Shown here in pieces: positions 1 to 64,000 of a stretch of 64,000 nt of DNA (positions within the stretch are counted from its first letter, which is position 1; the number at the start of each line of letters is the position of its first letter). A model generated the notes under the pieces. That model was not told the origin of the DNA. It did no database searches and saw only the letters and a program-made list of their open reading frames with translations. The stretch is from Octopus sinensis (Eukaryota). Location: the NCBI RefSeq assembly GCF_006345805.1, contig NC_043024.1, forward strand, positions 8,866,001 to 8,930,000, read 5' to 3'. The position numbers and the translations under genes are program-made.

Positions 1-263
1 AACCCAATCTGTTTCTTAAACGAGGGACATATTCATACGGCACAGAATGTTTTTTTTTTACCTCAATGGACGTCATTGATTGGTTGAAATTGCAGAAATT
101 GAAGTAAAAAAAACAACAAATATCTTACAAACTATAGAATTTTCTCAATAAAGCCAAGAGAAAAATGTTTTATTTTGACACATTCTACCAGTATACGAAG
201 TTTAAAAGTGTTTAGTTATGTGGAAATTATTTTAAAAAAACTGCCGGTCAAACCGAAAAGATC
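1..263 (+). mobile_element. 3' part of ~410-bp MITE (GGATCTTTTC-TIR family), truncated by window edge
   Basis: Matches the internal and right-end sequence of full copies at 7365, 11804 and 62391; ends AAACCGAAAAGATC. Confidence 0.8.
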
Positions 264-548
264 TGTGTTTTCGGATTTTGCGTGTTTTGGAGGTGGATTT
301 TTCATGTAATAACAAGGACTATGGAGGTGGGGTGGGGGTGATATCTTGACGGTTGCCATAGCAATAAACTATAACTCTATGCATGACCAGGTGGTGATAT
401 TTCAATTTTAGTATTCTTGTTTCTCTGTGTAGGTGGTAAGTGGTTATGGTCTCGTATTGTGGTAAACGGTGGTTGCGGTGAACTATGTTAGAGGTAGTGG
501 TGATGGAATCGCTAGGTTAGAACCACCGCCCTTCCTTTTCCACCAAGT

Positions 549-1582
<1,034 letters not shown>

Positions 1583-2264
1583 CTGCACCAGAGCCTCTAT
1601 TAATCACCACCACCATCACACTTTAGGCAAGAATGTACTGGAAAAAATCTGTGGTTTGTATGTTGTGGAGTATGTGTGTTGTGTATATGCGTAAATGTAT
1701 GTATGTGTATGTGTGAAAGGGGAAAAAAGGTGATGGTGTTTGGACATAAGAAGGTAAACCTGCTGTGACAGGTACATACTATTTGTTCTAGGTGTGGTAG
1801 TGGTGATGGTGCTAGTGCTGGTTTATGCTGGTGGTGGTGGTTATGGTGAAACTAGGTAGTGGTAGGAATCCAGAACAGAACAGAACAGAACAGACATCAA
1901 TAGAGAGATATTTTGTTAGTTTAGCAACAAGTTCCTCTCCCCTTTGGACACTTCCACACTCCCATTTCTCTAGTAAAACATTACTCTACACACCTCACCT
2001 TAGGATTTTCAAATAAAGCTAGAGGTTGGCATTTGGCTATGGTATTGGTTGTAGTTTGGTGGTGGTGATGGAATTTCTTGATCTTTCATAATCTTATTTA
2101 AACTTTACAATTTGAATTTATTCTTAACTCCAGCTGCAGTAGCCAACTTATTGGAATTTCTTGGAAGTTAACACTTGTTGGTTGTTCCTTCTCGAGCCAT
2201 GCCTGGCTCAAAAGGGCCGGTTTCCCAGTTTCTTGGCATATATATTTTATTACTACCCACAAGG

Positions 2265-2468
2265 GGCTAAACATAGAGGGGACAGACATAGGTATTAAGT
2301 CGATTACATCGACCCCAGTGCGTAACTGGTACTTAATTTATCGACCCCGAAAGGATGAAAGGCAAAGTCGACCTCAGCGGAATTTGAACTCAGAACAGAA
2401 CATAGCGGCCGACGAAATACTGCTAAGCATTTCGCCCGGTGTGCTAACGTCTCTGCCAGCTCGCCACC
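2265..2468 (-). mobile_element. tRNA-derived SINE family B (monomer)
   Basis: Reverse complement of GGCGAGCTGGCAG...TTCATCCTTTCGGGGTCGATAAATTAAGTACCAG...CCCCTTGTGGGTAGTA. Confidence 0.85.
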
Positions 2469-2894
2469 TTAGGCTTATCATTAATACCATCACCACCACC
2501 AACACCATTATCAACTGTCAACATCACAACCATCATCATCATCATCATCATCACCGCCACTATCACTACCAGCCACTAACTCATTAATGATTAAGAACAG
2601 CAGTTAAGTCAGAGTATCTCAAGCTACATATGGTGTATGTCAAGTGTCGCATTCACAAGACAATGTAATGGGAGGCACTGTATGAACATGAAGTGGAGAG
2701 GCTATCATGTAATGTGTATATGTGGATGGGAAGTGTATGTGTGTGTATGCGTGTGGTGTGAGGGTGGAGTGGAGTCGATTCACTGACTTCAGAGACGGAA
2801 AACAAATTCAAACTCCCACAGGAGATCTGAATTTAGGCCGTAAAGAGATAAAACTACCGTTTCCATCTTAAACTGCAAATAATATATAATGCTT

Positions 2895-3250
2895 AAGGCG
2901 GCGAGCTGGCAGAATCGTTAGCACGCCGGGCGAAATGCTTTGCGGTATTTCGTCTGTCTTTTTACGTTCTCAGTTCAAATTCCGCCGAGGTCGACTTTGC
3001 CTTTCATCCTTTCGGGGTCGATTAAATAAGTACCAGTTACGCACTGGGTTCGATGTAATCGACTTAATACCTATGTCTGTCCTTGTTTGTCCCCTCTGTG
3101 TTTAGCCCCTTGTGGATAGTAAAGAAATAGGCATTTCGTCTGTTTTTACGTTCTGAGTTCAAATTCTGCCGAGGTCGACTTTGCCTTACATCCTTTCGGG
3201 GTCGATAAATTAAGTACCAGTTACGCACTGGGGTCGATATAATCGACTTA
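2895..3250 (+). mobile_element. SINE family B, head plus two body units
   Basis: Head at ~2896; body repeats after AAAGAAATAG at ~3131. Confidence 0.85.
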
Positions 3251-3484
3251 CCTTCTCCCTCGAACTTGGGGGCCTTCTCCCAAATTTGTAAACCAATATA
3301 TAATTAAAGTTAAGTCTGCATACACACACACAAACTTCTGTTTCTCACAAAGTTCTTTACACACTTACTTAACTCCTTAAGATTCTCCTTTTCTCTTTCT
3401 CCTTTAATTTCTCCTCTTTCCCATTCCAATTTAACACTATATCTCAGGTTTCCCTCTATACTCTCTTCCTTTTTGTCACTTTAA

Positions 3485-3782
3485 CCTCTCTCTCTCTCTA
3501 TCTATCTATCTCTCTGTCTATCTATATCTATCTGTCTGTCTGTCTTTATCTATCTCTCTCTCTATATATATATGTATCTGTCTCTCTCTATGTCTACTCA
3601 TCTATGTCTATCTATCTATCTATCTATCTCTCTATCTGTCTGTCTGTCTATCTATCTATCTGTCTCTCTCTCTCTCTCTATCCATCTATCTATCTATCTC
3701 TTTATCTATCTATTTGTCTGTCTATCTATCTGTATATCTATCTATCTGTCTCTCTCTATCTATCTATCTATCTATCTGTCTG

Positions 3783-3839
<57 letters not shown>

Positions 3840-4001
3840 CTTTTTCCCTTTTCCTTCCACCTGTCCTTACAGCTCACTTTCACTCTTTTAAACCAATTCG
3901 TGTCACGTTATCCATTTTCGTCCTCCCACTCCGATTCAACTTCATGTCTTCACTTTCTACTTTAGAAAGTTCCTTACCCTTTGTCTCTGCATCTGTCTTT
4001 C

Positions 4002-4056
<55 letters not shown>

Positions 4057-4060
4057 AAGT
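3485..4060. repeat. Compound (TCTA)n/(CT)n/(GA)n microsatellites
   Basis: Directly visible; source of the low-complexity ORFs at 3572-4066. Confidence 0.95.
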
Positions 4061-4219
4061 AATTAGTGGGAGTGTGTGAGCGTGTAATATATATATATAT
4101 ATATATATCTTTCGGTAAAACTCTATGATGTTATGGGTGAATCTGTGACATTGTCTTTCATCTACTGGACAAAGCTGAACAAACATACACACTCTTTAAT
4201 GACAGACAACATCGCCATT

Positions 4220-4233
4220 AATATATATATATA

Positions 4234-4309
<76 letters not shown>

Positions 4310-4525
4310 TGTGTGTGTGTGTGTGGTGTGTGTGTGTGGTGTGTGTGTGTGGTGTGTATAATATATATGTGTGTGTGTATATATGGTGTGTATATATATA
4401 TGTGTGTGTTATATATATATATGTGTGTGGTGTGTATAATATATGTGTGTGTATATATATATATATATGTGTGTGTGTGTATAATATGTGTGTGTGTGTA
4501 TAATATATATGTGTGTGTGTATATA

Positions 4526-4579
<54 letters not shown>

Positions 4580-4785
4580 GTGTGTATAATATATGTGTGT
4601 GTGTATATATGTGTGTGTATATATATATGTGTGTATATATATATATATGTGTGTGTGTGTGTATAATATATGTGTGTACATATATATATATATGTGTGTG
4701 TGTGTATAATATATGTGTGTGTGTGTATAATATATATGTGTGTATATATATATATATGTGTGTGCGTGTATAATATATGTGTGTG

Positions 4786-4818
<33 letters not shown>

Positions 4819-4854
4819 ATAATATATATATATGTGTGTGTGTGTATATATATA

Positions 4855-4885
<31 letters not shown>

Positions 4886-4886
4886 C
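4220..4886. repeat. Compound (TA)n/(TG)n microsatellite
   Basis: Directly visible. Confidence 0.95.
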
Positions 4887-5489
4887 ATTTCTCATATATC
4901 AGAATTCCTCTTCTCTTGATGTTCACTCTCCTCCTTGGACACCTTTCATTCATCCACACCTAGTCTGTCTTTAAATAAACTAGCTCTATTTCAACCCTTT
5001 CTTTTTTTTTACTTCCACCTCTTCTACTCTCATATATAAGAAATGAAATCGAAAAAACGAAACAAAAGACGATGCCTAAAAAGAAAATTAAAACGAACGA
5101 ACGAGCAACATAGGATAGCAAAGTGCGACATGGGTTATTTCTTTGTATAAAAAGCGAAACAATATACAAATTTCTTCATAATCGAAAAGAGAAAAAAAGG
5201 GGATTATGAGTGTGACAAGTTACCTGATAAAGTTGATAAAGTTTAGTGCGAGAATAAACTTTTTTTCCTGTGTAATCCGATGACTGTAGGTCCGTCCGTT
5301 GAGTGTCACAAACTCGACGGCCCAGTAAAAGTGGTTTTGCTACTTAGTGGAGGGAAAGTAAGGAAAATTAGTGAAAGAAGAGAGAGAGGGGAAAAGATAG
5401 GAGGTGATAGAAACATAGAGAATGTGATGGAGAAGGAGAGAAGTTATAGACTTGTGTGTGTGGTAAATTGTATGTGCATAAGAGAGAGG

Positions 5490-6150
5490 GCAGGCTGAAA
5501 CGTTAGCACGCAGGGCGAAATGCTTAGCAGTATTTCGGCTGCCGTTACGTTCTGGGTTCAAATTCCGCCGAGGTCGACTTTGCCTTTCATCCTTTCGGGG
5601 TCGATAAATTAAGTACCAGTTATGCACTGGGGTCGATGTAATCAGCTTAGTCCGTTTGTCTGTCCTTGTTTGTCCCCTCTGTGTTTAGCCCCTTGTGGGT
5701 AATAAAGAAATAGGTATTTCGGCTGCCGTTACATTCTGAGTTCAAATTCCACCAAGGTCGACTTTGCATTTCATCCTTTCGGGGTCGATTAAATAAGTAC
5801 CAGTTACGCACTGGGGTTGATATAATCGACTTAATACCTATGTTTGTCCTCTCTATGTTTAGCCCCTTGTGGGTAGTAAAGAAATAGGTATTTTGGCTGC
5901 CGATACATTCTGAGTTCAAATTCCAATGAGTTCGACTTTACCTTTCATCCTTTCGGGGTCGATTAAATAACTACCAGTTATGCACTGTGGTCGATGTAAT
6001 CGACTTAATCCGTGCGTCTGTCCTTGTTTGTCCTCCCTATATTTGGCCCCTTGTGGTAGTAAAGAAATAGGTATTTCGGCTGCCGCTACGTTGTGAGTTC
6101 AAATTCCGCCGAGGTCGACTTTGCCTTTTATCCTTTCGGATCGATAAATT
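5490..6150 (+). mobile_element. SINE family B tandem array (one head, ~3.5 body units of ~180-190 bp)
   Basis: The unit junction AAAGAAATAG|GTATTT recurs at ~5712, ~5887 and ~6070. Confidence 0.85.
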
Positions 6151-7364
6151 TCTGTGACCTCCTAATATGCTACTAAATCCCTCTTAGGGATTCGAAAAAC
6201 GGGGTAGGGTGAGATGGAAGCCTCGGAAATTTCACCCCCACCCTATTGATCTTTTCACCCGCACGATTCTCACTAAGGAAAAAAAAATAATAAAAATCGC
6301 GCCCAAACTAATTTTTGTGTGTATAGGCGGGAAGGAGAAAGATGAACGATTTAAAATAAATAAATAAGCTATTTTAAATAATATATCTTAATTGTTGTGT
6401 GAGAAAGTATATATATTTTGATGATAAAATATAGTATCTTTCAAAAACATTCAAAATTTATAGATTATATCTTGAGTGTTTAAGAAAAAAAAAGCATTTT
6501 ACAGAAATAAATTTTCCAGACTGTGAATTACATGGTTCGTTATCAAATATATCCTCTTCGACCTCGCTCCTTTTTCCGAACCAAAATAAGGGATTTGCAG
6601 CATATTAGGAGGTCGGGGTACTTGATTCCACACAAAAAAAAATCCATTTTTTTTCTTTGTGAAAATCGTGCGGGTGTTAATATAAAAACCTACCGGTCTT
6701 TTTTGCCGAACCACTAATTGACAAGGGCGAAAACAAACCTACACAGGCTGACAAGCTGTGGTGGGGGACTAAGACACACACGCACATAGACATACAGGCA
6801 ATCGCCATACATATATACCACGGGCTTCTTTCAGTTTCCGTCTATCAGATCCACTCACAAGGCTTTAGTCGACCCGAGGCTATAGCAGTTTAATGAAGAT
6901 TTGGTTGCTATTTTTAGACAATCGAGAGACCACATAAAGATTTCGTGTGTATGCTCATCTACATAACAACAGTTGCAACTTCTTATATGTTGGCAATGGA
7001 AGTTTTTGATTGGCCATAATTACATAATTTTAAATGCTTGTAACTTTTATGAATACAATTTGGGCCAAAATTTATTTGAAATCAATAATGTTACAAGACA
7101 AAAATATCAAATGTAGGGGTTTAAATGAGATGATTAAGTACAAATGTTCGGGGTTAGCAAGAAATATTCTTTGGATGAGGATGTAAGAGACATAACTCCA
7201 AATATTTGAGTATTACTGGGTTTCACCACCGTATGATGTTCACCATTGCTTTGGACAATTATATATCAACTGACTAAGTTGGTATATAATCGTCCAAAGA
7301 TCGGACACGGGAGACTCAGAGTTAATATTTGTGAAGTGTCAAGGTTCTAAAACTGATCCCACTT

Positions 7365-7771
7365 GGATCTTTTCGGTTTGAACGGCAGTTTTTTCTAGCA
7401 GTGTCATATGAAATTGTCACCCATAATTATGACCCTAGTATCGATCTATTGCTTTTCAATCTGTTTTAGGGTTAGGGGGAAGGGTATCTTTTTTTCTTCA
7501 CAAATGTAAATAAACCCAATCTGTTTCTTAAACGAGGGACATATTCATACGGCAAAGAATACTTTTTTTAGCTCAATAGACGTCATTGATTGGTTGAAAT
7601 TGCAGAAATTGAAGGAAAAAAACAACAAATATCTAACAAACTACAGAATTTTCTCAATAAAGCCAAGAGAAAAAGATGTTTTATAAACACATTCTACCAG
7701 TATACGAAGTTTAAAAGTGTTTAGTTACCTAGAAATTATGTTAAAAACTGCCGTTCAAACCGAAAAGATCC
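7365..7771 (+). mobile_element. MITE, ~410 bp, TIR GGATCTTTTCGGTTTGAACGGCAGTTTT
   Basis: ~28-bp terminal inverted repeats, non-coding, six copies in the window; no consistent TSD seen. Confidence 0.85.
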
Positions 7772-7815
7772 GAGCACTTAATATTTAGGTAGTGTGACAG
7801 AAATATGCATGCACA

Positions 7816-8180
7816 TCTTTATATATAAGAGTGAAGTTGTGTGTCTGTCTCCTACGATTTAGATTCCTAATTACTCCCACATTTTGCGGTGCAGTTTAAC
7901 CAAAAGCGGGTATCTTATAGTCGTGATTCATATCGAGCCCTTCTGGGTATTAGCGCACGTATTAGCATTTTTTCCATTTTAATGCATTTTTTCGCAATTA
8001 TATAAGGGAAGTAACTCTCTAAAAATGTCTACGATGAGTCAACGATTTTTTAAAAATTTACCATCATTTTTTTCCCCATTTTTAATGCATTTTTTTGCTA
8101 GTTTTTGGCTATAACTCTCTAAGAATGCTTATATAGTTATTTCCCTTACAAACCCGAGCAACGCCGGGCGATACTGCTAG
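7816..8180 (+). mobile_element. Non-autonomous Helitron (H1)
   Basis: A|TC start; same 3' hairpin and CTAG|T end as 721-1231. Confidence 0.8.
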
Positions 8181-8692
8181 TATACACTAATTCACAATAG
8201 AAATTTAGATACACACACACTGTCTGTCTTTCTCTCTCTCTCTTTGTCTCCTTTATACCTGCAAATTCTTTTTCTCCCTCACATATACATACACACACAT
8301 CAGCATGTGTATAGGAATAATATGATAATGTGTGCAGACACTAACGTACAGGTGTATACACACACTCAATGTCTTCTTGTCGGGTTTGTTGACATAAACC
8401 AGGTCTTCAGCAGTACCCCTCTTCCTTCACCGTAACAGTACCACCCCATAATAATTTCCTTTCATCACCGTTCTTTGGTTTCTTACTCTAACGATTGCTT
8501 GTCTTCTTTGCTTTCTGTTATTCTCTGTTTTAAACCATTGCCCCATATTTGTGTAATCTCCTCCTTCTCCACCGTCACCCCATTCACCTCTTCTTTTCTT
8601 CTCACCCACCAAACTTCTTACTAGGTTCTTCTTTAGAGAGAGTGTAACTGCAAGGTGTGGGTGAATGGTAGTTGAGTACAGAGACTGTTTAA

Positions 8693-9047
8693 AGAAGGCG
8701 GCGAACTGGCAGAATCGTTAGCACGCCGGGCGAAATGCTTAGCGGTATTTCGTCTGCCTCTACGTTCTGAGTTCAAATTCCACCGAGGTCGACTTTGCCT
8801 TTCATCCTTTCAGGGTCGATAAATTAAGTACCAGTTACGCACTGGAATCGATGTAATCGACTTAAACCATTTGCCTGTCCTTGTTTGTCCCCTCTGTGTT
8901 TAGCCCCTTGTGGGTAGTAAAGAAATAGGTATTTCATTTACCGTTACGTTGTGAGTTCAAATTCCGCCAAGGTCGACTTTGCCTTAATCCTTTCAAGGTC
9001 GATAAATTAAGTACCAGTTGCATACTGAGGTCGATCTAATCAACTGG
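8693..9047 (+). mobile_element. SINE family B, head plus second partial unit
   Basis: Same sequence as other family B copies. Confidence 0.85.
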
Positions 9048-10935
9048 TCCTGCATAAATCAGACACCAACAGGAAGAAGCGGAATAAATCCTCCAACCAT
9101 CTCAAGCAAGTGACAAAAAATGCAGTGCTTGAATTTGAACAGTGCATAGCAGCCAATCCTGACAGCAAGGTTTTCTGGAAATATGTGCATTCAAAGCAGA
9201 GACCTCACTCTCCAGTGGGCCCTCTTCGCAACCCTCACACGAACCAGATCACTGACGACCCCAAGGAATGCGCAGAACTCATTGCCGAGTGCTATGCAAA
9301 CATATTCACTGTCGAAAGTCAAAATGTACCATCTTCACCATCACTAACAGCAAACTCCATAACAACTATGGAATTACACCTGCAATGCTGCGACGTCACC
9401 TTCAAAATAAGCGCAACTATGCCTCCCCTAGTCTCGATGGAGTTACATACCTGCTTCTCAAACGTGGCAGGCACTTCCTTTTACACACACGCTTTCTATT
9501 TTCTTCCAGTACTGTCTCAACAATGGTGCTACTCCGGAGCAGTGGAAAACTGCCAGTGTCATTCCTCTGTTCAAAAAGGTTGACCGCACATCACCTGTCA
9601 ACTATCGCCCAGTCAGTCTCACTAGCTGTATTGCAAAACTGATGGAATCGTGTGTCAGAGAAACACTCTGGAACTTCTGGAGCTCTCACAGTCTCATCCG
9701 ACCCTCACAATATGGATTTGTCCCTAACTCCAGCTGCGTGACCGGCTTGTCGAGTTCCTTGAGGACATTACTCAGATCACTGACAGTGGCTCATGGGTGG
9801 ATGTTGTCTACCTTGACTTTGCTAAGGCTTTCAACTCTGTGCCACACAAAAGGCTTATGGTGAAACTCTCTGCAATGGGTGTGGGGGATGACCTTTTTAA
9901 CTGGTTGAAATCCTTCATCCTCAGCCGAAAGGAGGTAGTCACAGTTCTAGGACAGCACTCTACACCATATGAGATGTCATCGGGTGTACCACAGGGATCT
10001 GTCCTTGGTCCCCTCCTGTTTGTGACATACATTAATGACATAGATGCCAATTTAAAGAATGCCACAGTATTGAAATATGCAGACGACATCAAGCTGTACC
10101 TTGAAATCAAGAGGACTGATCCTGATGTCTACAACTCTTTCCTGCAATCAGACCTAGACACAATGCAGCAATGGATCACAGACTGGCAACTGAAACTGGC
10201 TGTGGACAAGTGTACCACCATGCATTTTGGGAGAAAAAACCCTGCGTCCACATACTCCCTCCACAACACTGATATCAAGAAATCCTCTTGCGAGCGTGAC
10301 CTAGGCATCACTGTCAGCAGTGATTTGCGTTGGACAAAGCATATCTCTAAAATTGTCAAGAAGGCCGAGGGTGTCTTGGCATCACTCAGTAAGACTTTTG
10401 TTAGCCGCTCTCCAGCCATCTATTTAAAACTGTATACAGCTATGGTACGACCACACTTGGAATTCGCATCATCAGTTTGGAATCCCTATCTTGCTCAGAA
10501 CATTGACCTCCTGGAATCTGTCCAGAGACGTGCAACCAAACGCATACCCTCCATCAGACACCTACCATATTCTGAGCGCCTTGTTTCCCTGGGCATGGAT
10601 TCACTGAAGCTCCGGCGTCTGGCGACGGACTTGGTAACACCCACAAGGTTATCAACCACCTCACCAACAACAACACTGAACACCTTTTTGATCTCCATGT
10701 GTCTAACACACGTGGACATGCCTACAAAGTCAGAAAACAGCACAGCTCCCATGACTTTCGGAAACATTTTTTCACGCTCAGGGTTGCTAAGCGTGGAATA
10801 AACTGCCTGCATCAGTTGTTGACTGCCATGACACTGCATCCTTTAAGGCCCTCATGCTTCCCGAAATCCGTCGAAACCACACCTGATTATATATACACTT
10901 TAGATGAGTTGTAGTGCACCTGAGCACTGTACACA

Positions 10936-10968
<33 letters not shown>
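9048..10968 (+). mobile_element. 5'-truncated, frameshifted CR1/L2-type LINE (reverse transcriptase region)
   Basis: ORF pieces give KVFWKYV, QYGF, VVYLDFAKAFNSVPH, SGVPQGSVLGPLLF, LKYADD, VRPHLEFASSVWNP, LLESVQRRATK; several frameshifts; ends in an (ATT)n tail. Confidence 0.92.
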
Positions 10969-10970
<2 letters not shown>

Positions 10971-11308
10971 TTGACTGCAGCATCATCGCACTTCAGCTCT
11001 TATTTCTAGCACTGTAAGTATTCTAAGTATTCTTAGTCATATTTAATAATCAAATAATCATTATAGTTTTCCTTTTTGATGGTACATTGCTAAACAGCTG
11101 CCTAATTTAATTATATCAGGTACTTAAATGATAGGCACCAGGTTGGGTGGAATTAACAATACTTTTTGGTTATCTCCCCCTATTAAAAAATTGGGTTATC
11201 TCCCTCCTTTTTATGAAAAATATCGGTACTTTTGGTTATCTCCCCAACTAAAAAAGTTGTTTAACTCTCAATAAAAGTAAAAAAAAAGAATGAAAAAAAT
11301 TATAAACA

Positions 11309-11472
11309 TAGGCGTAGGAGTGGCTGTGTGGTGAGTAGCTTGCTTACCAACCACATGGTTCCGGGTTCAGTCCCACTGCGTGGCACCTTGCGCAAGTGTC
11401 TTCTGCTATAGCCTCGGGCCGATCAATGCCTTGTGAGTAGATTTGGTAGACGGAAACTGAAAGAAGCCCGTC

Positions 11473-11566
<94 letters not shown>

Positions 11567-11776
11567 ATGTATGTGTTTGCGTGTTTGTGTTTGTTCCCCC
11601 AACATCGCTTGACAACCGATGCTGGTGTGTTTATGTCCCCGTTACTTAGCGGTTCGGCAAAAGAGACCGATAGAACAAGTACTGGGCTTACAAAGAATAA
11701 GTCCTCGGGTCGATTTGCTCGACTAAAGGCGGTGCTCCAGCATGGCCACAGTCACATAACGGAAACAAGTAAAAGA
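11309..11776 (+). mobile_element. SINE family A, full length, with long internal (TA)n
   Basis: Head, ~125-bp (TA)n, 3' module. Confidence 0.85.
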
Positions 11777-11803
11777 TTATACAATTTCATTAAAAGATAT
11801 TTA

Positions 11804-12217
11804 GGATCTTTTCGGTTTGAACGGCAGTTTTTTCTAGCGGTGTCATATGAAATTGTCACCATAATTATGACCCTAGTATCGATCTATTGCATTTCAATTT
11901 ATTTTAGGGTTAGGGGTAGGGGAAGGGTATCTTTTTTTCTTCAGAAATGTAAATAAACCCAATCTGTTTCTTAAACGAGGGACATATTCATACGGCACAG
12001 AATGTTTTTTTTTTACCTCAATAGACGCCATTGATTGGTTGAAATTGCAGAAATTGAAGAAAAAAAACAACAAATATCTTACAAACTATAGAATTTTCTC
12101 AATAAAGCCAAGAGAAAAAGATGTTTTATAAACACATTCTACCAGTATACGAAGTTTAAAAGTGTTTAGTTACGTGGAAATTATTTTTAAAAACTGCCGT
12201 TCAAACCGAAAAGATCC
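11804..12217 (+). mobile_element. MITE, GGATCTTTTC-TIR family
   Basis: Both TIRs intact. Confidence 0.85.
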
Positions 12218-12345
12218 GAGATGGGCGAAAACTTCGGATCTTGTGAATTTTCCGAAGTCCTCTCTCCCACCCCTTCGGAAAAGATTTCCCCCACAAATTT
12301 CTTTATAACCGTAATGTATACAGTTTGAAAGGTAATTGTATAAAA

Positions 12346-12746
12346 CTAGCAGTATCGCCCGGCGTTCCTTGGGTTTGTAAGGGAAATAACTATATAAGCA
12401 TTTTTAGAGAGTTATAGCCAAAAAATAGCAAAAAAAATGCATTAAAAATGGAAAAGAAATTATGGTAAATTTTTTTTTAAATCGTTGACTCATCGTAGAC
12501 ATTTTTAGAGAGTTACTTCCCTTATATAATAGCGAAAAAATGCATTAAAATGGAAAAAAATTATGGTATTTTTTTTTAAATCGTAGACTCATCGTAGACG
12601 CGTGCTAATACCCAGAAGGGCTCGATATGAATCACGACTATAAGATACCCGAATTTGGTTAAACTGCACCGCAAAATGTGGGAGTAGTTAGGAATCTAAA
12701 TCGAAGGGGACAGACACTCACACAACTACAGTTTTATATATATAGA
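12346..12746 (-). mobile_element. Non-autonomous Helitron (H1)
   Basis: CTAG and hairpin at the left end, TC(TA)n start at the right end, read on the - strand. Confidence 0.8.
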
Positions 12747-13199
12747 TTTCCTTAAAAAAACAAACTACATTTTCTTAATAGTTATGAGAGAAAAACTCGG
12801 ATCTTGTGAATTTTCCGAAGTCCTCTCCCCCACCCCCATTACTTCCCGCGCATTTTTGTATTCAAATTCGTTTCCTACACATTTATTTTTTTAATATCCG
12901 TTGCACTATTTTATATTTATTTCCTTATTTCGTTTCCGGGTAATATTGTAAACATTGACCTAATTTTTGTTTGTTTGTGGGGAGATAACCTAATATTTTA
13001 ATAGTAATTTTTTGTACTGGAGCGAGATAATGAAAAAGTACCCAATTATAGATAATTAAATATCACGGGTGCTTGACACATTAAACAGATAGAGAGAGAG
13101 AGGGAGGAAGGAAGAGAGAAGAAGAGAGAGAGTGACAGAGAGAGAGAGTGACAGAGAAAGGGTGTGAGTGAGTGATGGAGAGTGTGAGACATGGGAATA

Positions 13200-13330
13200 G
13201 GGTGTGAGGTTAGTTCGAAAGAGACGGAGACGAAGTAAGCGGTGAAATTATAAAGAAAGGGTTTTGTTTGGTTTTCGCTTTATACGAGTCGTAGGCGCAG
13301 CAAGCACCAGCAAAAGGCAAATCAGAGACT
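13200..13330 (+). promoter_or_regulatory. Putative promoter/5' UTR of the DUF1295 gene
   Basis: CpG-retaining unique sequence just upstream of the ATG; TATAAA at 13249-13254. Position-based inference only. Confidence 0.35.
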
Positions 13331-13445
13331 ATGTCGGAGTTATTACATTATTTGGGTAGCATCGGCGCTATTGATTTCGGCATCCAGTGGGCCGTGTGGT
13401 CAATTTCGGCAGCTTTGCGAACTGAGAAGTTTTACGATTGTACAG
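13331..13445 (+). CDS. DUF1295 / steroid 5-alpha-reductase-like membrane protein, exon 1
   Basis: ATG at 13331; MSELLHYLGSIGAIDFGIQWAVWSISAALRTEKFYDCT; donor G|gtacgt, phase 1; TEKFYD is typical of this family's N-terminus. Confidence 0.85.
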
Positions 13446-13626
13446 GTACGTATTACCTGTGTATTGCGTGTTTATGTACTCACAGGCCAGGTAAACATAA
13501 CTGAAGGTAGTAGAGAGAGAGGGAAGTGCTGTCTGATAGCAAGTTTACTGAAAGGTGAGTAAATGTCGCAAGAATGGCCAGTATAAAGGGACCAATTCTG
13601 AGGATACACCTGTAGTATAAAAAAGT

Positions 13627-13768
13627 TTAAGGTTGTCCCAAAAGTTCGTAGAAACTCTTGGAAAATAATGGTCTTTATTTTGAGGAATAATTTTTGTTGT
13701 TTTTGTTAGTACTTGGCGAGTAAAAATTCAATTTTCGCAAGTGTTTACGAACTTTTGGGACAACCTAA
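13627..13768. mobile_element. Mariner-type MITE (~142 bp)
   Basis: TIR AGGTTGTCCCAAAAGTTCGTA, reminiscent of mariner TTAGGTTG ends; near-identical copy at 14514. Confidence 0.75.
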
Positions 13769-14280
13769 TATTATAAAAGGAGAAAGGGGCTCTCTACCCC
13801 ACCCCCCTTTTTGACCAGGCTCCCGTGGCCTTTATGGGGTTTTCAACGAGTAACCTTTCGAAGCGCCTTCCCCTATTAGGAATTTCAATTGTTATATTTT
13901 CGTTGTTATCTCTGGAATTTTTACACGGTTTTTTTTTTTGTGCAAACGGACAAAACCCTTCGTAACTTTCGTCCTGTGTTTTGTCCCTTACTGTTTTAAT
14001 TAATTTTTGTCAGCCCTTCTGGCCAATAAACGAATTAATTAATATTATTATTATTATTTAAAACAGTTTGATTCGGCTCCGTGTTTTTAAAAAACTACGT
14101 TACTTTTATTAAAAGTACTGAATGCTTTTTCTTTCGTTTGTCCCCTCACTATATTCAGGGTAGGGCAAAAGAAGCCGACACATTTGTAGGTTTAATAAAA
14201 GCGAAATAGAGGAAAAAGAATGTAAAAAAATGTTATTAATTAAACCTACAAATGTATCAGTTCATTTTGCCCAACCCTAT

Positions 14281-14336
<56 letters not shown>

Positions 14337-14513
14337 CATATATAATTTTCTGAATGGTATAATTTAATTGCTCATTTTGAATTGATAAAAGGGTTTCTTT
14401 TCTAATTATATATATATATTATATATATATATATTATATTGTGTGAAATTTGATTTAGTTCTTCTAAATTGAATTCTTTTCCTTGTAAGTTTTGGATTTT
14501 ATTCCCTTAAATA

Positions 14514-14654
14514 TAAGGTTGTCCCAAAAGTTCGTAGAAAGTCTTGGAAAATAATGGTCTTTATTTTGAGGAATAATTTTTGTTGTTTTTGTTAGTACTT
14601 GGCGAGTAAAAATTCAATTTTCGCAAGTGTTTACGAACTTTTGGGACAACCTAA
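14514..14654. mobile_element. Second, near-identical copy of the mariner-type MITE
   Basis: Almost base-for-base match to 13627-13768. Confidence 0.75.
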
Positions 14655-14674
14655 TATTAATAATTATATAATAT

Positions 14675-14732
<58 letters not shown>

Positions 14733-14734
<2 letters not shown>

Positions 14735-14860
14735 TAGATGAGGCCGATTTATGGGATTACCCTGGGTTTCACGTCCCTAAAGCGAGCTTTACACGTATCA
14801 TCAGATCCCAAACTAGGGATCTGAAACCCAGGGTAACCCCATAATCTGGCCTTACCTAAC
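14733..14860. mobile_element. Small hairpin MITE within (TA)n
   Basis: ~39-bp imperfect inverted arms (..ATGGGATTACCCTGGGTTTCA / TGAAACCCAGGGTAACCCCAT..). Confidence 0.65.
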
Positions 14861-15368
14861 TATATATATATATACTGCTCTATAACTTAGACAGTGCTTC
14901 TTCTTCGGATTTTTGTTTCACCGACAATCCCATAGGGATATTTTTATCCAAGATACACTGGTTTATAATATATTATATTATGAAGAGATATTTCGGCGAT
15001 TCAGTGCTTACATTATTTCGAGCTAAAACGAAAGATGACCTTTGCCTGTTTATGTAACGGTCTGCTATGTAGAAAATAATGAGGTTGACTCAATGGAATA
15101 ATGACAGTGATCGAAGATATAGACAATATTTTTTTTTGTTAATTAACCGTTATATATGCCTTCTCGACTGCTACTGTGCAGCCTTAAATTTCTACTTGTC
15201 CTGTATATTTCTTTAATGAATATATTATATAAAATATCGTAAAATATCAAATATTATCGAGTTAGAAAATAGAGTTCTAATGGATACTAATTAATTTATT
15301 AATTAACATTGTATGCATTAGATCTGTTTTCTAACCCAATAATATATATGTATACACACACACACATA

Positions 15369-15763
15369 TACTCTTTACTCTTTTACTTGTTTCAGTCATT
15401 TGACTGCGGCCATGCTGGAGCACCGCCTTTAGTCGAGCAAATCGACCCCGGGACTTATTCTTTGTAAGCCCAGTACTTATTCTATCGGTCTCTTTTGCCG
15501 AACCGCTAAGTGACGGGGACGTAAACACACCAGCATCGGTTGTCAAGCGATTTGGGGGGGGACAAACACAGACACACAAACACACATATACATATATACG
15601 ACGGGCTTCTTTCAGTTTCCGTCTACCAAATCCACTCACAAGGCATTGGTCGGCCCGGGGCTGTAGCAGAAGACACTTGCCCAAGATGCCACGCAGTGAG
15701 ACTGAACCCAGAACCATGTGGTTGGTTAGCAAGCTACTTACCACACAGCCACTCCTGCGCCTA
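15369..15763 (-). mobile_element. SINE family A
   Basis: Full-length reverse copy. Confidence 0.85.
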
Positions 15764-15895
15764 TTATATATATATATATGTATATATATATAAAATTGAA
15801 TAAGGGTAGAAATTAATATTAATCAATTAAAATCAGTGGCCTAGCATATTAAAAAAAATCCGAAGATTAAAATATTTTTTACATACAAAATTTAA

Positions 15896-16137
15896 AGGAC
15901 TGACCACTAAAAGTGGACGGTCAATATGCTAGATATAGACGTCAAAATTGCTATTTTCTACGAAGAATGTGTTCTCAAGAAAAAACTCAGCAAAAAACCA
16001 AAGTGTAAAAAATAAGCAAGACAAATGAAAATATACGAAATCAAAAACGATTTCTTGAGAACACATTTTTCGTGGAAAATAGCGATTTTGACGTCTATAT
16101 CTAGCATATTGACCGTCCACTTTTAGTGGTCAGTCCT
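15896..16137. mobile_element. Long-TIR MITE with TTAA TSD (Kolobok-like termini)
   Basis: TTAA|AGGACTGACC...GGTCAGTCCT|TTAA with ~95-bp near-perfect inverted arms. AG termini plus TTAA fit Kolobok rather than piggyBac (family assignment is inference). Confidence 0.75.
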
Positions 16138-16140
16138 TTA

Positions 16141-16195
<55 letters not shown>

Positions 16196-16287
16196 CATAT
16201 GTTCATAGCGAAATGTTACATAACGTTTGCAAATCAAATGGTGTCTGTTGATTATTAAATTACTCATGTGTTATTAATACATAACTT

Positions 16288-17111
16288 GGATCTTTTCGGT
16301 TTGACCGGCAGTTTTTTAAAAATAATTTCCACGTAACTAAACGCTTTTAAACTTCGTATACAGATAGAATGTGTTTATAAAACATCTTTTTCTCTTGGCT
16401 TTACTCTACTCTCTCTTTTACTCTTTTACTTGTTTCAGTCATTTGACTGCGGCCATGCTGCAGCACCGCCTTTAATCGAGCAACTCGACCCCGGGGCTTA
16501 TTCTTTTGTAAGCCCAGTACTTATTCTATCGGTCTCTTTTGCCGAACCGCTAAATAACGGGGACATAAACACACCAACATCGGTTGTCAAGCAATGCTAG
16601 GGGGACAAACACAGACACACGTATATATATATATAATTATATACACGACGGGCTTCTTTCAGTTTCCGTCTACCAAATCCACTCACAAGGCTTTGGTCGG
16701 CCCGAGGCTATAGTAGAAGACACTTGCCCAATGTGCCACGCAGTGAGACTGAACTGGGAACCATGTGGTTGGTTAGCAAGCTACTTACCACACAGCCACT
16801 CCTGCGCCTATTGAGAAAATTCTATAGTTTGTAAGATATTTGTTGTTTTTTCCCTTCAATTTCTGCAATTTCAACCAATCAGTGGCGTTTATTGAGGTAA
16901 AAAAACAACATTCTGTGCCGTATGAATATGTCCCTCGTTTAAGAAACAGATTGGGTTTATTTACATTTGTGAAGAAAAAAAGATACCCTTCCCCCTAACC
17001 CTAACCCTAAAACAGATTGAAATGCAATAGATCGATACTAGGGTCATAATTATGGGTGACAATTTCATATGACACCGCTAGAAAAAACTACCGTTCAAAC
17101 CGAGAAGATCC
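16288..17111 (-). mobile_element. GGATCTTTTC-TIR MITE with a nested SINE A (16403-16810)
   Basis: MITE sequence resumes on the far side of the SINE. Confidence 0.85.
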
Positions 17112-17589
17112 AAAGTGTCAGCTGAAAGGCACCCAGTAATCATGATCTTGATGTGGCCCGGCCCCCTTAGCTTGTAAGAAGTTAAGGATCGAAACACTTG
17201 CGTCAGGTGGTGACGGTAGGCTTCTCCGAAGACCCTCTGTAGTTCAGCTGTCCCGAGTGTTTAATACTACTAGTATTAACATTAGGTTTGACTTAGTCCT
17301 TTTTTGAGGGGTGAAAAGCAAAATTTGGTGGGCTCTTTAAAGCTTTCTTTATATCTGTTTATCCATGTGTGCACTTTGTACCTACATAGGCTACACACAC
17401 ACACACACGTGTGTGTGTGTGCTAGATAAAACTTTTTTGCTAAGGCCGAAACAAAAGGAGTGAAATACTAGGTGAACTGTAAAATAAGTCAGTCAGATAT
17501 CCTATTCCATCCCTCATATCTTTGCTTGTCCTTGACATTTTGTCTGGCATGTGAACGATGCTTTCAGCTTGGTACTGGAAATAATCAGA

Positions 17590-17682
17590 ATATAAAATAA
17601 TAATAATAATAATAATAATGAAATTATTGTATACAGTGCTCAGGTGCACCACAACTTGTCAGAAAGTGCGTATAAAGTATAC
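17590..17682 (-). mobile_element. Short 3' end of a CR1-type LINE
   Basis: Reverse complement resembles the 10905-10968 tail (GTGCACCTGAGCACTGTA..AAT(TAT)n); a longer copy lies at 61810-62100. Confidence 0.65.
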
Positions 17683-17895
17683 AAGGTAAAACTTCACCTG
17701 TTTCATTTTCACTTTTGTAAGTTCGCTTTGTATACTTCATTTCGTATTGTTTCGGTTTTATCTGGAGTATTTTCATAGAATGTAATAATCAGAAAATACT
17801 TCACCCTAACTATTTTAATATTTGTGTGTTTTATATTTAAAAACTCAACCTAATTGTTTCGGCGGAGTTTGGGAATAGTTTTCACGGCCTGGAGC

Positions 17896-17998
17896 AAAGA
17901 TTTAAAATTATTGTAGAAAATTTAAAGATTTAAAATTATTGTAGAAAATTTAAAGATTTAAAATTATTGTAGAAAATTTAAAGATTTAAAATTATTGT
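17896..17998. repeat. 28-bp tandem repeat, ~3.7 copies
   Basis: AAAGATTTAAAATTATTGTAGAAAATTT repeated. Confidence 0.85.
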
Positions 17999-18464
17999 AA
18001 AGTGTAAGCATTCCGGTTATTTTTCGTCAAAAGTTCCTTCGGATTCCTGTTTTCTATATAGGAGATTACGTGGGTCTAGTTGGCTTGGCTGCCAACATCA
18101 ATTCTGTTCGGAATTCATTTCATATTCAGTGTAATGATACACTTTTATAGACTGATGAATGGCGTAATTATCGAAGGATCACCCATTTTCGCTATAAATA
18201 ATTAAATAAAGAGTTATTAGCAATTAAAGTTTGAAAATTTTGGGTAATTTATTGCTTGTACCCTGGTCGTGAGATGTCTTCCTTGCTAAACCTTGATAAA
18301 AAGCTAAACAGGCACCCACCCCTCATTAAAAACTTTTTTATAATCATAAGAATTCCCGTGTGCAAAATATAAATTTCCAAAAATTTTGTGAAAATTCCAA
18401 ATTTTAAAAAAGTTATGAGGGGTTATATGTCGTCCGTTAATCAGAATTTGATTTGTTTACACCG

Positions 18465-19145
18465 TGACGTATATTTGCCATTTAAATATGGCTAACCCGT
18501 AAGGGTGGATACTACTGTAGTTTGTAGCCCCAGGAGGACACCTCCTCCAGCTGGCCATAGACACTTTCTGTGCCCTATCAGTATTTGCAAAGGGAAGCCA
18601 TCCTTCCCTTTGCAAATACCTATTTCTTTACTACCCTCAAGGGGCTAAACACAGAAGGAACAAACAAGGACAGACAAACGGATTAAGTCGATTATATCGA
18701 CCCCAGTGCGGAACTGGTACTTATTTAATCGACCCCGAAAGGATGAAAGGCAAAGTCTACCTTGGCAGAATTTGAACTCAGAACATAACGGCAGACAAAA
18801 TACCTATTTCTTTACTACCCACAAGGGACTAAACACAGAGGGGACAAACAAGGACAGACAAACCGATTAAGTCGATTATATCGACCCCAGTGCGTAACTG
18901 GTACTTATTTAATCGACCCTGAAAGGATGAAAGGCAAAGTCGACCTCGGCGGAATTTGAACTCAGAACGTAACGGCAAGTGAAATACCACTAAGCATTTC
19001 GCCCGACGTGCTAACGTTTCTGCCAGCTTACTGATAGGGCACAGAAAGTGTGTCTAAAGCCAGCTGGAGGAGGTGTCCTCCTGGGGCTACAAACTACAGT
19101 AGCATCCACCCTTAGGGGTTAGCCATATTTAAATGGCAAATATAC
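18465..19145. mobile_element. Palindromic foldback-type element with a SINE B (18620-19030, -) near its centre
   Basis: ~115-bp inverted arms starting ATATTTGCCATTTAAATATGGCTAACC; same family as 38790-39725. Confidence 0.75.
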
Positions 19146-19621
19146 TTCACGATGTGTTGCAGCTACTGTTTATAACTCGCTCTAAGATTTATTATTGATT
19201 TGTTTAGTTTCATATAAAAACACGTGCTATTTTCAGAATGTTGACATATGCAGTCACACACTAAATGACGGCTTCCAAATCCTGTTTCCTGACAGGGTGA
19301 GAATGATCAAACGTTTAGCTAGAAACAACAGCTAAATGTCTGAAAAATATTTTTCCCTCTCATTTGACGACCCTTTCTTTCTTTGAAGAAAGAATGGCAA
19401 AGAAGAAAGTGTGGGAAAATATGTTGAAAGCCGTTTGAACATTTTCAAAGAAGAAACACTTAGTCATGTTTATGTTGTCACGCCAAAGGCAGGAGAACTG
19501 TGGTTTATTTAAGAATTTTATTGTATGTAGGTTGCAATAGGATTTTTTACTTTCTCACTGCATATTGACATTTTCAATTCAGAGTGGTTGTGATTCAACA
19601 AATCATGGCAGGTTCATCTAG

Positions 19622-19656
<35 letters not shown>

Positions 19657-19676
19657 ATGTGTGTATATATGTGTGT

Positions 19677-20075
19677 CATCATCATCATCATCATCATCGT
19701 TTAACGTCCGCTTTCCATGCTAGCATGGGTTGGACGGTTCAACTGGGGTCTGGCAAGCCCGAAGGCTGCACCAGGCCAGTCAGATCTGGCAGTGTTTCTA
19801 CAGCTGGATGCCCTTCCTAACGCCAACCACTCTGAGAGTGTAGTGGTTGATTTTATGTGCCACCGACACAGGTGCCAGACGAGGCTGGCAGACGGCTACG
19901 CTCGGATGGTGTTTTCTTATGTGTCACCGACACAGGTGCCAGACGAGGCTGGCGAACGGCCACGCTCGGATGGTGTTTGTTACGTGCCCTCAGCACGGAG
20001 GCCAGTCGATGCGGTACTGGCTACAGTCACGTTCGGATGGTTTTCTTATGTGCCACCGGCACTGGTACCACAAGG
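19677..20075 (-). mobile_element. SINE-like family D ((GAT)n tail, internal ~60-bp minisatellite)
   Basis: Reverse strand ends GGAAAGCGGACGTTAAACGATGATGATG; copies at 46028, 54195 and 59840. Confidence 0.75.
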
Positions 20076-20921
20076 ATACAAATTCCATTGATGTTCATCT
20101 ATTTTGATTTGGTTTGATTTGATTTGATTGTGTAAATATATATATATGTGTGTGTGTGTTTGTGTATATACACTCACACACACACACATACTCTTTTACT
20201 CGTTTCAGTCATTTGACTGCGGCCATGCTGGAGCACTGCCTTTAATCGAGCAAATCGACCCCGGGACTTATTCTTTTGTAAGCCCAGTACTTATTCTATC
20301 AGTCTCTTTTGCCGAACCGCTAAGTAACGGGGACATAAACACACCAGCATCGGTTATCAAGCGATGTTGGGGGGACAAACACAGATACACACACAAACAC
20401 ATACATATATACGACGGGCTTCTTTCAGTTTCCGTCTACCAAATCCACTCACAAGGCTTTGGTGGGCCCGAGGCTATAGTAGAAGACACTCGATTTGCTT
20501 GACTAAAGGCGGTGCTCCAGCATGGCCACAGTCAAATTACTAAAACAAGTAAAAGAATTTGCTATGAGAAATAACTCAACTTTTTAGATCTAGAAATCTC
20601 ACACTCTCTATCTGTCACCACTAGTCCTTTATTCAGCACACTCTTTGTCACTCTCTTTCTCTGTATATGTATTTAGTCGCCTTTAGTCGAGCAAATCGAC
20701 CCCAGGACTTATTCTTTGGAAGCCTAGTACTTATTCTATCGGTCTCTTTATTAACTAACTCTCAGGCATTGCTTTCATTCAAATGAGTGATGTTGGTCAT
20801 GCACAAAGATGTCAGTTGAATGAGTGATGACAGAAGAGTAAGAGATAGTAGGTTCATCATTCAAATGTGTGATAGATAATGAATGACACACTACATAAAT
20901 CAATTTGTTGTATATTTGCAG

Positions 20922-21027
20922 GTCTTTCAACATTTTTCCTCTTGGCTTGCGTGAGTTTGAAATGGGGCAAATCTATGTTTGTCAGACAGAAGGTCCAGAC
21001 TGGAATGGTGTGTGTGTGGGCAACACG
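20922..21027 (+). CDS. DUF1295 protein, exon 2
   Basis: ttgcag|GT...; GLSTFFLLACVSLKWGKSMFVRQKVQTGMVCVWAT(R); donor CG|gtgagt; phases match exons 1 and 3. Confidence 0.88.
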
Positions 21028-21094
21028 GTGAGTAAAATATCTATTCTGTTTACATTACTCTTTTACATGTTTCAGTCATTTGACTGTGGCCACG

Positions 21095-21096
21095 TG

Positions 21097-21130
<34 letters not shown>

Positions 21131-22175
21131 GTATATGTATGTATATATATATTATATATATATGTGTGTGTGTGTGTGTATGTGTATATATATGTGTGTG
21201 TGTGTGTGTATGTGTATATATATGTGTGTGTGTGTGTATGTGTATATATATGTGTGTGTGTGTGTATGTGTATATATATGTGTGTGTGTGTGTATGTGTA
21301 TATATATGTGTGTGTGTGTGTATGTGTATATATATGTGTGTGTGTGTGTATGTGTATATATATGTGTGTGTGTGTGTGTATGTGTATATATATGTGTGTG
21401 TGTGTGTATGTGTATATATATGTGTGTGTGTGTGTATGTGTATATATATGTGTGTGTGTGTGTATGTGTATATATATGTGTGTGTGTGTGTATGTGTATA
21501 TATATGTGTGTGTGTGTGTATGTGTATATATATGTGTGTGTATGTGTATATTATGTGTGTGTGTGTATATATATATGTGTGTGTGTGTATGTGTATATAT
21601 ATATATGTGTGTGTGTATGTGTATATATATATGTGTGTGTGTGTATGTGTATATATATATGTGTGTGTGTGTATGTGTATATATATATGTGTGTGGTGTA
21701 TGTGTATATATATGTGTGTGTGTGTATGTGTATATATATGTGTGTGTGTGTGTATGTATATATATATGTGTGTGTGTGTATGTGTGTATATATATGTTGT
21801 GTGTGTGTATGTGTATATATTATATATGTGTGTGTGTGTATGTGTATATATATATGTGTGTGTGTATGTGTATATATATATGTGTGTGTGTGTTATGTGT
21901 ATATATATGTGTGTGTATGTGTTATATATATGTGTGTGTGTGTATGTGTATATATATGTGTGTGTGTATGTGTATATTATGTGTTGTGTGTGTATGTGAT
22001 ATATATATGTGTGGTGTGTATGTGTAATATATATATATGGTGTGTGTATGTGTATATATATATGTGGTGTGTGTATGTGTATATATATATGTGTGTTGTG
22101 TATGTGTATATATATAAATATATGTGTGTGTGTGGTGTGTATGTATATATATATGTGTGTATGTGTATATATATA

Positions 22176-22214
<39 letters not shown>
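21095..22214. repeat. 1.1-kb higher-order (TA)n(TG)n microsatellite (~26-28-bp period)
   Basis: Directly visible; source of the CVCVYI-type ORFs. Confidence 0.95.
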
Positions 22215-22215
<1 letters not shown>

Positions 22216-22231
22216 CTTTCCCTTTATATAT

Positions 22232-22430
22232 ATAGGGAGAGTTTACAAAAAAACAAAAGACAAAGACAGGTGGTGTACAAAACAAGCAGATGTATTAGTA
22301 AAACGCTCAGGAATAGAAAATGTCTTTTACATTTCGAGCCTACGCTCTTCTACAGAAAGGGACACAGAAAAAAACAAGGAGAGAAAAAAATGTGTGTAGT
22401 GGCTAACGATCTATCATGGTGAGAGATGAT
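22232..22430 (-). mobile_element. Short element with a minimal hammerhead-like fold (probably Penelope-derived)
   Basis: - strand 22360-22321: CCTTT CTGTAGA A GAGC GTAG GCTC GAAAT GTA AAAG; abuts (TA)n. No second copy in the window. Confidence 0.55.
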
Positions 22431-22634
22431 GTACAGGTATTATATATTAGAAGAAATGAAGTACTCAGAAATCCAGATGGTTTTATATTTACAGATATTT
22501 ATTAGTATGTTACATGTTTTTACACATCATATATCATATATTAGCGCTTTCTAGTAGTCTTCAAATTGATCTGTATGTATTATATATATATGTATATGTA
22601 TGTATATATATAAATATATAATATATTTCATTAG

Positions 22635-22741
22635 GCTTGGTGTGTTCCTGGTCAGGAGGATAATGATGGCAGGATCCGACTCCCGTTTTGATAAAGTCAA
22701 AAGAAAACCAATAAAATTCTTGATATACTGGACAATACAAG
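22635..22741 (+). CDS. DUF1295 protein, exon 3
   Basis: ttag|G; (R)LGVFLVRRIMMAGSDSRFDKVKRKPIKFLIYWTIQ(G); donor G|gtaaga; the RLG...D.RF motif is typical of the family. Confidence 0.9.
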
Positions 22742-23462
22742 GTAAGAATGTTTAGACTATTTCTTCAGGGTTCAAGATTTTTCAGCAAGGTACCTAGCAA
22801 ACCTTTGCTATAAGTAAAAAGATACAAAAAAATTAATTTGAGGAAATGGGTAACTGCAGTGGTGGTGGTCAGAGAAAAACTCTTTCTCTCTCTGAAGAGG
22901 ACATTTCAAAACATGAAATATTGTTTTACCTCATAACATAAAAATATATCTAAACTTTGGAGGTTTGCTACGGTATATATTTATAAATGTTAATGACTTC
23001 AGAAATATTATGAAATTTATTTAACTTTAAGAAAATTAAATTATCATGACAAATTGTTTCATAACTTAAAGCATGTAAAAATAATTTATTTCATTATATT
23101 TAATAATAAGCAAACAAAAAATAATAATAATAATAAAAATAGAAAAAAAGGAAGTTTTCTCACGCCTGAGTTCACAAATGACTGGTTAATGCATGCAAGG
23201 ATTTTCTTCTGGTTTAAAAACAGATTCCTTTGTTAACAGCTTCAGTTGAACTGTTTGTCTGGTTAATAATTACGAGAAGATTGTCCCAGCAGTTAAAACA
23301 AATTACATCACTTGTTACTTCATTATGGTTGCTGTAAAGAAAATCTCTCATCCAAATCATATTCGTCTGATGAATGCTCTATTTATCAAGAAATTTAGAA
23401 AAGTAGTAATTTACTACAATATTTTGTGTGTGCATGTGTATATATATATATATATATATCAT

Positions 23463-24606
23463 TGTTGTGAGTTCAACTTAAGGACAGAGCTGGCGACCTA
23501 CTTTTGGGGATGAATCCATTGTTCTGTCAGATGCGGGTTGATTAATTAGCTCTGGGGAAACTCTCCGACCCTGTCAGGTGAATTAGAGTTCAGTTTGTGA
23601 GAGACAGTGAGAGAAATGTTGAGGGGCTGAGGAAGACAGATTAAGGAATCTGGTAGCTTGTCATGAGAGATGACAGTAGAGTGAGAGGATGAGGGACTGA
23701 GGAAGACAGATTAAGGAATCTGGGCGCTTGTCATGAGAGATGACAGTAGAGTGAGAGGATGAGGGGCTGAGGAAGACATGCACATAGGACTAAGCGGCGA
23801 TGGAGAGAGTATTACAGAGCTAAGAGAGAGGGAGATTGCGACAGAGAGATTGGGGTAGTGACAAGGCAGTCGAGGATTGAGCAGTCGGTATTTGGGAGTC
23901 AAGGCGAGCAGTTGGAAGTTGGATTTAGCAGTGAGGATTTGGTATTCAGGGCAAGCGGTTGGCGGTTGGATTTAGCAGTTCTAAGAGAGATGAACTACAA
24001 TGTGAGACATTGGCTAATGTAACGGTACGTGAATTGTTGTATTGATATGTGAAGAAAAAGAAGGAAAAAGAATCGATGTATTGAAATGTAAAAGAAATGA
24101 GACAGTAAAAAAGAACAATGTGAACTGTGTTGATATGTGTTACAGAACTGTTAAAGCAAGAGAGAGACTCTGTTGTAGTCTTTAATGAACATTGAACTGT
24201 ATATGCCTTTAATGTCCTTTGAACTGTAACGTTAATATGATTTGAAACAGAACTGTTGTCTCCGGACTGTATGATGTATTGACTTGTTGTTTAATTCGAC
24301 GTGTACTCTTTGAATGCTGTTGTTATTGCATTTGATGTGTTGTTACTTGCATGTATTTCCTCTTTGATGTATCTGATATGTGTTTGATGTTGTAACAATT
24401 ATAAAGTATTATAAACTAGTACGTTAAATGTAGGCCAATTGCCTTCTTTGTGTCTCTCTCGATTACCTCTGTGTCTCTTCCTGCAGCTGTTGTTGTTGCT
24501 GTTCTCTCTCTCCTCTCCGAGTTTCCGTGGCGAACATTCACTGATCGATCGGGCCTGTGTGAGGGATTCCGTAACAGCTTTTGTTCGCGGAGGTCCCCCC
24601 GTAACA
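23463..24606. mobile_element. Solo LTR (probably Ty3/Gypsy), 1144 bp
   Basis: TGTT...AACA termini with a 4-bp TSD TCAT on both sides; non-coding; internal ~62-bp tandem duplication at ~23625-23780. Confidence 0.75.
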
Positions 24607-24667
24607 TCATCATTGTTTAACATCCGTTTTATTAAACGTTATTACTGTTATTTCTTTCTTTTCTGCA

Positions 24668-25080
24668 TAGGCGCAGGAGTGGCTGTGTGGTAAGTAGCTT
24701 GCTAACCAACCACATGGTTCTGGGTTCAGTCCCACTGTGTGGCATCTTGGGCAAGTGTCTTCTGCTATAGCCCCGGGCCGACCAATGCCTTGTGAGTGGA
24801 TTTGGTAGACGGAAACTGAAAGAAGCCTGTCGTATATATGTATATATATATATAAGTGTGTGTGTATATGTTTGTGTGTCTGTGTCGTTCCCCTAGCATT
24901 GCTTGACAACCGATGCTGGTGTGTTTACATCCCCGTCACTTAGCGGTTCGGCTAAAGAGACCGATAGAATAAGTACTGGGCTTACAAAGAATAAGTCCCG
25001 GGGTCGATTTGCTCAACTAAAAGGCAGTGCTCCAGCATGGCCGCAGTCAAATGACTGAAACAAGTAAAAGAGTAAAGAGT
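24668..25080 (+). mobile_element. SINE family A
   Basis: Full-length copy. Confidence 0.85.
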
Positions 25081-25652
25081 ATACAAAATGCACAAAAAAG
25101 CGACACGTTTGCATTATGTTATATATACAATAATAATAAAGGACGTTATATAGACCTCTTTGACTAAAGTTAGAGAAGAGGTGCATATTATACACAAGGT
25201 TTAGGTTTTTCAGAGGTACAGCCCCCTAAAAATTCGCTGCGTATTATACTCAAGGGCAGACTATACTCAAGGATTTACGGTATATATTTTTAAATGTTAA
25301 TGACTTCAGAAATATTATGAAATTTAAGAAAATTCAAGTATCATGACAAATTGTTTCAAAACTTAAAGTATGTAAAATAATTTATTTCATTATATTTAAT
25401 AATAAATAGATTATTTACATGTCTCCATTAATGCAAAAAAATAATTTAAAGCAATGCAGAAATTAAGCTACAATCTCAGGTGAAAGAAAATTCCTTTTCT
25501 CATCTTTGATCTCATTGTTTGTTTAAATCTGATGTGTGGTATATGGAACATAGCAAAAATCAGTGCTGGCTATAATCTCTATGGAATATCTGTTGATAAC
25601 CTTAACAAGTAATGTAGTAACACTGCTAACACAGTAGAACACATGGTATTGA

Positions 25653-25880
25653 CTCAAGGCGGCGAGCTGGCAGAAACGTTAGCACACCGGGTGAAATGCT
25701 TAGTGGTATTTCGTCTGTCGTTACGTTCTGAGTTCAAATTCCGCCGAGGTCGACTTTGACTTTCATCCTTTCGGGGTCGATTAAATAAGTACCAGTTACG
25801 CACTGGGGTCAATATAATCGACTTAATCCCTTTGTCTGTCCTCTCTGTGTTTAGCCCCTTGTGGGTAGTAAAGAAATAGC
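25653..25880 (+). mobile_element. SINE family B monomer with a 7-bp TSD
   Basis: Flanked by ATTGACT on both sides, consistent with target-primed retrotransposition. Confidence 0.85.
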
Positions 25881-26234
25881 ATTGACTTATAAAAGATTTA
25901 ATATACTTTATAGTATATTGTGGTTGTGTAACGAAATACCACATACCTACAAATCATTGGTATTTACATACCAATTCCAGGAATGCTTTTAATATGTAAA
26001 TTGGTATATCCAGTAACTTTATACCGCTGTGTGTGGTGGCTATTTAAGTAGTGTGTTTGAGAATGATTAATGGTTTAGATAGATGCTGATGAAGGGACAA
26101 AACCCGTCAAAATATGGCATATACACTCATTACCTGTTTCTTATCTTCGATCTCATTATTAGTTTATATCTGATGTGTTTTATACGAAGCGTAACAAAAA
26201 TCAGTACTGGCTGTAATCTCTATGGAATATCTAC

Positions 26235-26628
26235 ACTTTTACTCTTTTACTTGTTTCAGTCATGTGACTGTGGCCATGCTGGAGCATCGCCTTTAGTCGA
26301 GCAAATCGACCCCAGGACTTATTCTTTGTAAGCCCAGTACTTATTCTATCGGTCTCTTTTGCTGAACCGCTAAGTTACGGGGACGTAAACACACCAGCAT
26401 CGGTTGTCAAGCAATGTTGGGGGACAAACACAGACACACAAACATATACACACACATACATACATGTATATATACATATATATGACAGGCTTCTTTCAGT
26501 TTCTGTCTACCAAATCCACTCACAAGGCTTTGGTCAGCCTGAGGCTATAGTAAAAAACACTTACCCGTGGGACTGAACCTGGAATCGTGGTTCGTAAGCA
26601 AGCTACTTACCACATAGTCATTCCTACA
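26235..26628 (-). mobile_element. SINE family A
   Basis: Full-length reverse copy. Confidence 0.85.
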
Positions 26629-26786
26629 ACTATTATCTGTAGAATTAATCTTAAAAGTGCACTGCTAACACAGTAGAACACGTGGTATTGACTTATAAAA
26701 TCATTTAATATATTTTATATTATATCACGGTTGCATAACGAAATATCATGTAACTACAAGTCATGTTTTGATTTTATCTCCAACAG

Positions 26787-26959
26787 GTGTCTGGATTCTG
26801 GTTACTTTGATGCCAACTTTAATTCTGAATTATAAAACTGTTGACAAACCTCTTGGACATCAAGACTATGCTGGCTGGACATTATGGGTAATTGGGTTTT
26901 TGTTTGAATCCATCGCAGACTACCAGAAATCTAAATTCCGAGCAAAACCATCAAACAAG
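26787..26959 (+). CDS. DUF1295 protein, exon 4
   Basis: caacag|GT; (G)VWILVTLMPTLILN...GWTLWVIGFLFESIADYQKSKFRAKPSNK; donor AAG|gtacaa, phase 0; E..AD.QK..F motif. Confidence 0.92.
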
Positions 26960-27031
26960 GTACAAACTACTTTTGTTCTCTCTATCTTCCCTATCTTCAG
27001 CAGATAATGTGTATGTATGTATTTATGTATT

Positions 27032-27070
<39 letters not shown>

Positions 27071-27092
27071 TATATATATATGTATATATATA

Positions 27093-28190
27093 GAGTAGAT
27101 GAACCTTAGCGACTGAAGAAGGGGTTTTTCGTTGTGCTAATTGTCCTGTACTACTCCATTTTTTCTTGTCCTGTTCCTTGGTTTGTGTCTATGTTTTTCG
27201 TCTCTCTATGTGTTCGACGTCTTTTTGGTGGTGTCCTGTACACATATATGCGTGTATATGTACATGTAGAGGTAGGTACGTACATATATGTTTATATATA
27301 TGCATATGTTCTATTCTTTTATTATTATATTATACGACTAACGCCGCACCCCTTAAGTAAGATTGTTCTGTATATCAAGTTAGCCTTGATATTAACTCTC
27401 ACGCGACTCTGCATCTTTCTTTCTTTCTATCCCATTCCCTTTTTCGTCTTTTTTCCCTCACTTAACTTGTCTCTTCCTCTCTCTCTCCTTCTCTCTCATT
27501 CTCATCTCTCTCTCCCCTCACCATTCTTCATGGTCTCCTCGCACCATTCCCCTTCTTCTTGCTCCTCCTCCCCCATTCCCGTCGTCCATCTGCGACGATA
27601 CTTCCGTCGTAACTGCTATCCTGTCTTTTCTCGCCCGCCTTCTAAGGCTACTGGTCGACTTTCCTCCTCTCTCGTCGTCCACTATAATCCAGCGTTTGCA
27701 ATACTTTTTTCGTCTGGCGTAAACAGCCCTTCTTATCTTCTTCTCCTGTCCTGTCTCTTACTGTTATATATTTATTTTTCCACTGTTTATATATATATTT
27801 GTTTTACTGTTTATTTGTTTGTACTGTCGTTACCGTCTTGCTTTTTTTACCATTTTTTACCATTTCCCCTCTGCGAAAAGATCTCAGAATTTTAATTGAT
27901 TTGCTTTTCGCAGGAAGGAAGTTTCTTCGAAGATACGGTCTCGCTTTTATCCTTCGAAACGTAGAGTAGATGAAACCTTAGCGACTGAAGAAGGGGTTTT
28001 TCGTTGTGCTAATTGTCCTGTACTCCATTTTTTCTTGTCCTGTTCCTTGGTTTGTGTCTATGTTTTTCGTCTCTCTATGTGTTCGACGTCTTTTTGGTGT
28101 CCTGTACACATATATGCGTGTATATGTACATGTAGAGGTAGGTACGTACATATATGTTTATATATATGCATATGTTTTATTTTATTTATT
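27093..28190. mobile_element. Element with ~225-bp direct repeats (27093 and 27964), possibly Penelope-like/retrozyme-like
   Basis: Near-identical direct repeats 871 bp apart, flanked by (TA)n; contain CTGAAGAAGGG and TCGAAACGTA motifs. Class is inference. Confidence 0.5.
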
Positions 28191-28229
28191 AATATATATA
28201 TATATATATATAATATATATATATATATA

Positions 28230-28623
28230 TAGGCGCAGGAGTAGCTGTGTGGTAAGTAGCTTGTTAACCAACCACATGGTTCCGGGTTCAGTCCCACCGC
28301 GTGGCACCTTGGGCAGGTGTCTTCTTCTACTATAGCCTCGGGTCGACCAAAGCCTTGTGAGTGGATTTGGTAGATGGAAACTGAAAGAAGCCCATCATAT
28401 ATACGTATATATATGCGTGTGTCTGTGTTTGTCCCCCTAGCATTGCTTGACAACCAATGCTGGTGTGTTTATGTCCCCGTTACTTAGCGGTTCGGCAAAA
28501 GAGACCGATAGAATAAGTACTGGGCTTACAAAGAATAAGTCCCGGGGTCAAGTTGCTCGATTAAAGGCGGTTCTCCAGCATGGCTGCAGTCAAATGACTG
28601 AAACAAGTAAAAGAGTAAAGAGT
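28230..28623 (+). mobile_element. SINE family A
   Basis: Full-length copy. Confidence 0.85.
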
Positions 28624-28668
28624 ATATATATATATATTTAAAAAAGGAGATGTGGACACGAGTTGTGA

Positions 28669-28956
28669 TATATAAAAAAAGGAAATGAAGAAAATGCTGA
28701 CAAAATAATTTAAGTAATTTAATTAGGTGAAAGTTCCTTTTACCGGTTGCGCATTTGTTATGCTTATCAAAATATTTTTTAAGAGAGATAGAGTTCCTTT
28801 CTGATAGATTTTTTTCCTCTTATCAGAAAGGAACTCTATCTCTCTTAAAAAAAATATCTTTGATAAGCATAACAAATGCGCAACCGGTAAAAAGAACTTT
28901 CACCTAATAAATCACTTAATTACTTAAATTATTTTGTCAGCATTTTCTTCATTTCC

Positions 28957-28966
<10 letters not shown>
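28669..28966. repeat. Near-perfect ~295-bp palindrome (hairpin MITE)
   Basis: ~135-bp arms around a ~13-nt loop at ~28808-28820; TA-rich flanks. Confidence 0.85.
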
Positions 28967-29001
<35 letters not shown>

Positions 29002-29864
29002 TATATATAAAAGTAGATAATGGTACAACAAGGCACCGATATTTACTGGAAAATAGCAATCGTAATAAATACGACGCTATTGTATAGCTTCACTGCGTAT
29101 ATACAAGCAAAGACATGTGTGTGCACAACACATGAAAAAAAAATTTGTCTTACCTCTAGGAAGAACATATGAAAAACCTAGAATCGGATAATGTAGGACC
29201 GGTTTCTGACTCTTCAAATACGTTTGACAACGTAAATTTGATTAGTCTTCATCAGCTGCATATACCTAGACAAAATTTCAAATGTTGCCACATCAATGCC
29301 AGTACATTCGTCTGAACGCCAAAACGTTAACAGAACATATATATATGTATGTATATAAATATGGGGTTTTTCACGCTAACTACTTGATAAATTCTTATAA
29401 AGATTTTATCCTATTTTTAAATGGTAAATTTAACCGGAGTATATTTAGTACTGAGTTTTTATTGCGAATAAACACATTTGTACCGAGATGCAATTTGAAA
29501 AAGCCCGCCTTTTACATAGAAGTATAAAGATTGAACCTTTCTATATGCTACGCTGGATACATTGGGTGTTCATCTAGTATGTTGATTTTTATTCGTTCAT
29601 TATAATCTTGAAATATGCTCACACTGACGATTAAAAAGTGTATTTCTGCACTAATTATGAAATCATATGATTTGCTACTGAATTCTGTTTTTAAAAGGCT
29701 CACTTCAAGAGTTGCATCCCCTCGCATTCGATACGATGTGTTTATTTATTTTGGTAGTTTTGACTTTAAGCGTCCCTTCTAGTGTGTGGCATTTATGTAT
29801 AGTAATGCCCTCTATATAATATTTTATATATACAGGGTTGGGGAAAATAAGTAGGTATTAAAAA

Positions 29865-30228
29865 TCTCTCTATATATAAACGACAAAATGTCTGTATGTG
29901 TGTCCTTTATACAAATCCCCAATTTTTCAGTTAGAGGGCTAACACTTTCTATGGTCATTCAAAATTGTCCAAGGGTGGTCGTGCACATCTTTACATTTCC
30001 CCAGTCAACCTGCAAAGCCATTAAAAAATCAATAGAAGTGACTTTTTTGTGAATTTTCTATCCAAAACCCAATCAAAATGCCTGAAACTTGATAAGCCAA
30101 TTGAATGCCAGCTAGCTGTATGTGATTGGTCAGAGATTTGGACAGTACTCACATATATGTGTGCATGCATGCAGCTGTATATGCATGCACTAGCATTATG
30201 ACCCGGCGTTGCCGGGTCATAGTGCTAG
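29865..30228 (+). mobile_element. Non-autonomous Helitron (family H2)
   Basis: A|TC start; long 3' hairpin TAGCATTATGACCCGGC..GCCGGGTCATAGTGCTA; CTAG|T end; copies at 51896 and 60678. Confidence 0.85.
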
Positions 30229-30563
30229 TTAGTAATAAAATCCATATTCCTTTTACAAATTTATTGAATCAAATGATACATGTTCTTTATTTCATGGGAA
30301 AATTAATATAAATCTTCATATTTTAACATAAGCACCAGTGGCATCAACTGGTTTCCTCAAACAGCCAGGGAAAGAATGAGCAACCTCCTGAAGGACATTT
30401 ATCTTGGATATAATTGAGAATCTCCTGTATGCGATTGGTGTTATGTCATCCCACCCTTGCCACTCCAGAGGAATTTTTCAAACAATTCCGGCCAATCTTC
30501 ATACCAACATAGCAAAATTTCTTATGCAGTATTAACACAGCACAGCTTCTGCACTTTACGCAT

Positions 30564-30995
30564 GCACAGGAGTGGCTGTGTGGTATCTAGCTTGCTTACC
30601 AACCACATGGTTCCGGGTTCAGTCCCACTGCGTGGCATCTTGGGCAAGTGTCTTCTGCTATAGCCCCGGGCCAACCAATGCCTTGTGAGTGGATTTGGTA
30701 GACGGAAACTGAAAGAAGCCTGTCGTATATATGTATATATATATATATATATATATGAATATATATATATATATATATATGAATGTGTGTGTTTCTGTGT
30801 CTGTGTTTGTCCCCCTAGCATTGCTTGACAACCGATGCTGGCGTGTTTACGTCCCCATCACTTGGCGGTTTGGCAAAAGAGACCGATACAATAAGTACTG
30901 GGCTTACAAAGAATAAGTCCCGGGGTCGATTTGCTCAACTAAAGGCGGTGCTCCAGCATGGCCACAGTCAAATGACTGAAACAAGTAAAAGAGAG
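30564..30995 (+). mobile_element. SINE family A
   Basis: Full-length copy ~85 bp upstream of the exon 5 acceptor. Confidence 0.85.
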
Positions 30996-31081
30996 TTACC
31001 ACTAACCCAGTACAAAGTTTCTTGAACAGTATAAAGACCCCCAAAATTCAACTAATCAACAAAATTTTGTTTTTCTTTCAG

Positions 31082-31357
31082 GGCAAATATATCCGGAGTG
31101 GACTTTGGAGCATATCACGGCACCCAAATTATTTTGGAGAAATTCTGTTGTGGCTTGGGTTGTACACAACTGCACAAAATACTATGGAAGGGTATGAAAA
31201 CTTGAGCGTTTTCTCCCCAATATTTGTGGCCTTTCTGCTCATAAAAGTGAGTGGTATTCCCCTTTTAGAGAAATCAGCATTTGAGAGATGGGGCACGAGC
31301 CCTTCATATGTGGATTACGTTCAATCCACAGCTAAGTTGATACCATTTATTTGGTAG
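31082..31357 (+). CDS. DUF1295 protein, exon 5 (terminal)
   Basis: tttcag|GGC; GKYIRSGLWSISRHPNYFGEILLW...VSGIPLLEK...LIPFIW*; RHPNY is the hallmark of the DUF1295/ICMT/SRD5A-like superfamily. Confidence 0.93.
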   Translation, partial: GKYIRSGLWSISRHPNYFGEILLWLGLYTTAQNTMEGYENLSVFSPIFVAFLLIKVSGIPLLEKSAFERWGTSPSYVDYVQSTAKLIPFIW

Positions 31358-31405
31358 ATTTTTTTTTAGGCATCTTTTTTCTTTCTGTCAGATATTATAT
31401 GTAAA

Positions 31406-31790
31406 CTAGATGACGGTGACCCGCTCTACGTGCAGGTGAGGTTGTGGTTGTTACTTTCTGTTTCTTATCGCCACATTCTTCCTCTTTGTTTCTCTATCCC
31501 TCCTTATTTTCCCACTCTCTTACTCTTCCCTTCTTTGTTACGGTGCTCACGTTTTAATAGGTTTCTTTACATATGAAAACTGTTAATTTTAAAAGGCGTA
31601 TTGCAGTTTGTTGATTTTTTACCTAATTTTTTTATCCGCTTTCAACACATGGAGTAATCAGTATGATATTTTCTATTTGTTATTTTAATTACTTTTTTAA
31701 TGGTACCAAAGTTTTAATGGGTTTGTTTTCATTTGAAAACTTGTTAATTTTAAAATCGACCCTTTCCCTCGCTTTTTCTTACTCTATCTA
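31406..31790 (-). mobile_element. Helitron-like 3' end and body
   Basis: - strand ACCTGC..GCGGGT hairpin then CTAG|T at 31406; the interior matches the tandem repeat at 34850-35890. Confidence 0.6.
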
Positions 31791-31814
31791 TCTCTCTGCC
31801 ATTTATAAAAAAAA

Positions 31815-32186
31815 GTAGCAGTATCGCCCGGCGTTGCTCGGGTTTGTAAGGGAAATAACTATAAAGCATTTTTAGAGAGTTATAGCCAAAAAATGGAAAA
31901 AAAATTATGGTAAATTTTTTTTTTTAGTTAAAAAGTCGAGTTGCGTCCCCTAGACAGTCTGTGGTTTGTGTTTCTGATTCTCGACCCCATGTCGAATTTA
32001 TCGATTTTTTTCAGAACTGGGGGAACTTTTCAAAATTTTCGCTGCGTTAGTTTTGAATTATGACATTGGGCTATGTGTGTGTCAAGTTTCATCAGAATCG
32101 GTTGAAAGCCGTGGTCAGGGTGAGGGTACAAGCAAACAGACACACAGAAACACACAGAGACAAACTGCCGTTTATATATAGAGAGA
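31815..32186 (-). mobile_element. Non-autonomous Helitron with an H1 3' end and a different 5' half
   Basis: H1 hairpin (CTAG mutated); 5' TCTCTCTATATATAAACGGCA resembles the H2 start. Confidence 0.75.
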
Positions 32187-32439
32187 TTAGATTTATGCGT
32201 TTAAATTAAATAAATTAACTCTCCAAATTCAAAACAAAGGTAGCAAATGTAATTTATGGATTATGCAATTAAATTTAAATTACCAGATCAACTGAAATTA
32301 AATGAGCCTAGAAGAAAATGATTGATCAATTAATTATGTCGAGTTCTTGGGCTTTACCCATTGAGTGAAGGTAATAGGGTATCATGGATGAGTTCATTCA
32401 ATTGATCCCCATTGAATTGAACAGGTCGACTGGAACAGG

Positions 32440-32660
32440 AAGAATCTATCAGACTGAATTACCCTGAAATGTGGAAATCATTTCTGTGCGGTTCTTTCTG
32501 CAATGGCATCTTCTCTGTAAAACAGTTCAAATGTTTTGAGCAGTTTTGGCAAATTTTGGAACCTTCATTGAAGGCGAAGTAAAAGCAAGTGTCAGAAATG
32601 CTCAGCTTCCTCTTCCAAGTTTCAAAAATGATAAACAAAAGTCGTTGAGAAAGAACAGAA
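32440..32660 (-). pseudogene. Mariner transposase N-terminal relic
   Basis: - strand reads, with stops and frameshifts, EHF*HLLL..FNEGSK...REDAIAERTAQK*F, like the mariner helix-turn-helix region. Confidence 0.65.
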
Positions 32661-32749
32661 TTATAAAATGAAAATTCATAAAACACTGATAAAAATATTT
32701 TTTTGCTAATTCAAACAACAGTGAAAGAAACAAATTTATCTGACAGCCC

Positions 32750-33405
32750 AGTATCTATCTATCTATTTACCTACTTATCTATCAATCTATATCGATCTAT
32801 CTATCAATCTATATCGATCTATCTATCTATCTATTTATCTATCTATATCTCTATCAATCTATCTATATCGATCGATCTATCTATATCTATAAATTCATCT
32901 ATATCTATATCTATCAATCCATCTATCTATCTATATCTATCCATCTATCTCTATCAATCTATCCATCTATCTATATCGATCAATCTATCTCTATCAATCT
33001 ATCTATCGATCTATATCTATCTCTATCAATCTATATCTATCTATCTATCCATCTATTTATATCGATCTATCTATCTATTTCTATCAATCCATCTATTTAT
33101 ATCGATCTATCTATATCTATCTCTATCAATCTATATCTATCTATCTATTTATATCGATCTATCTATCTATTTATATCGATCTATCTATTTATATCGATTT
33201 ATCTATCTATCTATCTCTATCTATCTATCCATCTATTTATATCGATCTATCTATCAATCTATATCTATCTCTATCAATCTATATCTATCTATCTATCCAT
33301 CTATTTATATCGATCTATCTATCTATTTCTATCGATCTATCTATCTATATCTATCAATCTATCTATCTCTATCTATCTCTATCTATATCGATCTATCTAT
33401 CCATC
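32750..33405. repeat. Degenerate (ATCT)n/(ATCG) microsatellite
   Basis: Directly visible. Confidence 0.95.
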
Positions 33406-33762
33406 TGACTGACATGATGTCACATTGGCTCCACAGGTAATTCCTTTTTTCAACCTTCTATTGCACACATTTTGCTCAAATCTTTGCATACAAGGTGTCT
33501 AAAGCAACTTAGCTCAATTTGAGAACTTCGATTCTAGCCTGTTTCTGAGTATTATTAATGTTAACAATCTCCATATAAAACAGTATAATTTATAAATATA
33601 AATGCACATGTGTATGTATATATGTGTGTGTGTGTGTGTGTACACACATAGATTGTAGTGAACTGAGATCTGTTCATAGACCCAATATAGTCTTTGTTTT
33701 GAATTTGGAGTACACAATCACAACCTCCCCCTTTCTCAGTCAAGCACGTTATCTGGACATTC

Positions 33763-34475
33763 GGATCTTTTCCTTTTCAACGGCACTTTGTAACATAATT
33801 TCTAGGTAACTAAAAAGTTTTAAACTTCGTATACTGGTAGAATGTGTTTATAAAACATCATTTTCTGAAAATGTCACCGATCTATTGCATTTCAATCTGT
33901 TTTAGGGTTAGGGGTAGAGGAAGGATAGCTTTTTTCTTCACAAATGTAAATAAACCCAATCTGTTTCTTAAAGGAGGGACATATTCATTATGCACAGAAT
34001 GTTATTTACGTCAGTGGAGGTAATTGATTGGTTAAAATTGCTGAAATGCAAGAAATTTTAGATGAAATATCTTACAAACTATAGAATTTTCTCAATAAAG
34101 CCAAGAGAAAATGATGTTTTATAAACACATTCTACCAGTATACGAAGTTTAAAATTTTTTAGTTACGTGGAAATAATTTAAAAAAACTGCCGTTCAAACC
34201 GAAAAGATCCATAAACCCAATCTGTTTCTTAAACGAGGGACATATTCATACGGCACAGAATGTTTTTTTTTTATCTCAATAGACGTCATTGATTGGTTGA
34301 AATTGCAGAAATTGAAGAAAAAAAAACAACAAATATCTTACAAACTATAGAATTTTCTCAATAAAGCCAAGAGAAAATGATGTTTTATAAACACATTCTA
34401 CCAGTATACGAAGTTTAAAACTTTTTAGTTACCTAGAAATTATGCTACAAAGTGCTGTTCAAAAGGAAAAGATCC
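33763..34475. mobile_element. Rearranged/tandem GGATCTTTTC-TIR MITE composite
   Basis: Starts with an inverted right end (mirror of ~34375-34475), ends once at 34210, then a 5'-truncated second unit follows. Confidence 0.75.
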
Positions 34476-34849
34476 GGAAATTCTCTCTAAGATTATATGG
34501 TGGATATATTTTAAATATATTTACAATTTTTTTTTAGATTTATTAATAGTTTACTAAGGGAATTTTTTTTTCCTTGGTATATTTTGACGGTTTCTTTTCG
34601 TTAATGTTTATTGCTATATATTTTTTATACATGTACAATTAAATATATATATTTTATATGGTGAATTTTGGGTGGTTGTTTTGTTATACCAAAGTCTAGT
34701 CCTGTTTTTTTAACAGGTTTCAACGGGTTTTTTTGCATGTAATGTACTGGTAATTTTCTTTCATTTCTAAAATCAGTTTTAAAAGGAGATATATCTAATT
34801 TTGTTTGCGGGTTTGTTGATTTTTTTTTTAAACCTAATTTTGTAGTAGT

Positions 34850-35890
34850 TTTCAACACATGGGGTAGTCATTATATTTTTTATTTGTTTTATATTTTTTA
34901 TGGTGCTCAAGTTTTAATGGGTTTCTTTACATATGAAAACTGTTAATTTTAAAAGGAGTATTAACCCTTTAGTGTTTAAACTGGCCAAATCCGGCCCTAT
35001 ATTCTACATGCTTTATATTGAAACTGGTGATATCTAGCTTCTTACACCTAACCTACAATGCCATTCTAAAAATAAACAATCGTATCATTGAAACCTCAAA
35101 GCTGTAAGATAATCCAGGATTAATCCAAAACAATTTGAGTGAAAAAGTATTACATTTAACAGAGTAATCTGAACACTAAAGGGTTAACCTGTGAGATATG
35201 TGATTTTGTTTGCAGTTTTGTTGATTTTTTTTAACCAAATTTTTTTATCAGCTTTCAACACATGGGGTAATCATTATATTTTTTATTTGTTTTATATTTT
35301 TTATGGTGCTCAAGTTTTAATGGGTTTCTTTACATATGAAAACTGTTAATTTTAAAAGGCATATTAACCTGTGAGATTTGTAATTTTGTTTGCAGTTTTG
35401 TTGATTTTTTAACCGAATTTTTTATCAGCTTTCAACACATGGGGTAATCATTATTATATTTTCTATTTGTTTTATATTTTTTATGGTGCTCAAGTTTTAA
35501 TGGGTTTCTTTACATATGGAAACTGTTAATTCTAAAAGGAGTATTAACCTGTGAAATATGTGATTTTGTTTGCAGTTTTGATTTTTTTACCAATTTTTTT
35601 TATCAGCTTTCAACACATGGGGTAATCATTATTATATTTTCTACTTGTTATGGTGCTCACGTTTTAATGGGTTTGTTTACATATGAAAACTGTTAATTTT
35701 AAAAGGAGTATTAACCTGTGAGATATGTGATTTTGTTGATTTTTTACATAATTTTTTATCAGCTTTCAACACATGGGATAATCATTATTATATTTTCTAT
35801 TTGTTATTTTAATCACTTTTTTAATGGTACCAAAGTTTTAATGGGTTTGTTTTCATTTGAAAACTTGTTAATTTTAAAATGGACACTTCG
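34850..35890. repeat. ~175-bp tandem repeat (5-6 units) related to the Helitron-like element at 31406
   Basis: Units begin TTTCAACACATGGGGTAATC at ~34852, 35252, 35431, 35609 and 35765. Confidence 0.85.
34965..35183. mobile_element. piggyBac-type MITE (P1) inserted in one tandem unit
   Basis: TTAA|CCCTTT...AAAGGG|TTAA; neighbouring units show the empty single-TTAA site. Confidence 0.88.
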
Positions 35891-36045
35891 ATATCTTTGT
35901 CTTAAAATTCACACAAAGCTCAAATAAAAGAGTACTAAAATACACAGATAAGTAGAGTGAGTACACGGCTTTGCTTAGTACTTAACAACAGCTATAGTCA
36001 CTAATACTATCTGCTGTAACTAATGAGAGAAAATTAATTTTTTTT

Positions 36046-36245
36046 TTTTACTTGTTTCAGTCGTTTGACTGTGGCCATGCTGGAGCACCATCTTTAGTCG
36101 AGCAAATCGACCCCAGGACTTATTCTTTGTAAGCCTAGTACTTATTCTATCGGTCTCTCTTTTGCCGAAACTGCTAAGTTACAGGGACGTAAACACACCA
36201 GCATCAGTTGTCAAGCAATGCTAGGGGGACAAACACACAAACACA

Positions 36246-36291
<46 letters not shown>

Positions 36292-36665
36292 GACAGGCTT
36301 CTTTCAGTTTCCGTCTACCAAATCCACTCACAAGGTATTGGTCGGCCTGAGGCTATAGCAGAAGACACTTGCCCAAGATGCCGCACAGTGGGACTGAACC
36401 CGGAACCATGTGGTTGGTAAGCAAGCTACTTACCACACAGCCACTCCTGCGCCTAAAACTTTTTTTTACTAGTTTCAGTCATTTGACTGTGGCCATGCTG
36501 GAGCACCACCTTTAGTCGAGCAAATCAACCCCAGGACTTATTCTTTGTAAGCCTAGTACTTATTCTATCAGTCTCTTTTGCCGAACCGCTAAGTTACGGG
36601 GACGTAAACACACCAGCATCGGTCGTCAAGCGATGTTGCGGGGACAAACACCGACACACAAACAT
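36046..36665 (-). mobile_element. Two adjacent SINE A copies (one full, one 3' module)
   Basis: Sequence match to family A. Confidence 0.8.
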
Positions 36666-37103
36666 ATTCAGCAACATATATATATGTGTGTATATCTCAC
36701 GTTGTGAGAATTAAAAATAATAATTTTGTAATTAACTCGCTAATTAAGTAATTAAATTAGTTTTGATATCAGTCCATTCCAAATGCACTAAAACTCACTT
36801 GGGTTAAATTTCTATATTCCTATTTTCATTGTCCATCATACACTGACCCCATATGTTCTATTCTTATTCTCTATAAACACAAACTTTTAATCCCAAAACT
36901 GTGTGCAATTCCCAGGACAGTATGACATTATGTTTTTATACCTTTCTATTTTATACCCATGTGTCCCATATTCTATTACCTATGTTATAGCTCATATAAT
37001 ATTCATTATTTTATTTCCCTGTATTTTTTATTATTGTTACACAGGTTATTTTATGTGAATTTTTTAATCCAGATTTATAATTCACGCCTTATTGGATATT
37101 TAA

Positions 37104-37995
37104 CCCCTTCGTTACCAACCCGGCTCTGGCTCTGTAGTACAAATGTCTTGTTTCCATAAGTTCTGAATTAAAATCTTCCACCAAACCTTAGTCACAATTT
37201 ATGTCCCTAACACCAACTTAATGCTAAGTTATTTTTACTAAATTCTTTGTTATATTTATATACACCAAACATCTCAGCAGAAATATGGTAACAAAAGGGT
37301 TAACAAATGATTAATTTAACCCTTTTCATACCAACCTGGCTGAAACTGCCTCTGGCTCTGTTGTACAAATGTCTTGCTTTCATAAGTTCTGAATTAAAAT
37401 CTTCCACCAAACCTTAGTCACAATTTATGTTCCTAATACTAGTTTAATGATAACTAAGTTATTTTACTAAATTCTTTGTTATATTTAAAATTAATTGAAA
37501 GAAACACCAAACATCTCAGCAGAAATATGGTAACAAAAGGGTTAACAAATGATTAATTTAACCCTTTTGATACCAACCCACCTGAAACCATCTCTAGCTA
37601 TATAGTACAAATGTTTTGTTTTCAAAATCTTCCACCAAACCTTAGTCACAATTGATGTTCCTAACACTAGTTTAATGATAACTAAATTATTTTACTCAAT
37701 TCTTTGTTATATTTATAATTAATTGAAAGAAACACCAAACATCTCAGCAGAAATATGGTAATAAAAGGGTTAACAAATGATTAATTTAACCCTTTTCATA
37801 CCAACCTGGCTGAAACCGCCTCTGGCTCTATTGTACAAATGTCTTGTTTTCATAAATTTTGAATTAAAATCTTCCACCAAACCTTAGTCACAATTTATGT
37901 CCCTAACACCAACTTAATGATAACTAAATTCTTTATATTTTTAAATAATTGAAAGAAATACAGAGCATCTCAAAATAAATATGGTAACAAAAGGG
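37104..37995. mobile_element. Tandem array of four piggyBac-type MITEs (P2, ~200-230 bp each)
   Basis: Each unit is TTAA|CCCYTT...GGTAAYAAAAGGG|TTAA; units are separated by an identical CAAATGATTAATT spacer. Confidence 0.85.
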
Positions 37996-38789
37996 TTAAG
38001 ATGACTGTAATCTTGACAATCCTCACAAATTTATTTCAAACATTTATATAATAAACCTTTCCTTCCCAAATTTAATTTTTATACACAAACTTCAACATTT
38101 TAGCTTTATGAGGTGTTTTTCATTCTACTCGGGGGTCAAATTTTCCTGCGTTGTTGGAAGTTGCTTTACTTAAATTTGAAAATTTTTACCTTTTAATCTC
38201 TTTTTTCATCCAGAAATTTTTATTCTTTTTCTTTTTTATTTAATTTTTTTATTTTTGTATTGGCCATTTATTTTAATATATGTCAGCAGGTGTGTGCTTT
38301 AATGAGGGTGTTTTAATTGCAAATATAAAAACCTGAAATTTACAGGTCATTGTAGGGTCAAACAAATTCTATCTATCCTTTTACCTTTATAGAGATGGAG
38401 AAATAAAAGTACTGAGTGTTTTTCAGAAAACTTTAGTTTTTGTTATTTTGCACATACATACATACATACACACAGGTGTATGTACGTACATACATGCATG
38501 TATACATACACACATACATACGTACATATATATAACGAACTAACTGCTACTTTCTCAGATGCAGCACGGATTTTTGTCAGTGAACAGGTCGCGGTCTTAA
38601 AGCGACGAAAATATTTTGACAAATTAAACTTAAATGTTGAAGTGAATCAAACGGCTTTTGTGTGTTTCTTAAATGGCTTACAAACACCTTCCACGCTGCA
38701 ATTGTTTTCGTTTCAGCACATGATCTCAGATCAAATCACTTGCTATGCAAGTACATCTCCGTAATTGTTTTTCATTGTTATTCTGTATG

Positions 38790-39725
38790 CAAGCAATAAT
38801 TAATCTCTGAGCGAGATGTAAACAATAACTGCACGACAACGTGAGGTATGTTTGCCATTTCAATATGGCTAACCACTAAGGGTGGGTGTTACTGTAGCTT
38901 GTAGCCCCAGGAGATCGTCTCCAGCTGGCTTTAGGCACACTTTCTGTGCCCTTATGGTATTTGCAAAGGGAGGTCATCCTTCCCTCGTCAACCTAATTGA
39001 TACGCACGGACTGCAGTTTCTGGGAATTGACCCCTCATCAGTGCACAACAATCACTGGTTTTCGATGAAAGGAGTTCCCAATGCAAATATTTATATCCTT
39101 TTTCCAGTAACTTTTCGTCACTGATCTTGAAAAAGTGTATACAAGCAATAATAAATCTCTGAACGAGGTATAAACAGTAACTGCACGACAATGTGAGGTA
39201 TATTTGCCATCTCAATATGGCTAACCACTAAGAGTGGGTGTTACTGTAGCTTGTATTTGCAAATACCTTAAGAGCACAGAGAGTGTGCCTAAAGCCAGCT
39301 GGAGACGATGATCTCCTGGGGATACAAGCTACAGTAACACCCATATTGAGATGGCAAATATACCTCGCATTATTGTGCAGTTACTGTTTATACCTCGTTC
39401 AGAGATTTATTATTGCTTGTTTACACTTTTTCAAGATCAGTAACGAAAAGTTACTGGAAAAAGGATATAAGGATTTGCATTGGGAACTCCTTTCATTGAA
39501 AACCATTGTCGTACGCTGATAATGGGTCAAAAGCTAGAAACTGCAGTCCGTGCGTATCACTTAGGTTGACGAGGGAAGGTGACCTCCCTTTGCAAATACC
39601 GATAGGGCACAGAAAGTGTGCCTAAAGCCAGCTGGAGACGATGTTCTCCTGGGGCTACAAGCTACAGTAACACCCACCCTTAGTGGTTAGCCATATTGAG
39701 ATGGCAAACATACCTCACATTGTTA
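38790..39725. repeat. ~900-bp imperfect palindrome; each arm built from a ~350-bp repeated unit
   Basis: 38840-39255 mirrors 39275-39720; centre GTATTTGCAAATAC. Confidence 0.85.
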
Positions 39726-39769
39726 TTCTGTTCTCCATTTACTTTCTTGTTTATTCCCAAGAGATTTAA

Positions 39770-39979
39770 CCCTTTAGTGTTCAGTTTACTCTGTTAAATA
39801 TAATACTTCTTCACTCAAATTGTTTTGAATTAATCATGCATTATCTTATAGCTTTGAGGTTTCAATGATGTGATTGTTTATATTTAGAATGACATTGTCG
39901 GGTAGGTGTGAGAGGCTAGATATTGCCAGTTTGAATATAAAACATGTAGAATATCTGGGCCGGTTTAAACACTAAAGGG
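39770..39979. mobile_element. piggyBac-type MITE (P1)
   Basis: TTAA|CCCTTTAG...CTAAAGGG|TTAA. Confidence 0.85.
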
Positions 39980-40252
39980 TTAAAGCTGCTTTTGGACAAC
40001 TGGGTGGTACTTACTTTGGGTTTCTGTATCTTATGTCACTAAAGTGGAGAAAATCTGGTATTTTTTTTTTAACAAGACTTCTTTAAGTAGATTTTTTTAA
40101 GAAGCAAATCAGAGAAGGCCTTGATCATGCAAGCTTGCAATGTCACAATGTGTGACAAGGAGGCCCCTAATATTTGAGACGCCCAAAGCAATTGCCCCAT
40201 TTCACCCTCACCTATAAATCTGGATCTATCATATATTTATATATATGTATAC

Positions 40253-40588
40253 TCTTATTTGTTTCAGTCATTTGACTGCGGCCATGCTGGAGCACCGCCT
40301 TTAGTCGAGCGACTCGACCCCGGGACTTATTCTTTGTAAGCCCAGTACTTATTCTATCGGTCTCTTTTGCCGAACCACTAAGTGACGGAGACATAAACAC
40401 ACCAGCATCGGTTGTTAAGCAATACTAGGGGGACAAACACAGACACACACATATATGTATACATATATACGACAGGCTTCTTTCAGTTTCCGTCTACCAA
40501 ATCCACTCACAAGGCTTTGGTCGGCCCGAGGCTATAGTAGAAGACACTTGCCCAAGGTGCCACACAGTGGGACTGAACCCAGAACCAT
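40253..40588 (-). mobile_element. SINE family A, 5'-truncated
   Basis: Sequence match; the head is cut where the next element begins. Confidence 0.8.
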
Positions 40589-40815
40589 AGTGGTTAAGAG
40601 CGTGGACTACTAACCCCAAGATTCCAAGTTTGATTCCGAGCAGTGACCTAAACACTAATAATAATAATAATAATATCGAAAAATACCTTGGGAATGAGAA
40701 CCCAGGTTTGAAATTTCCCCAAGACACCTGATGAAGGCTGAAGGGTATATCAGCTGAAATGTTGTATTAACAACAAACGATGAGGACAAATATCCGTCAA
40801 ATGTAAATAATGTAC
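40589..40815 (+). mobile_element. tRNA-headed SINE with a hammerhead-like motif in its tail
   Basis: AGTGGTTAAGAGCG...AGTTTGATTCC (A/B-box-like), (TAA)n spacer, then CTGATGAAGGCTGA..TCAGCTGAAAT; tail AAATGTAAATAATGTA. Confidence 0.6.
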
Positions 40816-40989
40816 AGAATTCTTCATCTCTTAAATATAGAACTGTATTGATATTATAGTTTTAAAAATTAGAAAACTTTAAACTGTAATAATGAACTAC
40901 AACAATATAAGAGCATTTCTTTTAAGCTTTGTAATGTGTTGTAAAAAGAATGCGGAGTGTTCTGATGGATGGCTTCATGATTTATCAGA

Positions 40990-41277
40990 CAACCGAAGCT
41001 GGTGTGTTTACGTCCCGGTAACTTAGCAGTTCGGCAAAAGAGACCGATAGGATAACTCACCAACATCAGTTGTCAAGCGATGGTGAGTGACAAACACAGA
41101 CACACACACACATATATATATATATATACGATGGGCTTCTTTCAGTTTCTGTCTACCAAATCCACTCACAAGGCTTTGGTCGGCCCAAGGCTATAGTAGA
41201 AGACACTTGCCAGAGGTGACATGCGGTGGGATTGAACCTGGAACCATGTGGTTGGTAAGCAAGCTACTTACCACAAA
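40990..41277 (-). mobile_element. SINE family A, degenerate
   Basis: Sequence match. Confidence 0.7.
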
Positions 41278-41805
41278 AATACATATATATAAAATAAATA
41301 TATACATACAGGAGTGGCTGTGTGGTAAGTACCATGCTTACCGTAGTGTAAATTGAATGTAAATAATGTAAATAATATACATTTCAGTACTTCTCATTCA
41401 AGCTGTGTTGTGTGTCTACCAATTTCACTCAAGGTATCGGTTGAAATGAGATGATAGTAGAAAGCATATGCCCAAGGTACAGCACAGAGAGACTGAACCA
41501 AAACCACAAAGTTGCAAAGCAAATTTCTTAAGCACACAGCTATGCATACATCTGTTAGCAACTCTCAAAGATAATTTTAAAAAATAAGGCATTTATTTCT
41601 CAAATTTAATTTACATACTTTTGGGAAAAATCTGATTTTTGCAAATAAAAAAGAACAATTATTTATGTGTTCCAGTTTTTAGATAGACCCCCCCTCATCA
41701 GCAGATTATAATTGCTGCTTCTACTGTGTGTTGTTTTCCTCATTGTATTTTCAATTAAGGACATTAAATAATGGAGTCCTAGGTATACTGTAAAATATGT
41801 ATTTT

Positions 41806-42400
41806 TTAAATACATATTTTATCTGTGAGTTTGGACGTGTAAACTGGGAATGCATACAATGAGCTTCTCTGCCCTAGGTGTACGGAAAACACTCGTTGAG
41901 AAACGGAAGAAAATTTGAAGAAAGAAGAAAATAGTAATAATAATAATAATAAAACTAAAAAAAAATGACAAACTTCACCATACAAAAATATTTTTGGTAA
42001 TGGTAAGCAGACTCCTAACTGGGACGTGTAAACTGGGAATGCATACAATGAGCTTCTCTGCCCTAGGTGTACGGAAAACACCCGTTGAGAAACGGAAGAA
42101 AATTTGAAGAAAGAAGAAAATAGTAATAATAATAATAATAATATAAAACTAAAAAAAATGGACAAACTTCACCACACAAAAACATTTTTGGTAATGGTAA
42201 GCAGACTTCTGACTGAAATCTGGTTGTACTCGGTGAGAAACGGAAGAAAATTTCAAGAAAGAAGGAAAAAAAAAAAGAAAATAATAATAATAAAATTAAA
42301 AAAAAAAGGGCAAATTTCACCATACAAAAACCTTATTGGTAATGGTAAGCAGATTCCTAACTGAAATCTGGTTGTAATAATTCCAATTGTAAAGTTTATC
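41806..42400. repeat. ~190-bp tandem repeat (~3 units); a homologous segment abuts the TERT donor at 59406
   Basis: AAACTGGGAATGCATACAATGAGCTTCTCTGCCCTAGG at 41841, 42030 and ~59297. Confidence 0.8.
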
Positions 42401-42767
42401 AGAAAAATAGTAAACCATCTAAATTGATAAATTTTAATACAAGTTAACGACCAGCAACTGATGGCAAAGATTAGGTAAAGAACTTTTGAAATATTGGAGA
42501 ACATTTTAATTCCTATTTCTTACTCAAAACACACTCAACAGCAGACATCATTATAGTTTCTATACCAACATTTGGTAAACTAATTGATATTTCTAATTCT
42601 TTGATATTGGCCCTATTATTTATTATTTCTGTAATTTAATTGTTACTATTCTTCAATTGATAATTTTGGTCAAAATTCCATCTCTTACTTTGGTCTTACT
42701 TTGGTCATTTTCAGCACATTTGGTCAAAATTCCATTTTCTCTTTGGAAATGTCAAATTTGCAACTCT

Positions 42768-42773
42768 TTTATT
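42768..42773 (-). terminator. Candidate TERT polyadenylation signal AATAAA
   Basis: First AATAAA on the - strand, ~105 nt after the stop; another at ~42620. Unverified. Confidence 0.35.
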
Positions 42774-42877
42774 TGGTAACCGTGGTCAGTATTTCAACAT
42801 GTTCCTTTGTCAAGTTTGCTTTTCTTAGTTCTTCAGGTTGGTACATTTATAGATATTCTGGAAAGTTCCTCGGTGTC

Positions 42878-42955
42878 TCAGTCTAAGACGTTCTTGAAAT
42901 GATCCGAAACACCAGATTCCTTCACTTCCATAAACAGGTTGTATCGCTGCTCACT
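42878..42955 (-). CDS. TERT: Telomerase reverse transcriptase, terminal exon
   Basis: tatcag|AGT; SEQRYNLFMEVKESGVSDHFKNVLD*; matches the TERT C-terminus (human ...PSDFKTILD*). Confidence 0.85.
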   Translation of the reverse strand, partial: SEQRYNLFMEVKESGVSDHFKNVLD

Positions 42956-43035
42956 CTGATATTTGATAAAAATATTTTAAAAACAAAAATAAATGAAAAT
43001 AATTATTTGAATCATTTACATATACACCACACATA

Positions 43036-43268
43036 TACCTATTTCTTTATTATCCACAAGGGGCTAAACACAGAAGGGACAAACAAGGACAAACAAATGG
43101 ATTAAGTCAATTACATCGACCCCAGTGCATAACTGGTACTTATTTTATCGACCCCGAAAGGATGAAAGGCAAAGTCGACCTCGGTGGAATTTGAACTCAC
43201 AACATAATGGCAGATGAAATACCGCTAAGCATTTCGTCCGGCGTGCTAACGTTTCTGCCAGCTCGCCG
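43036..43268 (-). mobile_element. SINE family B monomer
   Basis: Sequence match. Confidence 0.85.
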
Positions 43269-43916
43269 TACATATACCACACACACACTTGTGTACCTGT
43301 GGAAAATCCTTGAGGTATATCTCTTACTCTCTCTTTATTTGTTTCAGTCATTTGACTGCGGCTATGCTGGAGCATCGCCTTTAGTGAGCAAATCGACCCT
43401 AGGGCTTATTCTTTGTAAGCCCAGTACTTATTCTATCGGCCTCTTTTGCCAAACTGTTAATTTACGGGGACGTAAACACACCAGCATCAGTTGGGGGAAC
43501 AAACACAGACACACACATATACATATATACGATGGGCTTCTTTCAGTTTCCGTCTACCAAATCCACTCACAAGGTTTTGGTTGGCCCTTTAAGGCAGTGC
43601 TCCAGCATGGCTGTAGTCAAATGACTGAGACAAGTAAAAGAGGGTAGTGAAAAAGTTGGGATCCATTATCTTAATGCATAACCCAGTTTACCTCCCTCAG
43701 CTGACCCTTGGCAACCAGACAAAATAAAAATCAGTTAATAAAGTTCAAAGCTCTAAACATATTCACTAAAAATGTGTCCTTCTTCACTTAACCCCTTCAA
43801 GGTATACACGCTTGATTGTGGACTTTCATGTTTGTGAAATAAATACCTACAAGTTTTAAGTTAAGTTCAATTCCAGATCAGAACGAGGTTGATTCCATTT
43901 TCCATATCTCATCAAC

Positions 43917-44079
43917 AGGCGCAGGAGTGGCTGTGTGGTAAGTAGCTTGCTTACCAACCACATGGTTCCGGGTTCAGTCCCACTGCATGGCACCTTGGGC
44001 AAGTGTCTTCTACTATAGCCCCGGGCCGACCAATGCCTTGTGAGTGGGTTTGGTAGACGGAAACTGAAAGAAGCCTGTC

Positions 44080-44111
<32 letters not shown>

Positions 44112-44305
44112 TTGTCCCCCCAGCATTGCTTGACAACCGATGCTGGTATGTTTATGTCCCCGTAACTTAGCAGTTCGGCAAAAGTGACCGATAGAATAAG
44201 TACTAGGCTTACAAAGAATAAGTCCTGGGGTTAATTTGCTTGACTAAAGGCGGTGCTCCAGCATGGCCATAGTCAAATGACTGAAACAAGTAAAAGAGTA
44301 AAAGG
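43917..44305 (+). mobile_element. SINE family A
   Basis: Full-length copy. Confidence 0.85.
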
Positions 44306-44514
44306 GAATGAAATAAATACCAACAGTGTATTGCTGGGTTGGTTATATATACAGGGTATGCTAGTTATTTATGAAAGCTTTTAAGAACCATATGTGTCCC
44401 AAACTTTAATTAAATAATCTCTCCTTTTTCAGCCCCAATATAGAAGCTTCTATGCAGATGATGAAAATGCATGCCATTCTTGTCATAAAGTGACAACCAT
44501 AATGGTGGAGGCAC

Positions 44515-44812
44515 ATGGCCTAGTGGTTAGAGCAGTGGACTCGCAGTCGAGGGATAGCGGATTCGAATCTCAGACCGGGCGATGTGTGTGTTTATGAGTG
44601 AAACACCTAAGCTCCATGTGGCTCCGGCAAAAGGTAATGGCGAAACTTCTGCTGATTCTTTCGCCACAACTTTCTCTCACTCTTTCCTCCTGCATCTTGC
44701 AACTCACCTGCGACGGACCAGCGTCCCGTCCAGATGGGGAACCTATACGCCAAGGAAACTGGCCCTTATGAGCCAGGAATGGCTCAAGAAGGAACAAACT
44801 AAACTAAACTAA
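44515..44812 (+). mobile_element. tRNA-derived SINE family C (variant tail)
   Basis: Head GGAGGCACATGGCCTAGTGGTTAGAGCAG...GGATTCGAATCTC. Confidence 0.75.
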
Positions 44813-44909
44813 ACCATAATGACTCACAGGTTATAACCTTAAATATTGCTTGGTCATTTCATATTTAAGAACAGAAAAGATTTCCTAACACCTAATAGGA
44901 ATGTGTCTT

Positions 44910-45380
44910 CTGATTGAAGAAGCACTTGTTGAACAATCTCAAGCACCCTGCGGTGCCTGACATGCTCTGGTTCTTTTCAAATGAGAAGAACTTTCTTCAA
45001 GATCAAAAAATGAAAAGGTGGACTGACAGATGGTTCTGTGCTGGTTTCACTGAAGACTCATTGTTATGAACACCAAATTCCCATTGTCTGTGAAGGTCTT
45101 GGGAGTCCTAAGTAACGCTCCTCACTTTGTCCTGCAAGGTTTTAGGGGTCAATGCAGCAGCCTACATCAAGCCCTGAATAAAGAGAGATGCTTGGGGGAA
45201 GCCGTACACGTTCCAGCAAGACTCTGCTCCCTTTTACATGGCCAGTAAGATCCAGGAGTGAATGGCTGAAAATTTTCATGATTATGTTACCCCTAACATT
45301 TAACCTCCTAGCTCTCCTGATTTAAATCCCCTGAATTACTATGTCTAAGCCTCATTGAGAGGGATCAAGCAAGCATACCT
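44910..45380 (+). pseudogene. Tc1/mariner-superfamily transposase relic (catalytic region)
   Basis: Reads LWFFSNEKNF, NTKFPLSVKVLGV, YTFQQDSAP and PPSSPDLNPL with stops and frameshifts. Confidence 0.85.
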
Positions 45381-45388
45381 ACAATACA

Positions 45389-45698
45389 GGCGTTGTGAGT
45401 GTTTATTGAGTGAAAACACCTAAAGCTCCATGACGCTCCGGCAGGGGATTGTGGTGATCCCTGCTGTACTCTTTCGCCACAACTTTCTCTCACTCTTACT
45501 TCCTGTTTCTGTTGTACCTGTATTTCAAAGGGCCGGCCTTGTCACTCTCTGTGTCAGGCTGAATATCCCCAAGAACGATGTTAAGGGTACACGTGTCTGT
45601 GGAGTGCTCAGCCACTTACACGTTAATTTCACGAGCAGGCTGTTCCATTGATTCGGATCAACCGGAACCCTCATCATTGTAACCGACGGAGTGCTTCC
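45389..45698 (+). mobile_element. SINE family C, 5'-truncated
   Basis: Inverted relative to the copies at 48996 and 52538. Confidence 0.85.
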
Positions 45699-45830
45699 CC
45701 CCCCCCCCTGAGGCAGTAATTAAGGTTGATGGCAGTTTTTTTTTTACATACCAAATTCTGTGTTATTGTGTCATTTCATTGTTTTTAACATAGTAAAGTT
45801 TGATTCCCGATACTAAAATGTTGGAATTAC

Positions 45831-45936
45831 CAGGAGGAGTTTTGTCCGAGTAAAGTACATCTGCAGCATCTTACGAAGTTTGTGATATTGACTGCAATGG
45901 CAGGACAGTTTAATATCGAACGCCATGAAGCACAAC
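45831..45936 (-). CDS. TERT: TERT exon (C-terminal extension)
   Basis: atatag|G; (W)LCFMAFDIKLSCHCSQYHKLRKMLQMYFTRTKLLL; donor CTG|gtaatt; aligns with human WLCHQAFLLKL. Confidence 0.85.
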
Positions 45937-46027
45937 CTATATCAGGATAGAAAAATAAAAATAAAAGAGATTGTAACACATTTAGTGTCTACAGAGTTAC
46001 GTCTATGCTTCTCTCTCTCTCTCTCTC

Positions 46028-46520
46028 TCATCGTTTAGCGTCCGCTTTCCATGCTGGCATGGGTTGGACGGTTCAACTGGGGCCTGGGAAGTCAGGAGGC
46101 TGCACCAGGCTCCAGTCTGATCTGGCAATGTTTCTACAGCTGGATGCCCTTCCTAATGCAAACCACTCCGTGAGTGTAGCGGGTGCTTTTACGTGCCACC
46201 GGCACAGGTGCCAGACGAGGCTGGCAAATGGCCACGATCGGAGAGTGCTTTTTACGTGCCACCGGCACAAGGGCCAGGCAAGGATGGCAAACAGCCATGA
46301 TCAGATGGTGCTTTTTACGTGCCACTGGCACGGGGGCAAGGCGAGGCTGGCAAACGGCCACGATCGGATAGTGCTTTTTACGTGCCACTGGCATGGAGGC
46401 CAGGCGAGGCTGGCAACGGCCACGATCGGGAAGTGGTTTTTTTACATGCCACCGGCACGATGCCAGTCGGGCGGCGCTGGCAACGGCCACGTTCGAATGG
46501 CTTTCTTACGTACCACCAGC
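46028..46520 (-). mobile_element. Family D element with ~60-bp minisatellite
   Basis: Sequence match. Confidence 0.75.
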
Positions 46521-46529
46521 AATTTCCAT

Positions 46530-46748
46530 TAGTGTTCAGATTACTCTATTAAATATAATACTTTTTCACTCAAATTGTTTTGAATTAATCATGCATTATC
46601 TTATAGCTTTGAGGTTTCAGTGATGTGATTGTTTATTTTTAGCATGACATTGTAGGTTAGGTGTGAGAGGCTAGATATCGCCAGTGTGAATATAAAACAT
46701 TTAGAATATTTGGGCCAGATATGGCCGGTTTAAACACCAAAGGATTAA
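46530..46748. mobile_element. Degenerate piggyBac-type MITE (P1)
   Basis: Interior matches 39770-39979; termini eroded. Confidence 0.65.
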
Positions 46749-46989
46749 ATAAAGATGCTTGATGGATTTATTTTTATTGCACTCTTTATCAAGAATCATC
46801 ATAAGTTAAGTTAATTTTTTGGCTCAAAAAGCAAAAAGCAAGGCCATGTAGGGGGACATGGAGTTATGTACAGGGAGGGTGTTCATGCAAAGAGTTCAGG
46901 CCATTTCTGGTCAAGAGAGACTTTGAACCGAGTGGTCGTCTGCATCTTCACTATCTCATATTTAATATCCTATCATTACTAGGAATTTT

Positions 46990-47570
46990 ATTAGTATTCG
47001 GATACTGGATATAGTAAATTTTGCCCTTGTACCCAGCTTCAGATAATGCACAGTTACAGTAATTTTCATTTTGTACAAATACACCCACATTGACAGGAAG
47101 CTTTGAAATATGAGTTGATATATTTTTAATGATAGAATTTATGATGTTTCTAGGATGATTAGAATGTTTATTCACATATCTTAAACACGCATTTGGTTTA
47201 TGATATGGTTGGCATTGTCCGATACTTAAGTGCTGGGTAACATCAATGAAGTTAACCTTCCGAAATTCATTTTCTATGGAAATGGACAGACGGAGGTACT
47301 TAAAGAATTTAAAAAGTTTTTTTCCAGGAATTTTTAACATTAACCTTACTAGACCTATGGATAGTGAAAAGAACATCATCCCTATATAATCCATCTCTTA
47401 CTTCAGGAAATTCTCTATGTACACAGTTAACATAAACGTCCCCTAAATCAGTTACTGGTGCAGGTTTGCTGGACCCCAAAATAATGTTGAAATTAGTGGA
47501 TCTGTCAGTCCTAGTACAGTACTTTCCATTGAATTTTGTTATGGAATGTACTAGACTAGGGCTGATAGAC
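46990..47570 (-). pseudogene. Penelope-like retroelement reverse transcriptase relic (motif C to thumb)
   Basis: GLYRDD, KVNFIDVT, PYHKPN, YVNKHSNHP and ALSEAGY motifs; one frameshift near 47310-47390. Confidence 0.8.
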
Positions 47571-47698
47571 TTGATAATTTTGACATTACTGTGGGGTCCA
47601 GTAACTCTGCACAAGTAACTGATACAATGAGAAAGAGTAAATTTGCACATATGCATGTGTGTGTTGGGCAGGTGTATGCTAATAAAATTTCTACATAC

Positions 47699-47745
47699 CA
47701 TTTATTCTCCACTTTGTTCAGTGGGTAACTGTTTGCGCCATTCAT
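47699..47745 (-). CDS. TERT: TERT exon (47 nt)
   Basis: ttacag|ATG; MNGANSYPLNKVENK(TG); donor gtatgt; exactly bridges the phase 0 and phase 2 neighbours and supplies the conserved Trp. Confidence 0.78.
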
Positions 47746-48285
47746 CTGTAAAATGATAACAACAGTATTAATAACAACCAACAGTAGCCCTCCTTGGAAA
47801 TTTGTGCCCCTGTGCACAAACTGTAAACCATTATCATCATCATCATTAGTTTTAGAATGGTAGAATCAACAGAGCGACAAACAAAATGCCAAGATGTACT
47901 TAGTTATATTCTTCACTTTCCGAGTTCTAATATTGTTAAGGTCATCTTTTGCTTTCGTGTTTCTGGGATTGGGGAAGGGGATGTGTATGTCTTAAAACAA
48001 GTACCAGTCATATACTGGCTGCGAGTAAATCAGTTACATCTCTCTTTAAGTCATAAATCTACTTGATCAAAACTGACCTGGGGTTAAAAAAACAACAGCA
48101 ACAACCAAAGCATTTGGCAATCTGATTGTGATACCATTGTTAATTAGAGTAGTAAGTTCTTGTTTCCGCAATCCCTTGGCTCCTATTTTTTTTTTCATTG
48201 AGAAATAAAAGTCAAGGTGGAAAAGGCAGCACAATGATCCTTTATTTTCTGAGGACCTCCAAGATTTGAAGAAAGTATGGAGTTA

Positions 48286-48696
48286 CTCTCTTTTTACTCT
48301 CTCTTTTACTTGTTTCAGTCATTTGACTGCGGCCATGCTGGAGCACTGCCTTTAGTCGAGCAAATTGACCCCGGGACTTATTCTTTTTGTAAGCCCAGTA
48401 CTTATTCTATCGGTCTCTTTTGCCGAACCGCTAAGTGACGTAAACACACCAGCATCGGTTGTCAAGCAATACTAGGGGACAAACACAGACACACAAACAT
48501 ATACACACACACTTATATATATATACATATATACGACAGGCTTCTTTCAGTTTCCGTCTACCAAATCCACTCACAAGGCATTGGTCGGCCCGGGGCTATA
48601 GCAGAAGACACTTGCCCAAGATGCCACACAGTGGGACTGAACCCGGAACCATGTGGTTGGTTAGCAAGCTACTTACCACACAGCCACTCCTGCGCT
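48286..48696 (-). mobile_element. SINE family A
   Basis: Full-length reverse copy. Confidence 0.85.
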
Positions 48697-48995
48697 TAGT
48701 TATCCGCAAACTGAAGACATTGGCAAAAATACTTGCAACAGAGGCAGCTGGGGACCATCAAAACTCAACAATTTAGAAGACAAAGTGCTTGAACAAACAC
48801 CACAAGGCATCATGTCTAACGCTACAACAATTACACCAATTTGCTGTCTTGGATGACTATTTTATTTATCCCCCAAAATGACAAAGCTTATCATGGTGGG
48901 ATTTGAACTCAAAACACAAAGACCTCAAACAAAGCTTTTTATTCTTCTCTCTAATGATTCTGCTAATTGGCTGATTTAAAATAATTTGCCAACTT

Positions 48996-49375
48996 GGAAG
49001 CACTCCGTCGGTTACGACGATGAGGGTTCTGGTTGATCCGATCAACGGAACAGCCTGCTCGTGAAATTAACGTGTAAGTGGCTGAGCACTCCACAGACAC
49101 GTGTACCCTTAACGTAGTTCTCGGGGATATTCAGCGTGACACAGAGAGTGACAAGGCCGGCCCTTCGAAATACAGGTACAACAGAAACAGGAAGTAAGAA
49201 TGAGAGAAAGTTGTGGTGAAAGTACAGCAGGGATCACCACCATTCCTGAAGGAGCCTCGTGGAGCTTTGGGTGTTTTCGCTCAATAAACACTCACAACGC
49301 CCGGTCTGGGAATCGAAACCGCGATCCTACGACCGTGAGTCCGCTGCCCTAACCACTGGGCCATTGCGCCTCCAC
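48996..49375 (-). mobile_element. SINE family C, full length, with a 13-bp TSD
   Basis: Flanks AATTTGCCAACTT / AATTTACCAACTT. Confidence 0.9.
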
Positions 49376-49782
49376 AATTTACCAACTTACAGCTAGATGG
49401 ACAGGGTCACTTATGTGTCCTGTCAATGTATGTAATGCAGGTACTAGTTATATTTCAGATGAGGTAACACAAGTCTGCATGATTTTTGATGTTTAAATGT
49501 CTACATAACTTTTTAAGGCAATTTTTTTATAGCAGAAGACACTTGCCCAAGGTGCCACGCAGTGGGACTGAACCCGGAACCATGTGGTTCGTAAGCAAGC
49601 TACTTACCACACAGCCACTCCTATGCCTATGTCTCTATTATTGTTCTTAATTTCATTGTGTTTTTTATCTAAAAGTCTGCCACAAAAGGGAATGAATGAC
49701 AAGAAAAAATCATCATATCCTTGGCAACCATTTGTGTAAAATCTGGATGTGATAGGGAAAAACTAAAAACACTTTTGAAATC

Positions 49783-50549
49783 AGCGGCAAGCTGGTAGAA
49801 ACGTTAGCACGCCGGGCGAAATGCGTAGCCGTATTTCGTCTGTCGTTACGTTTCGAGTTCAAATTCCGCCGAGGTCGACTTTGCCTTTCATCCTTTCGGG
49901 GTCGATAAATTAAGTGCCAGTTACGCACTGGGGTCAATGTAATCGACTTAATCTCTTTGTCTGTCCTTGTTTATCCCCTCCATATTTAGCCCCTTGTGGG
50001 TAGTAAAGAAATAGGTATTTCGTCTGTCGTTACGTTCTGAGTTCAAATTCCGCCGAGGTCGACTTTGCCTTTCATCCTTTCAGGGTCGATAAATTAAGTA
50101 CCAGTTACGCACTAGGGTTGATGTAATCGACTTAATTTGTTTGTCCCCTCTGTGTTTAACCCCTTGTGGGTAGTAAAGAAATAGGTATTTCATCTGCCGT
50201 TAGGTTCTGAGTTCAAATTCCGCCGAGGTCGACTTTGCCTTTCATCCTTTCGGGGTCGATAAATTAAGTACCAGTTACGCACTGGCGTCGATGTAATCGA
50301 CTTAATCCCTTTGTCTGTCCTTGTTTGCCCCCTCTATATTTAGCCCCTTGTGGGTAGTAAAGAAATAGGTATTTCGTCTGTCGTTACGTTCTGAGTTCAA
50401 ATTCCACCGAGGTCGACTTTGCCTTTCATCCTTTCGGGGTCGATAAATTAAGTACCAGTTACACACTGGGGTCGATGTAATCGACTTAATCCCTTTGTCT
50501 GTCCTTGTTTGTCCCCTCTGTGTTTAGCCCCTTGTGGTAGTAAAGAAAT
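49783..50549 (+). mobile_element. SINE family B tandem array (one head, four body units)
   Basis: AAAGAAATAG|GTATTTC junctions at ~50014, 50184 and 50368. Confidence 0.88.
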
Positions 50550-50703
50550 ACATGTTTGAAATCAGCATTAAATAATGGTTCCAAATCACCCCATAAGTAG
50601 ACAAATCCCCATTTATTTCATATAAAAATGCAGACTCATGTAACCATTAGCACAACCCTCACCATTCATCAATTTCCTTATATTAATGTCTGCAAATACT
50701 GAC

Positions 50704-50762
50704 CTTTTTCATGTAGAAATGAGTTTGTTGATTGAAATAGTCAGCAATTTCTTCAATACATT
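50704..50762 (-). CDS. TERT: TERT exon
   Basis: tttcag|AA; (E)CIEEIADYFNQQTHFYMKK; donor AAG|gtcagt. Confidence 0.82.
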
Positions 50763-50833
50763 CTGAAAATATATTTATATAACACAATAAAATAAGCATT
50801 ACATACATACATACATAAATGTGTGTGTGTGTC

Positions 50834-50986
50834 TCTTTTACTCTTTTACTTGTTTCAGTCATTTTGACTGCAGCCATGCTGGAGCACCGCCTTTAGTCAA
50901 GCAAATCGACCCCGGGGCTTATTCTTTGTAAGCCCAGTACTTATTCTATCGGTCTATTTTGCCGAACTGCATCGGTTGTCAAGCAA

Positions 50987-51036
<50 letters not shown>

Positions 51037-51332
51037 GACAGGCTTCTTTCAGTTTCCGTCTACCAAATCCACTCACAAGGCATTGGTCGGCTCGGGGCTA
51101 TAGCAGAAGACACTTGCCCAAGGTGCCACGCAGTGGGACTGAACCCGGAACCATGTGGTCAGTAAGCAAGCTACTTACCACACAGCCACTCCTGCTCTTA
51201 CTCTCTTTTACTGTGCCTATATATATATATTCTTTTACTTGTTTCAAGCATTTGACTGCGGCCATGCTGGAGCACCACCTTTAGTCGAACAAATCAACCC
51301 GGGACTTATTTTTGTAAGCCTAGTACTTATTC
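50834..51332 (-). mobile_element. SINE family A copies (one with an internal deletion, one partial)
   Basis: Sequence match. Confidence 0.75.
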
Positions 51333-51895
51333 AGTCTGATTTGGAATGGTTTTCTATGGCTAGATGCCCTTCCTAATACCAACCACTCAGAGTGTTATGC
51401 GCGCTTTTATGTGCCACTGGCACGGGTGCCATTTGCGTAACGCCAGTATCTGCCATAACTGTGATTGGATCTTTTCCTTTTGACCGACAGATTTTTAAAA
51501 TAATTTTTTGTAACTAAACACTTTCAGATTTCGGACCCTGGTAGAATGTATCATATAAAACATGTTTTACTCTTAGCATTTTTGAGAAAAACTTATATTT
51601 ACAAAGTAATTTCACGTTAAAGTAGGCCCATTTCAGTAATTTAATGCCTTGTAAATGGAAATTGGTAGGTGGAAACTATGCAGAAGCCTTCCCTGTACAA
51701 ATGTGTTGTGCATATACACAGATGTGTATTTATGTGTACTCCAGTTGTAACACTAGGATTGTTTTGACTTTATCGCATTATGTTTTAGGTATATCATATA
51801 AATGGTTGACATAGTACTGAGATCAATATAATCAATTAAAACTTTGAAAGCAGTGCTCTAGTATGGCCACAGTCCAATGACAGAAATCATCATAT

Positions 51896-52261
51896 TCTCT
51901 ATATATATAAACGGCAAAATGTCTGTGTGTGTGTGTCCTTTATACAAATCTGCAATTTTTCAGTTAGAGGGCTCGCACTTTCTATGGTCATTCAAAACCG
52001 TCCAAGGGTGGTCGTGCACATCTTTACATTTCCCCAGTCACCTCGTAAAACCATTAAAAAATCAATAGAAGTGACCTTTTTGTGAATTTTCTATCCAAAA
52101 CCCAATCAAAATGCCTGAAACTTAATACGTCAATTGAATGCCAGCTAGCTGTATGTGATTGGTCGGAGATTTGGACAGTACTCGCATGTATGTGCGCATG
52201 CATGCAGCTGTATATGCATGCACTAGCACTATGACCCGGCAACACCGGGTCATAGTGCTAG
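51896..52261 (+). mobile_element. Non-autonomous Helitron (H2)
   Basis: TC start, hairpin, CTAG|T end. Confidence 0.85.
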
Positions 52262-52336
52262 TCATCAATAAAAAGAATAAATTTTAAAAAAGCCAATATA
52301 AAGCAATAAAGAGAATATATTTTTGAAAAAGCTTAC

Positions 52337-52466
52337 CGAAGAAGAAATTTTGATTTGCTGCCACACGTTTGGTAGAGGGGAGTCTGCATACGTGAGTATG
52401 GAATCGGCAAGCAATCAGGTAGAAGAAATTAAAGACATTGTCTATAATTGTTCCAAGAGTATTGAT
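52337..52466 (-). CDS. TERT: TERT exon (C-terminal extension)
   Basis: ctctag|ATC; INTLGTIIDNVFNFFYLIACRFHTHVCRLPSTKRVAANQNFFF; donor G|gtaagc; aligns with human VNSLQTV...AYRFHACV..LP...NPTFF. Confidence 0.9.
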
Positions 52467-52537
52467 CTAGAGTAAAGTGAAAATAAACAAAAAAAATAAA
52501 CTCCATTAGACCCATGCAAGCATGGAAAAGGGTGTGT

Positions 52538-52921
52538 GGAAGCACTCCGTCGGATACGACGACGAGGGTTCCGGTTGATCCGAATCAACGGAACAGCCTG
52601 CTCGTGAAATTAACGTGTAAGTGGCTGAGCACTCCACAGACACGTGTACCCTTAACATAGTTCTCGGGAATATTCAGCGTGACACAGAGAGTGACAAGGC
52701 CGGCCCTTTGAAATGCAGGTACAACAGAAACAGGAAGTAAGAGTGAGAGAAAGTTGTGGTGAAAGAGTACAGCAGGGATCACCACCATCCCCTGCCGGAG
52801 CCTCGTGGAGCTTTAGGTGTTTTCGCTCAATAAACACTCACAACGCCCGTTCTGGGAATCGAAACCGCGATCCTATGACCGCGAGTCCGCTGTCCTAATC
52901 TCTGGGCCATTGCGCCTCCAC
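52538..52921 (-). mobile_element. SINE family C, full length, with a ~17-bp TSD
   Basis: Flanks CATGGAAAAGGGTGTGT / CATGGAAAAGGGTATGT. Confidence 0.9.
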
Positions 52922-52991
52922 ATGGAAAAGGGTATGTTATGATGATGATGCAACTATTTACTGTGATGTAAACTAAATTGAGAAGCCTTAC

Positions 52992-53034
52992 CTCACTGTC
53001 CACAAATATAAGCTGACATTTTGGTTTCAAGAAC
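52992..53034 (-). CDS. TERT: TERT exon (43 nt)
   Basis: ttttag|G; (R)FLKPKCQLIFVDSE; donor GAG|gtaagg; aligns with human LRLKCHSLFLDLQ. Confidence 0.88.
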
Positions 53035-53144
53035 CTAAAATGAAAAGAACAGATGTCCTTGAATGAAACAAATCTCTTAACACCTTTCAGATACACAAAT
53101 GTTCATGCAGAAACGCACACAGATACACATTCATAAACATTTAA

Positions 53145-53420
53145 AATATACACACACACACACACACTCACACACCCACTCACACACACACAAACACTCA
53201 CTCACACACACCTTCACACCCACTCACACACACACCTTCACACCCACACAAACACTCACTCACACACACCTTCACACCCACACATTCATACACACACACC
53301 TTCACACCCACTCACATTCGTACACACACACACACACAAACACACCACTCACTCACACACACCTTCACACATTCGTACACACAAACACACCCACTCACAC
53401 ACACACACAAACACACACAC
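53145..53420. repeat. Degenerate (CA)n/CACT microsatellite
   Basis: Directly visible. Confidence 0.9.
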
Positions 53421-53452
53421 AGAGTCCATTATCCCTCTAGTATATTGTTTAA

Positions 53453-53673
53453 CCCTTTAGTGTTCACATTATTCTGCCAAAATTAATCCTTTTTTATCCA
53501 CGTTGCCTTGAACTAATCAGGCATTATCTTGTAGCTATGAGATTTTGATGAGGTAGCTGTTAATTTTTAAAACGATATTGTAGGGTTGGTGTGAGAGACC
53601 AGATCTGGCCAGTTTGAACATAAAACAGGCAGAATACTTTTGGCCGGATGTGACCAGTTTAAATGCTAAAGGG
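53453..53673. mobile_element. piggyBac-type MITE (P1), inverted relative to 59039-59259
   Basis: TTAA|CCCTTTAG...CTAAAGGG|TTAA. Confidence 0.88.
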
Positions 53674-54194
53674 TTAAAGTAAAGTGGGTAAGTCTGGGAA
53701 ACTGAACCTCCTCATTGGATCTATTTTCAACTAGGAGCATTTGCTATTTTACTTGATGTTTGTAGAGGGACATTTGAAGGCTCTCAGAGATTAGTGAGAT
53801 TGATATCATTATTGTTACGTCTGAGTTATTGGAAGTCGATAAATTAAGTACCAGTTACACACTGGAGTCGATGTAATCGACTTAATCCATTTGTCTGTCC
53901 TTGTTTGTCCCTTCTGTGTTTAGCCCCTTGTGGGCAGTAAAGAAATAAGAAATGGTAGGATATTGGTCAACATATCTACCATGGTTTCCCATACCAGTGT
54001 AAACTCTGCTGCTTCATTGTCTCCAGTAGCAACCCCAATATACCATAGACATGTAAATTTTTCCATCTTTGTTCTCCCTTTCTTAATATGGAAGTGAGAA
54101 ATTTAATTGCTTCCCTCTCTTAGTTCACGCATCACCATCAATAACACAAACATCACCACCCTCATCAGCTCAATTCCTTTTCAATTTGCAAATC

Positions 54195-55089
54195 AGCCAG
54201 CACTGCCTTGACTGGCTCCTGTGCCGGTGGCACGTAAAAAGCACCAACCGATCATGGCCGATGCCAGACTTCCTTGACACCTATGAAGGTGGTACGTAAA
54301 AAGCACCAACCGATCGTGGCCGATGCCAGACTCCCCTGACACCTGTGCAGGTGGCACATAAAAAGCACCAACCGATCTTGGCCAATGCCAGACTCCCCTG
54401 ACACCTGTGCAGGTGGGACATAAAAAGCACCAACCAATCGTGGACGATGCCAGACTCCCCTGACACCTGTGCAGGTGGCACGTAAAAAGCACCAACCGAT
54501 CCTGGCCGATGCCAGACTCCCCTGACACCTTTGCAGGTGGCACATAAAAAGCACCAACCGATCGTGGACGATGCCAGACTCCCCTGACACCTGTGCAGGT
54601 GGCACATAAAAAGCACCAACCAATCGTGGACGATGCCAGACTCCCCTGACACCTGTGCAGGTGGCACATAAAAAGCACCAACCGATCATGGCCGATGCCA
54701 GACTCCCCTGACACCTGTGCAGGTGGCACATAAAAAGCACCAACTGATCTTGGCCGATGCCAGACTCCCCTGACACCCGTGCAGGTGGCACATAAAAAGC
54801 ACCAACCAATCTTGGCCAATGCCAGACTCCCCTGACACCTGTGCAGGTGGCACATAAAAAGCACCAACCGATCTTGGCCGATGCCAGACTCCCCTGACAC
54901 ATGTGCAGGTGGCACATAAAAAGCACCCACTACACTCTCGGAGTGGTTGGCGTTAGGAAGGGCATCTAGCTGTAGAAACACTGCTAGATCAGACTGGGCC
55001 TGGTGCAGCATTCTGGCTTCCCAGACCCCGGTCGAACCGTCCAACCCATGCTAGCATGGAAAGTGGACGTTAAACGATGATGATGATGA
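54195..55089 (+). mobile_element. Family D element with ~12 tandem 60-bp units
   Basis: Unit TGGCACATAAAAAGCACCAACCGATC..GCCAGACTCCCCTGACACCTGTGCAGG; (GAT)n tail. Confidence 0.8.
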
Positions 55090-55116
55090 ACTGGATCAGG
55101 GCTGATCAAGAGTTAA

Positions 55117-56195
55117 CCCTTTCGTTACTATATTTCTGACCAAAATACACCCCTTATGTGTTTCAATTAATTTCTAACGTAATCATAAATTTAGTCTGGT
55201 TTCATTAAACAACTATAACTTTTTTATTTATCAATATATTAATCTGATTTTTGGAAGATAATTTAATGAAATATTCTCAACCAATTCTATACTATAATTT
55301 TTGTCACAAAGTGACTCTAATTGCAGGTAGATACAGGTAAATTCAACAAAATATAAAATTAAAATTTTGTTCAAACATCGCTATAGAAAATGGGTTATTA
55401 GCTAATATTCAATTGGGTATACAACAAAATTTTACGATAGAATTTGTTATTCTGGGTAACTTTCTGATACCCATAATAATATTTACGGCAAAATAGTCTT
55501 AATTTCATTTAAGGTTATGGGAAACCACAAACTATCGTTTCTTTCGCTTTGTTTACGTTTAGCGTAATGGTTCGTTTTCGCCGTAATGATTTCAAATAGG
55601 CTCATTCGAAAAAAAAGAAATAGTCTAAGGCTTTACTCCTCTGGGAACGTCTGTGGCTTGGTCCAGTTTCTTCAGAAAAATCACCGAAAGAAACAGTTTT
55701 TAAATTTTCACTCCATTCAGGTGCCAATTCGTTTTCTTTATCGCTGTCGGAGCTCTCGAATTCACTGTTTTCACTTTCGGAAAATGAAACATCAGATTCA
55801 TTATCAAATACCATGTGCTTTTTTTTTTCAGTCATAGAGTTAGATTTATGAAAGTCTTCAGTAGAAAATCCTTCGAATTCTGACTCGCTGCTTGATATAA
55901 TGAAATTCGTATCCATTTTTTGTCAGAATTACAAATTTTGAAAACACAATAGGAACAAATTTCGGAAAAAAATCTCTCAAAATTCACGGAATTAAAATTA
56001 CACTTCGATAATTGTACAAAACTGTAGTTGAACTGTTTACGAAGTATAATACGTATTTTCACGAATGTACTAAAGAGATTTGCTCTGATATTCTCATTTA
56101 AATATGAATAGGTAAATTCAGGCGGCTTTGGGCGGTTTGGTCACATTAACCAAAATTTTTTTCGGGCGGCTTTGGGCGGTTTGGTAACGAAAGGG
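55117..56195 (-). mobile_element. Internally deleted piggyBac element retaining the transposase N-terminus
   Basis: TTAA|CCCTTTCGTTAC...GTAACGAAAGGG|TTAA; ORF 55602-55916 has an acidic N-terminus then W...F....GP...LDYFF as in piggyBac transposases; subterminal direct repeat GGCGGCTTTGGGCGGTTTGGT. Confidence 0.85.
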
Positions 56196-56340
56196 TTAAT
56201 CAACAATATTTGAAGCTACAGACTGTGGGGTGCCAAGCTGTAGCAGCTGTATAATGTCTGACAAATTGCAGGGTTCTTGTCACCTAACTACTCCACTCAT
56301 ACACCATATCATTTACTCAGAAACTGAAAGACTGGTTTAC

Positions 56341-56410
56341 CTGAGTAAGCATTCTTGTAAACTGACTCCAGGATGATGTGAAAGGTCAGTGGAAACAGTG
56401 TCCGAAATAG
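56341..56410 (-). CDS. TERT: TERT exon
   Basis: ttacag|CT; (S)ISDTVSTDLSHHPGVSLQECLL(R); donor AG|gtaaac; phases fit both neighbours. Confidence 0.83.
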
Positions 56411-56556
56411 CTGTAAATAAATAAACAAATAAAGAAATAATAATATTAATGTCATTACCAGCATCGCCTTACTGGCACTTGTGCCAGTGGCACGTGAAAA
56501 CAAAAACATTCGATAGAAATCCAAGTGACCAAAACAGTTAAAAGAATATATATATT

Positions 56557-56950
56557 CGCAGGAGTGGCTGTGTGGTAAGTAGCTTGCTTACGAACCACAT
56601 GGCTCCGGGTTCAGTCCCACTACGTGGCACCTTGGGCAAGTGTCTTCTACTATAGCCCCGGGCCGACCAATGCCTTGTGAGTGGATTTGGTAGACGGAAA
56701 CTGAAAGAAGCCCGTTGTATATATGTGTGTGTGTGTGTGTTTGTGTGTCTGTGTTTGTCCTCCTAGCATTGCTTGACAACCGATGCTGGTGTGTTTACGT
56801 CGCCGTCACTTAGCGGTTCGGCAAAAGCAACCCATAGAATAAGTACTAGGCTTACAAAAGAATAAGTCCCAGGGTCGATTTTCTCGACTAAAGACGGTGC
56901 TCCAGCATGGCGGCTGTCAAATGACTGAAACAAGTAAAAGAGTAAAAGAG
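56557..56950 (+). mobile_element. SINE family A
   Basis: Full-length copy. Confidence 0.85.
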
Positions 56951-56954
56951 AGTG

Positions 56955-57085
56955 TGGTCTAACGCTGCAGACGGCACGTACCGTTTGGGCCTAAAAATGG
57001 GTGTTGCCTTTACTTTTACCGTGATCCTCACTTTTGCTTCAGTGCCACAGCCTAATCCTTCCAATCCTTCATAACTCTCTGAGCG
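56955..57085 (-). pseudogene. Gypsy-type pol fragment (pre-RT region)
   Basis: EGLGCGTEAKVRITVKVKATPIFRPKRYVPSAAL resembles the GLG...A.PVF...R.VP.A segment of Gypsy pol. Confidence 0.55.
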
Positions 57086-57143
57086 ACTCACACAAGCCCA
57101 ATCGATGGCAGCTCTGCTTTGTGGTAGACTTCCAAATTGGAAA

Positions 57144-57520
57144 CAGGAGTGGCTGTGAGGTAAGTAGCCTGCTTACCAACCACATGGTTCCAGGTTCAGT
57201 CCCACTGCATGGTACCTTGGGTAAGTACCTTCTACTATAGCCTCGGGCCGACCAACGCCTTGTGAGTGGATTTGGTAGACGGAAACTGAAAGAAGCCCGT
57301 CGTATATATGTATTATATATATATGTGTATGTTTGTGTGTCTGTGTTTGTCCCCCCAGCATCGCTTGACAACCGATGCTGGTGTGTTTACGTCGCCGTCA
57401 CTTAGCGGTTCGGTAAGTACTGGGCTTACAAAGAATAAGTCCCGGGGTCGATTTGCTCGACTAAAAGGCGGTGCTCCAGCATGGCCGCAATCAAATGACT
57501 GAAACAAGTAAAAGAGAGAA
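57144..57520 (+). mobile_element. SINE family A
   Basis: Near full-length copy. Confidence 0.85.
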
Positions 57521-57662
57521 AGAGAGAACCTTGCCCTAATAAGGGTGCAGTTGGACTAGAGACTTTTCAAGGTTGTCGACAATCCCTAACTCGACCTGGA
57601 AGTCTCCCCCCAAAAATATCGCTTAATTACAATCAGGCTAACGAGAAGCATGTTATACTCAC

Positions 57663-57743
57663 AGATTCCACAGTATCTGGAATAATCCTTCGTAATCTCA
57701 AGAGATGTCATATTAATCAGCAAACCACAATATGGCATCATAT
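57663..57743 (-). CDS. TERT: TERT exon (RT motif E, primer grip)
   Basis: tttcag|AT; (D)MMPYCGLLINMTSLEITKDYSRYCGI; donor T|gtgagt; aligns with human [22 protein letters not shown]. Confidence 0.92.
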
Positions 57744-57774
57744 CTGAAAGAATGAATAGAATAAAGAGTGATGA

Positions 57775-58260
57775 GTGAGTGAGTGAGTGAGTGAGTGAGG
57801 AGTGAGTAAGTGAGTGAGGAGTGTGTTAGAGAGTGAGGAGTGAGTGAGGAGTGAGTGAGTGAGGAGTGAGTGAGGAGTGAGTGAAGAGTGAGTGAAGAGT
57901 GAGTGAGGAGTGAGAGAGTGAGTGAGTGAGTGAGGAGTGAGTGAGTGAGTGAGGAGTGAGTGAGAGAGGAGTGAGTGAGGAGTGAGAGAGTGAGGAGTGA
58001 GTGAGTGAGAGAGTGAGTGAGAGAGAGTGAGTGAGAGAGAGTGAGTGAGAGAGGAGTGAGTGAGAGAGTGAGTGAGTGAGAGAGGAGTGAGTGAGAGAGT
58101 GAGTGAGTGAATGAGAGTGAGAGAGTGAGTGAATGAGAGTGAGAGAGTGAGTGAGTGAGTGAGGTGAGAGTGAGTGAGTGAGGAGTGAGTGAGTGAGTGA
58201 GGAGTGAGTGAGTGAGGAGTGAGTGAGTGAGTGAGTGAGTGAGTGAGTGAGTGAGTGAGT
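57775..58260. repeat. (GAGT)n/GAGTGAG microsatellite
   Basis: Directly visible. Confidence 0.95.
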
Positions 58261-58574
58261 GGTCGTCGTCTTCTTATTCCAATCAGGAAGTCACGCCATC
58301 AGCCACAAAGAATAATCTCTAATTCGAGCCTACTCTAAGCTACTAAGAGTGCGTGCGGCAACTTGAAGATCCCCACCACCACACGCGATAGACTGGCGGT
58401 TGCACGGGAGCGAAAGCTACGTTGATATCCTCATTCCGTAAACGGTAGCTTTTAACAGGTGGAGAGCTGAACCATCCTGGGGTACAGAGGATTCGCAATC
58501 TAGACTAGGGTCTGAAAGTTTGCCACACCATAGTGGGTTACACCACGGTTCCTCTGCTTTGTGGCAGGAGTAGG

Positions 58575-58763
58575 AAGAAAGAGTGAGAGAAAGTTGTGGT
58601 GAAAGAGTACAGCGGGGTTCACCACCACCACCCTGCTGGAGCCTTATGGAGCTGAGGTGTTTTTTTGCTCAATAAACACTCACAATGCCCGGTCTGGGAA
58701 TCAAAACCGTGTTCTTACGACCGTAAGTCCGCTGCCCTAACCACTGGGCCATTGCGCCTCCAC
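58575..58763 (-). mobile_element. SINE family C, 5' half
   Basis: Head GTGGAGGCGCAATGGCCCAGTGGTTAGGGCAGCGG on the - strand. Confidence 0.8.
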
Positions 58764-59038
58764 TTGTTTTTGTTGTTGGGTGGTGGCGGTGGCAGTGATA
58801 ATGGCAGTGTTGGTGGTGGTGGTGGTGGTGGTAGTGATGGTGCTGACAGCAGTAGTGGTACAATGATAGCAGAAGCGGGTGAGATATTGAATGAAAGAGA
58901 TATTGCTGCTAAGATGCTGAACTGGTAAGTCATTAAAACATTAAACATTTATCCCAGTGTCCATTTGATGGCATGCACAACTCTCTCACTCAATAATAAT
59001 AATAATAATAATGATGATAATAATAATTTAATTTTTAA

Positions 59039-59259
59039 CCCTTTAGCATTTAAACCGGCCATATCCGGCCAAAAGTATTCTGCCTGTTTTATGTTCAAAC
59101 TGGCCAGATCTGGTCTCTCACACCAGCCCTACAATATCGTTTTAAAAATTAACAGCTACCTCATCAAAATCTCATAGCACCAAGATAATGCCTGATTAGT
59201 TCAAAACAATTTGGATAAAAAAGGATTAATTTTGGCAGAATAATGCAAACACTAAAGGG
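59039..59259. mobile_element. piggyBac-type MITE (P1)
   Basis: TTAA|CCCTTTAG...CTAAAGGG|TTAA. Confidence 0.88.
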
Positions 59260-59406
59260 TTAAATACATATTTTATCTGAGAATTTGCACATGTAATCTG
59301 GGAATGCATACAATGAGCTTCTCTGCCCTAGGTGTATGGAAAACACTTGGCGAGAAACGGAAGAAAATTTGAAGGAAGGAAAAAACATAATAATAATAAT
59401 AATTAC

Positions 59407-59508
59407 CTGTCTGTTCAAGATTCGGTATCCAACCATGGTGCAGATGATTATAGTAGAAATTGATGGAGAGTTTGTCCCGCTGAATGTAACAGTTATACTG
59501 GCAGATAC
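59407..59508 (-). CDS. TERT: TERT exon (RT motif D)
   Basis: tttcag|GT; (G)ICQYNCYIQRDKLSINFYYNHLHHGWIPNLEQT; donor G|gtaatt; aligns with human GVPEYGCVVNLRKTVVNF. Confidence 0.88.
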
Positions 59509-59839
59509 CTGAAATAAAACTGCTTTTATTATTTTCAAATTTAATTTTTCTGTGTTGAATGGGTTGGACAAAATTACTCCAGGAAGGAGACCCATCACCA
59601 GATCCCTTTCTTGAAACCAACCCTTTTTTTAAAATTATTTTTTCAAGTAATGTACTTCATTCCATGTCTTTTCACACCTAATCACCAAGTTGCCGGACTT
59701 TTTCTTCATGTGCAGCATAACATCCCATCTAGCAGCAACGAAAATACACACACACACACCTTCCTTCCAGGTACTGAAACAGTCGCCTAGCCATCCGGTC
59801 ACTCTCCCTATCAAGTCCATAATTTTAGGCTTCTATAAT

Positions 59840-60428
59840 GTTGTCCTGTGCCAGTGGCACGTTAAAAGCACGGTCTGAACGTGGCCGATGCCAGTGCCGC
59901 CTTGACTGGATTCTGTGCCGGTGGCACGTAAAAAGCAACATCCAAACATGGTCGATGCCAGCGCCGCCTTGACTGGATTCTGTGCCGGTGGCACGTAAAA
60001 AGCAACATCCAAACATGGCCGATGCCAGTGCCGCCTTGACTGGCTTCTGTGCCGGTGGCACATAAAAAGCACCATCCGAACGTGGCCGATGCCAGTGCCG
60101 CCTTGACTGGCTTCCGTGCTGGTGGCACGTAAAAAGCACCATCCGAACGTGGCCGATGCCAGTGCCACCTTGACTGGCTTCTGTGCTGGTGGCACGTAAA
60201 AAGCACCAATCCGATCATGGCCATGGCCAGCCTTGCCTGGCACCTGTGCCGGAGGCACGTAAAAAGCACCCACTACACTCATGGAGTGGTTGGTGTTAGG
60301 AAGGGCATCCAGCTGTAGAAACACTGCCAGATCAGACTGGGCCTGGTGCAGCCTCCTGGCTTCCCAGACCCCAGTTGAACCGTCCAACCCATGCTAGCAT
60401 GGAAAGCGGATGCTAAACGATGATGATA
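59840..60428 (+). mobile_element. Family D element with ~7 minisatellite units
   Basis: Sequence match; unit variant differs from the 54195 copy. Confidence 0.8.
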
Positions 60429-60677
60429 ATGATTATTATTATTATTGTTATTGAGTGAGAGAGCAGTTCATGCCATCAAAGTGACACTGGGGTAAAATAT
60501 ACAAAGCCAAGTATACCCATCATGACTACCGGTCTGATAAGGGTACACCAGACATATGCATCACAACCATATGTGCGCGACATGGTGATCTCATATCAAG
60601 ATAAATAGCACATGACATTGCAGGTGGGGCCCAGTTAGAATTTTCTTCTGGTCGAGTAACCCATCCCACTCAAAAGG

Positions 60678-61028
60678 CAACGCTGGGTCATAGTGCTAGT
60701 GCATGTAAAGAGAGCTGCGTGTGTGCGCACATACACACGAATACTGTCCAAATCTCCGACCAATCACATACAGCTAGCTGGCATTCAATTGGCGTATCAA
60801 GTTTCGGGCATTTTGATTGGGTCTTGGATAGAAAGTTCAGAAAAAGGTCACTTCTATTGATTTTTTAATGGCTTTGCGGGGTGACTGGGGAAATGTAAAG
60901 ATGTGCACGACCACCCTTGGACGGTTTTGAATGACCATAGAAAGTGCGAGCCCTCTAACTGAAAAATTGTGGATTTGTATAAAGGACACACACACAGACA
61001 GACATTTTGCCGTTTATATATAGAGAGA
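60678..61028 (-). mobile_element. Non-autonomous Helitron (H2), 3' end rearranged
   Basis: Reverse match to 51896-52261. Confidence 0.75.
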
Positions 61029-61147
61029 TTACTCCTTCTATGCAACTATCAAAACACATACGTACTACATTACACAATCTATCTTGTCATCACATGTCTA
61101 CAAATTGAAGAATAAAAAACAAAGAAATACAAAGAAAAGGCAATCAC

Positions 61148-61355
61148 CAGTGAGGAATGTCTCAAGGAAGTTCACTGCTCTTGTCTTGTCTGGTGTGACA
61201 AATAAGTAGTCATCTACCAACCGCATCATCAGTTCATCGCCTTTCACTTCTAACAGGCTTCTCTCCATGTGTCCATAATAGAAACTGCACAGCAGTATTG
61301 ACAGAATGGAACCTTGGCTGATACCTACTTTCTGCAAGTAATATCTGGAATTGAT
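61148..61355 (-). CDS. TERT: TERT exon (RT motifs B' and C, catalytic DD)
   Basis: caacag|ATC; INSRYYLQKVGISQGSILSILLCSFYYGHME...MMRLVDDYLFVTP...FLETFLT(G); donor G|gtgatt; diagnostic TERT QGS.LS.LLC..YG and RLVDD.L.VT motifs. Confidence 0.95.
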
Positions 61356-61589
61356 CTGTTGGAAAGAAAAACAATAGAAAACACAGCCCTTCCAGCATCA
61401 TAAGGGTAGCAAAAACTGAAGGAATAAATTAAAACAATAATCTTTTTAAAATATTACACATAAGATACAGTTATTTGGCCCATTAAAATACTATTTGCTT
61501 TGCTTTAGGAACATACTATGCTCCCACCACCCGCATGCATGGATGCACTCTCCCTCTCTCTCTCTCTCATATGCTGAATACTGGATCAG

Positions 61590-62390
61590 GTTATGATGGT
61601 CAAAGGGAGAGTCACAGCAGAATATATCAATGGCAAAGTAGACCTAAATAAGATACAGTTTGGCTTCATACCCAGAAGAGATACCAGTAATGCAATCTTC
61701 CTAGGAAGGCAACTTCAGGGGAAATACTTAGCTAAGAGTAAACCATTATTCCTAGCATTTGTTGACTTAGAGAAGAAGTTTTGACGGGTGCCACATACAG
61801 TAAACTGATGGTCATTAATAACAATATTAATGATGATGATGAAATTATTGTATACAGTGCTCAGGTGCACCACAACTTGTCAGAAAGTGCGTATAAAGTA
61901 TATGCAGTAATGTACAAATGCCTGGGAAGTGAACAGTGTATGAGTCAGATACATGCTTGCGTGTGTATGGAGGGGAGAAAATCAGGTGTAGTGTTGGCGA
62001 ATCTCAGGAAGCATGGAAGTTTTGAAGGATGCAGTGCTCCGACAACTAACAACTGATGCCAGCAGTTTGTTCCATACTTCAGCAACTCTTAGTGTGAAAA
62101 AATGTTTCCTAAAGTTTAAGGAAACTAGGTGTTGATAAACAGCAAGTGAAGGTTGTATAAGCCATTTACAAAGATGCAGTAAGTAAAATGAGAGTCAATG
62201 AGAACTTTGGTCTCTGCTAAGATGACTTCAAGTACTTTTGATTCCAGGTTTTGCTTGCACACCTGGAATTTTTTAAATTCTACTACAGATCCCACTATGA
62301 GAATATGGTCATCAGCATATATAGTAGTTTCCCAGGGCAGCCAATCTTAAATTAGAGCCCTAGGGGATATTAACAAATAGGAGAGGACTG
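61590..62390. pseudogene. RTE-type LINE RT relic, interrupted and partly inverted
   Basis: + strand QFGFIP...AIFLGRQLQ...AFVDLEK (61620-61790) and RKLGV...KDAVSKMRV (62110-62205); - strand SPLLF...YADD (62390-62206); a CR1-type 3' tail is inserted at ~61810-62100. Confidence 0.7.
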
Positions 62391-62802
62391 GGATCTTTTC
62401 AGTTTGAACGGCAGTTTTTATAGCGGTGTCATATGAAATTGTCACCCATATTATGACCCTAGTATCGATCTATTGCATTTCAATCTGTTTTAGGGTTAGG
62501 GGTGGGGGGGAAGGGTATCTGTTTTTCTTCACAAATGTAAATAAACCCAATCTGTTTCTTAAGCGAGGGAGATATTCATACGGCACAGAATGTTTTTTAC
62601 CTCAATAGACGTCACTGATTGGTTGAAATTGGAAAAATTGAAGAAAAAAAAAACAACAAATATCTTACAAACGATAGAATTTTCTCAATAAAGCCAAGAG
62701 AAAAAGATGTTTTATAAACACATTCTACCAGTATACGAAGTTTAAAATTTTTTAGTTACCTAGAAATTATGTTAAAAACTGCCGTTCAAACCAAAAAGAT
62801 CC
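62391..62802 (+). mobile_element. MITE, GGATCTTTTC-TIR family
   Basis: Both TIRs present. Confidence 0.85.
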
Positions 62803-62943
62803 TAACCTGGAACTAAACAACAGGAGAGATATGAATGCTCTTCTCAATACTGCTAAAGTGAGCAACAGGGCATTACAGCTCCAACTAAGGCAAATAACAT
62901 ACTCAACCTAGCCTTTACCAACAATACAAATTTCATTCACAAT

Positions 62944-63338
62944 CTTTTACTCTTTTACTTGTTTCAGTCATTTGACTGCGGCCATGCTGGAGCACCACCT
63001 TTAATCGAGCAACTCGACCCCGGTACTTATTCTTTTTGTAAGCCCAGTACTTATTCTATCGGTCTCTTTTGCCAAACCGCTAAGTAACGGGGACATAAAC
63101 ACACCAGCATCAGTTGTCAAGCAATGCTAGGGGGACAAACACAGACACACAAACATATATATATGTACATATACACAACGGGCTTCTTTCAGTTTTCGTC
63201 TACTAAATTCACTCACAAGGCTTTGGTCGGCCCGAGGCTATAGTAGAAGACACTTGCCCAAGGTGCCACGCAGTGGGACTGAACCCGGAACCATGTGGTT
63301 GGTAAGCAAGCTACTTACCACACATCCACTCCTGCGCC
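62944..63338 (-). mobile_element. SINE family A
   Basis: Full-length reverse copy. Confidence 0.85.
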
Positions 63339-63515
63339 AATGTTCAGGTTTAGACTTTGTATTCTCCATTGCACAATGTTCCTTTAATGAAAGTTTTTTT
63401 TTTTATAAGACACTTTTAGGTCCAGTTCAATACATGTGTATTTATATGTATAGCTTTTAAAATGCCCTGAAAATGAAATCAAGGTATGAAGAATTAACAA
63501 TAAAAATTAATTAAC

Positions 63516-63590
63516 CTTAACAATGTTTCTGGCGACATGATTGTAGAGTTGTGACAGTAGATCAGTTGCCTGCAAGTAATCATATTCAAC
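63516..63590 (-). CDS. TERT: TERT exon upstream of motif B'
   Basis: attcag|GTT; VEYDYLQATDLLSQLYNHVARNIVK; weak donor AAG|gttaat; phase 0 join gives ..NIVKINSRYYLQKVGISQG, like human ..HAVRIRGKSYVQCQGIPQG. Confidence 0.78.
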
Positions 63591-63862
63591 CTGAATAAAA
63601 AAACAAAAAAACAAATTAAAACATATATGTGTGTATTTATATGTGTGTATATATCTATGGGCATCTCTATGCTTACTATTACTCTCACCCCATCATGAGG
63701 AATAGTCGGAGTATCATTGAATAGAGAGAGAGGATCTAAGTGTGACACACTGAAATTAGTTTTCACATTTATTATATTAGATGTGTGTATGTGTGTGTAT
63801 ATATATCAAAAGAAAATTAACAATCATTAAAGCAACAACTATATATATATATATGTATATAT

Positions 63863-64000
63863 AGGTGTAGGAGTGGCTGTGTGGTAAGTAGCCTGCTTAC
63901 CGACCACATGGTCAGGGTTCAGTCCCACTACATGGCACCTTGGGCAAGTGTCTTCTACTGTAGCCTTGTGAGTGGATTTGGTAGACGGAAACTGAAAGAA
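63863..64000 (+). mobile_element. SINE family A head, truncated by window edge
   Basis: Sequence match. Confidence 0.8.

What the first reader, a model, noticed from the sequence alone, without database searches (positions are those of the whole stretch)
42878..63590. Hand-reconstructed 3' half of an apparently intact cephalopod-type TERT
Seen: 11 small exons (75, 208, 102, 81, 70, 43, 130, 59, 47, 106, 78 nt; total 999) spread over 20.7 kb splice with GT-AG and matching phases into 332 aa without a stop. They cover motif B' (GISQGSILS), C (RLVDDYL), D, E (PYCG) and the CTE to FKNVLD*. Six of these exons do not appear in frame in the ORF track and could be missed by automated annotation. Whether this model is already described cannot be judged from the window.
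Basis: partly seen in the sequence, partly recalled or inferred. Interest (0 to 1): 0.7.

Follow-up and report, generated by a model that had tools for sequence, protein, structure and literature searches.

The report
Last 11 exons of octopus telomerase gene
The minus strand of this stretch carries the last eleven small exons of an ordinary octopus telomerase reverse transcriptase (TERT) gene.

Summary
Confirmed and ordinary. On the minus strand, eleven GT-AG exons of 75, 208, 102, 81, 70, 43, 130, 59, 47, 106 and 78 nt join in phase. Their window coordinates are 63590-63516, 61355-61148, 59508-59407, 57743-57663, 56410-56341, 53034-52992, 52466-52337, 50762-50704, 47745-47699, 45936-45831 and 42955-42878. 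They give 332 aa plus a TGA stop.

The peptide aligns without a single gap, at 47% identity over 322 aa, to cuttlefish TERT, including a 1267-aa TERT from an intron-free 3.9-kb read-assembly contig. It passes Pfam TERT_C (76 bits against a cut-off of 27) and hits human TERT at 1.9e-45. It keeps motifs B', C (the DD pair), D (Lys) and E.

All exons and splice sites are conserved at the syntenic Octopus vulgaris locus. There dN/dS is 0.31, and exons are 98.2% identical against 95.4% for introns.

Three caveats apply:
- Size, phase and GT-AG alone are not unique. Two same-size decoy exons exist, and only homology picks the right ones.
- The window holds the last quarter of the protein, not half.
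- No octopus transcript was available.

Novelty is low.

The parts
63516..63590 (-). Exon 1 of the window part (75 nt, phase 0): VEYDYLQATDLLSQLYNHVARNIVK, the stretch just before motif B'
   Evidence: AG/GT-flanked. It is 75/75 identical in O. vulgaris and aligns to cuttlefish TERT residues 936-960.
61148..61355 (-). Exon 2 (208 nt): motif B' (QKVGISQGSILS) and motif C (LVDDYLF, the catalytic Asp pair)
   Evidence: tblastn with cuttlefish TERT gives 55% identity at E 3e-20. D73/D74 align with human D868/D869. It differs from O. vulgaris at 2 of 208 positions, both synonymous.
59407..59508 (-). Exon 3 (102 nt, phase 1 in and out): motif D (GICQYNCYIQRDKLSINF) and the D-E linker
   Evidence: tblastn hit to cuttlefish GIPLYNCSIQPEKTLINF.... 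The acceptor is tttcag and the donor CAG|gtaatt, both conserved in O. vulgaris. It is the most diverged exon, with 8 of 102 positions different.
57663..57743 (-). Exon 4 (81 nt): motif E / primer grip (MMPYCGLLINMTSLEITKDYSRYCG)
   Evidence: 81/81 identical in O. vulgaris. The O. vulgaris protein CAI9741689.1 starts here. It aligns to human FPWCGLLLD.
56341..56410 (-). Exon 5 (70 nt): start of the C-terminal extension (ISDTVSTDLSHHPGVSLQECLL)
   Evidence: Contained with the same junctions in O. vulgaris P0001. It differs at 1 of 70 positions, a synonymous change.
52992..53034 (-). Exon 6 (43 nt): FLKPKCQLIFVDSE
   Evidence: Matches P0001, human LRLKCHSLFLDLQ and cuttlefish INPKCLAIFVDKK. It is 43/43 identical in O. 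vulgaris. The same-size decoy at 55975-55933 has no ortholog there.
52337..52466 (-). Exon 7 (130 nt): INTLGTIIDNVFNFFYLIACRFHTHVCRLPSTKRVAANQNFFF, the core of Pfam TERT_C
   Evidence: tblastn to cuttlefish TERT at E 3e-6. Pfam TERT_C covers residues 172-296.
50704..50762 (-). Exon 8 (59 nt): ECIEEIADYFNQQTHFYMKK
   Evidence: 59/59 identical in O. vulgaris with identical flanks. It lies within the gapless alignment to cuttlefish TERT.
47699..47745 (-). Exon 9 (47 nt): MNGANSYPLNKVENK(W)
   Evidence: 65% identical to cuttlefish QINSVQSYPLSKCENKW. It is 47/47 identical in O. vulgaris.
45831..45936 (-). Exon 10 (106 nt): (W)LCFMAFDIKLSCHCSQYHKLRKMLQMYFTRTKLLL
   Evidence: 49% identical to cuttlefish LCFMAFFIKVSQYQSQY.... 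Splice sites are conserved in O. vulgaris.
42878..42955 (-). Exon 11, coding part (78 nt): SEQRYNLFMEVKESGVSDHFKNVLD plus the TGA stop (42880-42878)
   Evidence: The same C-terminus is found in O. vulgaris P0001. The model ends at the same distance from motif B' as cuttlefish TERT, 332 residues in both.
42768..42773 (-). Candidate poly(A) signal AATAAA, 105 nt after the stop (putative)
   Evidence: Pattern match only. It has not been tested.

Best explanation
The minus strand of 42878-63590 carries the last eleven coding exons of the single-copy cellular telomerase reverse transcriptase (TERT) gene of an Octopus species. That species shows about 4-5% neutral divergence from O. vulgaris.

These exons encode the back part of the reverse-transcriptase palm: motif B', motif C with the two catalytic aspartates, motif D with its lysine, and motif E (the primer grip). 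They also encode the whole thumb, the C-terminal extension (CTE). In known TERTs this part holds the active site and clamps the telomerase-RNA-template/telomeric-DNA duplex while repeats are copied onto chromosome ends.

The N-terminal three quarters of the protein (TEN, TRBD, motifs 1, 2, A and IFD) lie upstream, beyond window position 64000.

Shown here: the exon-intron structure, the homology, the conserved motifs, the synteny and the purifying selection. Inferred: that the gene is transcribed and spliced at these junctions, and that the protein is an active telomerase subunit.
For: - **Exon model.** Sizes, phases and GT-AG sites are reproduced.
- **Cuttlefish match.** The model aligns gaplessly at 47% identity over 322 aa to Acanthosepion pharaonis TERT (E 3e-98; named). 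It aligns equally to a 1267-aa cuttlefish TERT encoded as one uninterrupted ORF on a 3949-nt contig from run SRR8281664.
- **Domains.** Pfam TERT_C scores 76.1 bits against a cut-off of 27, and RVT_1 scores 29.8 against 29.6.
- **Structures.** Human TERT structures hit at 1.9e-45. D73/D74 fall on D868/D869 and YCG on WCG.
- **Homolog searches.** A full HMMER scan with exon 2 gave 991 hits at E <= 0.001. All 26 that I retrieved are TERT-like, and the two whose source names I looked up are called TERT.
- **Ortholog.** In O. vulgaris all 11 exons and all AG/GT sites are conserved and the frame stays open. The two coding sequences differ at 18 of 999 positions, with dN/dS 0.31 (Fisher p 0.016). 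Exons are 98.2% identical against 95.4% for aligned intron columns (p 9e-6).
- **Upstream part.** The upstream O. vulgaris gene model carries TEN_TERT and Telomerase_RBD. A further upstream exon matches cuttlefish residues 586-642.
- **Decoys score worse.** The model built with the two decoy exons gave TERT_C 57 bits and human TERT 2e-33.
Against: - No octopus transcript or protein spanning the junctions was found. The only octopus protein hit (P0001) is itself a computational model that starts at exon 4.
- The 5' three quarters of the gene are outside the window, so intactness of the whole gene cannot be judged here.
- Exon 3 differs from O. vulgaris at 7.8% of positions. That is not distinguishable from the intron rate (p 0.14) and is far above the other exons (p 2e-4). 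Constraint on that exon is therefore not demonstrated by the two-species comparison alone.
- The O. vulgaris annotation does not join exon 2 to exon 3 or to exon 4.
Confidence: 0.93

Rival explanations
1. The locus is a decaying or truncated TERT copy (a unitary pseudogene or partial duplicate) that merely still reads open in its last exons.
For: Only the C-terminal quarter is visible in the window. Exon 3 diverges at about the intron rate. The O. vulgaris annotation is fragmented here. No octopus transcript was found.
Against: All 11 exons are open and all 20 splice dinucleotides are kept in two species. dN/dS is 0.31 (p 0.016), and the exons other than exon 3 are four times less diverged than introns (p 2e-8). 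The catalytic DD, the motif D Lys and motif E are kept. The exon 3 changes fall on positions that also vary in cuttlefish, while the YNCxIQxxKxxINF core is unchanged. The upstream TEN and TRBD parts are present in the ortholog.
Confidence: 0.04
2. The exons are pieces of a retroelement reverse transcriptase (Penelope-like or LINE), stitched together by chance into a TERT-like peptide.
For: Penelope-like RTs are the closest relatives of TERT (PMC8557442). The window is rich in repeats and holds a LINE-type RT at 9797-10801. GT-AG open segments of the right sizes are common.
Against: The TERT_C domain lies well above its cut-off. The alignment to cuttlefish TERT is gapless over 322 aa. Every significant hit is a TERT. 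There are ten introns at conserved positions in a syntenic single-copy locus. The window's real LINE RT scores RVT_1 91 bits with no TERT_C.
Confidence: 0.01
3. The gene is TERT, but exon 3 (motif D) is a cassette exon that is often skipped. It is 102 nt, or 34 codons, in phase 1 on both sides. Joining exon 2 to exon 4 stays in frame (…FLT-D-MMPYCG…) and would give a catalytically dead isoform.
For: The exon has symmetric phase and a length divisible by three. Its divergence is about 7-fold higher than in the other exons. Its acceptor has the weakest polypyrimidine tract of the eleven, 0.53. The O. vulgaris pipeline breaks the gene around this exon. Lineage-variable alternative splicing of TERT is widespread in animals (PMC5405514).
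Against: The exon is present in the intron-free cuttlefish contig. The motif D core is perfectly kept in both octopuses. No transcript data of any kind support skipping. With only 8 differences, the rate excess is a small sample.
Confidence: 0.1

Closest known systems
TERT of the cuttlefish Acanthosepion (Sepia) pharaonis (CAE1228151.1 / CAE1228149.1), and a 1267-aa cuttlefish TERT from an intron-free contig of run SRR8281664
   Same: Gapless alignment at 47% identity and 66% positives over 322 aa. Both proteins have 332 residues from the start of the aligned stretch, just before motif B', to the C-terminus. They share cephalopod-specific strings such as SYPL(N/S)K(V/C)ENKWLCFMAF.
   Different: A different order of cephalopods, and 53% of the aligned residues differ. 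The last 10 residues do not align. Only the protein sequence of the cuttlefish gene is available here, so its intron positions cannot be compared.
Octopus vulgaris locus OX597840.1:8298005-8329115, with proteins CAI9741689.1 (202 aa, 'hypothetical', named TERT by UniRef) and an upstream 634-aa model
   Same: This is the syntenic ortholog. It has the same 11 exons and splice sites, 98.2% CDS identity, and the same downstream DUF1295 neighbour.
   Different: The public annotation splits the gene in two, with the second model starting at exon 4. The proteins differ at 9 positions, 5 of them in exon 3. Introns 5 and 10 are 2.0-2.3 kb shorter in O. vulgaris.
Human TERT (for example PDB 7qxa, 7trd, 7bg9)
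   Same: Motifs B', C, D, E and the CTE are collinear over residues 811-1103 at E 1.9e-45. The catalytic D868/D869 and the motif D lysine context are conserved.
   Different: The match is distant, with short gaps in the D-E linker and mid-CTE. Motif E reads YCG instead of WCG. Whether intron positions are shared was not tested.
Penelope-like element and LINE reverse transcriptases
   Same: The RT palm motifs B' and C are shared, giving a weak RVT_1 match.
   Different: Those elements lack the TERT_C thumb and are intron-poor and multi-copy. The window's own LINE RT (9797-10801) shows the contrast.

Membership tests
Telomerase reverse transcriptase (TERT) | RT palm motifs B', C (catalytic Asp-Asp), D (Lys) and E in canonical order | tested here: met
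   QKVGISQGSILS, LVDDYLF, IQRDKLSINF and PYCG are collinear with human and cuttlefish TERT. D73/D74 fall on human D868/D869. RVT_1 scores 29.8 bits against a cut-off of 29.6.
Telomerase reverse transcriptase (TERT) | TERT-specific C-terminal extension (thumb), Pfam PF21399 TERT_C | tested here: met
   76.1 bits against a cut-off of 27 (E 3.9e-21), covering profile positions 2-129 of 130. It also hits the CTE-only structure 5ugw at 6e-13.
Telomerase reverse transcriptase (TERT) | Closest relatives are TERTs, not retroelement RTs | tested here: met
   Every hit is a TERT. In the exon 2 scan, all 26 hits I retrieved are TERT-like, and both whose source names I looked up are called TERT.
Telomerase reverse transcriptase (TERT) | N-terminal TEN and RNA-binding (TRBD, motif T) domains, plus RT motifs 1, 2, A and IFD, on the same gene | not testable with these tools
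   These lie beyond window position 64000. No TERT exon is seen in 63591-64000. In the O. vulgaris ortholog the upstream model has PF11474 and PF12009, and an exon matching cuttlefish residues 586-642 lies about 750-900 nt past the point that corresponds to the window end.
Telomerase reverse transcriptase (TERT) | A cellular, intron-bearing, single-locus gene under purifying selection | tested here: met
   Ten GT-AG introns are conserved at the syntenic O. vulgaris locus. dN/dS is 0.31, and exons are 98.2% identical against 95.4% for introns. No second TERT-like hit is found in the window. Copy number in the whole genome was not testable.
Telomerase reverse transcriptase (TERT) | Transcribed, spliced as modelled, and active in telomere repeat addition with a telomerase RNA | not testable with these tools
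   No octopus transcript data are reachable. The only indirect support is the intron-free cuttlefish contig.
Penelope-like / LINE retroelement RT | A single or few-exon ORF, an endonuclease domain (GIY-YIG or APE), multiple copies, and no TERT_C | tested here: not met
   The model has eleven exons. Pfam finds only TERT_C and RVT_1. The locus is syntenic and unique within the window.

The most novel reading that the evidence does not exclude
No correctly joined octopus TERT model may be in the public protein sets. The only octopus hit is a 202-aa fragment, and O. vulgaris TERT is split around exon 3. Exon 3 (motif D plus the D-E linker) evolves about 7-fold faster than the rest of the coding sequence between two close Octopus species, and it can be skipped in frame. 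The most novel reading not excluded is that octopuses regulate telomerase through an exon-3-skipped, catalytically dead isoform, or are relaxing constraint on motif D. That would be of some interest for a short-lived animal that breeds once and dies.
Probability: 0.08. Interest if true: 0.35.

Novelty: already known. Interest (0 to 1): 0.1.

Why it matters
It matters little for biology. TERT is expected in any animal with TTAGGG-type telomeres, and cephalopod TERTs are already in the databases (cuttlefish full length, O. vulgaris in fragments).

The practical value is for annotation. Tiny exons of 43-130 nt are spread through repeat-filled introns, and the model shows how they join. It also shows where the O. 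vulgaris gene model breaks, and it gives a template for a full-length octopus TERT model.

The case is also a caution for hand reconstruction. Two decoy exons with the same size, phase, splice sites and open frame exist in the same introns, and only comparison with a cuttlefish TERT separates them from the real ones.

Tried and rejected
1. A brute-force search for all exon chains with the given sizes timed out. The per-size listing showed why: there are 6-43 open AG..GT candidates per internal exon size.
2. My first assembly used 59622-59521 as the 102-nt exon and 55975-55933 as the 43-nt exon. Both are rejected. The first has a poor acceptor (aaaaaaag), is thrown out of frame by a 1-nt indel in O. 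vulgaris, and aligns poorly to motif D. The second has no ortholog in O. vulgaris and disagrees with P0001. I spent some effort on alternative frames and donors around 59622-59521 before the tblastn with cuttlefish TERT showed the true exon 114 nt downstream.
4. The genomic locus of the cuttlefish TERT could not be retrieved, so its intron positions were not compared.
6. Literature searches found no paper on octopus or cephalopod TERT. The metazoan TERT survey PMC5405514 covers only oyster, Aplysia and Biomphalaria among molluscs.
7. The word-indexed protein search is lossy, since it missed cuttlefish TERT. The absence of other octopus TERT models there is therefore only weak evidence that none exist.
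8. I tried comparing intron positions with human TERT from memory of the human exon sizes. I dropped this because it cannot be verified with these tools.


Full report
**Observation.** The gene lies on the minus strand. Position 63590 is the first base of a 75-nt exon (cag|GTTGAA…GTTAAG|gttaat) that encodes VEYDYLQATDLLSQLYNHVARNIVK. Position 42878 is the last base of the TGA stop after …SDHFKNVLD.

| Exon | Window coordinates | Size (nt) |
|---|---|---|
| 1 | 63590-63516 | 75 |
| 2 | 61355-61148 | 208 |
| 3 | 59508-59407 | 102 |
| 4 | 57743-57663 | 81 |
| 5 | 56410-56341 | 70 |
| 6 | 53034-52992 | 43 |
| 7 | 52466-52337 | 130 |
| 8 | 50762-50704 | 59 |
| 9 | 47745-47699 | 47 |
| 10 | 45936-45831 | 106 |
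| 11 | 42955-42878 | 78 |

All ten donors are GT, eight of them GTA or GTG. Acceptors follow polypyrimidine tracts with 53-88% C+T.

That fits a track of ORFs of at least 60 aa. The in-frame ORFs around exons 1, 4 and 10 are only 35, 51 and 40 aa, and exons 5, 7 and 11 have none.

**How much of this is chance.** Size, phase, GT-AG and an open frame are weak criteria in 20.7 kb of AT-rich, repeat-rich sequence. For each internal exon size there are 6 to 43 segments that satisfy them.

I fell into this trap myself. My first assembly used 59622-59521 for the 102-nt exon and 55975-55933 for the 43-nt exon. Both have the right size, phase, AG/GT sites and an open frame.

That model still hit TERT (TERT_C 57 bits, human TERT 2e-33). 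However, it disagreed with the O. vulgaris protein P0001 in the 43-nt exon. Its '102-nt exon' is thrown out of frame by a 1-nt indel in O. vulgaris.

A tblastn with cuttlefish TERT then placed motif D at 59508-59407 (GICQYNCYIQRDKLSINFYYNHLHHGWIPNLEQT against GIPLYNCSIQPEKTLINFAYDHKTYGKLPQILET). With the correct exons the scores rise to TERT_C 76.1 bits and human TERT 1.9e-45.

**What it is.**
- The peptide aligns without any gap at 47% identity (66% positives) over 322 residues to TERT of the cuttlefish Acanthosepion pharaonis (E 3e-98).
- It aligns equally to a 1267-aa cuttlefish TERT encoded as one uninterrupted ORF on a 3949-nt contig assembled from run SRR8281664. A 3.8-kb ORF on a 3.9-kb contig implies an intron-free template. 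I take it to be mRNA-derived, which is an inference.
- A gapless fit across all ten junctions is the strongest available support for the junctions.
- Pfam finds TERT_C (cut-off 27) and RVT_1 (29.8 against 29.6) and nothing else.
- Against solved structures, all 15 hits are TERTs. Human D868/D869 align with D73/D74 (LVDDYLF), human QGSILS with QGSILS, NLRKTVVNF with IQRDKLSINF, and FPWCG with MPYCG.
- A filter-free HMMER scan of 1.8 billion representatives with exon 2 alone returned 991 hits at E <= 0.001. All 26 that I retrieved are TERT-like, and the two whose source names I looked up are called TERT.

The model corresponds to residues 936-1267 of the 1267-aa cuttlefish protein. The window therefore holds the last quarter of the protein rather than half.

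**Comparative evidence.** The only near-identical database protein is a 202-aa 'hypothetical protein' of Octopus vulgaris (CAI9741689.1, named TERT by UniRef). It starts at MPYCG and uses the same junctions for exons 4-11.

Its locus (OX597840.1, fetched as L001) is collinear with the window. All 11 exons and every AG and GT are present there, and the frame is open.

| Comparison with O. vulgaris | Value |
|---|---|
| CDS differences | 18 of 999 positions |
| Changed codons | 8 synonymous, 9 non-synonymous |
| dS / dN | 0.041 / 0.013 |
| dN/dS | 0.31 (Fisher p 0.016) |
| Exon identity | 98.2% |
| Identity over 10,105 aligned intron columns | 95.4% (p 9e-6) |

The source of the window is thus an Octopus species about 4-5% diverged at neutral sites from O. 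vulgaris. Which species cannot be determined with these tools.

In O. vulgaris the annotation splits TERT into a 634-aa model (TEN_TERT plus Telomerase_RBD) that ends shortly after exon 2, and the 202-aa model that starts at exon 4.

**Surroundings.** No TERT exon lies between 63591 and 64000. In O. vulgaris the next upstream exon matches cuttlefish residues 586-642. It maps about 750-900 nt beyond the point that corresponds to window position 64000. An AATAAA lies 105 nt after the stop.

Downstream, tail to tail on the plus strand, is the last coding exon of a DUF1295 gene (31022-31357, 98 bits). The same neighbour is present in O. vulgaris.

**Mechanism.** By homology to solved TERTs (established knowledge; human structures 7qxa and 7trd), this part of the protein has four working pieces:
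- the two magnesium-binding aspartates of motif C;
- the motif D lysine, which acts as general acid;
- the motif E primer grip;
- the CTE thumb, which holds the template-DNA duplex.

All are conserved here in sequence. Expression, splicing and activity are inferred, not shown.

**Rivals.**
- *Decaying copy.* This is unlikely given the open frame and splice sites kept in two species, and the dN/dS value.
- *Retroelement RT.* This is excluded by the TERT_C match, the ten conserved introns and the synteny. The window's real LINE RT (9797-10801; RVT_1 91 bits, no TERT_C) is an internal contrast.
- *Exon 3 behaves differently.* This one oddity remains. Exon 3 carries 8 of the 18 differences: 7.8% of its positions, against 1.1% in the other exons (p 2e-4). 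That is not distinguishable from introns (p 0.14). It has the weakest polypyrimidine tract. At 102 nt in phase 1 on both sides, skipping it would stay in frame and delete motif D. The changes sit at positions that also vary in cuttlefish, and the motif D core is untouched. I therefore read this as a variable linker rather than decay. An alternatively spliced cassette exon is not excluded.

**Comparison with what is known, and verdict.** The metazoan TERT survey PMC5405514 includes only three molluscs and no cephalopod, and I found no paper on octopus TERT. However, cuttlefish TERT proteins and the O. vulgaris fragments are already in public databases.

This is a routine ortholog of a universally expected gene. 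Novelty: already known. Interest: 0.1.

Noticed in passing
window 59407-59508 (-): Exon 3 (motif D plus the D-E linker) holds 8 of the 18 CDS differences from O. vulgaris: 7.8% of positions against 1.1% in the other exons, and 4.6% in introns. It is 34 codons long in symmetric phase, so skipping it would stay in frame. The O. vulgaris gene model breaks exactly around it.
   Followed up: partly
window 59521-59622 (-) and 55933-55975 (-): These are two decoy 'exons' with the same size (102 and 43 nt), phase, AG/GT flanks and open frame as the real exons 3 and 6. The first is frame-broken by a 1-nt indel in O. vulgaris. The second lies in sequence absent from O. vulgaris.
   Followed up: yes
window 9797-10801 (+), with a neighbouring ORF at 9110-9583: A LINE-type reverse transcriptase ORF of 334 aa (RVT_1 91 bits, no TERT_C). 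It is a retrotransposon fragment unrelated to the TERT gene.
   Followed up: partly
window 31022-31357 (+): The last coding exon of a DUF1295 (steroid-reductase/ICMT-like membrane protein) gene, scoring 98 bits. It lies tail to tail with TERT, and the same neighbour is annotated in O. vulgaris.
   Followed up: partly
window 49831-50550, 54218-54927, 59846-60270, 46183-46521: Tandem arrays sit inside TERT introns: 184-nt units (about 3.7 copies, with many more copies in the O. vulgaris locus), 62-nt units (11.5 copies, 93% alike), 67-nt units (6.4 copies) and 63-nt units (about 5 copies). The 62-, 63- and 67-nt units look related to one another (…GTGGCAC(A/G)TAAAAAGCACC…).
   Followed up: no
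for example window 62945-63338, 56559-56952, 50832-51332, 48284-48698, 43917-44307, 40232-40595: A SINE-like element of about 400 nt is scattered in both orientations through the introns and flanks, with many copies in the O. vulgaris locus too. Its spurious ORFs (…SVYQIHSQGIGRPGAIVEDTCPRCHAVGLNPEP…) crowd the ORF list.
   Followed up: no
window 57766-58261 and 53150-53421: Long microsatellites lie next to exons. (GAGT)n of about 500 nt ends about 20 nt upstream of exon 4. (AC)n of about 270 nt lies about 115 nt upstream of exon 6.
   Followed up: no
introns 5 (53035-56340) and 10 (42956-45830): These introns are 3306 and 2875 nt in the window but 972 and 871 nt in O. vulgaris. The size differences point to recent repeat insertions or deletions between close species.
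   Followed up: partly
window 20900-22400 and 3570-4900: Kilobase-scale low-complexity TG/CA- and TC-rich tracts produce long spurious ORFs of up to 368 aa, made of C/V/Y/I or S/L/I repeats.
   Followed up: no
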